Shown: piece by piece, positions 1 through 49,804 of the stretch
How the letters are laid out: every line of letters begins with the position of its first letter
Position numbering within the stretch: the first letter of the stretch is position 1
Source: a virus
Virus record (IMG/VR): IMGVR_UViG_3300009285_000012
Length of the DNA: 49,804 nt
Reading direction: 5' to 3' (one strand)
Translations under genes and position numbers: made by a program
The notes under the pieces: generated by a model
The model's input: only the letters and a program-made list of their open reading frames with translations
Told to the model about the DNA's origin: nothing
Databases searched by the model: none

Positions 1-77
1 TGAAATCAGTCATTTTGGTGCTCCTAGTTGGGTTGATTGGTGGGGCGTTAGATTTGATTGAAGAGCTCAAGGGCTCC
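1..77. repeat. Terminal overlap, identical to 49728..49804 (circular-assembly signature)
   Basis: The 77-nt string TGAAATCAGTCATTTTGGTG...GAGCTCAAGGGCTCC occurs at both window ends. Genes read through the junction coherently. Confidence 0.9.
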
Positions 78-407
78 CTTAAGTTTTCCTATAACTTTTA
101 CCCGTTCAGGTGGGTTTACCTCCTCCACTATTTTAAGTAAGTTGGGAATAGACTCATTGAAGATGTCTATTAGTTCTGTAAGCTGAGCCTCAGGTGAGAG
201 GATTACAGGTTCTAAACCTTCAGCATAATTTGGATCAAACTTAATTTCTACAGTCTTCTCTTTAATAGGTTCTTCTACAATCTCCTTACGTAGATCAGCA
301 AGGGTTTTACCAGGAGTATTTCCTACTTCTGATAAAGTTGCATAAGTTTTTTCTGCCTCTTGAATTTGATCAGAGAGTTTATATCCTGACATCTTTCCAT
401 TCTCCAT
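48..407 (-). CDS. hypothetical acidic protein (119 aa)
   Basis: ORF in the co-directional minus-strand gene train. Its stop lies in the terminal overlap, so on the circle it directly precedes 49273..49740. Start is uncertain (ATG 407 or 392). Confidence 0.5.
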   Translation of the reverse strand: MENGKMSGYKLSDQIQEAEKTYATLSEVGNTPGKTLADLRKEIVEEPIKEKTVEIKFDPNYAEGLEPVILSPEAQLTELIDIFNESIPNLLKIVEEVNPPERVKVIGKLKGALELFNQI

Positions 408-606
408 TATTCTTAAGTTTGTAGATTGTAGCCAATTTCTTGGCCAGTTTTTTGTCTTTCTTGGTGCCTTTGGTAGGACGGTTGAATCTTAGGGTACCTT
501 GAGAACCATCCCATAAGATCCAACCTCTTCTAGCAGACTTCTTAGCCTCCTTTTGAGCAAGTTTATAGTAGAGATTCGGTTTAGTGATTATATTTAATCT
601 ATCCAT
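379..606 (-). CDS. small basic protein (75 aa)
   Basis: ATG at 606 lies 1 nt after the stop of 608..1345 and is preceded by AAGGAGG. Lys/Arg-rich. The track's longer start (633) overlaps the upstream gene. Confidence 0.6.
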   Translation of the reverse strand: MDRLNIITKPNLYYKLAQKEAKKSARRGWILWDGSQGTLRFNRPTKGTKKDKKLAKKLATIYKLKNNGEWKDVRI

Positions 607-607
607 A

Positions 608-1345
608 TTAGACCTCCTTAAGTGTGAAATCAAGTGCAGAGTCTTTCAACTCCACGTCACTATAGTATTCATCAATCCTCCTTGAGATTATACTCAGGTC
701 ATTGGGAATCTTCCCTGGGAACATATTATAAGGGGATTTGGCTGTGGTATAGCCATTAGACTGAGTGGCCAAGTAATAGATGCGCTTATCAGCCTCGGCG
801 TGAAGCTCAGCGAAGAGAACTATGGCTGAGATACCCTCCAAGGTAACTTTATCATCTAGGAGTTTGCCAAGAGTTTTCATCTTCCTTTCGGCTCCAGTAT
901 CTTCTTCGTGAGTAAGGAAGAAGATCTTCAACCCTGGTCTGAGTTTGGTAGTCAGGAGAATTATGTCAAAGATATTCTTAGCCATCATAGTGAATTTGTC
1001 GTAGCCTTTCTCTAGAGCTTTGGCCATAAACTCATTGGCCATGACGTAGTGGCCATCGTCTATAACGAGGTCAAGCCATTTTGGATTCTTACTGACCTCG
1101 ATCATGACTCGGCGAATGGTGGCAGTGTCAGAGGAGATAGTCATATTGACACCCTCTTGATACTTTATGCCCTTGGGAAATGGGAGAGGTTTGCCCAGTA
1201 CGTTAATGAGATAGGTGGTGTCAGGGTTCATGTTACGCAGGGCGGTGGACTTGCCTCGGCCAGATTTGCCTATGACTAGGATGGGGATGGACTTCTGGCC
1301 TTTGTACATAGAGACTGCATTATCAGAGTTGATTGGATCAGGCAT
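608..1345 (-). CDS. P-loop NTPase (replication/recombination-associated ATPase, Sak4/AAA_24-like guess)
   Basis: Walker A VIGKSGRGKST and Walker B LDLVIDD. Sits in the replication module next to the nuclease and the SSB candidate. Confidence 0.65.
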   Translation of the reverse strand: MPDPINSDNAVSMYKGQKSIPILVIGKSGRGKSTALRNMNPDTTYLINVLGKPLPFPKGIKYQEGVNMTISSDTATIRRVMIEVSKNPKWLDLVIDDGHYVMANEFMAKALEKGYDKFTMMAKNIFDIILLTTKLRPGLKIFFLTHEEDTGAERKMKTLGKLLDDKVTLEGISAIVLFAELHAEADKRIYYLATQSNGYTTAKSPYNMFPGKIPNDLSIISRRIDEYYSDVELKDSALDFTLKEV

Positions 1346-1532
1346 TTGGGGCCTCAGTAGTATTTAAGGTTAGTTCGATTTCCTCAAGATAGTCTATCAG
1401 CCTGGAGAGTAGATGGATGGGGATTTCTATTCTCCCTACATAGGTGAAGTGCTCACTACGAGAGAGAATAATTATCTTATCAACGCCAGGTTCGATAGTA
1501 ATGAGTTTGTCGAGAGAGTAGTAAGTAGGCAT
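1338..1532 (-). CDS. hypothetical protein (64 aa)
   Basis: Overlaps the downstream gene start by 8 nt (coupled). Co-directional. Confidence 0.5.
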   Translation of the reverse strand: MPTYYSLDKLITIEPGVDKIIILSRSEHFTYVGRIEIPIHLLSRLIDYLEEIELTLNTTEAPNA

Positions 1533-1544
1533 CTTAATCCTTTC

Positions 1545-1781
1545 CTATTTTAGAGTTTCTATCTCTTTTAAGATGGTGCGGAAATCAGCGACGGCCATCC
1601 TCAAGTCCATTGCGTCTCCTTCGGTGGCAATCATAAGGTCAGGATGTACCCAGTGACCCTTTCCTGCACCTTCTTTAGGATTAGTGAGGGGGCGAGGAGA
1701 AATTCTCCTCAGGAGGATATTCATCCTGGCACTGAGGGTTACTGTGATTCGTTCAAGTCTGGATTTGGCTAAGACTGGCAT
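1545..1781 (-). CDS. small protein with possible ribbon-helix-helix N-terminus
   Basis: N-terminal RLERITVTLSARMNILLRR resembles an RHH strand-helix. Weak, motif only. Confidence 0.35.
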   Translation of the reverse strand: MPVLAKSRLERITVTLSARMNILLRRISPRPLTNPKEGAGKGHWVHPDLMIATEGDAMDLRMAVADFRTILKEIETLK

Positions 1782-1792
1782 AATCTTTCCTC

Positions 1793-2749
1793 CTACAGAG
1801 TTAGTACTTCGCGTAAAGGCTCATCCAGGGGATTCCAAAACTCCACTTGCATGTCAATAGGAATTTGGTGAAGGTGCTGGAGAGGGTTAGGCCAACTCAT
1901 ACAGAGTTCTAGGTAGGGGCACCTAGTGTTATAGTTGGAACAGTTGCGACCGTTGCATGGGAAGGCAGTCATTACATCCGCCCCTATAGGGGTGGCGCTG
2001 AGGCGCTCCAGATCTAAGCGTATAAGATTAATCCATTGCTTAGTGTTCTCAAGCCAGATGTTCATCTGAGCATTGTTAAGCATGATGGGAAAGCGCTTGA
2101 GGATGAACTCAGATTTTTTAGTTTTCTTGAAACAGAGGCAGTTGATGGTAATTCCCTCTACGTCTTCAGGAGGGAAGAGGCAGTTGAGGACATGAGTGTA
2201 AGTGCCACACTGAATTCCCATCATGTGTTCGTAGTAGTAGAAATCAGAGATATAGTTACCACCTTTAGTTTTGTGCTCAAGGGAGAAGTACTTCCCTGTC
2301 TCTCTATTGAGAAGGATAGTGTCCATTTTGAATGCGATGCTATAGCCTTCTCCAAGAGAGACAGTGCCACCGAATTCAGTCTTGTAGACTTCATACTTGG
2401 TGAGATCATCTCGGTAGGTCTTAAGGTATTCGATGAGCATGTCGAAGAAACGTCCTGGGGTTTTGGGAGTGAAGATGGCATCAGTCTCTTCAGGGAAGGC
2501 AAAGCGATACTCGTCGTTGAAGATTTGTAGGGCTTCCATTACAGATTCGACTCGGTAGCCGTTCATGATCATGTGTTCCATAGCCATATGGACAGCCTTG
2601 CCAAAATGGAGATGATTGTTAGGCCTGGCACTTCTCCATCCGAGGAGATACTCATAGAAGAAGCGTCTAGGACAGTCCTGATAGTTCTGGATCTTAGTGG
2701 AATCTAAGACCTCTTGTGAGGGATGGTAGGGTATGGGTAGATTAATCAT
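1793..2749 (-). CDS. PD-(D/E)XK Cas4/RecB-like exonuclease with Fe-S Cys cluster
   Basis: N-terminal DCPRRFFYEYLLG Cys motif, a D...EHK core (MDTILL...SLEHKTK) and C-terminal CNGRNCSNYNTRCPYLELC. Start chosen at ATG 2749 (GGAGG 8 nt upstream, ATGATTAA overlap with the stop of 2742..3080). Confidence 0.8.
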   Translation of the reverse strand: MINLPIPYHPSQEVLDSTKIQNYQDCPRRFFYEYLLGWRSARPNNHLHFGKAVHMAMEHMIMNGYRVESVMEALQIFNDEYRFAFPEETDAIFTPKTPGRFFDMLIEYLKTYRDDLTKYEVYKTEFGGTVSLGEGYSIAFKMDTILLNRETGKYFSLEHKTKGGNYISDFYYYEHMMGIQCGTYTHVLNCLFPPEDVEGITINCLCFKKTKKSEFILKRFPIMLNNAQMNIWLENTKQWINLIRLDLERLSATPIGADVMTAFPCNGRNCSNYNTRCPYLELCMSWPNPLQHLHQIPIDMQVEFWNPLDEPLREVLTL

Positions 2750-3080
2750 TCCAGAAGCCTCCATTCGTGAAATCTTCAAAACTTATTTGCCGACTCTTGT
2801 AGTGCCCAATGCCTACATTGTCGAGATGATAGATGAGAAGGTTGAGGACACCATGCCTAAGGCCGAACATAGTACATAGAATTGAACTGAGGATAGCGGG
2901 GCCAGTAATGAGAATGTAATCATCAGGGGAACTCCTTACAATGTGGGGGAGGAAGGTGCGATACATCCGACCTATGGCCAGGATGCTGATTTTGCCATGA
3001 GTTAAGTATTCCAGAGAGCCATACTTGGCTGCACCTGAAAAGTCATGGTAGGCCTTATTTGGTATAAAGACTTTGGGCAT
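2742..3080 (-). CDS. hypothetical protein (112 aa)
   Basis: Co-directional ORF, tightly packed. Confidence 0.5.
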   Translation of the reverse strand: MPKVFIPNKAYHDFSGAAKYGSLEYLTHGKISILAIGRMYRTFLPHIVRSSPDDYILITGPAILSSILCTMFGLRHGVLNLLIYHLDNVGIGHYKSRQISFEDFTNGGFWND

Positions 3081-3081
3081 C

Positions 3082-3297
3082 TTAGTAACCTCTTAATTTT
3101 GTAACTCTAAAAGGATTTGAAAGTACTACTCTGTACTTATCAACTTCTTTAGAGAGTTTTATAAATCTAAATTGCAATGCAGGAGAGAAGATAATATCTC
3201 CATCTGGAGATTTACATTGCATTAAGATATCAGTAGAGTTCTGAAATTCTTCAGGAACTTTTTCTTTTATAATATGAAGTAACTCTGATACTAACAT
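3082..3297 (-). CDS. hypothetical protein (71 aa), AT-rich
   Basis: GGAGG SD upstream of ATG 3297. Motif copy 3310..3336 lies 12 nt upstream. Confidence 0.5.
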   Translation of the reverse strand: MLVSELLHIIKEKVPEEFQNSTDILMQCKSPDGDIIFSPALQFRFIKLSKEVDKYRVVLSNPFRVTKLRGY

Positions 3298-3309
3298 AAG
3301 ATGCCTCCA

Positions 3310-3336
3310 TTGCTATGTTAATTAATGATATAAAGG
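3310..3336. promoter_or_regulatory. Palindromic-motif copy (one degenerate arm)
   Basis: TTGCTATGTTAATTAATGATATAAAGG. 12 nt upstream of ATG 3297 (minus). Its degenerate arm CTTTATATCA matches that of copy 13538. Confidence 0.65.
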
Positions 3337-3345
3337 AATTAAAGA

Positions 3346-3549
3346 TTAGAGAGTATTAATAGTAGAATATACTACATAGGAAGACCTTTTACTATTAACT
3401 ACTTCCTTGGTTATTGATACTTCAAAACCTGCATCTGTAAAATATTTAGCAGATTTTTTAGCATCTTTTAAAATTCTGTGTGTAGGCTTAAGCTCCCATC
3501 TATTTCCTGAAGAGTGAATAAGCAGTATTGAATAAGATATATTTCTCAT
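3346..3549 (-). CDS. hypothetical protein (67 aa), AT-rich
   Basis: 4-nt overlap with the ligase stop/start region. Co-directional. Confidence 0.5.
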   Translation of the reverse strand: MRNISYSILLIHSSGNRWELKPTHRILKDAKKSAKYFTDAGFEVSITKEVVNSKRSSYVVYSTINTL

Positions 3550-4409
3550 ATTATCCTTACAGCCCTTGAGAAGAGGGGAACTTTAGCCTTGTCACTTAGA
3601 ACCTGGTATTCGACTCTAAGGAATTTTCCATGAATCTCTTCAGGAGCATCAAGCCACTGCCACCAAATCTCCATTCTTTCCTTGTGGGAGAGATGGCCAG
3701 CTCCGACGTTGAATTCAGTGCCCATGTCGTCGATGCAGGTGAATCCTCCTAGCATCTTCTTTCCAGTACCACTAGCTGATATGGCCTCATAGACATTGAG
3801 AATTTGATATTCGTCAGTGCATTTAGGCTTGAATTTCATCATGGCACCAGTACGATGGTTGGTGTAGAGGGAGTCAACATGACGAATGATGAAGCCCTCA
3901 TAGCCATTAGCAATGTAGGCTGAGTAACACTCGTAAACCTGTTCGAGATTGAAGCAGATGTTTGGATCTACAAGGTGGATATGGCCGAGGGATTTAGATC
4001 CTTTGAAGAGATGAGTTAGGGAGATAGAGCGCTCTATTTGAGTGCCACCATTCATGTGGTCGAATAGATGGAGTTGCATCTCAGAGGCTTTAGGATGGAT
4101 GGTAGTCACTGTGGAGACTACTGAGTGGATCTCGGCCCAGGTCCAGCCATGGACGTAGAGTTCTCCGTCGTATTCTCCATCAGGTAAGGAGAGACCAGAA
4201 TGGTTGATGTGAGGGACAGAGGAGATAATTTCAGCAGTGCTGCTCAGGAGGAGGCACCTTCCGTCAGACACGATCATTCTGCAGCGCTCACCGTTTAGTT
4301 TGGGCTGGAGGATGTAGGGGGGACGCCAGATCAGGGGATAGCGCCCCTGATTGAGGAGGCGCTTCTCAGAGAAGGGTTCAGCTAATTGGATGTCAACTCG
4401 TTTAGGCAT
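3546..4409 (-). CDS. ATP-dependent DNA ligase
   Basis: Nucleotidyltransferase motifs in order: I QPKLNGER (Asn replaces the usual Asp of KxDGxR), III DGELYV, IV EGFIIR, V MMKFKPK. Confidence 0.85.
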   Translation of the reverse strand: MPKRVDIQLAEPFSEKRLLNQGRYPLIWRPPYILQPKLNGERCRMIVSDGRCLLLSSTAEIISSVPHINHSGLSLPDGEYDGELYVHGWTWAEIHSVVSTVTTIHPKASEMQLHLFDHMNGGTQIERSISLTHLFKGSKSLGHIHLVDPNICFNLEQVYECYSAYIANGYEGFIIRHVDSLYTNHRTGAMMKFKPKCTDEYQILNVYEAISASGTGKKMLGGFTCIDDMGTEFNVGAGHLSHKERMEIWWQWLDAPEEIHGKFLRVEYQVLSDKAKVPLFSRAVRII

Positions 4410-4651
4410 TACTCTTCCTCCCTATGTATAAGGCAGAATATTTTGACTCCTTCAAGTGTTACACTGGCACAGTCATACTCCAAAGAATGGTGTATGATAT
4501 CATACGCAATGAATTCTTTTAGGAAGGTCGAGGAAGATACATGAATCTCAGCCACTCCAAAAGAACTAGAAAAAGTTAATATGTCAGTAGAATGATCTAA
4601 AGATTTTAGAGTTCTAGCTAACTCGGATAACTTTCTGCGGGATGTAGGCAT
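4409..4651 (-). CDS. hypothetical protein (80 aa)
   Basis: ATG 4651 is preceded by GGGAGG. The stop overlaps the ligase ATG. Confidence 0.5.
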   Translation of the reverse strand: MPTSRRKLSELARTLKSLDHSTDILTFSSSFGVAEIHVSSSTFLKEFIAYDIIHHSLEYDCASVTLEGVKIFCLIHREEE

Positions 4652-4715
4652 TTGGGCCTCCCTCTGAAGCAATGCTCCAGGAATGTTTTTGTTATATTTT
4701 GGTGACACCTAGATT

Positions 4716-4739
4716 AAGAAAATACCCCCCACAGTGGGG
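4716..4739 (-). terminator. Rho-independent terminator candidate after 4777..5172
   Basis: Minus strand reads CCCCA-CTG-TGGGG followed by GGTATTTTCTT. It lies 38 nt after the stop. Confidence 0.5.
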
Positions 4740-4776
4740 AACTGTGAGAGGTATTGGACTATATCTGCAGGGTGGA

Positions 4777-5172
4777 TTAGAACCCAGGAACTCCCAATTC
4801 TTTGAGGTAGGCAGCCTGTTTCTCGGGCGACCAAGTATGGAAGGCAGCCTTGACGGCCTCGACAGGGTTGACCTGAGTCTTTTCGAGGGCGACGCCAAGG
4901 ACATAAGTGGACATGAATTCGGAGATTGCTTCAGCAGTGAGGCCGGCCTTGAGTTTGGCCCGAATGATGCCCTGAATTGCCACACGAGCGTTGGCCTTGT
5001 AGTTGCTGAAGATTACATCGGCGCCAAATTTCTCGGCGGCCAGATCCAGAGTGTCCCCAAGGTCGTATTCGACTGAGGCCTCTTGCCACATTGGTTTTCC
5101 TTCTGCGTCGAGGACGGCAGAATTGTTTTCATCTTTTACTTGATACCGTGCGGAGATTGTTTCTTTTGCCAT
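4777..5172 (-). CDS. hypothetical protein (131 aa), GC-rich moron-like gene
   Basis: ATG 5172 with AAAGGTG SD. Visibly higher GC than its neighbours. Has its own promoter (5241..5269) and terminator (4716..4739). Confidence 0.6.
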   Translation of the reverse strand: MAKETISARYQVKDENNSAVLDAEGKPMWQEASVEYDLGDTLDLAAEKFGADVIFSNYKANARVAIQGIIRAKLKAGLTAEAISEFMSTYVLGVALEKTQVNPVEAVKAAFHTWSPEKQAAYLKELGVPGF

Positions 5173-5240
5173 GTTGAGCACCTTTGGTTAGATTTGGCCC
5201 TGACGGGCGATTGGCCGATGGTGGCCGGAAATGAACCCAT

Positions 5241-5269
5241 ATGTTAACATAGAGGGGGGAGGATTGCAA
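5241..5269 (-). promoter_or_regulatory. sigma70-type promoter with extended -10
   Basis: Minus strand reads TTGCAA-17 nt-TAACAT, with TG at -15/-14 (TGTTAACAT). It lies about 60 nt upstream of ATG 5172. Confidence 0.5.
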
Positions 5270-5301
5270 TATCTGGGGAAATTATTTTTATCTTCTCCAT
5301 A

Positions 5302-5484
5302 TCACATAGAATTTAGGCGATAGTTTACCTCGTTTACTACATATTGAAGATCTTCTTTTACGTAGATCATTTCATTAGATGTTAGGATGAGAGTATTTTC
5401 CCCATCAGAGGATAGGGATACTACCCAGACTGCATTGATGAAGATGGGGCGTGAGTCCAGTTTGTGAAGTTCCATTAGATCCAT
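5302..5484 (-). CDS. hypothetical protein (60 aa)
   Basis: Starts 1 nt after the upstream stop. Co-directional. Confidence 0.45.
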   Translation of the reverse strand: MDLMELHKLDSRPIFINAVWVVSLSSDGENTLILTSNEMIYVKEDLQYVVNEVNYRLNSM

Positions 5485-5485
5485 G

Positions 5486-5929
5486 TTAGTCTCCTAACTT
5501 AGAGGTGAAATCTTTGAGGAGGTCGGCCACCAGAGAGGCTTGCTCCGTTGAGGAGAGTTCCTCGAAGAGGGCTTTCATCTTGGTTTCTATTACTACTTTT
5601 TTGTCAGTGGAGGCTGCTCTAGACACTTTCTTAATCTTACCTTGGAGCTCAGCCTCTCGGATGATCAGAGCTCGGTCAAGTTCAGTGAGGCGTTTAACCT
5701 CATCTGCTGCGACCTCAAGCTCGTGATAGAGAGTCCTTCTCCAGCAGGTTGCATCAGCCAATTCTGCCTTCACCCCGGCGAGGATAGGACGGAGTTCAGA
5801 TAGGTAGATTATCTTAGAAAGGAATTGCTTTGTTAATTTATGATACATAGCATTCCCATTTTGAGGAACTGCGTTCCGCTCATCGATAGAAGATTGGGCT
5901 AGAGGATCGTAAGGGGCGGAGTAGGTCAT
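5486..5929 (-). CDS. hypothetical coiled-coil protein (147 aa)
   Basis: AAGGA SD 7 nt before ATG 5929. Contains an in-frame copy of the palindromic motif (codons AMYHKLTKQ). Confidence 0.55.
   Translation of the reverse strand: MTYSAPYDPLAQSSIDERNAVPQNGNAMYHKLTKQFLSKIIYLSELRPILAGVKAELADATCWRRTLYHELEVAADEVKRLTELDRALIIREAELQGKIKKVSRAASTDKKVVIETKMKALFEELSSTEQASLVADLLKDFTSKLGD
5825..5851. repeat. Palindromic-motif copy inside CDS 5486..5929
   Basis: Plus strand TTGCTTTGTTAATTTATGATACATAGC. 5824..5854 is 31/31 identical to 40910..40940. Confidence 0.85.
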
Positions 5930-5942
5930 ATTAGGATCCTTG

Positions 5943-6158
5943 TTAAAGAGGTTTGTCTGCTTTCAGATCTTTTAAGACTTCTATGAGATCCAGTGTAGAT
6001 ATAGCTCTCCAGAATCTTGCACCATGGATGTTTAATAGTTTTACCCAATTTCCAGATGGAGAAATCTCAATAACCTTGAGTTCCTCTACTGTTACGTTGG
6101 TGAAATGACTGTTTATTTTGAACAAGCATCGTTTTCCTAAAAGTTCAGTAATGTTCAT
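5943..6158 (-). CDS. hypothetical protein (71 aa)
   Basis: TAAGGA SD before ATG 6158. Confidence 0.5.
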   Translation of the reverse strand: MNITELLGKRCLFKINSHFTNVTVEELKVIEISPSGNWVKLLNIHGARFWRAISTLDLIEVLKDLKADKPL

Positions 6159-6257
6159 TTAGATTCCTTAGGTAAGATTAGTATTGAGGCATACCACTAA
6201 GATACCAGTATGTGAGCCAGGTTAGAGAGGTTGTCCAGAGGAGGATGTAGAAGTATT

Positions 6258-6656
6258 TCATTCAAGTTCATCCTCAGTCGGCAGTCGCCATTCGTCCCAG
6301 TCTTCATCTTCTTGTTCCTTATTCCAGGACGTTGCCCCGCTGCCGAAAGTCAGGATTCTACCACTAACTGAGACTCGGCTAAAATATCTCTTGCGCCACC
6401 TCCCGCCCTTATCCCTCACCATTACCCTGTCGTCAATCTTCAAGACAACGTGCTTGATGAGTTCGCCGTTAACAATCTGATGAAGTGAGTCTTTCCAGTC
6501 GGAGACTTCGGGCATTTCGAAGCCCTTCGCCCACCACACCACACCATCACCAGTTACCTCCCAACTTTTACCATTCCGGCGTGGGCGATCACAGTGCATC
6601 CACCAATCTCCGTTCTCATCCATCGCCGCCCACTTCCATCTAGATTTAATTTTCAT
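6258..6656 (-). CDS. hypothetical Trp-rich protein (132 aa)
   Basis: Co-directional ORF. 4-nt overlap with the upstream gene. Confidence 0.5.
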   Translation of the reverse strand: MKIKSRWKWAAMDENGDWWMHCDRPRRNGKSWEVTGDGVVWWAKGFEMPEVSDWKDSLHQIVNGELIKHVVLKIDDRVMVRDKGGRWRKRYFSRVSVSGRILTFGSGATSWNKEQEDEDWDEWRLPTEDELE

Positions 6657-7195
6657 TCTAATTCTCCTTTGTTGATAGGGTCATCAGGGTGGATGGCCAA
6701 GTCTCTTAGGGTTTCATCTTTCCATCCCCCAGGTTTAGGCCTTGGGGTTAGAGTTAGATCCTGTGTAAATAGAGCCTTGAGACGTTGCTCAGCCTCCTTC
6801 AAATTCAATCCGATTTCTCCTGAGATGTCTCGTACTAACTCCTGCTGAGGCCGAGAGATGGATTGAGTCAAGGAGGAGGTATCTAAACGACCCTCAGCCA
6901 TGATGGCCTTGAGGAGGTTCTTCTTCTGGAGGCCTCCCAACTCAAGGCCCATCTCAGAAATGATGGCCTGAGCATCTGCTTGAGTCGAGACCATTTCTAC
7001 CAGGCCAGATGAGGAAAGCATCTCGGCTAGGCCCTCCAGACTGAGACGAGACAATTCTGAGATTGACCTAGAGCGTTCTCCCACACTGGACCAGAACTTG
7101 GCCAAGGTGGCTAGGTGGCGGAGGTCCACCCTGGTGGAGAGGCTTAGGGTAGGTGGGCGTCTATTTATTTCATCTAGTTTCATATAAGGCCTCAA
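6653..7195 (-). CDS. hypothetical protein (about 176-180 aa)
   Basis: Co-directional ORF. Start is ATG 7195 or 7183. Confidence 0.5.
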   Translation of the reverse strand: MRPYMKLDEINRRPPTLSLSTRVDLRHLATLAKFWSSVGERSRSISELSRLSLEGLAEMLSSSGLVEMVSTQADAQAIISEMGLELGGLQKKNLLKAIMAEGRLDTSSLTQSISRPQQELVRDISGEIGLNLKEAEQRLKALFTQDLTLTPRPKPGGWKDETLRDLAIHPDDPINKGELE

Positions 7196-7412
7196 TTTTT
7201 TTACTAATATCTTCCCAGAAATCTTGGCCTTGAGGAGTAGATTCCCATACGAAGATATTATCTATTGTATCATCCTTATCATTTTTTGAGAATTCTGGTA
7301 TCTCCATAGCCCTGTTGATCAGATAGGTAGCAGCTTCAGTAGAGACTTTGTGAGTATCATAGATGAGAGACGCATAGGTTCCAGAGATAGGACGATTAGA
7401 TGGATAGTTCAT
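7170..7412 (-). CDS. hypothetical protein (80 aa)
   Basis: TAAGGAG SD before ATG 7412. Confidence 0.5.
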   Translation of the reverse strand: MNYPSNRPISGTYASLIYDTHKVSTEAATYLINRAMEIPEFSKNDKDDTIDNIFVWESTPQGQDFWEDISKKIEALYETR

Positions 7413-7462
7413 AGAAAGCTCCTTAGGCCTTTTAGTGTCATGCCTAGGACCATTGGAGAGGG

Positions 7463-7810
7463 TTAGTTAGTTAGGGACATTGTATTGAAAATGTCCTTAA
7501 GATCCTCTTCAGTAACACCTTCATCCATAAGGAGATCTTTGAGCATTTCAGCAATAGGGTTAGATGTAAGACCAAAAGTAGTTTTGGGCATTCTGGCAAA
7601 TTCAGCCTCAGGCATTTCCTCCAAGTCTTTAGTCAGGCAGATTCCTGACATATGCTTGTCACAGAAGACAGTGAGGCCACATTTGAGGTGGATGAAGTCA
7701 GCTCCCATTTTATTCATTTTGGAGAGGATGAGTGAGTTTTGGATGATTACTGGCATAGGAGACTCCTTAGGGTTAGGGTAGAGTGGGTGAAACTGTGGCT
7801 TTGTCACCAT
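7463..7810 (-). CDS. hypothetical protein (115 aa)
   Basis: First ORF downstream of motif copy 7894..7922. Confidence 0.5.
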   Translation of the reverse strand: MVTKPQFHPLYPNPKESPMPVIIQNSLILSKMNKMGADFIHLKCGLTVFCDKHMSGICLTKDLEEMPEAEFARMPKTTFGLTSNPIAEMLKDLLMDEGVTEEDLKDIFNTMSLTN

Positions 7811-7893
7811 ATGTTACACCCATTTGGGCCATTTGGCAATACCTAAAGGATAAATATTATTAGGCCTGCGGCCTAGGTTAGAGAGTGGGTGGA

Positions 7894-7922
7894 TTGCTAC
7901 GTGTCATTTTGATACATAGCAA
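7894..7922. promoter_or_regulatory. Palindromic-motif copy (A+A type)
   Basis: TTGCTACGTGTCATTTTGATACATAGCAA. The inverted repeat extends to GGATTGCTA...TAGCAATCC (7891..7925). Intergenic. Confidence 0.8.
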
Positions 7923-7973
7923 TCCATCTCCCTTCTGAGTAAGATGCCCAGGTGTAAAGCCTGAGGGCTTCCG

Positions 7974-8177
7974 TTACCAGGGATTTTTGCTGAATTCTCC
8001 CTCCAGGCACGTGGGGAGTCCAGCCTTCTTGAGGACCAGTTCGGCCTCTTCCAAATCGTAATTCTTCAGGTGGCGCTCATATAGAGCACGGAGGTCGAAG
8101 AACTTGGATCGGGCTTGAGACTTACTCAGGCCCTCACGTTTCATAAGGTGATAGATGAGGAGATTATACGGGGTCAT
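7974..8177 (-). CDS. hypothetical protein (67 aa)
   Basis: ATG 8177 lies 1 nt after the stop of 8179..8322. The track's longer N-terminus overlaps that gene. Confidence 0.45.
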   Translation of the reverse strand: MTPYNLLIYHLMKREGLSKSQARSKFFDLRALYERHLKNYDLEEAELVLKKAGLPTCLEGEFSKNPW

Positions 8178-8178
8178 G

Positions 8179-8322
8179 TCAGTCACCAAGGGTAGAGTCT
8201 TTGAAGTCTTTGAACCATTTCCTACCAACCTTGAGGCCGGAGAGAGTCCACTCAAGAAGGAATCCGAGGGCCATAAGAGGAAGGGAGAGAAGCATGAAGA
8301 GGATTAGTCTTACTCTGGTCAT
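8179..8322 (-). CDS. small membrane protein (47 aa)
   Basis: AAGGAG SD before ATG 8322. Hydrophobic LILFMLLSLPLMALGFLL segment. Confidence 0.45.
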   Translation of the reverse strand: MTRVRLILFMLLSLPLMALGFLLEWTLSGLKVGRKWFKDFKDSTLGD

Positions 8323-8326
8323 AGTG

Positions 8327-8665
8327 TTAGATCTCCTTGTCAAATGATGAGGGTGAAGGGCCGACAGGATGCAGGCCAGATGGCACTGAGGTGCCCTGAG
8401 GGACCCAATTAGGGCAGGTGAGCTTAGATCCACAGATATGCTCCAAGGCGATAGGGAGGAAGGCATCTGGGTAGTGGCCTCCCCCTGGAGATGAGAGTTT
8501 GACCTGCATTAATGGAGAGGGGTCGGAGCAGCAGATCCACACTCCTACGAAGGTGTGAGAGTTGCAGAAAAGACACTTGCCTTCTCTACTAAAATGTGGC
8601 TTGGAGGCCACAGTTGCAGTGGGAGGCATTGGGAGTTGAGTGTTGACTCGGGAGATGGGATGCAT
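8327..8665 (-). CDS. Cys-rich protein (112 aa)
   Basis: AAGGAGG SD before ATG 8665. CLFC...CC...C...C pattern. Confidence 0.55.
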   Translation of the reverse strand: MHPISRVNTQLPMPPTATVASKPHFSREGKCLFCNSHTFVGVWICCSDPSPLMQVKLSSPGGGHYPDAFLPIALEHICGSKLTCPNWVPQGTSVPSGLHPVGPSPSSFDKEI

Positions 8666-8682
8666 TATGACCTCCTTTCTAA

Positions 8683-8886
8683 TTAGGGTTGAACCAGAGT
8701 GGGTTGAGAGCAGGGGACGATGAAGTTGTTCTTGACGGTGAAGTCAATCCCGACACGACGTCCCCACTTCACGGCCTCCAGATGAGTGTGAAATCCACCT
8801 TGGAGAAGGATAGTGTGAGTCTGGGCATCATCCTGAGCCACAATGATCCAGTTAGAGTAGTTAGTACGTTTGATGATGTAGTTCAT
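8683..8886 (-). CDS. hypothetical protein (67 aa)
   Basis: AAGGAGG SD before ATG 8886. Confidence 0.5.
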   Translation of the reverse strand: MNYIIKRTNYSNWIIVAQDDAQTHTILLQGGFHTHLEAVKWGRRVGIDFTVKNNFIVPCSQPTLVQP

Positions 8887-8936
8887 TTAGACCTCCTTGG
8901 GCCAAAGGCCCTATAGCTAACCACTGAGGCGGTGTG

Positions 8937-9086
8937 TTAGATAAGTGCCGCTGAGACCCTTTCCAGAGACTCTCTGAGAATGAAGATAGCTTGGGAGAGG
9001 ATGTAGAGAGCGCCGAGGGACATTCCTCCTATGACTAGGCCTGTGAGGAGGGATTGAAGTGCTTGGGCTGAGGGTGAACGGGTCAT
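8937..9086 (-). CDS. small membrane protein (49 aa), not in the ORF track
   Basis: My translation is MTRSPSAQALQSLLTGLVIGGMSLGALYILSQAIFILRESLERVSAALI. GGAGG lies 8 nt upstream. Starts 3 nt after the stop of 9090..9290. Confidence 0.45.
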   Translation of the reverse strand: MTRSPSAQALQSLLTGLVIGGMSLGALYILSQAIFILRESLERVSAALI

Positions 9087-9089
9087 AGC

Positions 9090-9290
9090 CTAGTCCTCCA
9101 TGAAGAGTTTATCAAAACACTTCTCACAAAGGCCCGAGATGTAATACTCACGACGACCTGCAGAGGAGTAACAGTTAGGAAGGGCAGGCTGTTTGCAGTC
9201 TATGCAGATGCCCTGATCCACAGCATCGGCCTTAGTCATAGAGTAAAGGTCTTGCTGCATTTCTTCTTGAAATTCTTTTAATGTAGTCAT
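9090..9290 (-). CDS. zinc-ribbon-like protein (66 aa)
   Basis: AAGGAG SD before ATG 9290. CIDC...C...CEKC. Confidence 0.55.
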   Translation of the reverse strand: MTTLKEFQEEMQQDLYSMTKADAVDQGICIDCKQPALPNCYSSAGRREYYISGLCEKCFDKLFMED

Positions 9291-9349
9291 TAAGATTCTC
9301 CTTATGTTGAAATATGGTGAGTTGGGCAAGAGGCCCCTAGGCTAATCGC

Positions 9350-9529
9350 TTAGGCGATGCGTCTTGTCTTGAGGGGCATAGATATAAACCTTCCTGAGAG
9401 AAGATGTCTCTCAATGATTTTGTGCCCTTGTTTAGTGATACGTTTAAGGCGGCCATACATGATGAAGTGGTGTGAACTGGTGTGTTCACATAAGACTCCA
9501 TTAATGAGAATTAGATTCTGTTGGGTCAT
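9350..9529 (-). CDS. small basic protein (59 aa), not in the ORF track
   Basis: ATGA start/stop overlap with 9526..9753 and AAGGAG 9 nt upstream. My translation is MTQQNLILINGVLCEHTSSHHFIMYGRLKRITKQGHKIIERHLLSGRFISMPLKTRRIA. Confidence 0.4.
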   Translation of the reverse strand: MTQQNLILINGVLCEHTSSHHFIMYGRLKRITKQGHKIIERHLLSGRFISMPLKTRRIA

Positions 9530-9753
9530 GAGTTCATCTCCTTAAGTGCTGAGTTCATCTCACATCTGAAATCAGTCTGATTAGGAAGAAGGTGCCAGAA
9601 ATAGTAGGAACAATCAGGACAACGAGCATCCCACTTACTATCATCATTTATGTAGCCATAGGACTGATAATATGAAAGAAAACTCCAATTAGAATTACAG
9701 TTACACAGTGGACGAATCCTTCTACTCTTGGATTTATAGTTGTAATAGTCCAT
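9526..9753 (-). CDS. Cys-rich protein (75 aa)
   Basis: AAGGAG SD before ATG 9753. CNC...CPDC. Confidence 0.5.
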   Translation of the reverse strand: MDYYNYKSKSRRIRPLCNCNSNWSFLSYYQSYGYINDDSKWDARCPDCSYYFWHLLPNQTDFRCEMNSALKEMNS

Positions 9754-9821
9754 AATAATCTCCTTCTGTCTAAGACAAGGTTGTGGAAGAGTCCAGGTCT
9801 GACCGCTTGAGGCGGTGTGGG

Positions 9822-9848
9822 TTGCTATGTTAATTAATGATACATAGG
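9822..9848. promoter_or_regulatory. Palindromic-motif copy
   Basis: TTGCTATGTTAATTAATGATACATAGG. Intergenic, 68 nt upstream of ATG 9753 (minus). Confidence 0.85.
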
Positions 9849-9857
9849 AATTCTCCT

Positions 9858-10070
9858 CTACTGGCTCATCTCCAAGTTAGTCTTAGCAATGCTGAAGACT
9901 TGTCTGTCTGGGCGCTGAGGTACAAAGTGGAGTAGCATCTCCACCCTAAGGAGTGCATCCGAAGAGGGGCAGGTCCAATTAAGACGCCTGACCCTCAGGA
10001 CAAATTCTTCATTAGACTTGGCCACTTCTATAACTCTCTTGTGATCTTTTCTAGGCATAGTTCCCTTCAT
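9858..10070 (-). CDS. hypothetical protein (about 66-70 aa)
   Basis: Co-directional ORF. Start is ATG 10070 or 10058. The longer track version overlaps 10078..10329. Confidence 0.4.
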   Translation of the reverse strand: MKGTMPRKDHKRVIEVAKSNEEFVLRVRRLNWTCPSSDALLRVEMLLHFVPQRPDRQVFSIAKTNLEMSQ

Positions 10071-10077
10071 TCTAAAA

Positions 10078-10329
10078 TTAGGCTGAAAAAGGTTTGTGAT
10101 AGGATGTTTCTGGCATTGCCCAATAGTTATAACCCATATGATTATCACTATAGAGAGATGCTGACAATTTAGCCTGATCTTCGGAAAGCCCTACACGGAT
10201 AATAACTCCTTTGGATGTAATGTCTTTTATTCCACGTCTAACAACTATCCACATGTTAGGATTATCCAAATGTATTGCACAGGAACAAACTTGAGGAGCA
10301 TTGCCACAATTAGGACAGGTAAGTACCAT
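10078..10329 (-). CDS. zinc-ribbon-like protein (83 aa)
   Basis: N-terminal CPNC...CSC. AAGGAG SD. Confidence 0.5.
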   Translation of the reverse strand: MVLTCPNCGNAPQVCSCAIHLDNPNMWIVVRRGIKDITSKGVIIRVGLSEDQAKLSASLYSDNHMGYNYWAMPETSYHKPFSA

Positions 10330-10380
10330 TATAATCTCCTTATGATAGAGTAGTTGAATTGGTGCCCAAATGGGAGAGCC

Positions 10381-10590
10381 CTAATCCCTGAGGGGATGTG
10401 CCTTGAGTGCACACTCCATGTTCTCAATGATGTGGAGATTGGATTCGAAGAGAGTTTTAGCCGAAGATGCACACTCTGATACGCCTGAGGGCGTCAGTGC
10501 CCCCATTCTACTTAATAAGGTTGTAATGTGAAGATGATGCTGATAATTAGTTGTGGCCAATTCCTTCAGGTGATTAATTGAAGTTGTCAT
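10381..10590 (-). CDS. hypothetical protein (69 aa)
   Basis: Co-directional. Its 3' end carries the ATCCCCTCAGGGATTAG hairpin element. Confidence 0.5.
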   Translation of the reverse strand: MTTSINHLKELATTNYQHHLHITTLLSRMGALTPSGVSECASSAKTLFESNLHIIENMECALKAHPLRD

Positions 10591-10593
10591 AAC

Positions 10594-10815
10594 TTACCTC
10601 CTCAGCCATTTTAGGCCTAGGATAGCTGCCCAGTCTGCCATTTTGTCGAAGGAGTCAAACTTGGCAATCATCCTTCTGTTAGTATGCACATAGTAGGCAT
10701 GAGAGTGAGGCTCACATGTAACTGAGTGCACTGGTATTCCCCATTTATTGAGGAAGGTCCCTACGGGTAATCCGTAGCGGTGTAATCTAATCTTATCTGC
10801 CTTGCTTAGGCTCAT
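10594..10815 (-). CDS. hypothetical protein (73 aa)
   Basis: Best start is ATG 10815 (TAGGAG 8 nt upstream). The track version (to 10926) begins at a TTG without an SD. Confidence 0.5.
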   Translation of the reverse strand: MSLSKADKIRLHRYGLPVGTFLNKWGIPVHSVTCEPHSHAYYVHTNRRMIAKFDSFDKMADWAAILGLKWLRR

Positions 10816-11156
10816 TGTAGATTCTCCTATATCTGATCGTGAGATTCTGCTCATCATACCCATATTATATATCCGAATGGTGGGTGTGTCAATTAGATGC
10901 TGAATTAAATTTGTTGTGCTGAGCAAATGTAGATGATGGGTTGTGTGGGTGTAATGCCCAAATGCACCAAATGGCTCAGATGCCCAAACGCTCCATTTGT
11001 TTATTTGCTGTGGGTACCATACACGGTTAAATTTCCTCTTCAGTTCAATCCTTTCAGTATATACTTCTACCTATGTAGAATTTTTACTTAAATATTTACT
11101 TCCTATATATACTTTGAGTTATATAATTGGAAGAATGGCCTGAAAATTGGCGCGCA

Positions 11157-11166
11157 CCCCCCCCCC
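11157..11166. repeat. C10 homopolymer tract
   Basis: GGCGCGCA followed by CCCCCCCCCC, in the non-coding AT-rich region. Confidence 0.9.
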
Positions 11167-11222
11167 AGCAGATAAACCAATGGGGCATTTAGGCATTTAT
11201 TCCACACAATGCATTTGCCCAT

Positions 11223-11357
11223 TCACTCCATTACAAACCTAATCTCACCCTCCCCTCTAAATTGATCATACCAACTCTCGATCATCCACTCAGGAAGATA
11301 CGTGTGGAGCTGCATCCTGAGGAAGAATCTGTTGAACCTCTTGCTGTAAGTAATCAT
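11223..11357 (-). CDS. small protein (44 aa), not in the ORF track
   Basis: AAGGAGG lies 6 nt before ATG 11357. My translation is MITYSKRFNRFFLRMQLHTYLPEWMIESWYDQFRGEGEIRFVME. The motif copy is immediately upstream. Confidence 0.45.
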   Translation of the reverse strand: MITYSKRFNRFFLRMQLHTYLPEWMIESWYDQFRGEGEIRFVME

Positions 11358-11370
11358 AGCTGACCTCCTT

Positions 11371-11397
11371 TCCTATGTGTCATTAATTAACAAAGCA
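11371..11397. promoter_or_regulatory. Palindromic-motif copy
   Basis: TCCTATGTGTCATTAATTAACAAAGCA. 13 nt upstream of ATG 11357 (minus). Reversed A/B orientation relative to most copies. Confidence 0.75.
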
Positions 11398-11451
11398 TTC
11401 CCCCTTTCCTCATAATGCCCATGTGATAGCCTACTCCACCTTTCTTCCTCT

Positions 11452-11835
11452 TTACTTCCCCGTCAAGCTGTCGTACTGCTCCTGAGTAATCAGTCCATCT
11501 TCGAACATCTTCAGCAACTTCTCCTCAGGACTCATTGCTGCAACCTCCCTCTTGTACGCCTCCATCTTCTCTTCCTGCGTCAAGGCCCTGGCCACTTTCT
11601 TTGCGAACAGGGCATGACCCAGATCGAGAGTCTTAGGATACTCCCCCTTGATGAACTTGTCCCAGTTGGGACGAATCTGCCCTTGCAATTCCACGACGAA
11701 TGCCTTGAGTGCATACTTCTCCAGCACATCTTGAGGCACGTCCATCTCTACTTCAAGATCAACAGGGTGCAGGTTCTTCAATGCCTTCTGTTCTGCGTCC
11801 ATTGCTACTTTGAAACTAACCTTTTGAGTTGTCAT
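11452..11835 (-). CDS. hypothetical protein (127 aa), first gene of the leftward arm, GC-rich
   Basis: AAAGGAGA SD. The second ATG (11835) has better spacing. Lies downstream of the extended -10 promoter 11876..11903. Confidence 0.6.
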   Translation of the reverse strand: MTTQKVSFKVAMDAEQKALKNLHPVDLEVEMDVPQDVLEKYALKAFVVELQGQIRPNWDKFIKGEYPKTLDLGHALFAKKVARALTQEEKMEAYKREVAAMSPEEKLLKMFEDGLITQEQYDSLTGK

Positions 11836-11875
11836 AGTCATTCTCCTTTCATTGAGTGTTAACCTGAGGGAGTAG

Positions 11876-11903
11876 ACTATAACATGAGCATTATTCCTTG
11901 CAC
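11876..11903 (-). promoter_or_regulatory. Leftward sigma70-type promoter (extended -10)
   Basis: Minus strand reads GTGCAA-16 nt-TATAGT preceded by TGT (TGTTATAGT). About 35-40 nt upstream of the first leftward gene. Confidence 0.45.
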
Positions 11904-12221
11904 TCTCCAGTGCTATTCACCGTGGACCCATGGGACTGGTGCCCGCCCCGGTGCGCCTGGCCTTGGCCAGGTTATGTCAAACTCCATCCAGTGATCCGCA
12001 TTAGGAGAGCCCTTGGGCCTCCGCCCTTCCCCGTGGTGGGAAGCTTCCCGGATGACTTCATTATACCATATCCACCAGACTTTGCAATAATGTTGCCCGT
12101 GGGAGTTGGGCCGGCCCCTATGGGGGATTCCCTCTCGGTCACCCCCAGCAACCTCTTATACGCATTTTGTCACAAGATTGGATATGGTACCATTTGGTGA
12201 CACCCTCCCAGACACCTTATG

Positions 12222-12248
12222 TTGCTATGTATCATAATGATACATAGG
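12222..12248. promoter_or_regulatory. Palindromic-motif copy (A+A type, perfect palindrome) in the divergent control region
   Basis: TTGCTATGTATCATAATGATACATAGG. 12225..12247 is a perfect 23-bp palindrome centred on 12236. GGTACC sites at 12186 and 12281 are equidistant from that centre. Confidence 0.85.
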
Positions 12249-12347
12249 AAGGGTCTCTTCTGATTGGGCATGATCCAGATGGTACCAATTCAGACTCTGG
12301 GCCTGAGGGCCTGAGGCCAAGGCCTCTTAATGGCGCCAATTCTATCC

Positions 12348-12376
12348 TTGACACCTCCCTGGCCTTCTGGTAAACT
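12348..12376 (+). promoter_or_regulatory. Rightward sigma70-type promoter
   Basis: TTGACA (perfect)-17 nt-TAAACT, 45 nt upstream of ATG 12422. Confidence 0.55.
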
Positions 12377-12421
12377 TTTGATAATGGGATTACTGGGATT
12401 TTTCTTCAAAGAGGTTAGGAT

Positions 12422-13015
12422 ATGGCTGGAGGACTTAAGACACAAATTTATGAGAGGGCGTCTGGAGAACGTGTAGAATATACGTATCCAATAGATAAGT
12501 ATTCTGATCCTAATAGGAAGGATGGTCGTAGAAAGTCTACTACCAAGACCTGGAAAGTAGCTGAAATGTGGGACAATCATCATGAGATTGCCCGGAGGCT
12601 GGTCTTGGGGCAAAAGGGTGAAGACATTGCTAGAGATCTTGGATGTTCAGGACAGTTAGTTAGTAATGTGAAAAACTCCCCTGTGGTCAAAGACAAACTC
12701 GCCATTATGAGTGCAGCTAGAGATGCAGGTACTATCAATCTTGCTAGGGAGATTGCTGACCTTGCCCCTCTAGCGGTGCAGAAGATCAGAGAGGCTATTG
12801 AAACTGGCCAGGTCAATGGCAAGGAGTGCAATGCTTCTTCGATCCTCAAAGAATGTAATGGTGTCTTAGATAGGGAGATGGGTAAGGCCATTCAGAGGGT
12901 GGACACTCGTGGAGTGTATGCTCACTTGACGGGCGAGGATCTGGAGAGGATTAAGGCTCGTGCTAAGGAGTTGGCTCCAGAGGCTCCTGTTGAGGAGAAT
13001 ATTTATGAAGACTAA
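12422..13015 (+). CDS. HTH DNA-binding protein (small terminase or late-transcription regulator candidate)
   Basis: First gene of the rightward arm. HHEIARRLVLGQKGEDIARDLGCSGQLVSNV resembles a sigma-region-4/TerS-type HTH. Function not resolved. Confidence 0.55.
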   Translation: MAGGLKTQIYERASGERVEYTYPIDKYSDPNRKDGRRKSTTKTWKVAEMWDNHHEIARRLVLGQKGEDIARDLGCSGQLVSNVKNSPVVKDKLAIMSAARDAGTINLAREIADLAPLAVQKIREAIETGQVNGKECNASSILKECNGVLDREMGKAIQRVDTRGVYAHLTGEDLERIKARAKELAPEAPVEENIYED

Positions 13016-13295
13016 TGAGACTCTACGCGCCCGCGGCCCAGGGGCTACTTCAGACACTGAAGACTCGTCGCTCCCGCAGGGCCTGGAAGCTTTCAAGGGT
13101 AGCCCCAATCATGATGCAAGATTTCAGTATTGCCTTCTCTTCTCATTTGTCCTACTAGTCTTGGTAATGTGTATCTTTGGAGACAAGTTGGGAAGTGCTC
13201 AGGTGGGCCTGGTAGGTGGGGGGATTGGCACTTTGGCTGGCCTCCTCAAGCAAACACAGTATTTACCTAAGAGGTCTAGTGATGATTCCAAGTAG
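13005..13295 (+). CDS. membrane protein (96 aa), holin-class candidate
   Basis: ATG 13005 overlaps the upstream stop. Hydrophobic segments YCLLFSFVLLVLVMCIF and GLVGGGIGTLAGLL. Confidence 0.45.
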   Translation: MKTNETLRARGPGATSDTEDSSLPQGLEAFKGSPNHDARFQYCLLFSFVLLVLVMCIFGDKLGSAQVGLVGGGIGTLAGLLKQTQYLPKRSSDDSK

Positions 13296-13536
13296 CTTAG
13301 TGGCTCAGTATCCAGACTTGGCAGTTTGGGCAATCACTGTATGCCTAATTATCATAGGGGCTTTAGCTAATTGGACGGGATGGCTTCTTAAAAAGTCTAT
13401 AGATCGCCTCACTCTCACCATTGATAAGATGCAACTCTCTGTAAATGATTTAGGGACAAGAGTCTCAGTAATCGAAGCCACATGTCAGCTTCGCAGGAAG
13501 ACAGACATTCCTTGTAGTTATCTTAGTAAAGAATAA
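13282..13536 (+). CDS. membrane protein (84 aa)
   Basis: ATG 13282 overlaps the upstream gene. One TM segment (LAVWAITVCLIIIGALANWTGWLL) followed by a coiled tail. Confidence 0.45.
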   Translation: MIPSSLVAQYPDLAVWAITVCLIIIGALANWTGWLLKKSIDRLTLTIDKMQLSVNDLGTRVSVIEATCQLRRKTDIPCSYLSKE

Positions 13537-13537
13537 A

Positions 13538-13564
13538 TTGCTTTATATCAAAAATTAACATAGG
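13538..13564. promoter_or_regulatory. Palindromic-motif copy (degenerate left arm)
   Basis: TTGCTTTATATCAAAAATTAACATAGG. 15 nt upstream of ATG 13580. Confidence 0.65.
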
Positions 13565-13579
13565 AATCATTATACAAAT

Positions 13580-13909
13580 ATGAAAGCTATATCTAATTAT
13601 TCAGGAAGGCCTGGAACTACTGTTACATTCACTGCTTCTGCAGATACTGCCTACTCTCTTACAGATATGTTAGTAGACCTGATAGATGTCTCAGGAAGAT
13701 CTGCTTATATGATTCTTATCTCCTTTGAAACCAATCCCGTTCGTGTCTCCTTTACTGCTGATGCTTCCCAAACACTTGGGCATTATAGGACTTCTGGTGA
13801 GGCTTTTCAGGTTGAAGGTGTTAAGGCTTTAGCTACTCTAACCATAGCTAATGCGACTGCTGGAGATAATTTTACGGCACAAATAACTCCATTCTTCATT
13901 AATTACTGA
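13580..13909 (+). CDS. hypothetical protein (109 aa)
   Basis: Co-directional. Follows a motif copy. Confidence 0.5.
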   Translation: MKAISNYSGRPGTTVTFTASADTAYSLTDMLVDLIDVSGRSAYMILISFETNPVRVSFTADASQTLGHYRTSGEAFQVEGVKALATLTIANATAGDNFTAQITPFFINY

Positions 13910-13910
13910 T

Positions 13911-14597
13911 ATGACTATGACTATACTAAATCCTAGTATTTTAATTGCTAAAAGGCCAATTTTACCATTTCCTGGATCATTTGTAATAGTTGATAAATCT
14001 AATGTAGAGTTATCTACTCTTACAACCTCGGATCCTGTATCTGTTACAGGCCTTTCAGGACCTGCTATTATTTCTATAGTAGGGGGCACATATAGGTTAA
14101 ATGGTGCTGGAGATTTTGTTTCGACTCCAGGAGTCTTTTCTCCAGGAGATACCTTTGAAGTACAAGTTACTTCCTCAGATACTCCTAGTACAGCTGTTAG
14201 TGCTACTATAACTATTAATGGGGTAAGTTCTACTTTTGTTGTAACTACATGGATAAATTTAGCTCTAAATGGTACTTTTGATAGTGATACTATTTGGATT
14301 AAGGGGACTGGGTGGAGTATTGCCGGAGGAGTTGCTCATCATTCCTCAGGAACTGCTAGTGGTTTGCGACAAGGGTCTATATTAACTATCGGGGTACAAT
14401 ATTCTTGTACTTTTACTATTCTTAATTATGTTAGTAATTCAGTAACTCCTCTTGCCGGAAGTACTTCTGGAACCGCTAGAAGTGCAAATGGTACTTATAC
14501 AGAAACGATTACTTGTGCAGGGGGCACCTCTTTTCAGTTATTTTGTAATTCCACTTTTGTATCAGATATTGATAATGTAACAGTAAGGGCACTATGA
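13911..14597 (+). CDS. beta-sandwich / carbohydrate-binding-like protein (228 aa)
   Basis: Ig-like segment (...TAVSATITINGVSSTFVVTT) followed by NGTFDSDTIWIKGTGWSIAGG, typical of fibre/CBM modules. Motif level only. Confidence 0.45.
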   Translation: MTMTILNPSILIAKRPILPFPGSFVIVDKSNVELSTLTTSDPVSVTGLSGPAIISIVGGTYRLNGAGDFVSTPGVFSPGDTFEVQVTSSDTPSTAVSATITINGVSSTFVVTTWINLALNGTFDSDTIWIKGTGWSIAGGVAHHSSGTASGLRQGSILTIGVQYSCTFTILNYVSNSVTPLAGSTSGTARSANGTYTETITCAGGTSFQLFCNSTFVSDIDNVTVRAL

Positions 14598-14962
14598 GAA
14601 TACTATATATATTATTTATACTCTTTTTAACCTCTTCTTGTGCTCCAATGCCAGGGAATACACTGTTTGAGGGGCTGAAAGAGCCGACAAGGTTAGAAGA
14701 GATTGAAGATTACAAGGTGGTTATCGACCCTATCATGACATCTGTCACATGCAACCAACTTCTGCTTAGAAATGGACAATACGGTCTATTTACCATGGTT
14801 GTCCTGGGCAATGGCGGATTTGTCCCGGCCTGCGTCGACTTGCACGCCAGCTGGAAGACATTGAAAATTGATAGGTGTCATATCTACTCTTCATTCGACT
14901 TGAACTTTCTCATTGAGCATGAGCAGAGACACTGCATGGGGTATCAAGATGTACTTTATTGA
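14594..14962 (+). CDS. secreted/lipoprotein candidate with HExxH motif (122 aa)
   Basis: Signal-like MRILYILFILFLTSSC plus C-terminal HEQRH (HExxH). Confidence 0.5.
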   Translation: MRILYILFILFLTSSCAPMPGNTLFEGLKEPTRLEEIEDYKVVIDPIMTSVTCNQLLLRNGQYGLFTMVVLGNGGFVPACVDLHASWKTLKIDRCHIYSSFDLNFLIEHEQRHCMGYQDVLY

Positions 14963-14971
14963 GGTGAGATT

Positions 14972-15535
14972 ATGAAGGCGCTTTATCAACTGTTCTTTCT
15001 GTTATTTACTGGTATTCTTCTTTCAGGATGTGGGGCACTAGAGGGGACTGGATTCCTTCAGGACAATTCTCAAGTTAATCAGCTCATAGCTAAATCTGAT
15101 GAGAATATGCTTAAAGCTCTGGCTGACGGCCTTGTGGCTTGTGGAGAGAATGAGGGGTGTAAGATTGCCCTAAGTTCTGCATACTTTTCCCAAATTGGGC
15201 AACGTAAGTTCTTCAAGCCTGAGAGTGTTAGTGACGTACTTCTGGCAGGATCTAGATATATACCTCTGGTGGATGAGGCAATTAGACTCTGGGCCAATCC
15301 GTCCTATGGGGCAGGAAGTAATGGTGGCCTAGTCTTAGTTGGAGATAATAATCAAGTCAGTAATCTTGGCAACAGAACTACTGCTGATAATCAGAGTTCA
15401 ATCACTGGGACGTTTGATACTGAAAGTAGAATTGAGCATCTTGTCTATACTCAAGATTCTACACAATCAAGTAGTAATGGCACTGGATCTGTAGAGAACG
15501 TTGAAAATCAGCAGGACCAGAATTACAAACCTTAG
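14972..15535 (+). CDS. lipoprotein (187 aa)
   Basis: Signal peptide with lipobox LLSGC. Ser/Asn/Gln-rich mature part. Confidence 0.6.
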   Translation: MKALYQLFFLLFTGILLSGCGALEGTGFLQDNSQVNQLIAKSDENMLKALADGLVACGENEGCKIALSSAYFSQIGQRKFFKPESVSDVLLAGSRYIPLVDEAIRLWANPSYGAGSNGGLVLVGDNNQVSNLGNRTTADNQSSITGTFDTESRIEHLVYTQDSTQSSSNGTGSVENVENQQDQNYKP

Positions 15536-15547
15536 TTAAGGTGACTT

Positions 15548-15790
15548 ATGAGATCAGTTAAACTTCATCGTAAAATCATTAGCAACACAGAAGTCCACTA
15601 TCTTCCTGATCAACCTTGTCCCTTGAGCCCATGCTCCAAACACTATCAACGCCTAAAGGATTGGAGAATGCCTGATGTTTGTGAACATCTTTACTCTAAT
15701 CCTGATATTGGCAAGGATGGAGTAGAACTGATGTGGTTATGTGATCTTAATGATACTGATAATGGTGAGGACGGAAATTGTGGTGAGTGA
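15548..15790 (+). CDS. Cys-rich acidic protein (80 aa)
   Basis: Co-directional ORF. Confidence 0.45.
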   Translation: MRSVKLHRKIISNTEVHYLPDQPCPLSPCSKHYQRLKDWRMPDVCEHLYSNPDIGKDGVELMWLCDLNDTDNGEDGNCGE

Positions 15791-15797
15791 GGTTAAA

Positions 15798-15926
15798 ATG
15801 CTGAGTAGAGTCTCTACTCTTTTAATCACAGCAGGGATGATTGGGATAGGTTTGGCTTGGATACTAGGTCTATCCCTGATAAGAATTATTGAAAGGTTAA
15901 GGAATGGATTTAGAACTTTTAGATAA
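15798..15926 (+). CDS. small membrane protein (42 aa)
   Basis: ATG 15798 with GAGG SD. TM segment LLITAGMIGIGLAWILGLSLI. Overlaps the TerL start. Confidence 0.4.
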   Translation: MLSRVSTLLITAGMIGIGLAWILGLSLIRIIERLRNGFRTFR

Positions 15927-17460
15927 GGCAGCTCTGGATGATATCCTGGCGAATTGCATCTTAGATCTTAAGTATACATCTAAGGTAATATTTCCAGAGA
16001 TATTCTACGCCCCTTTCTCAATTCTCCATCAGCAGATTTTCGACCTGATCAATAGTGGACATAAGAAGATTGCTATAGCTGCTCCTCGTGGGATTGGCAA
16101 GACATCTATAGCCCGTACTGTTGTTATGAGAAGCATCTTATTTAGGCTTCAACGGTTCATTGTGTACCTCAGCAATTCTGCAACTAGTGCTGAGATGCAG
16201 ACTGAAAATGTGAAGCGTGACCTTATCTCTAACATGCAAGTACGCAAGTTGTTTGGCAACATTAAGAGTGCCATTAAAGGGGAGGATACTATAGATGAAT
16301 CCTTTTCGAAGAGCTGCTGGACTGCTTATGGTGAAACTTTTATTCTTCCTCGTGGTGCTGGTCAACAGGTTCGAGGACTCAACTGGAACAATCATCGTCC
16401 GGAACTGGTTATTATTGATGATCTTGAGGACAAGAATGAGATTAAGAGCGAGGATAATAGGAAAAAGTTGAAGGATTGGTTCTGGTCTGACTTGATGAAG
16501 ACTGAAGACCGGTACTCTACAGGCTGTATCTTCATCTACATAGACACCATTAAGCATGAAGATTCTCTCCTTATTGATTTGATGGAGTCGAAAGAGTGGG
16601 CAACCATTCAACTATCCATTTGTGACGATAATTATAAGTCATATGATACTAATTATATGACAGATGCTGAGATTATGCTGGAGGTTGAGGAGCATAGGCG
16701 CCTTGGCACCTTAGATGCATTCTACATGGAGAGAATGAACGTTCCTATTGCTAAGGAAGATGCAGTTTTTAAGCAAGAGTACTTTAGGTATTTTGAGGAT
16801 AGAGGAGATTCCATCCAACCAATTACTGTAAATGGAGAGAAAGATGGTCCAGCCATCAAGGCTTACAATCTTCTTCATGTAACCATAGTAGATCCTGCTA
16901 AGACTGTTAAGCTTCAGAGTGCTGACTCAGCCGTACTTACTCTAGCAGTAGATCGCACTAGTAAGAAGATCTTTGTTAGAGGCTGCGTAAGTGGAAAGTT
17001 CTATCCAGATCAGCTTTATGACGAAATGTTTGCTCAAGTTAAACAGTATAACTCTTTCATCTTGGGCTATGAGGTAACAGGCATCAATCAGTTCATCATC
17101 CAGCCTGTAGAGAATGAGTGTAGGGTTAGAGGAATGCATCCTATCTTGATGGAACTTCCTGCGAGAGGGAAGAAAGAGGATAGGGTAGCATCGTTATCCC
17201 CCTTATATAAACTTGGTTACATGTATCACAACAAGGCTAATTGTGCCAAGTTAGAGGGGCAATTGCTAGGATTTCCTCGCTCCAAATTGTGGGACTTGAT
17301 GGACGCTGAAGCTTACATCACCTATGTGATGGACAAGAATAGCGTGTACTTTGACCCAGTTGATGGGGATGGCCAAGAACCTGATCCAGACGAGGAGGAC
17401 TACTCCTCCCTTAGTGACGATCCTATGATGGGAGAGTCAGAGATGGGATTTATCTGTTAA
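15904..17460 (+). CDS. terL: terminase large subunit
   Basis: Walker A AAPRGIGKTS, Walker B ELVIIDDLED, 518 aa, directly upstream of the portal gene. Confidence 0.9.
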   Translation: MDLELLDKAALDDILANCILDLKYTSKVIFPEIFYAPFSILHQQIFDLINSGHKKIAIAAPRGIGKTSIARTVVMRSILFRLQRFIVYLSNSATSAEMQTENVKRDLISNMQVRKLFGNIKSAIKGEDTIDESFSKSCWTAYGETFILPRGAGQQVRGLNWNNHRPELVIIDDLEDKNEIKSEDNRKKLKDWFWSDLMKTEDRYSTGCIFIYIDTIKHEDSLLIDLMESKEWATIQLSICDDNYKSYDTNYMTDAEIMLEVEEHRRLGTLDAFYMERMNVPIAKEDAVFKQEYFRYFEDRGDSIQPITVNGEKDGPAIKAYNLLHVTIVDPAKTVKLQSADSAVLTLAVDRTSKKIFVRGCVSGKFYPDQLYDEMFAQVKQYNSFILGYEVTGINQFIIQPVENECRVRGMHPILMELPARGKKEDRVASLSPLYKLGYMYHNKANCAKLEGQLLGFPRSKLWDLMDAEAYITYVMDKNSVYFDPVDGDGQEPDPDEEDYSSLSDDPMMGESEMGFIC

Positions 17461-17464
17461 GAAT

Positions 17465-17491
17465 TTGCTTCGTTAATTAATGATACATAGG
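17465..17491. promoter_or_regulatory. Palindromic-motif copy between terL and portal
   Basis: TTGCTTCGTTAATTAATGATACATAGG. Its AGGA lies 7-8 nt before the portal ATG 17500. Confidence 0.8.
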
Positions 17492-17499
17492 AATATACA

Positions 17500-19473
17500 A
17501 TGCCAGCAATAATAAATGGAGATTCTTACGGATCTGGGCCTGATCTTCGTAATATGAGTTATGATTATCAGTATCCAGATGGGCTGGATTTGAAGCCTGG
17601 GTCTGAACTTCACGATAAGTTGAAGGATGCCATCCTGGAGCGTGCCAGAGTGAGTGCCATGACTATGAGCACTCGTCATAGTACGTGGAATAGTATTGAT
17701 CATACCCTGACAGCCTATATTGCTCCGGATGTGAAAGAAACTGCTGTGAAGGAGAAGGATGAGAGGAAGCCAATTAGTGTAGTTTTTCCCTACTCTTACA
17801 CCGTGTTAGAAACTCTCCTCTCTTACTTTGTTGCTGCATTCCTTCAGGACCCAATCTTCCGCTATGAGGGAGTAGGTCCGAATGATGTAATAGGGGCCAT
17901 CTTACTTGAAAAGATGATAGGACTTCAATGCATCAAAAGTAGAGTAGGCCTCAATCTTCACACCCAGGCCAGAGATTCTTTTGCTTATGGATTTGGAGTA
18001 GTTACTCCCACTTGGACTGTAGAGAAGGGGACTAAGACAGTAACGACTGAGAAGCCCCGATTTATGGGATTTGGTTCTAAGATTGAGACTTCTGTCCAAG
18101 ATGTTACAGTCTTTGAGGGGAATGCCCTGGAGAATGTGGACCCATATCTTTATTTGCCAGATGTCAACGTCCCCATTCATGATCCCCAGAAGGGAGAGTA
18201 TGTGGGATGGGTCTCCGTGGGCAATCTTATGGATATGCTTTCTCAGGAGCAAGGCGATCCTACCATGTTCAACGTGAAATATTTGAAGAGTTATAAGGGG
18301 AGAAAGACTTCAATCTTCACAAGTGACAATAGTGGCCGAGCTACGAAGAGTGGGATGTCTCCACGCCTAAATAGTACTGACTCAGTGACTAATGGTGTGG
18401 ACAAGATTAAGATGTTCATCAAACTCATCCCTAAGGATTGGAACTTAGGGTCCGGTGAATATCCTGAAATCTGGTACTTTGAACTTTGTGCTGATGAGGT
18501 CATCACTTGTGCTCGGCCAACTAAGTTGAGTCATAGAAAGTTTCCAGTAAGTGTCATTGCTCCTGATTATGATGGCTACTCAATGGCCCCTATCAGTAGA
18601 ATTGAGATCTTAAATGGGCTTCAGGGAGTCCTAGATTTCATGTTCAACTCTCATATAGCCAATGTTAGAAAGGCTATACATGATATGATTATCTATGATC
18701 CCTACCAAGTAAATTCTAACGATTTGAAGAATCCCTCCGCTGGTAAACTCATTCGTTTGAGAAGGCCAGCGTGGGGTAGGGGAGTTAAGGACGTAGCTCA
18801 GCAGCTCCTAGTCAGTGATGTCACTAGAGGGAATGTTGCTGACAGTACGTGGATTGTCCAGTGGATGGATCGAATCAGTGGGGCTGATGCCTCCATGCAG
18901 GGGTCGCTGCGGCAGGGAGGTCCTGAGCGCCTTACTTCTGCCGAATTCCAAGGGACCATGGGTGGAGGCATCAACCGTCTTGAGAGGATTGCCAAGGTGG
19001 TGGGGATGCAAGGGATGCAAGATATAGGAACATTCTTTGCTGCACATAATAAACAGATGATGACAGTCCCTGGCTATGTCAAAATGGCTGGGGACTGGGA
19101 AGATGTCTTGATTAAGGAATATGGTTACGGAGGACAGGGCCGTGGAAGAGTTGAAGTAACTCCTGATTTACTTGACATCAACTATGATGTAGTTGTAAGG
19201 GATGGCTCAGTACCTGGAGGGAATTATTCTTCAAGCTGGATAGAACTCTTCAAAACTGTCACCCAAGTGCCTGAGCTTGCTCAGAAGTTTGATGTAGTCA
19301 GGATCTTCTCCCACATTGCCCGCAATCTTGGCGCTAAGAACGTTAATGAGTTTGTGAGGAAAGGTGGAAATATTCAGGCCCAGAGTATGCCTAATGAGAT
19401 GGTAGATGCTCAGGTTCAACAGGGTAATCTGATTCCAGTAGAAGGTCAAGAGATTCCTGGAGGAGGTTACTAA
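17500..19473 (+). CDS. portal protein
   Basis: 657 aa, immediately after TerL and before the scaffold/capsid genes. Assigned by position and size. Confidence 0.7.
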   Translation: MPAIINGDSYGSGPDLRNMSYDYQYPDGLDLKPGSELHDKLKDAILERARVSAMTMSTRHSTWNSIDHTLTAYIAPDVKETAVKEKDERKPISVVFPYSYTVLETLLSYFVAAFLQDPIFRYEGVGPNDVIGAILLEKMIGLQCIKSRVGLNLHTQARDSFAYGFGVVTPTWTVEKGTKTVTTEKPRFMGFGSKIETSVQDVTVFEGNALENVDPYLYLPDVNVPIHDPQKGEYVGWVSVGNLMDMLSQEQGDPTMFNVKYLKSYKGRKTSIFTSDNSGRATKSGMSPRLNSTDSVTNGVDKIKMFIKLIPKDWNLGSGEYPEIWYFELCADEVITCARPTKLSHRKFPVSVIAPDYDGYSMAPISRIEILNGLQGVLDFMFNSHIANVRKAIHDMIIYDPYQVNSNDLKNPSAGKLIRLRRPAWGRGVKDVAQQLLVSDVTRGNVADSTWIVQWMDRISGADASMQGSLRQGGPERLTSAEFQGTMGGGINRLERIAKVVGMQGMQDIGTFFAAHNKQMMTVPGYVKMAGDWEDVLIKEYGYGGQGRGRVEVTPDLLDINYDVVVRDGSVPGGNYSSSWIELFKTVTQVPELAQKFDVVRIFSHIARNLGAKNVNEFVRKGGNIQAQSMPNEMVDAQVQQGNLIPVEGQEIPGGGY

Positions 19474-19808
19474 TGCAAATACATAATGAAGAAAAACTTG
19501 AGAAAATTCTCTCTCCAAAGAGGGACTATGTACCAGTAAGTTCAGCTGGAGTACTTGAAGGATTTCTCAGTACTACCATCTATACAGACTTCCTTGCTGA
19601 GATTGACTTAAGAATAGAGGACATGAGAGACTTTTACGAAACATGTCCAAAAGATAAGTATTTGGAAACAAGAGGGGCCTTAGCAGCGCTTAGATTAGTG
19701 AGTGGAATCTTCACAGATCTTCACCATAATGCAGTTGAGGCTATAGATAACAAAGAATTGGAGAAAGAAAATGGCGGACGAAGCTCAGACAACATTAACG
19801 AATTCTGA
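19473..19808 (+). CDS. hypothetical head-module protein (111 aa)
   Basis: ATG overlaps the portal stop (TAATG). Confidence 0.5.
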   Translation: MQIHNEEKLEKILSPKRDYVPVSSAGVLEGFLSTTIYTDFLAEIDLRIEDMRDFYETCPKDKYLETRGALAALRLVSGIFTDLHHNAVEAIDNKELEKENGGRSSDNINEF

Positions 19809-20625
19809 TCTTACCCCCTCAGGGGTTAGCGTGGGGGACTCTTCCAGCGAAGTTGGAGGGAGTTTAGAGAGTCAGATTACAGAAATACTTGATGAGACTC
19901 CTGGTGAGCCTGAAGTAGAGATTCAGGATGATCCTATTGTGCCCGTGGCACCAGTAGAGACTACTGCCCCAGCAGTAGAGTCTGTAGTTATCCCTCCTGT
20001 GGAACCTACAGTTTCTACAGTGGTGGAGCCTCCTAGTGAAATAGATGCCTTGAAGGCTCAAGTAGCTTCTATGACAACTCTTATTAATCAGTTGTCTAGT
20101 GGCCAGCCTACTACACCTGCTCCAGTTGCTACTCCGGTTGTGGTGGAACCTCCAGCTCTTGGGATCAAAGAGCTCATGGAGGCAGTGGACTTTGATCAAG
20201 TCATGGAGTCTAAGGAAGCCTTCGTCAACTTTATGACTTCTGTCCTTGAGGCAGTAAGTAAAAATACTCTTGGGCGAGTAAATGAGGTGGTGCCCGAAGT
20301 AATTACTCGCCAGAGTGCTATGGAAAAAGTTAGGACTGAGTTTTACTCAGCCTATCCCGAACTTGAAGTAGTACAACCCTATGTTGCCCAGGTGGCTAAT
20401 GGGATTGGAGCTGCAAATCCGACATGGACAGTTCCACAGGTTTTAGCGGAGGCTGCTAAAGTAGCAAAAGCAGCACTAAACATTCCAGATAGAGTTGTAA
20501 CTACACCAGCTGCCTCAACTTCCACAGGTGCTCCGATCCTGCCAGGAGGTTCAACAGCCGTAAGAAAGCCTGCTCCTAAGGGGAGTAAGCTACAAGCCGA
20601 CATTGATGAATTATTAAGTGACTGA
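19771..20625 (+). CDS. scaffolding-like protein
   Basis: Acidic, Pro/Val/Thr/Ala-rich and low-complexity, 284 aa, between portal and capsid. Confidence 0.5.
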   Translation: MADEAQTTLTNSDLTPSGVSVGDSSSEVGGSLESQITEILDETPGEPEVEIQDDPIVPVAPVETTAPAVESVVIPPVEPTVSTVVEPPSEIDALKAQVASMTTLINQLSSGQPTTPAPVATPVVVEPPALGIKELMEAVDFDQVMESKEAFVNFMTSVLEAVSKNTLGRVNEVVPEVITRQSAMEKVRTEFYSAYPELEVVQPYVAQVANGIGAANPTWTVPQVLAEAAKVAKAALNIPDRVVTTPAASTSTGAPILPGGSTAVRKPAPKGSKLQADIDELLSD

Positions 20626-20635
20626 GGAGGTTACT

Positions 20636-21415
20636 ATGAGTGGTGAAGGAAGGTTTATAGATGGTTTGGCAGTAGGTAATGTCGTTATTGACGGGTCTGT
20701 AATCTCCGGCAATAAGGACAAGTATTGTTTGGAGAAATTTAATACTCAGCCTATCTGTCAAGTGGTTAATGCTACTACAGCTAATCCCAGTGGAACGGCA
20801 GATACAGCAAATGTAGCATTATTTGAGAAGAATATGTTTGAGTATGTGGCCAAAGGTACTCAGACCATCATAGGCATTGGGGCTCTTGCCTCGACCGGAT
20901 GCTCTGTGGCTGGCGATCAGACTGATAATGATGGTAGGGAGATTGCTTTTGCTGGTGGGATTACATCCAGAGCTCCCCGTGCCTTCGTAGTTGGGTATAA
21001 TGCTTTCTGGGCAAGGCTCAAGTTCTCTATTGCTACGGTCGCAGGAACTGATGACTGTGCTTTCGGATTCCGTAAGGCTGAGGCTTATCAAGGTGCCATA
21101 GATGACTATGATGAAATGGCAGTGTTGAATGTGATCTCAGGGGATATCAAGATTGAGACTATTCTCAACAATGCTGCTACTGTTACTACGGACACAACTC
21201 AGAATTGGGCTGATGCCGCAACTCATACCCTCTATGTCAGGGTGAGTGCTGCTGGAGCTGTAACGTATAAGATTGACGATGCTCCTCCGACCACTACTGC
21301 AGCATTCTCCTTTGACTCTGGAGAAGTAGTCATTCCATTTATGTTCTTCCTCCAGGCCAACGCATCTCAAACTGGGGCTATGGTTCTTCAAGAATTCGAA
21401 TGCTCTTACGAGTAA
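20636..21415 (+). CDS. virion-module protein, jelly-roll/decoration candidate (259 aa)
   Basis: ATG 20636 with GAGGAGG SD. Position in the head module. Confidence 0.45.
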   Translation: MSGEGRFIDGLAVGNVVIDGSVISGNKDKYCLEKFNTQPICQVVNATTANPSGTADTANVALFEKNMFEYVAKGTQTIIGIGALASTGCSVAGDQTDNDGREIAFAGGITSRAPRAFVVGYNAFWARLKFSIATVAGTDDCAFGFRKAEAYQGAIDDYDEMAVLNVISGDIKIETILNNAATVTTDTTQNWADAATHTLYVRVSAAGAVTYKIDDAPPTTTAAFSFDSGEVVIPFMFFLQANASQTGAMVLQEFECSYE

Positions 21416-21429
21416 TAGGGGGGTAGGAT

Positions 21430-22503
21430 ATGAGTTGGTTCGGAAAACTTATCTCCCGTGGACTTGAGTTCTTGGGAGATGATTTGAAACTTACTAAGGG
21501 GTATCTCCAGATTGTTGGTCGTAGTGTGACCATCAATTCTGTAGCAGTTACTCCATTGATTAAAGATAGTGCTGGTGACATCCTCCTGTGCACTGGACTC
21601 ACTAAGCCTACGGATGCCAGTGATGGATTTGCCAAAGGATGTATCTTCATTGATACTGACGTGGTTACTGGCACCAAATCGGTGTATGAGAATACTGGCA
21701 CCAAGGATAGTTGTGTATTTGACTTGATGGGTGCAGTAGCGGCTTCGGAGATCACACTGGCCTATGGGAGTGTTCTCGTAGGTAATGCCTCTGGTGTAGC
21801 TGTAGCACTTGATGGTAAGGGTGATACTAAGGTACTGGTTGGAAATGGCACTACAATGACCAGTGTAGCTATGAGTCAGGATCTTACCATGACTAATGCA
21901 GGTGTAGTCTCCATTGCCAAGATTAATAATCTGGCAACAGCTGCAGAGGTTAATCTAACCTGTGATGGCAACACTGCTACAGCTGCTGAGATTACTGCTG
22001 GATGTGATCTTTCTGTTCAAGATTCTATGACTCCTGGAGTTGGATTTGCAGGAACTGGTACTGTGTTTGAGTCTTCTGTTGTTCAACACGGTGGGATTAT
22101 CAAGACTGAGATTCTCATTGACTTGACCGGTACTGCATCGTCTACTACTGATCTTGACATCATTGGGACTTCAGGCGTGTCTCATATTGGCCAAATCACT
22201 GCGGCTAAGAACGGAACTCTAATGTATGGGCAAGTCACTTGTCTGGAGACTCCTGCAACTGGTGTCACTGATATTGATCTCTATAGTGCTACTGAGGGAA
22301 CTGGAGCATTTGATGGTGCAGTTGGAGATTTGACAGAAACTGCCCTCTTAACCAAGGGCGGAGCATGGAGTGGTGCAGTTACTCCTACCATTCTTACAGC
22401 CCTTCCTGCTGCAAATGAGTATCTTTATCTTACCAGTGGAGCCGCGGGCACTGCCCAGACTTACACTGGGGGTAGATTCTTGATCGAATTCTGGGGCGTC
22501 TAA
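21430..22503 (+). CDS. virion-module protein (357 aa), Gly/Thr/Ala-rich
   Basis: Position between the scaffold and major capsid genes. Confidence 0.45.
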   Translation: MSWFGKLISRGLEFLGDDLKLTKGYLQIVGRSVTINSVAVTPLIKDSAGDILLCTGLTKPTDASDGFAKGCIFIDTDVVTGTKSVYENTGTKDSCVFDLMGAVAASEITLAYGSVLVGNASGVAVALDGKGDTKVLVGNGTTMTSVAMSQDLTMTNAGVVSIAKINNLATAAEVNLTCDGNTATAAEITAGCDLSVQDSMTPGVGFAGTGTVFESSVVQHGGIIKTEILIDLTGTASSTTDLDIIGTSGVSHIGQITAAKNGTLMYGQVTCLETPATGVTDIDLYSATEGTGAFDGAVGDLTETALLTKGGAWSGAVTPTILTALPAANEYLYLTSGAAGTAQTYTGGRFLIEFWGV

Positions 22504-22543
22504 TCGCTCTGACTAATTGAACTAATTTTTTGAGAGGTATGTT

Positions 22544-23845
22544 ATGGCTTTTTTAGGAATGAGAGGTACTGGTGATTGGGCAACGGATCAGCGTCCGAAA
22601 AGTTGGCGTGAAGTTATTCTTCATCGTTATCCGAATGGAATGGCCCCGCTTACGGCAATCTTGAGTAAGATGGGTAGTGAAGCAGTTACAGATCCTGAGT
22701 TTAACTGGTGGACTAAGTCTCTGCCGACGCAGAGTGCTGCTGTTACTGGAGTTTATACTGACACGGGGTTGAGTGTGGCCTATGTTTCCGGAGCGGCCCA
22801 GTACACTGTGTTGTATATTAAGATGGCTGCGGCCAGCATTGTCAACTTCAGAGCTGGGCATCAAGTCTTGCTGCGTGACGCTAGTGATCTGAGCGTTGAT
22901 GTTGTGGCTAAGGTTGACTCTATTACTGTGAATGGGGCCAGTTCCTATTTGACAGTGACTCTGCTCGAAGCGGATAATAATTCCACTGCAGGCGATCTGA
23001 GTGATTGTGATACCGTCCTGATTGTAGGTAACATCAATCCTGAAGGCGCTGCTATGCCGGATGCGATTGCATATGATCCGACTAAGTGGTACAACTATAC
23101 TCAGATCTTCAGAACTCCTCTGGAGATGACTCGTACGGCGATGAAGACTAAGCTCCGTACTGGGGATCAGTACAAGGAAGCTAAGCGTGAGTGTCTTGAA
23201 CTTCACTCGATCGAGATGGAGAAAGCCTTCCTGTTCGGAGTACCCTCTGAGCGTACTGGGGCTAATGGTAAACTTGAGCGGACCACTCTGGGCCTGATTC
23301 CTGCTATCCGCGGCGGATATAACGGTGTAACTACTGCAGGATTGGTGAAGAATTATCAGGTTGATACTGATTTCTCAGGAGATACCTGGCTTGCATCTGG
23401 TGAAGAGTGGCTGGATACCCAGCTTGAGCAAATCTTCCGTTACGGGGCCAAGGACAAGTTGTGTCTGGCTGGTTCAGGAGCACTTCTGGGCATCAACAAG
23501 TTGATCAAAGCTGGAGGGAATTTTGACTACTCTCCACAGACTGTTGACTATGGTATCAAAGTGACCAGATGGGTTACTGCATTTGGAGTCATTAACATTA
23601 TGACTCATCCTCTTTTCTCCTTTGAGGCGACCACCAGGAATTCTATGGTTATCTTTGAGCCCAAGGACTTGAAGTATCGTTACATTGATGATACCTTCTA
23701 TAAGGAAGATCCTAACTTGAAGAAAGGTGGGTGGACTTCCAGAGACGGTATCAAGGAAGAGTTCCTCACCGAGTGCGGCCTTGAGTATTATCATCCTGAT
23801 GGATGGGGCTATCTCTACGGCGTAGGTCTCAACAATACTCTGTAA
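22544..23845 (+). CDS. major capsid protein
   Basis: 433 aa in the head module. The N-terminus (RGTGDWATDQRPKSWREVIL...PNGMAPLTAIL...DPEFNWW) matches my recollection of HK97-fold podophage MCPs. Followed by a strong hairpin. Confidence 0.65.
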   Translation: MAFLGMRGTGDWATDQRPKSWREVILHRYPNGMAPLTAILSKMGSEAVTDPEFNWWTKSLPTQSAAVTGVYTDTGLSVAYVSGAAQYTVLYIKMAAASIVNFRAGHQVLLRDASDLSVDVVAKVDSITVNGASSYLTVTLLEADNNSTAGDLSDCDTVLIVGNINPEGAAMPDAIAYDPTKWYNYTQIFRTPLEMTRTAMKTKLRTGDQYKEAKRECLELHSIEMEKAFLFGVPSERTGANGKLERTTLGLIPAIRGGYNGVTTAGLVKNYQVDTDFSGDTWLASGEEWLDTQLEQIFRYGAKDKLCLAGSGALLGINKLIKAGGNFDYSPQTVDYGIKVTRWVTAFGVINIMTHPLFSFEATTRNSMVIFEPKDLKYRYIDDTFYKEDPNLKKGGWTSRDGIKEEFLTECGLEYYHPDGWGYLYGVGLNNTL

Positions 23846-23871
23846 TAGGCAGAGTGTGAGAGTTGGACAGT

Positions 23872-23891
23872 GGAAGGGCTTCGGTCCTTCC
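23872..23891 (+). terminator. Stable cUUCGg-tetraloop hairpin after the capsid gene (terminator/attenuator candidate)
   Basis: GGAAGGGC-TTCG-GTCCTTCC (8 bp including one G.U). No clear U-tract. It abuts motif copy 23893. Confidence 0.4.
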
Positions 23892-23892
23892 A

Positions 23893-23919
23893 TTGCTATG
23901 TATCATTTATTAACATAGG
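23893..23919. promoter_or_regulatory. Palindromic-motif copy
   Basis: TTGCTATGTATCATTTATTAACATAGG. 9 nt upstream of ATG 23929. Confidence 0.85.
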
Positions 23920-23928
23920 AACACAGTT

Positions 23929-24063
23929 ATGGCTAAACATATGATGCCTGGGGCTCATAAGATGATGGACGAAATGATAAAGGAGAAACCTTCTAAGAAA
24001 AAGATGCTGAAGAAGGGAAAGATGGAATCTACTAAGATGCCCAAAAAACGAATGAAGAAGTAA
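23929..24063 (+). CDS. Lys/Met-rich micro-protein (44 aa), not in the ORF track
   Basis: My translation is MAKHMMPGAHKMMDEMIKEKPSKKKMLKKGKMESTKMPKKRMKK (15 Lys, 10 Met). AGGA lies 8 nt upstream. Its TAA overlaps the AAGGAG SD of 24073. Confidence 0.45.
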   Translation: MAKHMMPGAHKMMDEMIKEKPSKKKMLKKGKMESTKMPKKRMKK

Positions 24064-24072
24064 GGAGATGCC

Positions 24073-24798
24073 ATGAGTACTCTGCTCGAGATTAGAACAC
24101 AATTCGCCAAACTCTCTGGAAGGTATGATCTGGTGACAGGAGCATTTGCAGATGCAGGTGCAGACTATTATCTCAAGGCAGGAATTAAGTTTCTTGATCG
24201 AAGAGTAGAGTTTCAGAAGGATGTAGCTAAGTTCTTCAAAACCTGTGCTATTGGGACTTTCTTTGTAGAGTTTAGCAGTTGGAGAACTACTGATAGGGTC
24301 TGGTTTGCAAATGCAGTTGATGGGAGATGGGAGTTGGAGTACATGACTCCTGGGGATTTTCAGTTAGAATTTGGTACTGAACCCTACACAGATGTGGATG
24401 ATGGTACTCCCTCCTACTTCACCTATGCCATTACACGTAGTGTCCCTGAAGGAACAGCTCTCAGTGTAATTGGCAACTATGGGAGTGAAATCTTAGTGGA
24501 TGGAACTCAGACTGGGAAGCAAGGTCTCCTGATTATGAATCCCACTGATACGGCGGGAATGATAGAAGTATGGGGCAAATATGAAACTCCGTGGCCTAGT
24601 GCAGATAATAAAGATAACTATTGGTTTAATGCTTTCCCTCACATTGCAGTTAATGCTGCTCTATACCAGTTGGAAGTAAGTTATAGAAATACTGAAGGCC
24701 AGAAAGACTGGCTGAATGCCATAGATATGGAACTCAAAGGTATTGATATGGATACTGTTGAGAATGATTCTAATCGGGCAGAGGAGATGGAAGGATGA
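24073..24798 (+). CDS. head-tail adaptor / tail tubular-like protein (241 aa)
   Basis: Assigned by position after the capsid gene only. Confidence 0.4.
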   Translation: MSTLLEIRTQFAKLSGRYDLVTGAFADAGADYYLKAGIKFLDRRVEFQKDVAKFFKTCAIGTFFVEFSSWRTTDRVWFANAVDGRWELEYMTPGDFQLEFGTEPYTDVDDGTPSYFTYAITRSVPEGTALSVIGNYGSEILVDGTQTGKQGLLIMNPTDTAGMIEVWGKYETPWPSADNKDNYWFNAFPHIAVNAALYQLEVSYRNTEGQKDWLNAIDMELKGIDMDTVENDSNRAEEMEG

Positions 24799-25178
24799 AA
24801 ACATTTGTGACACAGGAGATGCTTAGTATGTGGGGGCAGAATCCTACCGTAGTGCTAGAGGATTTGGCCCAGGCAGTCTTTCAAGCAGCAGTCCAGGAGG
24901 CACTGAAGATGCTTCCACTAATCAATGAAAACATTATCAAGCAAGCCACTGTCTTGCATGAGTCAAGTAATAAATTCTATAAGAATAATCCTGACCTCAT
25001 TGCACATAAGCCCTTTGTGGCTAAGATGATTGAGACCTTTGAGGGGCAGAATCCAGGTAGACCTATTGATGAGATCCTAGACCTGGCAGCCAAAGAGGCT
25101 AGAAAGAATCTTAAGTTGCAACCTGCTAAAACTAAAAAGAGATTGGATGATTTAGATGGGATTGTTGGAGGATTGTAA
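24795..25178 (+). CDS. hypothetical virion-module protein (127 aa)
   Basis: ATGA coupling to the upstream gene. Confidence 0.5.
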   Translation: MKTFVTQEMLSMWGQNPTVVLEDLAQAVFQAAVQEALKMLPLINENIIKQATVLHESSNKFYKNNPDLIAHKPFVAKMIETFEGQNPGRPIDEILDLAAKEARKNLKLQPAKTKKRLDDLDGIVGGL

Positions 25179-25663
25179 TGAAAGAGTTCAATTATCAGTT
25201 TAGAAAAGGGTTAGTAGTTGGGCTCAGGAGTAGTGAGAATAATCAAAGGAATGAGCAAGCGCTCTTTCTATCCACAGGAATGTATCCTACCCAGGGAGCT
25301 CTCCAATCTCTACCTGCAATCTCTAGACTTGATACTAGTAGTTTGAGCCCTGCTCCGAGTTTCCCCTTTCCTCAGGTCTTTGAACTTAAAGATGGTACAG
25401 TTATGGTCTGTACTGCAACTGAGATCTACACCTATGCCAGTGCAACTTTCACCCAAGAATTGGGAGGATTAGTTGCCGGCCACTTGTGGACTGTAGCAGA
25501 CTTTAATGGATTTATCTTTATGGCCAATGGTAAACAAACTGTACATAGGGATGCAGTGAGTAAGGTGTTTAGTGCTAGTGATATCTATGGGATGGGAAGT
25601 TGTTCAGGGGTCTGTAACTTTAACGGGCAACTCATAGTAGCTGCACCGGATACTATACTTTAA
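25178..25663 (+). CDS. hypothetical tail-module protein (161 aa)
   Basis: TAATG coupling. Ends 1 nt before motif copy 25664. Confidence 0.5.
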   Translation: MKEFNYQFRKGLVVGLRSSENNQRNEQALFLSTGMYPTQGALQSLPAISRLDTSSLSPAPSFPFPQVFELKDGTVMVCTATEIYTYASATFTQELGGLVAGHLWTVADFNGFIFMANGKQTVHRDAVSKVFSASDIYGMGSCSGVCNFNGQLIVAAPDTIL

Positions 25664-25690
25664 TTGCTATGTATCATAAATTAACATAGC
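25664..25690. promoter_or_regulatory. Palindromic-motif copy
   Basis: TTGCTATGTATCATAAATTAACATAGC. 34 nt upstream of ATG 25725. Confidence 0.85.
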
Positions 25691-25724
25691 AACTCAATGA
25701 TCTATATTAATCAAAGGTGATAAA

Positions 25725-26180
25725 ATGGCAGCCGAGGCTTGGAAGATTTTTGATAGTCTGAAAGAGAAAATTGGTGATGGTACTGTTGACCTGGATACTC
25801 ATTCATTTAAGGTAGCGTTGTGGACTAATACTACTGCGCCTGGCCAGACAGATGACTCCTACACTACTGTAGCTGCGACTGGGGGAGAGGTTGCTAATGG
25901 ATTTGGCTACACAACTGGCGGTTGGCCCGTCACTGGCGTAACGTGGAATGAAGCTGCTGGAACTGTGACTTTTGACATGGATAACCCGACTTGGACTGCG
26001 AGCGGCGGTTCGATCGTTTGTCGCTATGCAGTACTCTATGATGACTCTGATGCGGCCAAGAGTCTTGTTGCCCGCAGCCTCCTTGACTCCACTCCTGCAG
26101 ATGTCACTACTACAGATGGAAATACTCTTGAACTCCAGATCGATGCTGCTGGAGTTTTTACTCTCAGTGGTGGGTGGTAA
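25725..26180 (+). CDS. tail-fibre-associated protein, paralog of 28889..29320
   Basis: Shared blocks: D(T/S)FK..L, GYT.GG, W.A(S/T)GG..V......YDD(S/T), DVTT..G.T. The pair flanks the receptor-binding gene. Confidence 0.55.
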   Translation: MAAEAWKIFDSLKEKIGDGTVDLDTHSFKVALWTNTTAPGQTDDSYTTVAATGGEVANGFGYTTGGWPVTGVTWNEAAGTVTFDMDNPTWTASGGSIVCRYAVLYDDSDAAKSLVARSLLDSTPADVTTTDGNTLELQIDAAGVFTLSGGW

Positions 26181-26186
26181 TAGGTT

Positions 26187-28877
26187 ATGGCTGCTCATAG
26201 GTATTGGAGAGTACTGATTCTCAAAAATGATAATCAGGTAACTCATGTTGGGGCCTCAGAGGTTGAATTTCGCACGGCTGTTGGAGGTAGTGATGTTACT
26301 GGATCTGGGACTGCTTCAGCATCTTCGACTTCAGGTGGTGATGCAGCTTCTAATGCCTTTGATAATAATGCTAGTACTAACTGGAGTTCTAATGGATTTG
26401 CCTTTGGAGCTGAGTGGCTTAAGTATGACTTTGGAGTTGGAAATAGTTATGATATTATTGAGGTAGCTTGGACTACTAGATCTGCAGATCAAGATGGCCC
26501 GGTTACTTTCTTTCTACAATATTCAGATGATGACTCTGTTTGGACTACTTCCATAGCATTTTTCAATCAGACTGAATTCACAGCTGCTAATGAGCAGCAT
26601 GTGTTTAATGCAGTAAGTAGTGGGGCCATATCTGCAGATGTATTCCCTCCTAAGATGACTGCTAGCTCTACTCCCTCTCCTTATGTAGCCTCTGCTAGTA
26701 CTGAGTTTTCAGGGTCTTATCCTGCATGGGAAGCGTTTGACTATAACTATAATGAGGAATGGTTTGCTAACACTAATACTGGGTGGCTTAAGCTGGATCT
26801 TGGCGCAGGGAATGGGCAATTAGTAACGTCTGTTGGTTTGCAGAATTTTCAGGCTGCTAATAGGATGCCTAGAGATTTTACAATTCAAGGGAGTAATAAT
26901 GATACTGATTGGACTACTCTTGCAACTGTTACTGGGCAGACTGCTTGGCAGAATGTAGAGATAAGACAATTCACTCTGAGTCCTACAGGTACTTATCGAT
27001 ATTATAAGTTAGATATTACTCTGAACAATGGAGATGGGCTTTGTGGCCTGGATGCATTTTATCTGTTTGTTGCAGATACTACAAATACGATAGCCATTGG
27101 AAGTACTGCAATTACAGTTACTGGGAAGGCTTTGAGTCTACTAATTAGTAATACTATTCTTAAGGCATCTTTGACAATTACTGGAAAGCCTCTCAGCTTA
27201 AAGGGGATATTAATTCCTTCATCAAGTATTACTGTTACAGGAAAGGCTTTAGTAACCCATATAAGTCATCTTGTCTCTATTGCTGCAGGAAGTATAGTAG
27301 TTAATGGTAAAAAATTGTGGCTAAAAGTTATATCTCCTGCTCCAGAGTTTGATTCTACAGATCCTACTGATAGTATTGAGTACGGAGCTGGACATCTTCC
27401 CTGTGGCCATTGGCACTTAGATGAAATTCATGATCCCATTTGGGACTTCACTGAGCAAGTTGAACTTCCTGTGCCTTATCATGAAGATCCTACAGAGCCT
27501 AAAATCTGTGGGCATTGGCATAAGCAGGGAGGTTTTTGGGCTGTTGAGGATATCTGCATAAAGTATGTAGATGAAGAAGTTGTCTCAATGACTAATAATG
27601 GCCCAGGTTTAAATGCTTCTTCTGAGGTAATGCTATATGGTACTGATGAGTTTCTCTATTTGTCTGACGGGGCTACGGGAACTTTAAAAAAGATTGATCC
27701 AGATGATCTGGCCACAATTGTCAGTACCACCTTTCCTATTGCAGATGTAGATAAATTTTATCAGATTGTAGAATTTGATGGATTGATTTATGCTCTTATT
27801 GGAAGAGACGGTTATGATGGGAGATGGATACAAAAAATAACTATGCCAGTCACGACGGAAGCATTTACTTTAGTTGACCCTCCGTTATATGCAGGGACAG
27901 TTATGTATGGAAGTCCTGATGAGCAAATTTACGGATGTTTGTCAGATACAACTGGCTTTGAGGAATTTTATCCTAGTGCTGGAGATTGGGAATCTTCCTG
28001 GGAATTGCTTCCTAGTGATTACTCATACTATGTGAGAGATTATAATGCTGGTGGAGTCGATCATCTTTCTGGCTCACAGATTTTAAATTTCCAAATAATC
28101 CCAACTGTGGGGTATATCTTTAACCATGTCTCATCTTCTGCTATTAGTTTTGAATTTGGATCTTATGTTTCTAAGTGGTCATTTACTGGTCAAAGGATTT
28201 ATTTCTGGAACACACGAAACCATTTTGGCAATTCTGAGATAGTTAAAAATCAGCTCAATGATCAATATGCACTTGTTCGACATGCAGCTGGATTTAGTGG
28301 GAATGAGTTAAAGGTTTATAATAGTGATGCTGAGACTTACGTTGCTAATCATATAGAGACACAGTATAATTATTTAGGAGCAGTTTCAGATGCAGGAATT
28401 TACTATCAAGGATTAAAATGGTGGTTCCCTAATAACACTATATATCATGCCCATAACGAGTGGCCTAGTTTGAACGGAAGGATTCTTGCACTTAACTACA
28501 GCACTGGGCAAGTAGTTCATCAGTATGCTAGAAGAGAATCAATCCAGTCTTTTGTAATTCTAGGTAATTATGTCTACGTCTGGTGGGCACATGATGCGGC
28601 TTTTGCCCCTACTAATAGTGCAAGTTTCATTACCAAACTAACCTTGGATTTAGAGGTAGTTTGTATTGAGCATTGTAAGGGGAATTTTAGTTTCTCCTCA
28701 TTTAAGTATGAAGAGAGTGGAGGAGCACTTGTATCAGATAATTATAGATATATCTATAACTACTCTAATGATCGACTTTATAAGTACAATACTACCCCAC
28801 CACAAGAGATAACTGTAGGAACTTCTGAAGGCCATAACCCTGTCTGGCCATTTGAGAAACAAGACAATAAACTTTAA
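26187..28877 (+). CDS. receptor-binding / tail fibre protein with two discoidin (F5/8 type C)-like domains
   Basis: AHRYWRVLI...ASEVEF...NAFDNNASTNWSS, then a second domain AFDYNYNEEWFANTNTGWLKLDLG...MPRDFTIQGSNNDTDWTTL. Four ITVTGKALSL-type repeats (about 27105-27330). Confidence 0.7.
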   Translation: MAAHRYWRVLILKNDNQVTHVGASEVEFRTAVGGSDVTGSGTASASSTSGGDAASNAFDNNASTNWSSNGFAFGAEWLKYDFGVGNSYDIIEVAWTTRSADQDGPVTFFLQYSDDDSVWTTSIAFFNQTEFTAANEQHVFNAVSSGAISADVFPPKMTASSTPSPYVASASTEFSGSYPAWEAFDYNYNEEWFANTNTGWLKLDLGAGNGQLVTSVGLQNFQAANRMPRDFTIQGSNNDTDWTTLATVTGQTAWQNVEIRQFTLSPTGTYRYYKLDITLNNGDGLCGLDAFYLFVADTTNTIAIGSTAITVTGKALSLLISNTILKASLTITGKPLSLKGILIPSSSITVTGKALVTHISHLVSIAAGSIVVNGKKLWLKVISPAPEFDSTDPTDSIEYGAGHLPCGHWHLDEIHDPIWDFTEQVELPVPYHEDPTEPKICGHWHKQGGFWAVEDICIKYVDEEVVSMTNNGPGLNASSEVMLYGTDEFLYLSDGATGTLKKIDPDDLATIVSTTFPIADVDKFYQIVEFDGLIYALIGRDGYDGRWIQKITMPVTTEAFTLVDPPLYAGTVMYGSPDEQIYGCLSDTTGFEEFYPSAGDWESSWELLPSDYSYYVRDYNAGGVDHLSGSQILNFQIIPTVGYIFNHVSSSAISFEFGSYVSKWSFTGQRIYFWNTRNHFGNSEIVKNQLNDQYALVRHAAGFSGNELKVYNSDAETYVANHIETQYNYLGAVSDAGIYYQGLKWWFPNNTIYHAHNEWPSLNGRILALNYSTGQVVHQYARRESIQSFVILGNYVYVWWAHDAAFAPTNSASFITKLTLDLEVVCIEHCKGNFSFSSFKYEESGGALVSDNYRYIYNYSNDRLYKYNTTPPQEITVGTSEGHNPVWPFEKQDNKL

Positions 28878-28888
28878 GGAGTTAAGTT

Positions 28889-29320
28889 ATGTCAACTGTT
28901 GCGAGTAATAGATTTAAGAAAGAGCTTTGGAATAGTACTATTAATGGTTCAAGTGATACCTTCAAATGTATCTTGATGCAGAGTGGGTTTATCTATAGTC
29001 AGGTGACTATGGGGACTTACGGTGATGTTAGTGCCAGTGAGTTGCCGACTGCTTTGGGGTATACCATAGGAGGAAATACTCTTGCTGGTGTAGCAATTAC
29101 TCAAGATGATACTCTTAACTTGGGCAAGATTGCATGGAATAATACCAGTTGGGTAGCTACTGGAGGTAATCTTGTTGCTAGTGGGGCCATTATCTATGAT
29201 GACACTCATGCTAATGATGTAGTAGTTTGTTACATTGACTTTGGGGGAGATGTTACTACCCTCAATGGAGGTACTTTTACTCTGGCAAATATTTATCTGC
29301 GGGCTAAGAATCCTGCATAA
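28889..29320 (+). CDS. tail-fibre-associated protein, paralog of 25725..26180
   Basis: See 25725..26180. Confidence 0.55.
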   Translation: MSTVASNRFKKELWNSTINGSSDTFKCILMQSGFIYSQVTMGTYGDVSASELPTALGYTIGGNTLAGVAITQDDTLNLGKIAWNNTSWVATGGNLVASGAIIYDDTHANDVVVCYIDFGGDVTTLNGGTFTLANIYLRAKNPA

Positions 29321-29331
29321 GGAGGATTACT

Positions 29332-30555
29332 ATGCCTGTTATTGCAATTGGAGTTGGGGGAATTACTGTTACAGGTAAGAACCTTACACTCCCATTAGAT
29401 GTTAGTCCTATAGACATAACTATAGGAATTGCCTTCGAAGCTAGGGTCACAGGAGTGGTCCCTACTCCGGAAAATATTACCTGGTTTGTTGATAACGACT
29501 CTGGGGCAGATGATGTTCCTACGATTGAGATTGAAGTAGCGGGTTTATCCCTAAACAATACGTTTATAAATTCTTCAGGAGCTAATACTTCTTTTGTTGA
29601 TATAGTAATAGTTCCTCATGGAGATGGCGTTGCTCCAGGATTAGTTGATGATGCCAACTTAGATTTGGAGATACAAGTTAGTGGAGACTGGTACTCTCTA
29701 GGAAGCCAGAATAACTGGGTAGGCTGGAGCAAGATTGGTGAACTTAGTTTTGTTCAAGACAAAAGTAATGAGTCTGGCTATAGGCCGATGGATTGGCCTG
29801 GTAATGTTCTTAGAGTTATGAAGCTGGAAGAGTTTGTAGTAGTTTATGGGACTGGTGGGATTACTTTACTAAATGCTGTTATGGAACCAGTTCCCAGTTT
29901 TGGATTTAAAGATATTTCTGGGGTAGGAATTAAGAGTGTTTACTCTGTCTCAGGAACTGATCAGATTCATTACTTTATTACTACCTCTGGAGATTTGTGG
30001 AGATTGACTACTAAGGGATTGGAGTTCTTAGGGTTCTCAGAATTTCTATCATCAATGAGTAATCCTCTTCTCAACTTCCAGGAATCTGAGCAGCGCCTCT
30101 TTATTAGTGATGGGACTACTGGATATGTATTCTCAGAGGGATTAGGTGGAGGGTATGCTACACTTACTGGAGTGTCGAAGAACTACTACACAGGATCAGC
30201 AGCATTGACAAGTGTGCCTTTCAGTCTTATGACTGATATTATAGATTTCGGGCATAGGGGAATTAAGTTAGTAACCTTTATTGAGGTAGGGGTAGATACT
30301 GATCAGCCTCTCTATGTGGCTCTTGACTTTAGGTATCTTAAGACAGAGGCTTGGAGAACTAGTGATTGGTTCTTGACAAATCCTGAGGGAGTGGCTAGGC
30401 CTAATATTGCAGCAGTAGAGTTTAGAGTCAGAGTTAAGCAGACTGTGTATGATGCCACTAAAATTGATTACATTAATGTTAGGCAACAGAGAGTTGATAA
30501 GAGATTCAGAAGAGGTCCAATGTTTGAGACCTCTGATCAAGGAGGTATTCAATGA
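29332..30555 (+). CDS. tail structural protein (407 aa)
   Basis: The N-terminus repeats the ITVTGKNLTL peptide found in 26187..28877. Position in the tail module. Confidence 0.5.
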   Translation: MPVIAIGVGGITVTGKNLTLPLDVSPIDITIGIAFEARVTGVVPTPENITWFVDNDSGADDVPTIEIEVAGLSLNNTFINSSGANTSFVDIVIVPHGDGVAPGLVDDANLDLEIQVSGDWYSLGSQNNWVGWSKIGELSFVQDKSNESGYRPMDWPGNVLRVMKLEEFVVVYGTGGITLLNAVMEPVPSFGFKDISGVGIKSVYSVSGTDQIHYFITTSGDLWRLTTKGLEFLGFSEFLSSMSNPLLNFQESEQRLFISDGTTGYVFSEGLGGGYATLTGVSKNYYTGSAALTSVPFSLMTDIIDFGHRGIKLVTFIEVGVDTDQPLYVALDFRYLKTEAWRTSDWFLTNPEGVARPNIAAVEFRVRVKQTVYDATKIDYINVRQQRVDKRFRRGPMFETSDQGGIQ

Positions 30556-30986
30556 GTTTGATAATGTTGCAACCACTTCAGATTAGTGCTATGTGGGAGA
30601 ATATTAAACAGAGTGTTATGATTGCTCAGCAGGTTCCTCTGGAGAAGCAGGAGGCTTATGGGACTAAACTCTTGGCTAATCTCCTAAGTGGTAAATTTCA
30701 GTGTTGGGTTGTAAGGAATCCTGCTGCTGAGATAGTGGCCATCGGGGTGACGACCATAGTTCAGGACAACATGTTTGAAACAATTAATCTGCACATCCTC
30801 AGCCTTTATGGTCTTAGAATTCTAACTCCTGATATTGCTGACCGTAGTTTCAAACTCTTCTATGATTTTGCTGTGAGAAATAATTGTGAGAAGATCGTTA
30901 TGACTACCAATGTTCCACGAGTGATTGAACTCGCCACGGCTCAGGGATTTCATGATGTGGCTCATATGTATGAGATAGTTTTATAG
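30552..30986 (+). CDS. hypothetical virion-module protein (144 aa)
   Basis: ATGA coupling. Confidence 0.5.
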   Translation: MSLIMLQPLQISAMWENIKQSVMIAQQVPLEKQEAYGTKLLANLLSGKFQCWVVRNPAAEIVAIGVTTIVQDNMFETINLHILSLYGLRILTPDIADRSFKLFYDFAVRNNCEKIVMTTNVPRVIELATAQGFHDVAHMYEIVL

Positions 30987-30996
30987 GAGGTAGAGA

Positions 30997-31917
30997 ATGG
31001 GCGGAAGTGGTGGTGGAGGGAGTAAGGATAATACTATTAAGTATAGTCCTTATTTAGAAGCAGCACATGGGGTTATACTTAATCACACTGGAGCGGACTA
31101 TCCTGATGAGAGTGTAGTTAGTTTGATGAATGCTGCTTGGGGAAATAGTCCTTATGATGGAGGGATTGAGTTTAACTTAGACCCTCAGTTCTTTGGATAT
31201 AGAGATCAGGCTAATGAAGAAGCTTTTGTTATTACGGACTTTCCCAGCCTTTGGGATATGTTCGGAAAATTTATGGCAGGGTTAGATGTCCATAATCTAT
31301 TCCTACAGACTTACAACGGACTTGTAAGTAGCGCAGAAATTAATGCATCTATTCAGGCCGAGGCGGATATCTTAGATGATATGATTGAATCTAAGACTTA
31401 TCCACGATTTCATGCAGGAATGAGGAATATTAATGCGGTGCAGAGTAGTGCCTTTATGACTGGGAGAGCATTGATAGAGGATGCTAGAATTCTAGCCTTA
31501 AATAAGTTTGCATCAGAAATTCATCTCAAGGTATTTGATGTAAGTACTCAAATGTGGACCGCACATTTGAACTGGAATGATGCAGTCATTAAGAGTTATG
31601 CTGGGATGGTTAAGATGTATCATGCCACAGAGCTGGATGTTGATGCTCATGTTATGGATAGGGCAGGAAAACATGCACTATATGACCTGGAGATAACTAG
31701 ATATTATCGTGATATGTTATCTATTATTAGTGGTGCTGATGCCAGTGAGACTTCAGTTCCTAAGCAATTAAGTCAGGCTCAGAAATCAATTAGTGGGACT
31801 GTTGGAGGTGCTGCTGCAGGTGCTACAATTGGAGGTGCTGCAGTAGGCACGGCCGCAGGAGGTATTTGGGGTGCTGCTATTGGAGCAGTGCTAGGATTTG
31901 CAATGAGTTATATGTAA
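30997..31917 (+). CDS. internal virion protein candidate with C-terminal glycine-zipper TM
   Basis: C-terminal GTVGGAAAGATIGGAAVGTAAGGIWGAAIGAVLGFAM. Confidence 0.5.
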   Translation: MGGSGGGGSKDNTIKYSPYLEAAHGVILNHTGADYPDESVVSLMNAAWGNSPYDGGIEFNLDPQFFGYRDQANEEAFVITDFPSLWDMFGKFMAGLDVHNLFLQTYNGLVSSAEINASIQAEADILDDMIESKTYPRFHAGMRNINAVQSSAFMTGRALIEDARILALNKFASEIHLKVFDVSTQMWTAHLNWNDAVIKSYAGMVKMYHATELDVDAHVMDRAGKHALYDLEITRYYRDMLSIISGADASETSVPKQLSQAQKSISGTVGGAAAGATIGGAAVGTAAGGIWGAAIGAVLGFAMSYM

Positions 31918-31927
31918 GGAGAATGAG

Positions 31928-32377
31928 ATGGCAACATTTGATTTTTTAAGTAGTACTAATCCTGAAACAGGCCAGCAACAGCTCGATCCTAATTACATTA
32001 TGATGCTGGCCCAGATAGCTCAAGATGTAGCACAGGGTAAAGAGGCTGGGGAAGTACTTGGAGGGGCTGCATCTAATTTTACAAGAAGTAGGGCTAATCA
32101 GCAAGCAGCATCAGGAATGTTTAATAATCTGCAGGTGACTCCTAAGGGGCAAGCCGGGCCGGATTCTATCACAAGAAAGCAGACTGCTGAGGGGACTACA
32201 ACAACAATTCAAGAGCCCTCAGCACGGCAGTTGAATACATTTGGAACTACTGTTCCTCCAGAAACAGTCTCGGCTGGGCCAGTTACTAATGGACCTATGC
32301 AAGGTGCTGGGCAGGCAGGAGGAAGCTCCCCTTTTTGGGAAGCCCTCCTTCAGCAGAAACTGGCACGACGTCAGTAG
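31928..32377 (+). CDS. internal virion protein candidate (149 aa)
   Basis: Low-complexity Gln/Gly/Ala-rich. Contains the CCCTTTT heptamer 43 nt before its stop. Confidence 0.5.
   Translation: MATFDFLSSTNPETGQQQLDPNYIMMLAQIAQDVAQGKEAGEVLGGAASNFTRSRANQQAASGMFNNLQVTPKGQAGPDSITRKQTAEGTTTTIQEPSARQLNTFGTTVPPETVSAGPVTNGPMQGAGQAGGSSPFWEALLQQKLARRQ
32329..32335 (+). other. Candidate -1 programmed frameshift heptamer C CCT TTT
   Basis: In the 31928 frame the codons are tcc|cct|ttt|tgg. The -1 frame is open from TTG 32335 to 33204. A 7-bp stem, GCCCTCC (32342..32348) with GGAGGGC (32386..32392), starts 6 nt downstream. Confidence 0.35.
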
Positions 32378-33204
32378 ATGATGGGGGAGGGCGGCCTAGA
32401 TTTGATATGAGAGGGCTTAGTCCTGCAGATGTGCAGTCCCTCCTTGGACATGCCATCAATTATAGGAATGTTCTTGGGGGACAAGAGCTTAGGGGGAAAG
32501 AGGCTCAGGCCAAAGCACTTCAAGATCAGGTAGAAAACTTCTATAGGCAGCAGACTGCTCTAAGAGAGAATCAGAAAGTATTTACTGATACGAATAAGTT
32601 AAATAGGAGTGCAGTATATACGGCTGATGATAAGGCCATGATAGATTGGACTGATGCCCTAGGGAATGTAGTCAAGAGGGAAGTGGTGGGAGATGCCAGG
32701 GATACTAGTCAGGCAATGAAACTTGTCAAGCTGCCTGATGGAACTGTTAGGAGTATTGATCCACAGAAGGTTACTGACCTACCTGCTGGTACTACCCTTT
32801 TAGGAACTGGGGAGCAAGGTGAGAAGGGTCAGTTGACAGAATATCAGAAAGGTGAGCAGGAAATCAAGTTGGCCAGAATTGATCAGATGATGGCCAAAGG
32901 TACTGATGAGAAAGGAAATGAAGTTGACCCTGAGCTTATGGCAGGATTTGCTGATTTCTATAATGCTAGGAATCCATCTAATCAGTGGATCATGGTACCC
33001 GGAACTCCTGGTATGTTTGGCAAGAGTCCTAAGTGGGCTAAGATTCCCAAGTCAGGTGAGGGGATACTTAAGCTTCCTGCAGAGACAGTCCTTGGCAGGA
33101 CTTCCAAGGGTACTGAGGTCACGGTGGAGATGGTTAAGAAGAAAGCTGAGACCTTGGGTGTTAGTCCTGAAGAAGTTCTTAAGCAACTTAGTTTGGTGAG
33201 GTAA
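32335..33204 (+). CDS. internal virion protein candidate (start unresolved)
   Basis: Three options: a frameshift fusion with 31928..32377, a TTG 32335 start (AGGAGG 12 nt upstream), or ATG 32407. Confidence 0.5.
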   Translation: MGSPPSAETGTTSVDDGGGRPRFDMRGLSPADVQSLLGHAINYRNVLGGQELRGKEAQAKALQDQVENFYRQQTALRENQKVFTDTNKLNRSAVYTADDKAMIDWTDALGNVVKREVVGDARDTSQAMKLVKLPDGTVRSIDPQKVTDLPAGTTLLGTGEQGEKGQLTEYQKGEQEIKLARIDQMMAKGTDEKGNEVDPELMAGFADFYNARNPSNQWIMVPGTPGMFGKSPKWAKIPKSGEGILKLPAETVLGRTSKGTEVTVEMVKKKAETLGVSPEEVLKQLSLVR

Positions 33205-33209
33205 TAGAT

Positions 33210-36131
33210 ATGGCACTTTCCTGGGATTCCTTTGACACTCCTGATATAGCAATAGCTCCCTCTGCAGCTCCTACATACTCTAAGCCAGAAGACTACTATT
33301 CTTTGATTGATGAAGTAGCTGGGGTAGAGGGAGTTGATCCACTAGTTCTTAGGAGTATGGTAGATGTAGAGAGTTCCTACAATCCTAAGGCCATTTCCTC
33401 AAGAGGTGCTCAAGGTCTGCTTCAGCTAATGCCAGGGACTGCTAAGGAGATGGGAGTGGTAGATCCTTTCGATCCGAGGCAGAATCTAACTGGAGGAGCT
33501 AAATATCTAAAGCAACAACTGACTGCCCAGGGTGGAGACCTTAGTAAAGCATTGGCTGCTTATAATTGGGGTCCAGGGAATTTGGCCACGGGTGGAGAGT
33601 TGCCTCAGGAGACTTTAAGTTACATTAACAAGATTATGGCCCGGAGTGGTGGGGGGGATGCTTCATTAATTAATGATACAAAGCAACCTCTCTCTAGTGA
33701 TCAATCCTTATCTTGGAAAGATACTGCTAAGCTTGGCTGGGATGATTTTGAATCTCAGGCCTCTCCTAGCACACTTTCTAAAGTGCTTGGGGTCATTGGA
33801 GATGCTGGGGATGTTACTGGGGGGACTCTTGCTGATGCAGTCAACATACAGGATCAGTTGACTCCAGCCATTAAAGAGTCATTCTTAGAGAGTGCTACTC
33901 CTACTAGCCCTATGGGAGAACTTCCCCTAGGTTTAGGTAAGGGTCCAAGCGGTGTGACTGGTGCTGCCCTCGACGTAGCTTATGGAGTTCCAGAAGCAGC
34001 AGCTTCTCTTGCATCAGGAGTAGGATCTTTTATCGGAGGCCAGACTGCAGGACTCAAAGATATTCCCCTAACTGAAGAGGGGATGGCCAGAGCTTTTGAA
34101 ACAGCTGAGGCTGTGAGCAAAGTTGGAACTTATCAGCCGAAGACTGCTACTGGACAACTCTTGATGAAACCTATTGAGTTGACCTTTGGCACCCTCCTCG
34201 GTACAGTTGATAAGATGGCAAGGGCCACAGCCCCTGAGGGGGCCTCTCCTGAGGCATTGGATGATCGTAGTAAAGCGTGGCAGTATGTTACTAATTCTCT
34301 CCTCTTAGGGGGACCTCTTGCAGTTAAAGGTGCTAAGAGTATTCGTCTAACTCCCACAGAGGCTAAGGCTAAATTAACTCCTAAGATTGTAGAGGAGGCT
34401 AAGGCCCAGGTTATGGCTGATCCTACTACTCCTCCTACAGTCAAGGAGCAAGTAAAAGATGTCACTGCAGAAGGGTTGGCTCAGATTATTGGTCAGATAG
34501 ATAGGGCTAGAGCTAATGCAGCTGTGGCCAAGAAAGGCCTAGTGGCTAAGTTCCCTGAGAATCAGGATATAGTTACAGGCCTTCTAGTAGAGGCTGAGCT
34601 TAGGGAGGGTAAGGGAAAGGCCCAGTATAATAAGGTGGCCAAGATTGTTGCTGAGCATCCGGAGTCTGTAGAGACTCTTGATTTGGCAGCTACTAAGGGG
34701 ATTGGTCCGAAGACTAAGTCTAAAATTGAGGAGTTGATTAAGCAGAAAAAGGACTTAAAGGAGAAACTACTTCAGCCTATTAAATCTTCTATTCCTGTAG
34801 ATAGGACTCAGTATTCAGGCCCGACAGTTATTGGAAAGACTGCTGAACCTTCATCAGTTACACCACCTAAAGAGCCTATTAAAACTAGTGGAGATGTAGA
34901 TCCTTACAAGACTGGAGAACTTCGCCCGAGTGAAGTTAATGCTCTAGACCTTCCCCCATCTCCACCTCTGCCTGGGCATGTAAAAATAGGAGAAGATCTC
35001 TATCCTAATGTTAAGGCTTCAGGACCTACAGTTATTGGAGAGTTAGGAAAGGCTCCTGAATCTCTATCACCAGTGGCTACTGAGACTCCTAAGGCTGAAA
35101 CAAAGAGCACTGATGTGCTGACTCCTTCAGAGCCAATAGAACTTCCTACATTTGACAGTATTCAGATTGCTAAAGAGGAGGGGTACTCATTCTCAAGTAA
35201 GAGAACTTTCGTCACCTTGGAGGATGCCCAAGCCTCAGCAGAAAAGAGAGGTCCTGGACATGAGGTGATTCAGGTGGGAGAGAGATTCAGGGTGGGGAAG
35301 TTTACTACTACTGAGATCAGAGAGTTTTCTACACTGGAGGCAGTTAAGGCTGAGTTGGAAGTAGGGTCTGAGATTAGTAGGGATCAGGCCCTGGCTGATG
35401 AGGGCGGGAAGTTAGGTAAGATTGAGTTTGGAGTTGCTAAGGTTGGGGATAAGTATTATAGAACTACTTCCAAAATTGAAAGGCCTAATGAGTTGGCTGA
35501 TGTGGCTCAGTTGGAGAGGGGAGAGAAGGAGGCTGCAAAGCAGAAGGCTATTGATGAGTTGTTTGAAGAAGAGGGATTGTCTATTGAGGAGAAGGTAATT
35601 CTGGAGGGGATGGAGAAGGAATTTGGGCGGTTAGATGGGGATGCCAGGTCTGGGATTAGTGAAGCTGTGAGGAAGGATAAGGAAGTTCAATCTTCTGGGC
35701 CTGCAGTGAGTAGTGCCGAAGCTGCTAAGAAGTTCTTAGAGTGGAGAGATTCCTATGTTAATTTAATTAACAAAGCAAAGCCTTCCAAGAAAGGTAAGAC
35801 TAAGAAGCCTGTCCCCAAAGAAACACTACCAATCCTGAATGATGAATTCGCTACATTCAAGACTCTGGAGGATGCCCAGAAGTTTAAGGAATCCACTGGG
35901 AAGTCAGGCGAGATTATCCAAGACCCTCTGACAAAACAATTTATGATTGAGCCAGAGCTTGATCTTCCTATGGATAAGATAGACTTCTATGATGAAGCAG
36001 TGAGAGATTATGAGGGGGAGAGTAGGAGTGGGAGGTTTGATGAGGAGGGTGTAGATTATGGTGAGAGGTCTTCGGAGAATGGGATTATGAGGGGGAGAGT
36101 AGGAGTGGGAGGTTTGATGAGGAGGGTGTAG
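33210..36131 (+). CDS. internal virion/ejection protein with N-terminal lytic transglycosylase (SLT) domain, apparently truncated by the 77-nt duplication
   Basis: VESSYNPKAISSRGAQGLLQLMPGTAKEMG...GGAKYL...AAYNWGPGN. Internal repeats (SGPTVIG x2, F.TLEDAQ x2). Carries two motif copies. Confidence 0.85.
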   Translation: MALSWDSFDTPDIAIAPSAAPTYSKPEDYYSLIDEVAGVEGVDPLVLRSMVDVESSYNPKAISSRGAQGLLQLMPGTAKEMGVVDPFDPRQNLTGGAKYLKQQLTAQGGDLSKALAAYNWGPGNLATGGELPQETLSYINKIMARSGGGDASLINDTKQPLSSDQSLSWKDTAKLGWDDFESQASPSTLSKVLGVIGDAGDVTGGTLADAVNIQDQLTPAIKESFLESATPTSPMGELPLGLGKGPSGVTGAALDVAYGVPEAAASLASGVGSFIGGQTAGLKDIPLTEEGMARAFETAEAVSKVGTYQPKTATGQLLMKPIELTFGTLLGTVDKMARATAPEGASPEALDDRSKAWQYVTNSLLLGGPLAVKGAKSIRLTPTEAKAKLTPKIVEEAKAQVMADPTTPPTVKEQVKDVTAEGLAQIIGQIDRARANAAVAKKGLVAKFPENQDIVTGLLVEAELREGKGKAQYNKVAKIVAEHPESVETLDLAATKGIGPKTKSKIEELIKQKKDLKEKLLQPIKSSIPVDRTQYSGPTVIGKTAEPSSVTPPKEPIKTSGDVDPYKTGELRPSEVNALDLPPSPPLPGHVKIGEDLYPNVKASGPTVIGELGKAPESLSPVATETPKAETKSTDVLTPSEPIELPTFDSIQIAKEEGYSFSSKRTFVTLEDAQASAEKRGPGHEVIQVGERFRVGKFTTTEIREFSTLEAVKAELEVGSEISRDQALADEGGKLGKIEFGVAKVGDKYYRTTSKIERPNELADVAQLERGEKEAAKQKAIDELFEEEGLSIEEKVILEGMEKEFGRLDGDARSGISEAVRKDKEVQSSGPAVSSAEAAKKFLEWRDSYVNLINKAKPSKKGKTKKPVPKETLPILNDEFATFKTLEDAQKFKESTGKSGEIIQDPLTKQFMIEPELDLPMDKIDFYDEAVRDYEGESRSGRFDEEGVDYGERSSENGIMRGRVGVGGLMRRV
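33659..33685. repeat. Palindromic-motif copy inside CDS 33210..36131 (degenerate arms)
   Basis: TGCTTCATTAATTAATGATACAAAGCA, encoding DASLINDTKQ. Confidence 0.6.
35751..35777. repeat. Palindromic-motif copy inside CDS 33210..36131 (B+B type)
   Basis: TCCTATGTTAATTTAATTAACAAAGCA, encoding SYVNLINKA. Confidence 0.6.
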
Positions 36132-36159
36132 ATTATGGTGAGAGGTCTTCGGAGAATGG
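36006..36159 (+). repeat. Exact tandem duplication, 2 x 77 nt
   Basis: 36006..36082 equals 36083..36159 (GATTATGAGGGGGAGAGTAGG...CGGAGAATGG). 77 is not a multiple of 3, so the reading frame shifts. Confidence 0.95.
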
Positions 36160-36175
36160 TAGAAATCTTTGGGAC

Positions 36176-38494
36176 TTGATGAATAATGAGAGGGGGTCCA
36201 TAGATGTCACAGGGCTTCGTGGGACGATGGACTCCATTGAGTATATAGTCAGGGCTGCTAAGAAAGCAGGTAAGACTGTTGATCAGTGGCTGGATATGCT
36301 TGGAGTAGATCCTGCTAACATAGCACTCTTCAAGGGAAGCTTGGCTAACTTGGGCCAGTTAAAACAGGAGATAAGAGATAAGGATCCGTTAGGATCTAAG
36401 ATCTTAATGCCTGAAGGTAAGACGGTTACTCAGAGGTTTCATCGTAATAAGGCAGGTAAGGTAGAGTGGTCTACTCCTCCAATTACAGAGAGTATGGCCA
36501 ATGCTATATTCAATGCAGACAGGACTAAGCAGTGGGGAAAGGATCTAGTTAGAATTGATGAGAAGGGGAATGTCAGGGTAGAGCATACTACCGCTTGGTT
36601 TGATAGGGCGATGCAAGCTACAGAGACTAAGATTAATGCATTCCATGGACCTCTTAAGGATCTTTATAGGACTTGGAGGGATGCCTCTAAGTTGGCCATA
36701 GATGATGCTCTTGAGGTAGAGAAGTGGGCCAAATCCTTAAGGGATCAAATTGCTCCTGAGAGGAGAGATGCAGTCTTTGTAGCAGCATGGAAAGATATGA
36801 AGGGAGCTGAGGAGGCTTTTAAGGCTATGGGGATTGATACTATTGAGGCATTAACTCCCCAGGAAACTGCTATAGTTAAACAGTTGAAAGATTTCACCAG
36901 AGATTTTAGACTTAGATCTAACTACACTAGGACTCATACAGGTCAGAAGGCCATTCCTAAGTTGCTTGACTTGAATGGTGATGAGAACTATCTGCCTATG
37001 TTTAGGAAGTTGAATGTTCTTAAGGAGATGGGAGTTACTGAAGGGATGGTGATCTCAGATAATGTCAAACTTGGGGAGTTGAGTAAGACCTTCACAGGAA
37101 TGTTCAATCCTCATGCTAAGAAACGGCATGCTGCAGATATTCCCATAGAACTTGATCCATTCGAGGCAGTGATTAAGTATGCTAGGACAGGATTTAGGGA
37201 GATTCACATCAGCCCAGTTGCAGCCTTAGCAAAGGAGCTAGCAAATTCTAGAATTCCACATCCTACTAAGCTGACTAAGAAGGGGACTCAGGCCAGGGTT
37301 AAACTGAGTGATTGGAATCCCTCGCTGAGTAATATGCTTAGTAGATGGTCTGACTCAATTGTGGGGAAGGATCCCTCTGCTACAGTTCTTGCTAACAGCA
37401 ATCCCTTTATATATAAGGGTCAACAGTTTATTACTAAGAACTTAGTGGTGGCAGCAATTGGGGGGAGTATTAGGACCTTTGCTGTGCAGCCTTCATCATA
37501 TATGATTCAAGTCCCTACTCTATTAGATATGAGAGCTACTACTTATGGCCTCTTCAAACTTATGAGTGAGAGACCCTTTAAGGGAGATGCAACTCGTGCT
37601 CATCAAACGTCCTCTGTATTGACAATTAGATCACCTGAGTTGGTTTATTCTGAGATTAGTCAGGCTCTCCAGGATGGGCTGTTCAAAGGGGGGCAGAAGA
37701 TTGCTGCTGATATTTCTCTTAAGCCTATGAAGTGGATGGATTCTCTGGTGGCTGAGGCCACGTGGAATGCTGGCTATGAATATGGGCAGAGGGTGTTGAA
37801 GTTGAAGGGGGAAGATTTAGTTCACTTTGCAGATGATGCTGTAGAGAGGACTCAAGGTCTAGGGATTAAAGGTGCAGTTAGTGATATTCAGACTGGGACT
37901 TATACTAAGTGGCTCACCCTGCTTCAAACGTTCGGAATTAATGACTGGAATTTTATTATTAGAGATGTCATGGGAGTTAAGAATGCTGACGTGAGTAATA
38001 AGCAAGTGTTAGGAAGGGCAGTTAAGTATGTTGTTACTACGGTCCTTACAGGGCAACTCTATAAAGCTATAGGGTATGAGAATGTTGTACCTGATCCTAT
38101 TGGAGAATATCTGAAAGCTAAAGATGAAGGTAAGGGAGATGTTAGGGCAGTAGCTATTGCTGCTGGTGAGCTGCTTGAGAAGGTCCCAATAGTTGGAGGG
38201 AGTGCTAAGTTTGGGTCTAACCTTGGAGGGATGGTAGGGGAGTGGGGAGACCTACTGCCAGAGGCCGTTGGAAAGTTCTCAGAATCTCTTGATTGGGATA
38301 AGCTAACTTCTAGAGCCAGAAGGAAGAATATGATGTTGATTGGGAAAGCTATTGGATACACGATGGGGATTCCCTTCACTAACCAGATTATGAAGTCAAT
38401 TAATGCTGCATATAATGGAGGGAATCCCTATGATGTGATTATGGGAGTTTATGTGGAGTATAAGAATAAGGGAGGTGGGGTTCCCTCCCTTTAG
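36176..38494 (+). CDS. internal virion/ejection protein, probable C-terminal part of the 33210 ORF
   Basis: Its frame is open from 36065 and re-encodes DYEGESRSGRFDEEGVDYGERSSENG from repeat copy 2. Removing one repeat copy joins it in frame to 33210..36131. Confidence 0.6.
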   Translation: MMNNERGSIDVTGLRGTMDSIEYIVRAAKKAGKTVDQWLDMLGVDPANIALFKGSLANLGQLKQEIRDKDPLGSKILMPEGKTVTQRFHRNKAGKVEWSTPPITESMANAIFNADRTKQWGKDLVRIDEKGNVRVEHTTAWFDRAMQATETKINAFHGPLKDLYRTWRDASKLAIDDALEVEKWAKSLRDQIAPERRDAVFVAAWKDMKGAEEAFKAMGIDTIEALTPQETAIVKQLKDFTRDFRLRSNYTRTHTGQKAIPKLLDLNGDENYLPMFRKLNVLKEMGVTEGMVISDNVKLGELSKTFTGMFNPHAKKRHAADIPIELDPFEAVIKYARTGFREIHISPVAALAKELANSRIPHPTKLTKKGTQARVKLSDWNPSLSNMLSRWSDSIVGKDPSATVLANSNPFIYKGQQFITKNLVVAAIGGSIRTFAVQPSSYMIQVPTLLDMRATTYGLFKLMSERPFKGDATRAHQTSSVLTIRSPELVYSEISQALQDGLFKGGQKIAADISLKPMKWMDSLVAEATWNAGYEYGQRVLKLKGEDLVHFADDAVERTQGLGIKGAVSDIQTGTYTKWLTLLQTFGINDWNFIIRDVMGVKNADVSNKQVLGRAVKYVVTTVLTGQLYKAIGYENVVPDPIGEYLKAKDEGKGDVRAVAIAAGELLEKVPIVGGSAKFGSNLGGMVGEWGDLLPEAVGKFSESLDWDKLTSRARRKNMMLIGKAIGYTMGIPFTNQIMKSINAAYNGGNPYDVIMGVYVEYKNKGGGVPSL
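38470..38492. terminator. Hairpin at the convergence point of the two arms (bidirectional terminator candidate)
   Basis: GGGAGG-N8-CCTCCC followed by TTT. Overlaps the last codons of 36176..38494, and 38497..38814 ends 3 nt away on the other strand. Confidence 0.45.
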
Positions 38495-38496
38495 TT

Positions 38497-38814
38497 CTAT
38501 AGTTCAAATAGTCCCTTGATGAAGGTTCTTCTGAGGGAATTGCCATCTGAGAGGCTCTGCAATTTGTGAGACAGTTTTACGCAGTCTTGGAGGAATTGCA
38601 GGGCCTCTTTGTTATCTTTGAGGGACATTCCTAGTTTGAAGCCCTCAAGTTTTTCTGTCCAGATTTTGTGATCACTCATCTCCTCTCCTCCTGAGATATC
38701 ATTCTCCAGGTAGTAGTAGCAGACTTCAGAATTATGATTGAGAATGTCCATCATATCTGAAGAATGAGGTTTATCACACATCAGTAAATGGAGCAGATCT
38801 ACAAGCTGTTTCAT
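38497..38814 (-). CDS. hypothetical protein (105 aa)
   Basis: Last gene of the leftward arm. Confidence 0.5.
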   Translation of the reverse strand: MKQLVDLLHLLMCDKPHSSDMMDILNHNSEVCYYYLENDISGGEEMSDHKIWTEKLEGFKLGMSLKDNKEALQFLQDCVKLSHKLQSLSDGNSLRRTFIKGLFEL

Positions 38815-39092
38815 ATAATCCCCTCCATGCTTAAATATTCATCTAAAAACTTCTTTGCTTTTTCACATCTCTCAAAAGCCTCATCTCTATAATCAGTATA
38901 TTCTATTTTATCAGTATCTAAAACCGCTATAGGATCTGGCTTTAAAATTCTATATACCTTTTCGAGTATTTCTTGAAGTTTATACATCTCTGTATAAGCT
39001 TCTTGTAAATAAGGAAGTGGATTCTCTTTAACTCTTAATTCGTATGAGATTACTAGAGTATGTAACCTAGCCATCTTTTCTAAGTAACTCAT
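38811..39092 (-). CDS. hypothetical protein (93 aa), AT-rich
   Basis: 4-nt overlaps on both sides. Confidence 0.5.
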   Translation of the reverse strand: MSYLEKMARLHTLVISYELRVKENPLPYLQEAYTEMYKLQEILEKVYRILKPDPIAVLDTDKIEYTDYRDEAFERCEKAKKFLDEYLSMEGII

Positions 39093-40288
39093 ATCATACC
39101 CCCTGCACGATGATAGCGGAGAATTGTTTCATTTCCCCTCTCTATCCTATTGACAAAGCCCATGCTCTCCAGAGTTTGGATGATTAGATCCATTACACGA
39201 GCATCAGCGTCATGATAGAATTTACGCTGAAGATCACGGATGGAGATTTCGCCAGCCATCCCTATCTCATTCATCACCTTACTCAGGACTTCAGCATGTT
39301 GAGATTTGCCCATACCTGAGAAGGTCTTAGGCATGTTGATTTCAGTCTGTTCGATGATGTCTATGGAGCGCTGAAGATCCCTCGACGTGACTATCATGTT
39401 ATCCGTGCGACAGGCATTAAGGATGAGGGATAGTTTCATCACGTGAACCACACGGCGCTCACAATAGGGAGCCAGGTGAGGATCATTGAATGGAGGATGT
39501 TTGTCATTCTTATTATAGAATTCTACCCAAAGGTCTATGAAGTCTTTAGAAGCCTTGAACTGCCCTTTGAGGAGATGGATTTCCTCCAAGTCGTGGTAAA
39601 GATCTTCACCAATTACTTCCTCGGAAGCGTTGAGGAAAGGGATGGGGCAGGATTGGAACTTATCAGGTTCATATACGAAGATAATCCTACTTGTTAACCC
39701 TCCTCCGATGGCATCCATACTTAGAGAGGATCGCAGTAAGTCTGGAGTAGTTGCTCCTATCATGTTGACCCAAATACCTACTATGTCATCAGTCCCCTGG
39801 TGTTTAGTACGGTAGGTCCACAAACCCTCTGGACCCCTACCACAGTCAAACCAGTCAGTAAGATCCATCATCAGTTGTTGCTGGTTGTAACCTAGGAAGA
39901 CTACCAATTCAGGGGCAAAGACAGTGAGGGAGGAGTGGAAAGACATGATGCCTGTTTCTGCATCTATCTCAGTAGTTTGGGCCTCCTTGATTGCCCTAAC
40001 CAGAGCTTCCCTAGTTGTGGACTCAGCACTGAGGGGGATTTCAAGACGGGTTAAGAAGTCAGCAGAATAGGACATTGCTGTACCCTTGCGTGCTCTACCT
40101 GCTGGGCCAACTAAGACTATGTACATATTAGGGAAGAATCGTAGTTTGCCCCATCTCATGATGCACTTTCTCTGGAGAGCCGCGGCCACTGTGGAGATGG
40201 CAGTCCAGATGTGATATAGTTTTGGAGGTTCAGAATTGGAAGTGTAGACCATGTAGGAGTCTAACCAGTCTTCAAGCTTACGGCTCAT
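39089..40288 (-). CDS. replication protein, DUF3987/P4-type helicase-like guess (degenerate P-loop)
   Basis: 399 aa. VLVGPAGRARKGTAMS and an IIFVYEPD-type Walker-B-like strand. Sits in the replication module. Family assignment is weak. Confidence 0.35.
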   Translation of the reverse strand: MSRKLEDWLDSYMVYTSNSEPPKLYHIWTAISTVAAALQRKCIMRWGKLRFFPNMYIVLVGPAGRARKGTAMSYSADFLTRLEIPLSAESTTREALVRAIKEAQTTEIDAETGIMSFHSSLTVFAPELVVFLGYNQQQLMMDLTDWFDCGRGPEGLWTYRTKHQGTDDIVGIWVNMIGATTPDLLRSSLSMDAIGGGLTSRIIFVYEPDKFQSCPIPFLNASEEVIGEDLYHDLEEIHLLKGQFKASKDFIDLWVEFYNKNDKHPPFNDPHLAPYCERRVVHVMKLSLILNACRTDNMIVTSRDLQRSIDIIEQTEINMPKTFSGMGKSQHAEVLSKVMNEIGMAGEISIRDLQRKFYHDADARVMDLIIQTLESMGFVNRIERGNETILRYHRAGGMI

Positions 40289-40718
40289 ATAAGACTCCTA
40301 CGTTTTCTACATTTGCCATTCTATACATATCAGCAGCAAGAGTTAGAGAATCTCCCCATCTTTTCCATAATTCTGCTGAAGGCATAGGAGCAACTACTCT
40401 TATAATTCCACACTGAATGATCTTTGCAGCACAGCGAGAGCAAGGAGGGAAGGGTTGAGTGTAGATAGTACATCCTTCAAGAGATTGCTGAGCGAAGAGG
40501 AGAGCATTGTCCTCGGCATGAAGGATCATCTCGTACTTGAGTTCTCTATTGTTGAGATTATCATGAGAGTCGTGAACTCCTCTAGCGAATCCATTAAAAC
40601 CTAGGCTGATGATCCTATTGCCTTTAGTAATAACCGCTCCACATTTGGTTGAGGGATCTTTAGACCAGGTGCTGATTAGAAGGGCCATATCTAGAAATCT
40701 CTTATCCCATTTATTCAT
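40278..40718 (-). CDS. dCMP deaminase
   Basis: Zinc motifs HAEDNAL and PCSRCAAKII. Start ATG 40718 (GGGAG 9 nt upstream). Confidence 0.85.
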   Translation of the reverse strand: MNKWDKRFLDMALLISTWSKDPSTKCGAVITKGNRIISLGFNGFARGVHDSHDNLNNRELKYEMILHAEDNALLFAQQSLEGCTIYTQPFPPCSRCAAKIIQCGIIRVVAPMPSAELWKRWGDSLTLAADMYRMANVENVGVLYEP

Positions 40719-40896
40719 CTTCTTCATCTCCCACAGGGACTGGATTAGATACTTTGAGTTGACCAATCTTACTGAGGAATTCAATCAACTTTGCTTTGGC
40801 CTCGATCATTAGGCAGACTTCCTCTGGGCAATCTGCTTTCCAATCTGTATTATAGATAAGCCAGCGTACAGTTCCAGCTGCTTCTAAAGGTGTCAT
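40711..40896 (-). CDS. hypothetical protein (61 aa)
   Basis: AAGGAG SD. A motif copy lies 14 nt upstream. Confidence 0.5.
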   Translation of the reverse strand: MTPLEAAGTVRWLIYNTDWKADCPEEVCLMIEAKAKLIEFLSKIGQLKVSNPVPVGDEEDE

Positions 40897-40910
40897 TAGA
40901 AATCTCCTTA

Positions 40911-40937
40911 TTGCTTTGTTAATTTATGATACATAGC
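40911..40937. promoter_or_regulatory. Palindromic-motif copy abutting the PolA stop codon
   Basis: TTGCTTTGTTAATTTATGATACATAGC. 40910..40940 is identical to 5824..5854. Confidence 0.85.
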
Positions 40938-40938
40938 A

Positions 40939-43476
40939 TTACACAATGGTAGGAAGCCATCTGTCGGTACATTCATAATACTTTTGTTCAAGATATTCAG
41001 GTTCAAATGAATTAATATCTAAAGAACATGAGGATCTGTTTGCCTTCTTTATAGTTTTTCCATCTACAGTCTCCCATCCCTCTTCTTTATTTAAACACAC
41101 GCCCATTGTACAATCTACTGGGATTACAAAACGATGTCCGTAATGGGTATAAAGTGGAGTTTCAAGACTCCTTCGGATGTCAGTGAGTACTCGACTGTGA
41201 TCTGCCCATGAGACAGGAGTTGTTGGATGCAGTGGGGTGGGGATTTGGAATCCGATTTGATCGTGCACTTGAATGCAGAGTTTAACGAAGCGGAAGTGAT
41301 CATCTCGGTTGTAGTAGACAAAGTTGAGTCCTCGCTCATCGATGATATCTCCAACTGTTCCCTGAGGGATGCAGGCATAGGCATCCTTGTAAAGCTGGTC
41401 GTCAATTTTGTCTGTGAATACAGTCTTTCGATCCAACAAGTTGGTGATTGTCCTGTTCTTATTGATGCACATTTTGACATATGAGTGGAATCCATCTCTA
41501 ACTCCTGGGTATGCTTTGTGATAGATGTCGACAATGACTTTGCCGTCTCTGTCGGTGATTTCATTATATAGGGAGAAGGTCTTATAGCCAAGGTCATAGT
41601 TAAGGCCATGATTAGCTTTCTTGCCCCAATCTCGCCAGGTCTTTTTCCCGTCGCCTATGGGAGCTTTAACTATCTTGGGATTGAAATCCTCTGGGAGTTT
41701 ACCTTGATAGAAGATGTTAGCCATGATACGTGCGGTGAGTCCATGGATATCCATCTTCATCTCAAATGCGTTGATCATCTCAGTAATGCGTCCTACATAG
41801 GCGACTATCCTATTCTCAGCCTGACTTAAGTCCATTCCGTAGAACACGTGGAAGGGGTCTGCCAAGAAGTGTGTAAGAACCCGATGGGGTTGATTCTGAA
41901 GATTGTTACCTGTCCCGAATATATTTTCGCTGCTTGAAGCCCTTGAGAATCGAGTACCGACAGGGTTGTATGAACATCGCATTCTTCCATCATTGTCAAC
42001 TTTAGCAGTGTCGAGAAAAGTGGCTCGCTCCTTACTAAGGCCGCGTATTTTAAGGATAAGCGAGGCCTCTGGGTAACCTTTGCGGGCAATTCGTTTGAGT
42101 GCCTTTTCATCAGTTGTGTCTCCCCCCTCCCTATTTTTATACGCGGGAAGGCGTTTGGTCTTGTAGAAGTAAGTGGCAACTTGTTTCGGAGAGTTGGGAT
42201 TAAGATCAAAGCCACACTTCTGATGCAATTCTTTGAGAGTGTCTTCAATCTCATGGCCCAACTCATCTGAGGCCTGTTGCATGGAACCAGTGTTGATACG
42301 AATTCCGTTTTCCATGATGTAGACGTAGGGAAGGATAGACTTTCTCTTCCTCTCATAAGCATAGTAGTTGTGCTGCTTAAATAGGGATTCCATCTGCTTG
42401 GGGTAGGCATCGCTACAGACCACTGAGTCTAGAGCATTATATCTCCACCCACCATCCCAGCTCCCTATACCTTTAAGCCAATACTTACCATCATCCTTAT
42501 AATAAGGTATATCAGTATAAAGAGAGCAAATGAAATGCAGTCCAACAGGATAGTCTGGAAGTAAGGTCTTTTGCGCAACCATCGTATCATGGATGTTAGT
42601 AGTTTTGATTCCATATTTTCGAAGCATGTAGTGGCAATCGAATACCAGGTTCTGTCCCAGGATTGGGATTTCAGGATCTTCGAGGATCTTAGCAATTTCA
42701 ACCAGGATGGCGGCCTCCTGAGGGAGGGTGAAGTAGTCTCCACCTTCTCCTACGAAGGGGATACTGATTACTTCGGTAGGAGAGTAAGCAAAGGAGATGC
42801 AAGTCATCTCACCGTTGAAAACGTCTACCTCGATATCATAGGCAATGGGATTACCTAACTTGCCGTACAACTTACAGATGTTCAAGAAATTGAGGGATTG
42901 AGAGTAAGTGGGCCGGATGACTATGTGGCGATCTAGAGGATTCCATTTACCCTCAACTACTTTCCTAGCTCTGAGGAGATCATATATGAGGAGACGCTTA
43001 TTAGTGTACTGGTTCTTTGGAGGGATGATCGTACTTGGATGGATAGAAGGGATTAGTTTCTTCCCACTAACCAGAGTAGGACTAAGCACAGAACCCCTCC
43101 AACGAGTGACCCCAGTGCGATCGGCCAGAGCAAACAGTGCAGTGTTGCCGAGAGCGATGATAACTTTTCCTTCAAGCTCATTGATTTCTTTAGCAAGTTC
43201 ATTTATATACTCCTGGCCTAAGGTTGAGATTACAGGACCTTTCCTGGGGTTGAACTCAATATAGGCCCCTAGGACTCTGTCTGCATCTTTTATGACATTG
43301 GTATAGTACACATCCGCTCTGTTGATCCCTGCGATACGGAGGTTATCTTCAAACTCCATACCTGCAGGGCCACAGAATGGGCGTCCCTTGATTATTTCAG
43401 TTCTGCCTGGTTGCTCACCTACCACAATGTAGGGAGCATCTTTTCTACCACATGGCGCCACGTAGGTTGATCTCAT
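40939..43476 (-). CDS. family A DNA polymerase with N-terminal family-4 UDG-like domain and 3'-5' exonuclease domain
   Basis: UDG motifs GEQPG and HPS. Exo motifs IAYDIEVD, NLVFDCHY and YNALDS. Pol motifs A DLSQAENRIVAY, B KKANHGLNYDLGY and C IQVHDQ. Confidence 0.9.
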   Translation of the reverse strand: MRSTYVAPCGRKDAPYIVVGEQPGRTEIIKGRPFCGPAGMEFEDNLRIAGINRADVYYTNVIKDADRVLGAYIEFNPRKGPVISTLGQEYINELAKEINELEGKVIIALGNTALFALADRTGVTRWRGSVLSPTLVSGKKLIPSIHPSTIIPPKNQYTNKRLLIYDLLRARKVVEGKWNPLDRHIVIRPTYSQSLNFLNICKLYGKLGNPIAYDIEVDVFNGEMTCISFAYSPTEVISIPFVGEGGDYFTLPQEAAILVEIAKILEDPEIPILGQNLVFDCHYMLRKYGIKTTNIHDTMVAQKTLLPDYPVGLHFICSLYTDIPYYKDDGKYWLKGIGSWDGGWRYNALDSVVCSDAYPKQMESLFKQHNYYAYERKRKSILPYVYIMENGIRINTGSMQQASDELGHEIEDTLKELHQKCGFDLNPNSPKQVATYFYKTKRLPAYKNREGGDTTDEKALKRIARKGYPEASLILKIRGLSKERATFLDTAKVDNDGRMRCSYNPVGTRFSRASSSENIFGTGNNLQNQPHRVLTHFLADPFHVFYGMDLSQAENRIVAYVGRITEMINAFEMKMDIHGLTARIMANIFYQGKLPEDFNPKIVKAPIGDGKKTWRDWGKKANHGLNYDLGYKTFSLYNEITDRDGKVIVDIYHKAYPGVRDGFHSYVKMCINKNRTITNLLDRKTVFTDKIDDQLYKDAYACIPQGTVGDIIDERGLNFVYYNRDDHFRFVKLCIQVHDQIGFQIPTPLHPTTPVSWADHSRVLTDIRRSLETPLYTHYGHRFVIPVDCTMGVCLNKEEGWETVDGKTIKKANRSSCSLDINSFEPEYLEQKYYECTDRWLPTIV

Positions 43477-43637
43477 CTTTTCTTAACCTCTTTCCATTCA
43501 TATTTAGAATCAGTTCCATGTCCATAAGATCCAACGCATCGTGTCTTATTATACTTATGAGATTCTACAGTATGCTCTGCCATAAACATTCTGACACGTT
43601 TCTTACATATCGGACATGTAGTCATTTTGATCCACAT
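43473..43637 (-). CDS. small CxxC protein (54 aa), not in the ORF track
   Basis: AGGAG (inside the motif) lies 7 nt before ATG 43637. ATGA overlap with the PolA start. My translation is MWIKMTTCPICKKRVRMFMAEHTVESHKYNKTRCVGSYGHGTDSKYEWKEVKKR. Confidence 0.5.
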   Translation of the reverse strand: MWIKMTTCPICKKRVRMFMAEHTVESHKYNKTRCVGSYGHGTDSKYEWKEVKKR

Positions 43638-43645
43638 AAAATTAC

Positions 43646-43672
43646 TCCTATGTTAATTAATGACACGTAGCA
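43646..43672. promoter_or_regulatory. Palindromic-motif copy
   Basis: TCCTATGTTAATTAATGACACGTAGCA. 8 nt upstream of ATG 43637 (minus). Confidence 0.8.
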
Positions 43673-43676
43673 GGCC

Positions 43677-43934
43677 CTAATCGCTGAGGCGATCACTCAG
43701 CATCTGAGCATAATGGGCAATCTTCATCAAGTCCAGTTGGTCTTGGTCAGGCCTGGAATTACGCCCGAAACGATTAGCGTATTTTCGGATCTGAGTGATG
43801 AAGTCCTGGGGGGTGAACTCTGTACATTGATCCTGGCCCTTGTCTCCATATTGAGGAACAGTGTAAGATTCAATATGTATCAAGACATTATTAGAGAATT
43901 TTACCCATTCTCTGGCACGTATAGATATAGTCAT
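43677..43934 (-). CDS. hypothetical protein (85 aa)
   Basis: Its 3' end carries the ATCGCCTCAGCGATTAG hairpin element. Confidence 0.5.
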   Translation of the reverse strand: MTISIRAREWVKFSNNVLIHIESYTVPQYGDKGQDQCTEFTPQDFITQIRKYANRFGRNSRPDQDQLDLMKIAHYAQMLSDRLSD

Positions 43935-44533
43935 TACATTATCCCCCTACTTCGAAGTTCAAAGAAACATTCCATAGTACCTCGGACATCAACCAGGGCA
44001 TCATGAGCCCCTTCGAAGGGCTTGTTGAAGAGGATCTTGTAGAGTTCTTCCAGTTTGGGAAACTTATTCCCTTTCTTGCCGGAGGGAAATGGAAGATGGC
44101 AGAACTCAATAGTAGATTTCATAGTGCAATAGTATGGCATTTCCAAAATGTCTGCCATATCTATCTCTGCACTCTCCCCTACCTGGGCCGCGAGGATTCG
44201 CATCAGGCGGATGTCAAAATTGAAGTTATGACAACAGAGGGCCTCAGCATCTTCGGTGAGGGAGAAGAAAGCATTGAAGGCATCTTTGGGTTCTATGCCC
44301 TTAGAGTTAGCTTTTTCACTGGTGATACCGTGAGCAGCCAAGGCCTTAGGATGGATTGGTTTGTCTCCAATTTTGATTAGAGTTTGGTAAGCTTCTAATT
44401 CCTCACCTTCAGAGGTTGCCAGAATACAGCCCAGTTGGAGAACTTTAGGCTGAGAGGGATCGGCAGAGCGGGCCTTAAAATTAGGGAGGCCAGTTGTCTC
44501 AGTGTCGAAAAAGAGGATAGTGTTAGTTGACAT
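43934..44533 (-). CDS. DnaQ-like (DEDDh) 3'-5' exonuclease
   Basis: Exo I FFDTETTGL, Exo II CCHNFNFD, Exo III HDALVD. Start ATG 44533 with GGAG SD. Confidence 0.85.
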   Translation of the reverse strand: MSTNTILFFDTETTGLPNFKARSADPSQPKVLQLGCILATSEGEELEAYQTLIKIGDKPIHPKALAAHGITSEKANSKGIEPKDAFNAFFSLTEDAEALCCHNFNFDIRLMRILAAQVGESAEIDMADILEMPYYCTMKSTIEFCHLPFPSGKKGNKFPKLEELYKILFNKPFEGAHDALVDVRGTMECFFELRSRGIM

Positions 44534-45875
44534 TTTGAGTCTCCAGGTAAGATTTAAGTTGAACAATGTAGCCTTCTTTGAATTCACGAGTAAGATCATT
44601 ACCGAATGAGGATACTTGACAGGTGTGAGAGGCCATTAGACTAACTCCAGAGCCAAGGAAAGGGATGTAAGCTTGTTGGCCAGGTCTGCAGAAAGTACTG
44701 AAGAGTTCCACCATCAGAGGGAGGGGGCGCTGAGTTGGGTGAATCTTCTGGGATGGGGGCATAGGAGTGAATTCAAATACGTTGGCCCGCCCTGCCTTGT
44801 TGAACTTAGGCTGGCCCTTACGGCAATAGAAGAAAGGCTCATAGCAGTTGGCGAATTGGGATTCGGGTTGCATCGTCTGGCCATTAGGTTTGAGCCACAT
44901 TCCGGGAAGTGTGTTCATTTTGAATCCAGTCCCCTTGAGCCACTCACTGATGGGGAAGAACCAGGGGTCCATAGCGAACCAGCAGACTAACCAAGAGTCC
45001 GGGCGGAGGATACGATAGCATTCTGAGAAAAGCTTTACCATAAACTCTGCATACTCTTTTACTTCGATCTCATTATAGCCTAGCATTACAGAGTCAGCCT
45101 TCTTGGAGTGCAGGTCCATTGCATAAGGTGGGTCTATTTCAATGAAGTCCATAGTGTTGTTGGGCATCTGGGAGAGGGTCTTAAAGCAGTCCCCCACTAT
45201 GTAAGCATCATAGAGGCGCTTGAAGATTTTGTTAGTAGTGCCCATTTCCTTGGTAAACTGTTCTGACTTTACGGAGTTGGTTAGTTGGCGACCAATGGAG
45301 TTAAGCATCTTCAGTGCATCGGACTTGTTCTTGCACTTGTCCAAGCCGATCTCTGGGAATTGTTCCATAGCTGATGCAAGCTTCAGATCTTTGGAGAGAT
45401 TAGCTGGGGTCTCTTGCAAGAGGCGAGCCGTATCAGCTTGGGACCATCCTAAGGCGTCAGGAGCTTTAGAGTGCTTAGGCCCATGGATTTCAATCTGCAG
45501 ATCATTTATCTGCTTTTTGAGGGAAATCTCCTCGACATAACTCATTTCCTTTCTATCGAGATTCTCTGCCAGCTCTATGGATCGATAGTCAAGTTCCGTA
45601 AGTGGTTGGTCATATACCTTGGCCGGCACAGTCATCCAGCCCATCTCAGTGATAGCAGCCATGCGACGGCCCCCAGCTAGGAGGGTGTACTTCTTGTCAC
45701 CTTTCTGATTGATCTTGAGAGACTCTGTTAGACCTACAGCAATTGGAGTGATGAGGCCATTCTTAGTGATAGAGTATTTGAATTGCTTCAAGTCTCCATA
45801 ATCCTTACGGAATCTCTCTCCTATGTCAATATCTGAGAGGAGGATGTGAAGGAGTTGGGATGTGTCTACTTTCAT
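44523..45875 (-). CDS. ParB-N domain + HTH + N6/N4 DNA methyltransferase fusion
   Basis: ParB box LLAGGRRMAAI. ParB-type HTH GWSQADTARLLQETPANLSKDLKLA. MTase motif IV IEIDPPY followed by motif I PFLGSG (beta-class order). Confidence 0.85.
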   Translation of the reverse strand: MKVDTSQLLHILLSDIDIGERFRKDYGDLKQFKYSITKNGLITPIAVGLTESLKINQKGDKKYTLLAGGRRMAAITEMGWMTVPAKVYDQPLTELDYRSIELAENLDRKEMSYVEEISLKKQINDLQIEIHGPKHSKAPDALGWSQADTARLLQETPANLSKDLKLASAMEQFPEIGLDKCKNKSDALKMLNSIGRQLTNSVKSEQFTKEMGTTNKIFKRLYDAYIVGDCFKTLSQMPNNTMDFIEIDPPYAMDLHSKKADSVMLGYNEIEVKEYAEFMVKLFSECYRILRPDSWLVCWFAMDPWFFPISEWLKGTGFKMNTLPGMWLKPNGQTMQPESQFANCYEPFFYCRKGQPKFNKAGRANVFEFTPMPPSQKIHPTQRPLPLMVELFSTFCRPGQQAYIPFLGSGVSLMASHTCQVSSFGNDLTREFKEGYIVQLKSYLETQNVN

Positions 45876-46126
45876 AAAATCATTCCTTTGATTAGTTCTG
45901 CGGCTAGAGCCGCTTTTTGCTCAGCCGTGAGGGACTGGGCATGTTTGAAAAGGTCTTGTTGCTTGAGGTTCTTAGGGTTAGCCTTCCTTGCCACTTTGGC
46001 AGGGGTAGATTTTTGACGTGGTAGAGGTTTGAGTCTCCTCTGAGCCCTAATAGCACTGAGGTGCTGATAGAGCTGGGGCCTCGTCATTTGGGTTATCGAT
46101 CTGTTTAGGGAGTAGATTGTTGCCAT
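45872..46126 (-). CDS. small basic protein (start uncertain)
   Basis: Arg/Lys-rich. Overlaps 46047..46289. An alternative start is ATG 46087. Confidence 0.4.
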   Translation of the reverse strand: MATIYSLNRSITQMTRPQLYQHLSAIRAQRRLKPLPRQKSTPAKVARKANPKNLKQQDLFKHAQSLTAEQKAALAAELIKGMIL

Positions 46127-46289
46127 CTTCGAGCTTTCTCCAGAGTTTAGGTTCAGTCCTTAGTGCTTCCTCAGCACAAGACTTGTGGAATTTACGTTTG
46201 AAGTTGGGGTCGAAGTTGTTAATCAGAGTGGTATAGACCCTGTTCTGATATAGCTTCTTTCCACACTCATAACATAGGACTTGTGGCAT
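46047..46289 (-). CDS. zinc-ribbon-like protein (80 aa)
   Basis: CYEC...H..C pattern. Confidence 0.5.
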   Translation of the reverse strand: MPQVLCYECGKKLYQNRVYTTLINNFDPNFKRKFHKSCAEEALRTEPKLWRKLEDGNNLLPKQIDNPNDEAPALSAPQCY

Positions 46290-46558
46290 TATAGTCTCCT
46301 TGAAACTTCCATTAAGATTCCATCTCTAAGACCTTTATTACCACAGTTGTGAGTACTGGTAAAGATATCTTCAGAGAGATCAAGATATATAGAAATATTG
46401 TAAATATCTACTCTATTTGCAGGAGTGTTATCAACACCAGCACCCATTTGAATCCTAAGGAAATTATCTATAATTCCTTTAGGATTTTTAGCATTTCCTG
46501 TAACTTCGAATGCTCCATCTTTAATGTTGTAAGTTACAGTAACTTCTATGTCATGCAT
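46289..46558 (-). CDS. hypothetical protein (89 aa), AT-rich
   Basis: ATG 46558 with GGAG SD, 1 nt after the upstream stop. Confidence 0.5.
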   Translation of the reverse strand: MHDIEVTVTYNIKDGAFEVTGNAKNPKGIIDNFLRIQMGAGVDNTPANRVDIYNISIYLDLSEDIFTSTHNCGNKGLRDGILMEVSRRL

Positions 46559-46559
46559 A

Positions 46560-46808
46560 TTATGTCTCCGAAATTGCTTTATGAGTGTAAGGTTGACCAG
46601 CTTCAGCCAATTGTACCACGTTGATGTGGCCACTAATGATGGCTCCGATGGCATTAAATCCTCCCTTGGCATGTAAGGCGATGATGCCGTCTACGATGGC
46701 TTGAAAGAGGAGGATCTTAGTCCCATGAGGGAGAATCTGTTGTAACTTGAGTTGCTGATCCTCCCTCAAGTCGACTATTAGTCTGGGGCGGTAGTCTGAG
46801 ATGTTCAT
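46560..46808 (-). CDS. ribbon-helix-helix-like DNA-binding protein (82 aa)
   Basis: RPRLIVDLREDQQLKLQQILPHGTKILLFQAIVDGIIAL fits a strand-helix-turn-helix RHH pattern. ATG 46808 lies 1 nt after the ThyX stop. Confidence 0.45.
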   Translation of the reverse strand: MNISDYRPRLIVDLREDQQLKLQQILPHGTKILLFQAIVDGIIALHAKGGFNAIGAIISGHINVVQLAEAGQPYTHKAISET

Positions 46809-46809
46809 G

Positions 46810-47481
46810 CTAGGCTCCATCCGTAGTAGGAGAGATGGGGAGGAGGCCAGCCTCAATGATAGCCTCAGTTTCGTCGATCAGATCTTCAAAGACTGAAGGG
46901 GCGTGACCCATGAGAATCCTCCAGATGTCCAGAGCAATAGGGCGAATTTGAGGATGGGCAGCCTTGCTGTGGCGCAAGGAGATAAAGTGGCGAAACTCTC
47001 GGAAGTTAGCAGTCATCACTAACTCAGTCTTCAGACAGGTGGGAAGAACTGAACGGGCAATCTGAGGAGAGGCCCCTGCGTCTAACATATCAAGATACTC
47101 AAGTTCAGCATATCTGCAACTATCTTCCCAGAACTCTAAAACTTTATCATCATCTATGGGAGGTTGGATAACACTGATCTCATTACCCATCTTGTAAGTA
47201 CCATAGTTACAGTACCGGGTGGACTCCTGAGCATAAGAGGCTAGACGATGGCGAACTATTTCGTGAGATATACCACGGTCACAGACTATGCGAAACGATG
47301 CACAAGCATGTTCCAGCATAGCATGATGGCCAGAGGTACGGAGCTTCTTGCAGAAGTTTCTGGCACTGGTTTTAGTAATCTTGTCCTCCGATTTGTAGCA
47401 TGTCCTACCTGCAGCTTCAATGTGAATTTCAGGGTCAGGGGTGATCCAGAGGAGGGTGACGGATGGGGATACGATTTTCAT
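46810..47481 (-). CDS. thyX: flavin-dependent thymidylate synthase ThyX
   Basis: ThyX signature RHRLASYAQESTR (RHRxxSxxxxSxR). 223 aa. Confidence 0.9.
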   Translation of the reverse strand: MKIVSPSVTLLWITPDPEIHIEAAGRTCYKSEDKITKTSARNFCKKLRTSGHHAMLEHACASFRIVCDRGISHEIVRHRLASYAQESTRYCNYGTYKMGNEISVIQPPIDDDKVLEFWEDSCRYAELEYLDMLDAGASPQIARSVLPTCLKTELVMTANFREFRHFISLRHSKAAHPQIRPIALDIWRILMGHAPSVFEDLIDETEAIIEAGLLPISPTTDGA

Positions 47482-47667
47482 TTAAGATCTCCTAATTGTT
47501 GAGAAGAGTTGCCTCTTGTATTCCGCATCCACAGAGGCTAGCCACTGAGGAGGGGAGTCCAGTTTCTCTCTACATGAGATGCAGGCAACTTTACGCTTGT
47601 ATACTTCTACGTGCATCATAGGGAACTGTTTGTGACAAACTTGGCAGAAATCCATTTGCATAGGCAT
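47482..47667 (-). CDS. zinc-ribbon mini-protein (61 aa)
   Basis: CQVC...CISC. Confidence 0.5.
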   Translation of the reverse strand: MPMQMDFCQVCHKQFPMMHVEVYKRKVACISCREKLDSPPQWLASVDAEYKRQLFSTIRRS

Positions 47668-47669
47668 GG

Positions 47670-47852
47670 CTAGACTCCTAGAATTGTTTCAGGAATTTCT
47701 GCCTGGCAGCAATCACAAGATACATGAGAGTCCTTGGTTATGTCACTGTTGATGAGGAGAGTAGGGTCTTTGATCAGCTCCTTTACTGCACAGGAAAAGC
47801 AAAGATCCTTAGAGAGGGTCTTGTAATAGATAGTTATAGATACTTCAAACAT
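47670..47852 (-). CDS. Cys-containing mini-protein (60 aa)
   Basis: CFSC...CDCC. Confidence 0.45.
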   Translation of the reverse strand: MFEVSITIYYKTLSKDLCFSCAVKELIKDPTLLINSDITKDSHVSCDCCQAEIPETILGV

Positions 47853-47861
47853 AGGGACTCC

Positions 47862-48092
47862 TTAGCAGAATTCTCCAGATTGCATTTTCCTCTCCATATC
47901 TAGGCCAGGGTGGTTACGATCTACACACCTGTAACACAGAGGGGGATGAGGAGTTCCGTTGGTCAGTTGGACACCACAATCTGGGCAGTGATATTTGTCA
48001 ATTGGGTGACCTTTCATCTTTTCAGGATGCTCGGAACACCTGGCCGGTTTTAGCATGAAGACACTATCTCGACATCGGGGGCAGATTTCCAT
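47862..48092 (-). CDS. zinc-ribbon mini-protein (76 aa)
   Basis: CPRC...C..H...CPDC...CYRC. Confidence 0.5.
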   Translation of the reverse strand: MEICPRCRDSVFMLKPARCSEHPEKMKGHPIDKYHCPDCGVQLTNGTPHPPLCYRCVDRNHPGLDMERKMQSGEFC

Positions 48093-48282
48093 CTTCCTTC
48101 TCCTGCTTTATGAGTACGACCTCTGACCTCAGACAACCGTCCAGCTTTGCTCCGCTATCGGGGAGTTTGTTCTTCATAACAGAGCACCATTCCCAATCCT
48201 TGAACTTACCGAAACCTGGCCCTTTATAGAAACAATCCTTGCATCGTAAGCCATCAGGAACTTCAATCGCTATCATTGCCAT
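48064..48282 (-). CDS. Cys-containing mini-protein (72 aa)
   Basis: CKDC...C...C. Confidence 0.45.
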   Translation of the reverse strand: MAMIAIEVPDGLRCKDCFYKGPGFGKFKDWEWCSVMKNKLPDSGAKLDGCLRSEVVLIKQEKEDGNLPPMSR

Positions 48283-48308
48283 TTGATTACTCCTCTCGTT
48301 TGATAACT

Positions 48309-48554
48309 TTATAATCCAGCCGCAATGCGGACCTTACCAGTACAGGATGGACATAACAACCATTGATGACAAGCTATATGGTTCTGTTGGCTACTTAATG
48401 TTAAAGCGCTCCAGCCATTATTTAGACAATCAATGTCAATGGTTCCCTCGAATTCCTCCTTATTTCTACAATTACGACAAGTTAACTGGGTATAACTCTC
48501 CTTTTCTACTTTAGTAATAACTTTTTCTTTGGTAAAATGATAAATAGCCGGCAT
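48309..48554 (-). CDS. zinc-ribbon mini-protein (81 aa)
   Basis: CRNC...CPSC. Confidence 0.5.
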   Translation of the reverse strand: MPAIYHFTKEKVITKVEKESYTQLTCRNCRNKEEFEGTIDIDCLNNGWSALTLSSQQNHIACHQWLLCPSCTGKVRIAAGL

Positions 48555-48558
48555 TTGA

Positions 48559-48774
48559 CTACTCCTTTCGTTTAAGTTCGAAATGGAATACCATATCCTT
48601 ATCGACTCGGAGGGTCATAATCAAACTGCCTGTATTATCTATTTCTTCCGATGGGATCGATACTTTTCCTCCTAATCTACGGAGAAAAACCAGCAATAGC
48701 TGATCCTTCAGATTGTCCATAACAGCAGCATGAAGAGGTGATATGCTCCGAGCAGCGTCAATTCCTTCTCCCAT
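48559..48774 (-). CDS. hypothetical protein (71 aa)
   Basis: 1-nt overlap with the upstream gene. Confidence 0.5.
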   Translation of the reverse strand: MGEGIDAARSISPLHAAVMDNLKDQLLLVFLRRLGGKVSIPSEEIDNTGSLIMTLRVDKDMVFHFELKRKE

Positions 48775-49175
48775 TATTTAAACCTCATTTGTCGGTCATC
48801 TCGATAAAAGGAATGATTCCCGATTGTTTTGACGAAGGTCATTGCAGAAGCCCATTTAGGTCTGACTATGTTAGGATTGAAGTAATGGTCTATTTCAGCC
48901 ATATAGTAGCCATCACTCTGATCATCACTAATTTCTTCTGCTATTAAGAGACATTTTCTAAATGTTGCTATGTCTACTTTATGCTTTAAAGGGTTGATAG
49001 ATAAAGTCCAGGAGAACTGTGATGGTGCTAAGACTACTTGCTTAACAGATTGTTTTCTACTTCTGGCCCTATTAAGAACTACATGACATACAGCTCTTTG
49101 GCCCTCATCTGATTCCCCTCTTGCTTCGTGATATACGTTGAGGGCTAACCAGTATAGATCTTCTACATTGTTCAT
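48774..49175 (-). CDS. SleB/CwlJ-type cell wall hydrolase (endolysin candidate)
   Basis: LALNVYHEARGESDEGQRAVCHVVLNR...PSQFSW is typical of the Hydrolase_2 family. ATG 49175 with GGAG SD. Confidence 0.8.
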   Translation of the reverse strand: MNNVEDLYWLALNVYHEARGESDEGQRAVCHVVLNRARSRKQSVKQVVLAPSQFSWTLSINPLKHKVDIATFRKCLLIAEEISDDQSDGYYMAEIDHYFNPNIVRPKWASAMTFVKTIGNHSFYRDDRQMRFK

Positions 49176-49235
49176 ACTAAGCTCCATTTAAGTAAAAGAG
49201 AAGGGCCAGTGATGACCCCTCCCTCGTTAGGTTGA

Positions 49236-49262
49236 TTGCTATGTTAATTAATGATACATAGC
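49236..49262. promoter_or_regulatory. Palindromic-motif copy
   Basis: TTGCTATGTTAATTAATGATACATAGC. Intergenic, about 60 nt upstream of ATG 49175 (minus). Confidence 0.85.
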
Positions 49263-49272
49263 ACCAACTTTG

Positions 49273-49740
49273 TTAGAATTTATCAAACTCTTCACCACTT
49301 GCAGGCCCGGTGATGAACTTGGAGATCTCGTTCTGTTCGCCATAGGCCTCTGATGAGACTATTTTGAGAAGTGCCCATCCCTCAAGACCTACCATAGCAT
49401 TGAAGTTGAGCTCGGACATGCCAAAGGCACGCTTGAAGCAGTCCAGGTCCCACTTGATGGAGTTGACACGTTTGGGCTCCATGTCGGGAGTTGGGACAGA
49501 GAAGACTCGACTCAGGCCTTTGGAGAACTCTTCGTCAGGGATATCGAAGGTAACTATGAAATACTTGTTGCCCTTATCAGACATGCGAACAATCTTGCCA
49601 TTAGTGTCCTTGCGGAAGCCAGTAATTCGGACTTTGTACTCGCCTGCTTCTACACAAGTAGGTTCCTTGGAGTCAGAGGTGTCGATGTCCAGGATGGATT
49701 CGGTGTCTTCGTTGCTCAGGTCGTCGATGAAATCAGTCAT
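49273..49740 (-). CDS. ssDNA-binding protein candidate (T7 gp2.5-like)
   Basis: 155 aa. ATG 49740 with AGGAG SD. Acidic C-terminal tail ending in Phe (GEEFDKF). Sits in the ATPase/nuclease module. Family assignment is weak. Confidence 0.4.
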   Translation of the reverse strand: MTDFIDDLSNEDTESILDIDTSDSKEPTCVEAGEYKVRITGFRKDTNGKIVRMSDKGNKYFIVTFDIPDEEFSKGLSRVFSVPTPDMEPKRVNSIKWDLDCFKRAFGMSELNFNAMVGLEGWALLKIVSSEAYGEQNEISKFITGPASGEEFDKF

Positions 49741-49804
49741 TTTGGTGCTCCTAGTTGGGTTGATTGGTGGGGCGTTAGATTTGATTGAAGAGCTCAAGGG
49801 CTCC
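49728..49804. repeat. Terminal overlap, identical to 1..77
   Basis: Exact 77-nt identity with the window start. Confidence 0.9.

Follow-up and report, generated by a model that had tools for sequence, protein, structure and literature searches.

What are the fifteen near-palindromes that recur along this viral DNA, and what reads them? In this work we have analysed a window of 49,804 nucleotides, the whole stretch under study, in which an earlier note had found fifteen quasi-palindromes by eye.

The element and its placement

All fifteen were confirmed by a pattern scan and a position weight matrix: the window holds exactly 15 copies of TTGCTATGT-N11-ACATAGCAA, each a near-palindrome of 29 bp. 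The sites form a discrete set, since the matrix built from them scores them at 30.4-41.2 bits and the best other position at 4.7 bits. The scan against shuffled sequence proposed earlier (GCTATGT-N11-ACATAGC, at most three mismatches) gave 16 matches versus 1.9 ± 1.3 expected from dinucleotide shuffles, none of 100 of which attained 16; the loose matches at 26533 and 30588 are at chance level and lack the core. In a common 29-nt register eleven of the plus-strand starts first reported stand and four were off by one (11370, 33658, 35750 and 43645 replace 11371, 33659, 35751 and 43646). Information content is confined to positions 1-29, with sharp edges, and the flanks outside these 29 bp show no conservation, including no conserved -35 or -10. 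The half-sites come in two flavours, as had been described, A being ATCAT (at times GTCAT or ATCAA) and B being TAATT. The site at 12222 is A+A, that at 35750 is B+B and most of the remaining sites are hybrids. It also holds that A lies upstream and B downstream, in the sense of transcription, in nine of 12 hybrids (all but 11370, 17465 and 33658), a bias which taken alone is not significant. Of the two arms, the gene-distal one is the more degenerate, and systematically so.

On the minus strand, 3310..3338 (34.6 bits) lies between 3346-3549 and 3082-3297 and reads B-A on the plus strand, with A upstream in the sense of transcription, as in the hybrid 5825..5853 (36.9 bits). Both halves of 7894..7922 (34.8 bits) are A-type (GTCAT/ATCAA), and a terminator-like hairpin (7875-7861) comes next in the sense of transcription. 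The hybrid 9822..9850 (39.3 bits) stands 7 nt past the upstream stop codon, with the next start 68 nt on; 11370..11398 (34.9 bits), a hybrid in the minority orientation, is just downstream of the first leftward gene, 11452-11841. Further minus-strand sites are 40911..40939 (36.9 bits), just downstream of the DNA polymerase gene and 14 nt from the next start codon, 43645..43673 (30.4 bits), upstream of a 54-aa zinc-finger ORF and PolA, and 49236..49264 (37.3 bits), 8 nt past the stop codon of the SSB-like gene 49273-49797. On the plus strand, the near-perfect palindrome 12222..12250 (40.3 bits) occupies a divergent control region and has the TerS-like gene 12422-13015 downstream of it, and the hybrid 13538..13566 (32.4 bits) is followed 13 nt further by the ATG of 13580-13909. 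Site 17465..17493 (36.0 bits) lies between the TerL stop and the portal start, 23893..23921 (36.5 bits) follows the major capsid gene, and 25664..25692, the top consensus match (41.2 bits), comes directly after the upstream stop codon. The only intragenic sites, also on the plus strand, are 33658..33686, with the weakest arms (31.1 bits), and 35750..35778 (38.2 bits), both within gene 33210-36131. We count 13 of 15 sites as intergenic, one more than the 12 reported before, provided that a downstream ATG is the true start of the ORF that covers 5825. Where spacers are long the site adjoins the upstream stop codon and not the downstream start. At 17465, 23893 and 43645 the only Shine-Dalgarno-like (SD) sequence is, as had been noticed, the gene-proximal arm TAGGA(A/G), which precedes the ATG by 6 nt at 17465 (TAGGAA) and by 7 nt at 23893 and 43645 (TAGGAG in the latter).

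Both motif and positions are kept in related phages. The element occurs throughout a large uncultivated phage family with the architecture CT-N3-core-N3-AG, the core being a 13-nt palindrome (positions 9-21). CT and AG (positions 4-5 and 25-26) are invariant across the family, even when the search used the core alone; the cores are lineage-specific. In most lineages a site abuts or overlaps the SD sequence of the next gene. The site between TerL and portal keeps its position in at least 26 related loci, and the portal- and TerS-upstream positions are both retained from the window to a Desulfofustis phage (L002:41274 for the latter). The intragenic site 35750 has its orthologue in L061:18741, which is flanked by the same peptide, AAKKFLEWRD, while the core follows each lineage.

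A ParB-methyltransferase as the probable reader

Which protein could recognize such sites? The evidence points to the product of 44523..45875 (minus strand), which headed the list of candidate binders in the earlier note. This protein of 450 aa joins a ParB N-terminal NTPase fold and a ParB/Noc-type HTH to a beta-class N6/N4 DNA methyltransferase. It keeps the ParB boxes GGRR and ENLDR and the methyltransferase motifs DPPY and FLGSG, and carries the motif WSQADTARLL-x3-PANLSKDLKLA. Its profile matches Noc over residues 4-207 (E 3e-14) and CcrM (E 5e-18), and Foldseek retrieved CcrM (2e-16) and Noc (7nfu, 3e-9). The HTH (residues 144-172, WSQADTARLLQETPANLSKDLKLASAMEQ) is encoded by 45360..45446 on the minus strand; in the AF2 model (pLDDT 86) its recognition helix, 157-172, begins at P157, the position equivalent to ParB R173 and Noc Q158. 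By these features it is a bona fide relative of ParB and has a DNA-binding domain. Every motif-bearing lineage has the protein, the Desulfofustis phage included, and it is the only ParB-type gene product of the window lineage.

Across lineages, the R173-equivalent residue covaries with motif base 9/21. Where the residue is R or H, the base is G in 14 of 16 lineages, and none of 32 lineages with other residues has G there (Fisher p = 2.5e-10); Q is paired with A in 3 of 3 lineages (p = 2e-4) and D with C in one. These counts are partly confounded by shared ancestry and include several lineage calls resting on 1-3 sites. Sister lineages switch residue and base together: L138 (R, G) versus L112 and L116 (K, T), and L113 (H, G) versus L121 and L124 (P, T). 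Two lineages are imperfect, L134 having H with T and L144 having H with mixed T/G. Out of sample, base 9/21 was predicted correctly from the residue in ten of ten new contigs, the predictions having been written before the contigs were fetched. This covariation reproduces the published rule in which ParB R173 hydrogen-bonds guanine 1 of parS and R173Q switches the preference to adenine (PMC7383237). The element also resembles parS itself in 6 of 8 bases per half: related cores are TGTTACAT-A-ATGTAACA and the A half of the window is TGTATCAT, while parS consists of TGTTTCAC and GTGAAACA. However, at 23-29 bp and with an odd centre it differs from canonical parS, which is shorter (16 bp).

From these comparisons we consider it likely that the ParB-methyltransferase encoded by the phage itself binds the 15 elements as parS-like sites. 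It had been suggested earlier that they serve as operators for a dimeric DNA-binding protein of the phage, and they were likened there to the KorB operators of RK2. This is borne out to the extent that the recognition-helix residue of a ParB-family protein covaries with the motif; KorB, too, is a ParB-family protein. The elements would be nucleation sites on double-stranded DNA for a dimer, in which the ParB-type HTH of each monomer would read one half of the 13-bp core. Judging from covariation and homology, the first residue of the recognition helix would contact the outermost core base, 9/21, as R173 contacts guanine 1 of parS. A conserved region of the protein, perhaps its methyltransferase domain, may read the invariant CT/AG.

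What the sites would be for

The ParB NTP-binding boxes are intact, and for this reason the protein probably closes into a clamp at the sites and spreads onto neighbouring DNA, as would be expected from what is known of the family. Some ParB-fold fusions bind ATP or nothing (PMC12704722). The sites would concentrate the fused N6-adenine methyltransferase and spread it over the phage genome, and site-bearing phage DNA would be modified preferentially. If binding is granted, the purpose that we tentatively prefer, at somewhat less than even chances, is that of loading sites for a spreading methylase clamp; a KorB-, VirB- or BisD-like effect on transcription at gene boundaries is possible, if rather doubtful, and the two are not mutually exclusive. 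In favour of spreading or coverage we counted the over-dispersion of the sites in the window (smallest gap 852 nt, P = 0.016), the conserved position of one intragenic site whose core tracks the lineage, and the restriction of the intragenic sites to a spacer-poor stretch. This stretch of 12.8 kb has no intergenic spacer longer than 11 nt, bar one 44-nt gap which is probably an artefact of a 77-bp duplication. Counted against the ParB-methyltransferase reading in general were the hybrids, since a simple homodimer leaves unexplained how very different ATCAT and TAATT halves, mostly joined as hybrids with an orientation bias, go with one ParB-type gene. The polarity relative to transcription, with its degenerate distal arm, is not predicted by a pure loading-site model.

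Could the same protein and sites serve primarily in genome-wide gene regulation, the methylase domain being of lesser importance? Neighbouring genes would then be repressed or activated as the protein binds at the boundary sites or slides away from them. There are known ParB-family regulators whose sites are dispersed, and the likeness would be to KorB with its 12 operators in RK2, VirB at virS and BisD on ICEclc or, for a roadblock, to the stoperators of mycobacteriophage L5. The sites at gene boundaries, the polarity that follows transcription, the retained portal- and TerS-upstream positions and the palindrome within a divergent control region all speak for regulation, and a site abutting the SD in most lineages could have a role in gene expression. 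We nevertheless think regulation as the primary purpose unlikely. It leaves unexplained why ParB is fused to a conserved and, by its motifs, catalytically intact methyltransferase. A sigma70-like -10 is found at a usable distance at only 3-4 sites, no promoter element is conserved beside them, and no KorA-like partner was recognised. Nor does regulation account for the long-spacer sites next to stop codons or for the two sites deep in a gene. Fusion to a methyltransferase, and intragenic sites that are conserved, point to a purpose other than, or beyond, a transcriptional regulon.

Other readings of the element

It is improbable that the sites serve as operators for some other dimeric DNA-binding protein of the phage. 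The TerS-like LuxR-type HTH protein (12422-13015) would be one candidate and a fast-evolving small early protein another, for example one of the zinc-ribbon proteins encoded at 47.4-48.6 kb or the 129-aa protein from 11452-11841. The TerS-like protein has a GerE/LuxR-type HTH kept through to the Desulfofustis phage, and its gene is just downstream of palindrome 12222; many small ORFs are unannotated, and two half-site flavours could mean two proteins. However, a TerS protein usually acts at a single pac site, the motif-bearing lineages share no conserved small HTH protein, and the successful out-of-sample prediction from the ParB residue is not expected of a bystander.

A phage-specific middle or late promoter, used either by the host RNA polymerase together with a phage factor or by a phage polymerase that escaped recognition, is very improbable. 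Like T7-type promoters, the element is highly conserved, recurs about 15 times in a genome, on both of its arms, and takes its orientation from transcription, and the lineage-specific core resembles the specificity region of a phage promoter. The earlier statement that it does not fit sigma70 geometry holds only in part: its length of exactly 6+17+6 bp does match a -35, a 17-bp spacer and a -10, but the hexamers TTGCTA/TAGCAA are poor, the second having no T at -7, and the strongest conservation falls on the wrong bases (C4 T5 and A25 G26). Dyad symmetry has no role in a promoter, and sites stand 6-14 nt from start codons. At 17465, 23893 and 43645 the SD is inside the element, so that a transcript starting downstream would be without it. 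Canonical sigma70-like promoters are present elsewhere, as had been said; we find them at 10892-10864 (minus strand, 12/12 match) and 12348-12376 (plus strand), and no RNA polymerase or sigma gene was found in the window.

With its arms varying without compensation and no conserved -35/-10 outside the 29 bp, the element has the look of a site bound by a dimeric protein on double-stranded DNA, rather than that of an RNA hairpin or of a host promoter. We compared 103 distinct sites taken from relatives, and in these the variable pairs of the outer arms are for the most part broken: 66 sites leave pair 3/27 unpaired, and pairs 6/24, 7/23 and 8/22 are unpaired in 33-37 each, with 0-3 double changes. 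Among 145 sites, pair 3/27 reads C,G in 4 and G.G or C.C in 77. That the element acts in RNA (as an SD-gating hairpin, processing site or terminator), or is a recombination boundary or a mobile repeat homogenised per genome, is scarcely credible: perfect copies do fold well (12222, z = -3.8; 25664, z = -3.1), the inner core has two-sided changes between lineages, and gene cassettes specific to a lineage (4.4-11.4 kb and 46-49 kb) are flanked by sites, but the folding of SD-carrying sites does not exceed that of shuffles (z = +0.8, +0.8 and -0.9), hybrid A+B cores cannot pair, the element has no U-tract or Rfam match, and arms and positions stay constant across lineages with different cores.

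To return to the ParB-methyltransferase and its sites, the system is a new variant of ParB/parS-type systems. For a class of phage proteins that is widespread but uncharacterised, it offers predicted DNA targets, the first of their kind, together with a rule of recognition.

The fifteen sites and the genome that carries them

All fifteen copies of the near-palindrome that the earlier note had picked out by eye are present in the window. When the pattern GCTATGT-N11-ACATAGC was scanned with up to three mismatches, 16 matches were obtained against 1.9 ± 1.3 in shuffled sequence, with none of 100 shuffles reaching 16, and a weight matrix separated the 15 sites (30.4-41.2 bits) from the next best stretch (4.7 bits). 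Once all copies are set in one register, the element measures 29 bp, with the arms TTGCTATGT and ACATAGCAA enclosing a 5+1+5 core; most of the starts proposed in that note hold in this register and four lie one base off. Its description of two half-site flavours, A (ATCAT) and B (TAATT), was also correct, with the site at 12222 being A+A and that at 35750 B+B, and so was the observation that the gene-proximal arm overlaps the Shine-Dalgarno (SD) sequence at 17465, 23893 and 43645. The gene-distal arm carries 1.0-1.1 mismatches per site at positions 6-8 and the proximal arm 0.2-0.67. Placement of the sites is over-dispersed (minimum gap of 852 nt, P = 0.016), and several of them lie 6-14 nt from a start codon. 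Both intragenic sites fall in a 12.8-kb stretch which has no intergenic spacer longer than 11 nt, one 44-nt gap excepted, and this gap is probably an artefact of a 77-bp duplication. The site at 35750 has an orthologue in a relative; the two share an identical flanking peptide, AAKKFLEWRD, and the peptide encoded over the orthologous site is altered to suit the core of that lineage. The duplication itself is an exact tandem one (36006-36082 and 36083-36159), and its length equals that of the terminal overlap of the contig, which suggests an assembler k-mer artefact. With one copy removed, the ORFs 33210-36131 and 36176-38494 fuse into a 1,735-aa ORF without stops, which fits the single giant ORFs of relatives, for example that of 1,937 aa in the contig L061.

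The window comprises a genome of 49,727 bp that was assembled as a circle (positions 1-77 are identical to 49728-49804) and is probably complete. Among relatives with a name, the metagenomic Desulfofustis phage LS06-2018-MD01 (OP947158) is the nearest, its TerL being 47% identical; its record has a similar overlap of 127 bp. Genes are arranged in a leftward block (11841 to 1 and 49727 to 38497) and a rightward block (11898 to 38494), and a bidirectional terminator-like hairpin (AAGGGAGG...CCTCCCTT, 38468-38491) lies exactly where the two converge. The major capsid and portal proteins are SU10-like, the ejection proteins are P22 gp7-like and SLT-domain proteins, and the replication module consists of a family A polymerase with an N-terminal UDG-like domain, a ligase, a PD-(D/E)XK nuclease, an AAA_24 ATPase, ThyX and a dCMP deaminase. 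No integrase, repressor or tRNA was found by gene and domain scans of the window. A nucleotide search of a phage collection gave no relative; many are held in IMG/VR. These sit in MAGs of unrelated phyla, archaea included, so we take the contigs to be mis-binned free phages and do not assign a host from the bins.

Several other features of the genome deserve mention. Within the leftward arm, 10864-10892 (-) matches TTGACA-17-TATAAT at 12/12 positions; further sigma70-type promoters at 12060-12087 (-) and 12348-12376 (+) form a divergent pair around the control region at 11.8-12.4 kb. Given these canonical sequences, the early genes of the phage appear to be driven by ordinary host promoters. 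In the regions 4409-11357 and 46.1-49.2 kb most small genes have no homologue in any related contig, whereas the replication genes on either side are conserved; these regions are hypervariable cassettes with the sites interspersed. Small CxxC zinc-ribbon or C2H2-like proteins (54-81 aa) are encoded in the early region at 47482-48554 (-), 9090-9329 (-) and 43473-43637 (-); their homologues are absent from the related lineages, and a part in host takeover or in regulation is possible for them. An 896-aa protein with two F5/8 type C (discoidin, galactose-binding-like) domains (26187-28877, +), also absent from relatives, is probably a host-recognition protein.

Covariation of the element with a ParB-methyltransferase

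The Desulfofustis phage contains nine copies of TTGCTATGT-CCCAAATTGGG-ACATAGCAA, with arms and spacing as in the window and a different core. Across about 70 related contigs the arms are constant and the inner core varies by lineage (TACAT/TCCAT, TGATT/GGATT, AACAT, TAAAT and others), and at no fewer than 26 loci a site stands directly after the TerL stop, before the portal gene. Distant relatives, in which motifs were found by k-mer and core-symmetry scans after a strict tally of perfect-arm palindromes had failed, retain only CT-N3-core-N3-AG, with a 13-nt palindromic core, and searches with the core alone still recover the CT and the AG at the same offsets. Information content falls to background exactly at positions 0 and 30, and the flanks are without conservation. 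A further 80 contigs with relatives of the ParB-methyltransferase (39-74% identity) all have dispersed dyads of this architecture, with many different cores. A literature search with the arm sequences returned only primers. Two distant contigs carry repeats of another kind: in L042, a TerL relative, seven tandem copies of a 23-bp unit (GTAC(T/C)GTTAATGGTTCGTTAACA, 6653-6791) are unrelated to the dyad and may be an origin or iteron-like array, and in L082, a Syntrophomonadaceae-binned contig (43% identity in TerL), the dyad AGTTC(G/A)TACA-N5-TGTA(C/T)GAACT occurs at 10 positions without the CT/AG frame.

Few proteins are conserved in all motif-bearing lineages. Among them, the 450-aa product of 44523-45875 (-) is a fusion of ParB_N (Pfam, 2e-7) with an N6_N4 methyltransferase and belongs to the PF02195 + PF01555 fusion class. 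Its N-terminal part has the ParB NTPase fold, with box II LLAGGRR and box III IELAENLDRKEM kept in 34 homologues, followed between the two Pfam domains by a ParB-type HTH (WSQADTARLL-QET-PANLSKDLKLA), and its methylase half has DPPY and FLGSG. In a profile search, residues 4-207 matched Noc (E 3e-14), and CcrM was matched with E 5e-18. Foldseek with an AlphaFold2 model (pLDDT 86) placed the N-terminal half near Noc (7nfu, 3e-9, about 210 columns) and the C-terminal half near CcrM (2e-16). Structures of ParB were matched as well. The model has helices at 146-152 and 157-172, the latter being the recognition helix, and in pairwise alignments of most family members residue 157, a proline in the window protein, stands opposite Q158 of Noc and R173 of ParB. 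Oligonucleotide bias gave no clue to the target of the methylase. Another conserved protein, the 197-aa product of 12422-13015 (+), has a LuxR/GerE-type HTH and a C-terminal part like the small terminase of PaP3; no independent evidence points to this TerS-like protein as the one that binds the sites, and the ParB covariation described below accounts for the data. Its gene lies 2.9 kb upstream of TerL in the window, with lineage-specific genes between, and adjoins TerL in the Desulfofustis phage. The conserved 174-aa protein (49273-49797), which is beta-rich with an acidic C-terminus ending in F, was dismissed as a regulator since it looks like a gp2.5-type SSB.

What links the protein to the element is that the first residue of the recognition helix tracks the outermost base of the core, position 9/21. 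With lineages defined as clusters at 75% identity, arginine goes with G in 7/7, histidine with G in 7/9 (one has T and one is mixed), glutamine with A in 3/3 and aspartate with C in the single lineage that has it, and K, P, A, V, I, Y or E goes with T in 27 of 29, the exceptions being a single-site lineage with A and one mixed lineage. R or H thus accompanies G in 14/16 lineages against 0/32 of the others (Fisher p = 2.5e-10), and for Q and A the test gives p = 2e-4. On a neighbour-joining tree, switches are seen between sister lineages: L138 (R/G) against L112 and L116 (K/T), and L113 (H/G) against L121/L124 (P/T). Arginine 173 of ParB is known to hydrogen-bond guanine 1 of parS, and R173Q shifts the preference to adenine (PMC7383237). 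This published ParB/Noc rule is reproduced in the phage lineages, and the geometry fits, as the base contacted lies 6 bp away from the centre of the dyad, compared with 6.5 bp in parS. A search for homologues of the protein yielded 1,196. We then took ten homologues with informative residues and recorded the predictions before their contigs were fetched. All ten were correct: R (two lineages) and H (three) had G, Q (two) had A, D had C, and E and T had T, with several of these calls resting on one to four sites and the lineages not being fully independent. Such success in predicting the motif would be unexpected of a bystander protein. In L165, of the P0060 lineage, which has Asp at the specificity position, C is found at position 9 in 4/4 sites (CTACC CTAAAATATTTAG TCAAG); it is possible that an Asp-cytosine pairing extends the R-G / Q-A code.

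What might the binding be for?

The intact NTP-binding boxes suggest a ParB-like clamp, and we favour the view that the sites would be loading sites for a spreading methylase. This is because the fusion itself needs explaining, because the sites avoid clustering and keep at least 852 nt apart, and because the only intragenic ones fall in the spacer-poor 12.8-kb stretch. The clamp would load solely on DNA bearing the parS-like sites and then slide, bringing the methylase over the phage genome, so that phage DNA would be modified fast and preferentially, either to protect it from host restriction or to set it apart from host DNA. In this case the methylase would make its own contact with the invariant CT/AG flanks or have its first target there; the conserved methylase domain is a candidate reader of them, and A25 would then be a possible target. 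This picture of an NTP-gated sliding clamp for self-targeted epigenetic marking is offered tentatively, as one that may well turn out to be wrong. Two properties of the sites are not accounted for by it, namely that the window lineage has two very different half-sites with an orientation bias, and that the polarity of the arms follows transcription.

Could the sites instead serve regulation in the manner of KorB, VirB or BisD? Such a role is a less favoured rival; in its support, the sites stand at gene boundaries and overlap SD sequences, their positions before the portal and TerS genes are conserved and their polarity is that of transcription. However, in long spacers the site adjoins the upstream stop rather than the next start (7 vs 68, 8 vs 48, 0 vs 32 and 22 vs 173 nt), which suggests that the SD overlap is partly an effect of packing. 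As to features of a KorB-type regulon, a -10-like hexamer at a usable distance downstream (16-18 nt) accompanies only 3-4 sites, and no KorA-like protein was detected among ORFs of which the small ones are poorly annotated. The order in the long spacers, in the direction of transcription, is the site, a terminator-like GC hairpin and the next gene; such hairpins lie at 7861-7875 (-), about 12320-12335 (+), about 9795-9810 (-) and about 49200-49225 (-).

We also considered that the element acts as RNA, as an SD-sequestering hairpin, a processing site or a terminator, and rejected this because its pairing is not kept by compensatory changes. Of 145 oriented sites, 49 have G-C at pair 3/27, 36 have C.C, 41 have G.G and 4 have C-G; at pair 7/23, 56 have C.A and 1 has C-G, and at pair 8/22, 53 have A.C and 2 have A-U. 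In a set of 103 distinct sequences, the outer pairs that vary fail to pair in 33-66 cells and show 0-3 double changes. Two-sided changes between lineages do occur in the inner core, which would be expected equally well from a dimeric protein, and 11-35 cells per pair are still unpaired there. The SD-bearing sites fold no better than shuffles (z of +0.8 to -0.9), and the sites have neither a U-tract nor an Rfam match.

Promoter readings fared no better. A sigma70 promoter has in its favour the 6+17+6 geometry and the TTAACA within the B half, yet the -7 T is missing from TAGCAA, the bases under the strongest conservation (C4, T5, T9 / A21, A25, G26) are at odds with a -35/-10 logic, and no conserved promoter element was found flanking the sites. 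A class I/II activator site of the Ogr/Mor-like form TGT-N12-ACA is rejected since many sites are 6-14 nt from the ATG, which makes a downstream -10 impossible. The bases that a MotA box, an extended -10 or a central -10 requires are not conserved across lineages. A promoter for a phage RNA polymerase, T7-like or N4-like, lacks its enzyme: Pfam and PHROGs scans of about 85 window ORFs found neither an RNA polymerase nor a sigma factor, the polymerase domain being absent from all large ORFs and from 55 smaller ones. Stoperator-type repressor sites were set aside because the sites are dyads and neither an integrase nor a repressor was found.

Resemblance to known systems and significance

Judged from sequence, the pair appears to share the protein side and the specificity rule of ParB and to resemble ParB-parS, Noc-NBS and KorB-OB. 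With ParB-parS it has in common the NTPase fold with GGRR and ENLDR, the ParB-type HTH, a dyad with a TGT...ACA frame and the setting of the outermost half-site base by the first residue of the recognition helix (PMC7383237). Unlike in ParB, a beta-class DNA methyltransferase replaces the C-terminal dimerisation domain, and the site is 23-29 bp long with an odd centre and an invariant outer CT/AG, present in 15 copies over a phage genome of about 50 kb and not as a cluster near the origin. The 16-bp parS consensus TGTTNCACGTGAAACA is not matched by the sites, which have a 13-bp core and extra conserved arms. Half-sites TGTATCAT (the window A half) and TGTTACAT nevertheless have 6/8 bases in common with the parS half-site, and the window A half together with related cores such as TGTTACAT-A-ATGTAACA resembles parS TGTTTCAC|GTGAAACA; the element thus appears to be a divergent site and not parS itself. 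The window proteins that were scanned include no ParA, AAA_24 being their sole ATPase, and the LG(R/K)GL motif for ParA interaction is absent from the N-terminus of the ParB-methyltransferase, which argues that this is not a partition system.

Noc of Bacillus subtilis, a ParB paralogue with many sites dispersed over the genome, is the solved structure that comes closest to the N-terminal 210 residues of the window protein, and its Q158-adenine rule recurs here in three lineages. In contrast to our protein, it tethers DNA to the membrane for division-site control, has no enzyme fusion and is not phage-encoded. KorB-OB of RK2, VirB-virS and BisD are ParB-family systems found on mobile elements, in which some dozen palindromic sites are scattered close to gene starts, and KorB, VirB and BisD are CTP-dependent clamps which influence transcription at a distance. 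Those systems have no methyltransferase fusion, no KorA-like partner or consistent promoter geometry was seen in our case, and a regulatory effect is here hypothetical.

Stoperators of mycobacteriophage L5 (cluster A), the CIR repeats of phiC31 and the start-associated sequences (SAS) of cluster K are oriented with transcription or lie just upstream of start codons, but the 13-mers that form stoperators are asymmetric and are bound by a temperate phage's immunity repressor, SAS are not dyads and none of the three is tied to a ParB-fold protein. Like our sites, they are genome-wide short intergenic repeats (PMC4351075). The closest unexplained precedent is the dispersed 17-bp dyad repeat TGTTCGGNNNCCGAACA of cluster O mycobacteriophages, for which a dimeric binding protein was predicted and the function was not known (PMC4351075). 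These repeats also have a parS-like TGTT...AACA frame, are mostly intergenic and partly intragenic, and occur in apparently lytic phages which encode a protein with a ParB-like domain, gp90. The phage family is unrelated, though, with an actinobacterial host, and the repeats were not linked to the ParB-like protein in that study.

A 2025 survey found fusions of the ParB-CTPase fold with N6_N4 methyltransferases to be enriched in phages and prophages, where they are among the commonest ParB-like proteins; it gave no DNA target or function beyond 'perhaps anti-defence' (PMC12704722). Neither the dispersed cognate sites nor the recognition rule that we propose appears in that survey, and within the literature searched we found no paper on cognate sites for phage ParB-methylase fusions. 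For such fusions there is now a predicted target in the form of dispersed CT-N3-core-N3-AG dyads, of which 15 have exact coordinates in the window genome, together with a candidate binder and a one-residue recognition rule (R/H-G, Q-A, D-C, others-T) which was upheld in ten new lineages and for which natural variants are at hand for testing. The 17-bp palindromes of cluster O and similar older puzzles may be explained in the same way. If the sites do load a spreading methylase, this would be a new use of the ParB CTP switch, in which a DNA-modifying enzyme is aimed at self DNA. If their role is regulatory, a KorB-like global regulator would be added to lytic phages.

Follow-up and report, generated by a model that had tools for sequence, protein, structure and literature searches.

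Identical 77-bp contig ends have been described as a by-product of SPAdes assembly for phage genomes that are circularly permuted (PMC9409062). The locus analyzed here resembles such k-length terminal overlaps in that its copies are exact, their length is a standard SPAdes k and a 77-nt terminal overlap is present on the same contig; it differs in that a second k-length copy is internal, where it coincides with a strain-bubble node and disrupts a gene. A literature search found no description of an internal k-length duplication as a recognized assembler artefact. The broken gene is comparable to T7 gp16 in that its giant product exceeds 1,300 aa, has an SLT domain at the extreme N terminus and is encoded at the end of the structural module; however, the major capsid protein of this phage is of the SU10 type, not T7-like, and the likeness shown is one of architecture and genomic position. 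The other relevant system is that of the polyvalent proteins (PMC5512222). These are likewise giant multidomain proteins of the virion module, and members of the family studied here join a transglycosylase with ART-PolyVal or GGDEF, whereas the allele in our sequence has SLT as its only recognizable domain, the cargo domain being present only in a co-occurring allele (allele B).

The window, i.e., the whole stretch of DNA that was analyzed (IMG/VR record IMGVR_UViG_3300009285_000012, 49,804 nt), has the gene order TerL, portal, SU10-type major capsid protein and tail proteins, followed by the giant SLT gene as the last gene of the structural module. It is followed by a leftward replication module encoding a family A DNA polymerase with a UDG domain, ThyX, dCMP deaminase and a ParB-methyltransferase. 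No cultured phage matched the locus at the DNA level in a blastn search of 50,697 records.

The 77-nt repeat and the split reading frame

Positions 36006-36082 and 36083-36159 of the window are exact tandem copies of a 77-mer, designated X (TRF: period 77, 2.0 copies, 100% matches, score 308). The identity at period 77 does not extend by a single base into either flank. The junction between the copies reads ...TCTTCGGAGAATGG followed by GATTATGAGGGGGAG..., and the string TCTTCGGAGAATGGGATTATGAGGGGGAG distinguishes the two-copy state from the one-copy state. The only other exact repeat of at least 25 nt within the window is the terminal pair, designated Y, in which bases 1-77 are identical to 49728-49804. 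An exact 77-nt tandem repeat such as X cannot have arisen by chance. The features of the repeats and of the affected gene are the following:

36006..36082, plus strand: X copy 1, 3' end of the left assembly piece (short allele A), identical to copy 2
36083..36159, plus strand: X copy 2, 5' end of the right assembly piece; independent pieces of L001 and L011 (after 100 N) and the contig L018 begin at X
1..77, no strand: terminal overlap Y, first copy, an assembler k-length overlap of a circular or circularly permuted genome
49728..49804, no strand: terminal overlap Y, second copy
33210..38494, plus strand: true gene after removal of 77 nt; the merged ORF is stop-free, and P0038 and the homologues P0002-P0010 are single proteins
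33210..36131, plus strand: P0001, artefactual truncated product of 973 aa with a 15-aa frameshifted tail, IMRGRVGVGGLMRRV, present on one contig only
36179..38494, plus strand: P0040, artefactual "downstream gene" of 771 aa; a 772-aa version starts from TTG at 36176
35784..36005, plus strand: strain-variable in-frame cassette, short allele A; L002, L016 and L017 have allele B, 648 nt, at this place

The 973-aa ORF ends at a TAG stop codon (36129-36131) within copy 2 of X, and a second frame, open from 36065 and running to 38494, encodes the same 26 residues, DYEGESRSGRFDEEGVDYGERSSENG, once again. When one copy of X is deleted, the 973-aa and 771/772-aa ORFs merge into a single ORF of 5,208 nt with zero internal stops. 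The sequence-only reading had described these properties, and they were reproduced: the two identical copies by TRF and by exact matching, the frameshift into the TAG codon and the re-encoded peptide by ORF translation, the single frame by deletion of one copy (1,735 codons and a stop codon), and the equality between the repeat length and the 77-nt terminal overlap by exact comparison of the window ends.

Copy number of the repeat and the allele boundary in other assemblies

The window is itself a whole contig, since its 973-aa product P0001 is recorded from a single JGI contig of 49,804 nt. Neighboring-gene proteins identical to those of the window are encoded by more than 20 contigs assembled from groundwater metagenomes of the Rifle aquifer, which is also the source of the window. 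These included MEGAHIT contigs of PRJNA268031, ENA "ANAN16-1" scaffolds, and the JGI C687J... and Ga02... assemblies. Exact scans of the collections viral_contigs and metagenome_contigs with the 3' 35-mer of X gave 0 hits, as neither includes these contigs. Six contigs of the same phage, obtained from other samples or with other assemblers, are contiguous across the locus: L002 (JGI 3300025073, 50,907 nt), L016 (JGI 3300002727), L017 (JGI 3300002093), L012 and L014 (ENA ANAN16 scaffolds), and L020 (a MEGAHIT contig). In all six, X is present once and is followed directly by TAGAAATC / TAGAAATCTTTGGG. The single X is preceded by allele B in L002, L016 and L017, and by the upstream context of the window itself (...gaagcagtgaga, then X) in L012, L014 and L020; the upstream match to the window is exact over 60 nt in L012 and L014, and over the 49 nt that L020 contains at this place. 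It should be noted that the 1,814-aa ORF call of L014 crosses a 25-N scaffold gap approximately 355 nt upstream of X, and only the 432 contiguous nt before X were used as evidence from this scaffold.

Base 1 of X is also precisely where assembled sequence starts in three further pieces. The ENA scaffolds L001 and L011 read ...AAAGCAAAGCCT (corresponding to window position 35783), followed by 100 N and then by X, so that the gaps cover precisely the cassette interval 35784-36005, and the first base of the MEGAHIT contig L018 is the first base of X. Because the six contiguous contigs have a single copy and the three pieces begin at X, the window is the sole two-copy assembly among the ten. The terminal sequence Y is present once, contiguously across the junction, in six contigs (L003-L006, L008 and L009).

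The start of X coincides with an allele boundary. Up to 35783, and again from X onward, L002 and the window are 100% identical; the stretch in between measures 648 nt in L002 and 222 nt in the window. The 142 extra codons of allele B (+426 nt) encode an ART-PolyVal domain (PF18760, E=1.9e-20). The last 195 nt before X are approximately 92% identical between alleles A and B, with synonymous differences just before X, and, directly preceding X, the window (allele A) has an A and allele B has a G. Because this preceding base differs, X is the first 77-mer that is again common to both alleles; therefore, it is a branching/converging node of the assembly graph at k=77. Assembly breaks fall on both sides of the cassette. 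No strain variant adjoins Y in the loci compared, the nearest ones being at +15, +40, -197 and -313 nt; thus, two edges meeting at two branch nodes are supported for X only.

Origin of the second copy

One of the two copies of X is almost certainly spurious. We estimate a probability of about 0.9 that the second copy is an assembly artefact rather than a biological feature, and that it falsely splits one giant gene. The phages in the aquifer samples have at least two cassette alleles inside the gene for the giant virion protein. The segment 36006-36082, as the first shared 77-mer past the cassette, is a branching node of a de Bruijn graph with k=77, and the piece ending at this node and the piece starting there each include the whole of X. 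If the piece ending in allele A and X was concatenated with the piece that starts at X, with the shared k-mer left untrimmed, and the circular contig was also output with a k-length overlap at its ends, the outcome would be the exact 77+77 tandem repeat together with a shifted frame, and gene callers would report two truncated genes. When SPAdes joins paths or scaffolds with a recorded gap equal to k, the entire next edge is appended, with no Ns. Such a join would produce two adjacent copies of X if the edges had lost their connection at the node before the scaffolder linked them again.

Three lines of evidence agree with an untrimmed k-mer overlap. The repeat has 100% identity and its period equals the terminal overlap, from which we infer a SPAdes-like assembler whose final k was 77; the two alleles first share a 77-mer again at X, and three other assemblies break at its first base; and two copies are found in none of the six contiguous contigs from independent assemblies. 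This supports the proposal of the sequence-only reading that an untrimmed k-mer overlap falsely splits a gene of approximately 1,735 codons, since no contiguous contig has the second copy and the homologues are all single proteins. A graph loop resulting from a real shorter repeat was also considered and was rejected: X has no shorter exact period, and, by reasoning, the rotated 77-mers across the junction of the two copies have no other source in either allele.

An artefact of a different kind would result from rotation after assembly, i.e., a circular contig with X at both ends was re-opened elsewhere without trimming, and its old ends are now internal. This would account for the adjacent copies of X and for their exact k length, yet rotation alone leaves no fresh 77-nt overlap Y at the new ends, and a second step that re-adds 77 nt would be required; we consider it improbable. 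The re-circularization artefact suggested in the sequence-only reading therefore stands as far as the artefact is concerned, but simple re-circularization does not, because the contig retains its own 77-nt terminal overlap elsewhere. Since rotation is also an artefact, the biological conclusion would stay the same.

Conversely, the phages of this one sample could carry a genuine tandem duplication of 77 nt that shifts the frame and yields an N-terminal fragment of about 105 kDa and perhaps a C-terminal fragment of about 85 kDa. The duplication is present in the sequence as deposited, tandem duplications do occur in phage genomes, and the region is a low-complexity acidic linker the length of which varies among homologues. 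However, such a duplication would need exactly the length of the terminal overlap and would need to begin right after the last allele-specific SNP, at the very base where three other assemblies break, and it is absent from all six other contigs. In addition, it would destroy a reading frame that is kept in every relative and would leave the C-terminal half without a ribosome-binding site; a genuine duplication is, accordingly, very improbable. The two proteins reported by gene callers, P0001 and P0040, speak for a true pair of genes or for programmed recoding at the locus, but two genes are found in no relative, the second ORF lacks translation signals, and the overlap encodes the same 26 aa again, a mark of duplication rather than of recoding; this explanation is scarcely credible. 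Specifically, we detected no Shine-Dalgarno-like motif upstream of P0040, compared to 18 of the 23 other genes checked in which such a motif was found.

The giant protein and its cassettes

The true gene encodes a single giant protein of 1,735 aa, a predicted virion component, with an N-terminal lytic transglycosylase. P0038, encoded by L002, is a single ORF of 1,877 aa that has one copy of the peptide repeated in the window (DYEGES...SSENG) and is identical to the merged protein outside the cassette region. Comparison with homologous ejection-protein genes, which the sequence-only reading had proposed as a check, gave the same picture: the nine distant homologues P0002-P0010 (33-57% identity, 1,653-2,259 aa) all continue through the junction as single proteins, and no relative has two proteins. 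One of them, P0005, is a single ORF of 1,662 aa on at least three independent contigs; the 973-aa P0001 is on record from just one contig. In alignment A1, the one-copy sequence continues through the junction along the conserved stretch DYGERxxGxGRDLWDIMNNERGS, with no space for a second copy. Residues R959, W962, R969, G970 and S971 are invariant in this alignment; E54 and S55 are nearly invariant, in agreement with an N-terminal transglycosylase that has a catalytic Glu. The domain and the two motif copies discussed below are located as follows:

33306..33590, plus strand: SLT lytic transglycosylase domain, aa 33-127 (Pfam PF01464, E=5e-22)
35751..35778, no strand: 28-nt palindromic motif, degenerate copy inside the gene; its end is 5 nt short of the cassette boundary
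33658..33685, plus strand: second in-gene copy of the 28-nt palindromic motif, ending 9 nt upstream of a 252-nt in-frame insertion (L013, L014)

For the window allele, SLT is the only Pfam domain above threshold, a match to HHH_8 being sub-threshold. PDB profile hits to T7 gp16 (7eyb_I, 6yt5_G) and to bacterial Slt/Mlt enzymes cover the SLT domain only: profile positions 21-135 match T7 gp16 residues 7-128, and positions 8-168 of the PHROG 342 profile match aa 22-174. Outside SLT, to which the hits to 7eyb_I, 6yt5_G and PHROG 342 are confined, no homology to T7 gp16 was detected. Thus, the comparison to T7 gp16 made in the sequence-only reading is valid for the N-terminal transglycosylase, the giant size and the place in the structural module, but sequence similarity ends after the SLT domain. 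By analogy, the giant protein probably travels inside the virion and cuts peptidoglycan after its release during infection.

Other members of the family combine SLT with additional domains, namely ART-PolyVal in allele B (P0038) and GGDEF in the relative P0007. Both domain types are found in proteins predicted to be injected with DNA (Iyer et al. 2017, PMC5512222), and the concept of polyvalent proteins described there, in which a giant polypeptide encoded with virion genes has at least two unrelated effector or enzymatic domains, agrees with allele B (SLT and ART-PolyVal) and with P0007 (SLT and GGDEF); the window allele shows SLT alone above threshold.

A second cassette, with 252 additional nt after 33694 that encode an 84-aa domain, is present in L013 and L014; this insert has no match to a Pfam family. 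Separately, we observed a 28-nt palindromic motif, TTGCTATGTTAATTAATGATACATAGCA, with a spacer of 11 nt, that occurs at 15 sites genome-wide when up to 6 mismatches are allowed, compared to 0 in ten shuffles. The 13 sites outside the giant gene mostly look intergenic, judging from the ORF list. The two degenerate copies within the gene are kept in diverged alleles, with an in-frame cassette polymorphism starting 5-9 nt downstream of each. In a relative with 49% protein identity, a related palindrome is intergenic, and none within the threshold is found in the giant gene. It is possible, if rather doubtful, that the giant gene is a hot spot at which in-frame cassettes are swapped between coexisting strains, and that the motif may serve both as a recombination or insertion signal and as a regulatory site, somewhat as in the PeSL cassettes of T4-type phages.

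The split gene is a known kind of gene that is cut by an assembly artefact. The artefact adds 154 nt to the genome (77 internal and 77 terminal), the true circular size of which is approximately 49,650 nt, and, because of it, a protein of 1,735 aa is already represented by two truncated entries in public protein collections, where the 973-aa fragment P0001 is the representative of its 90% identity cluster. The main value of these results is in data hygiene: an internal exact tandem repeat with a unit equal to the terminal overlap of the contig can be flagged automatically. Biologically, the break point reveals a real cargo cassette that varies among strains and belongs to a giant virion protein of an uncultivated podovirus from the aquifer.

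Fragments of the giant gene in assemblies and protein collections

The artefactual 973-aa fragment P0001 (window 33210-36131), i.e., the upstream product of the assembly break in the giant gene, is the representative of its own 90%-identity cluster in a public collection of 15 billion proteins. This cluster also includes "proteins" of 771 aa and 695 aa, both of which result from the same assembly break as P0001 or from scaffold gaps. Two independent ENA scaffolds of the same phage, L001 (49,733 nt) and L011 (49,583 nt), each have one end at window 33993, inside the giant gene, suggesting an additional assembly break point at this position.

36179-38494, ORF downstream of the assembly break

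The dispersed palindrome and the replication module

A 28-nt palindromic motif, TTGCTATGTTAATTAATGATACATAGCA, composed of 8-bp arms and an 11-nt AT-rich spacer, was found at 15 sites in the window at no more than 6 mismatches, compared to none in ten shuffles. Judged by the ORF list, the majority of the sites look intergenic; examples are those that follow the TerL and major capsid genes and those that flank the DNA polymerase gene on either side. A related palindrome, TTGCTTTGTTACATAATGTAACATAGGA, is located between genes in the relative L023. The motif might serve as a promoter or operator, or form a stem-loop. For the replication module, the Pfam assignments were read from genes of identical sequence in L001 and in L002, another contig of the phage.

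3310, 5825, 9822, 11371, 12222, 13539, 17465, 23894, 25665, 40911, 43645 and 49236, 28-nt motif sites outside the giant gene
33658-33685 and 35751-35778, degenerate motif copies inside the coding sequence of the giant gene
40939-43476 (-), family A DNA polymerase with a fused UDG-like domain
38497-47481, replication-module neighbours: ParB_N/N6_N4 methyltransferase, ThyX, dCMP deaminase and RNase T-like exonuclease

Cassettes and cargo domains of the giant virion protein

Both in-gene motif copies are kept in diverged alleles, and a strain-specific in-frame cassette begins 5-9 nt downstream of the end of each copy; these copies and cassette sites may represent a recombination or insertion hot spot.

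Between 33694 and 33708, in-frame cassette of +252 nt in L013/L014, encoding an 84-aa insert with no Pfam match
After 35783, ART-PolyVal cassette in L002/L016/L017

A helix-hairpin-helix match, HHH_8 (PF14716), at aa 451-513 of the giant protein (window 34560-34748) is sub-threshold, at 23.2 bits versus the Pfam cut-off of 30 bits; in the homologue P0002, the same domain scores 35.4 bits, over the cut-off. This hints that the virion protein has a DNA-binding module. Further large inserts, without a Pfam match, are present in P0002 and in another distant homologue, P0003. ART-PolyVal (PF18760) is found in a co-occurring strain (L002 12575-13222), as allele B of window 35784-36005, and GGDEF (PF00990) in P0007, a relative that is 58% identical. 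The giant virion protein bears exchangeable cargo domains.
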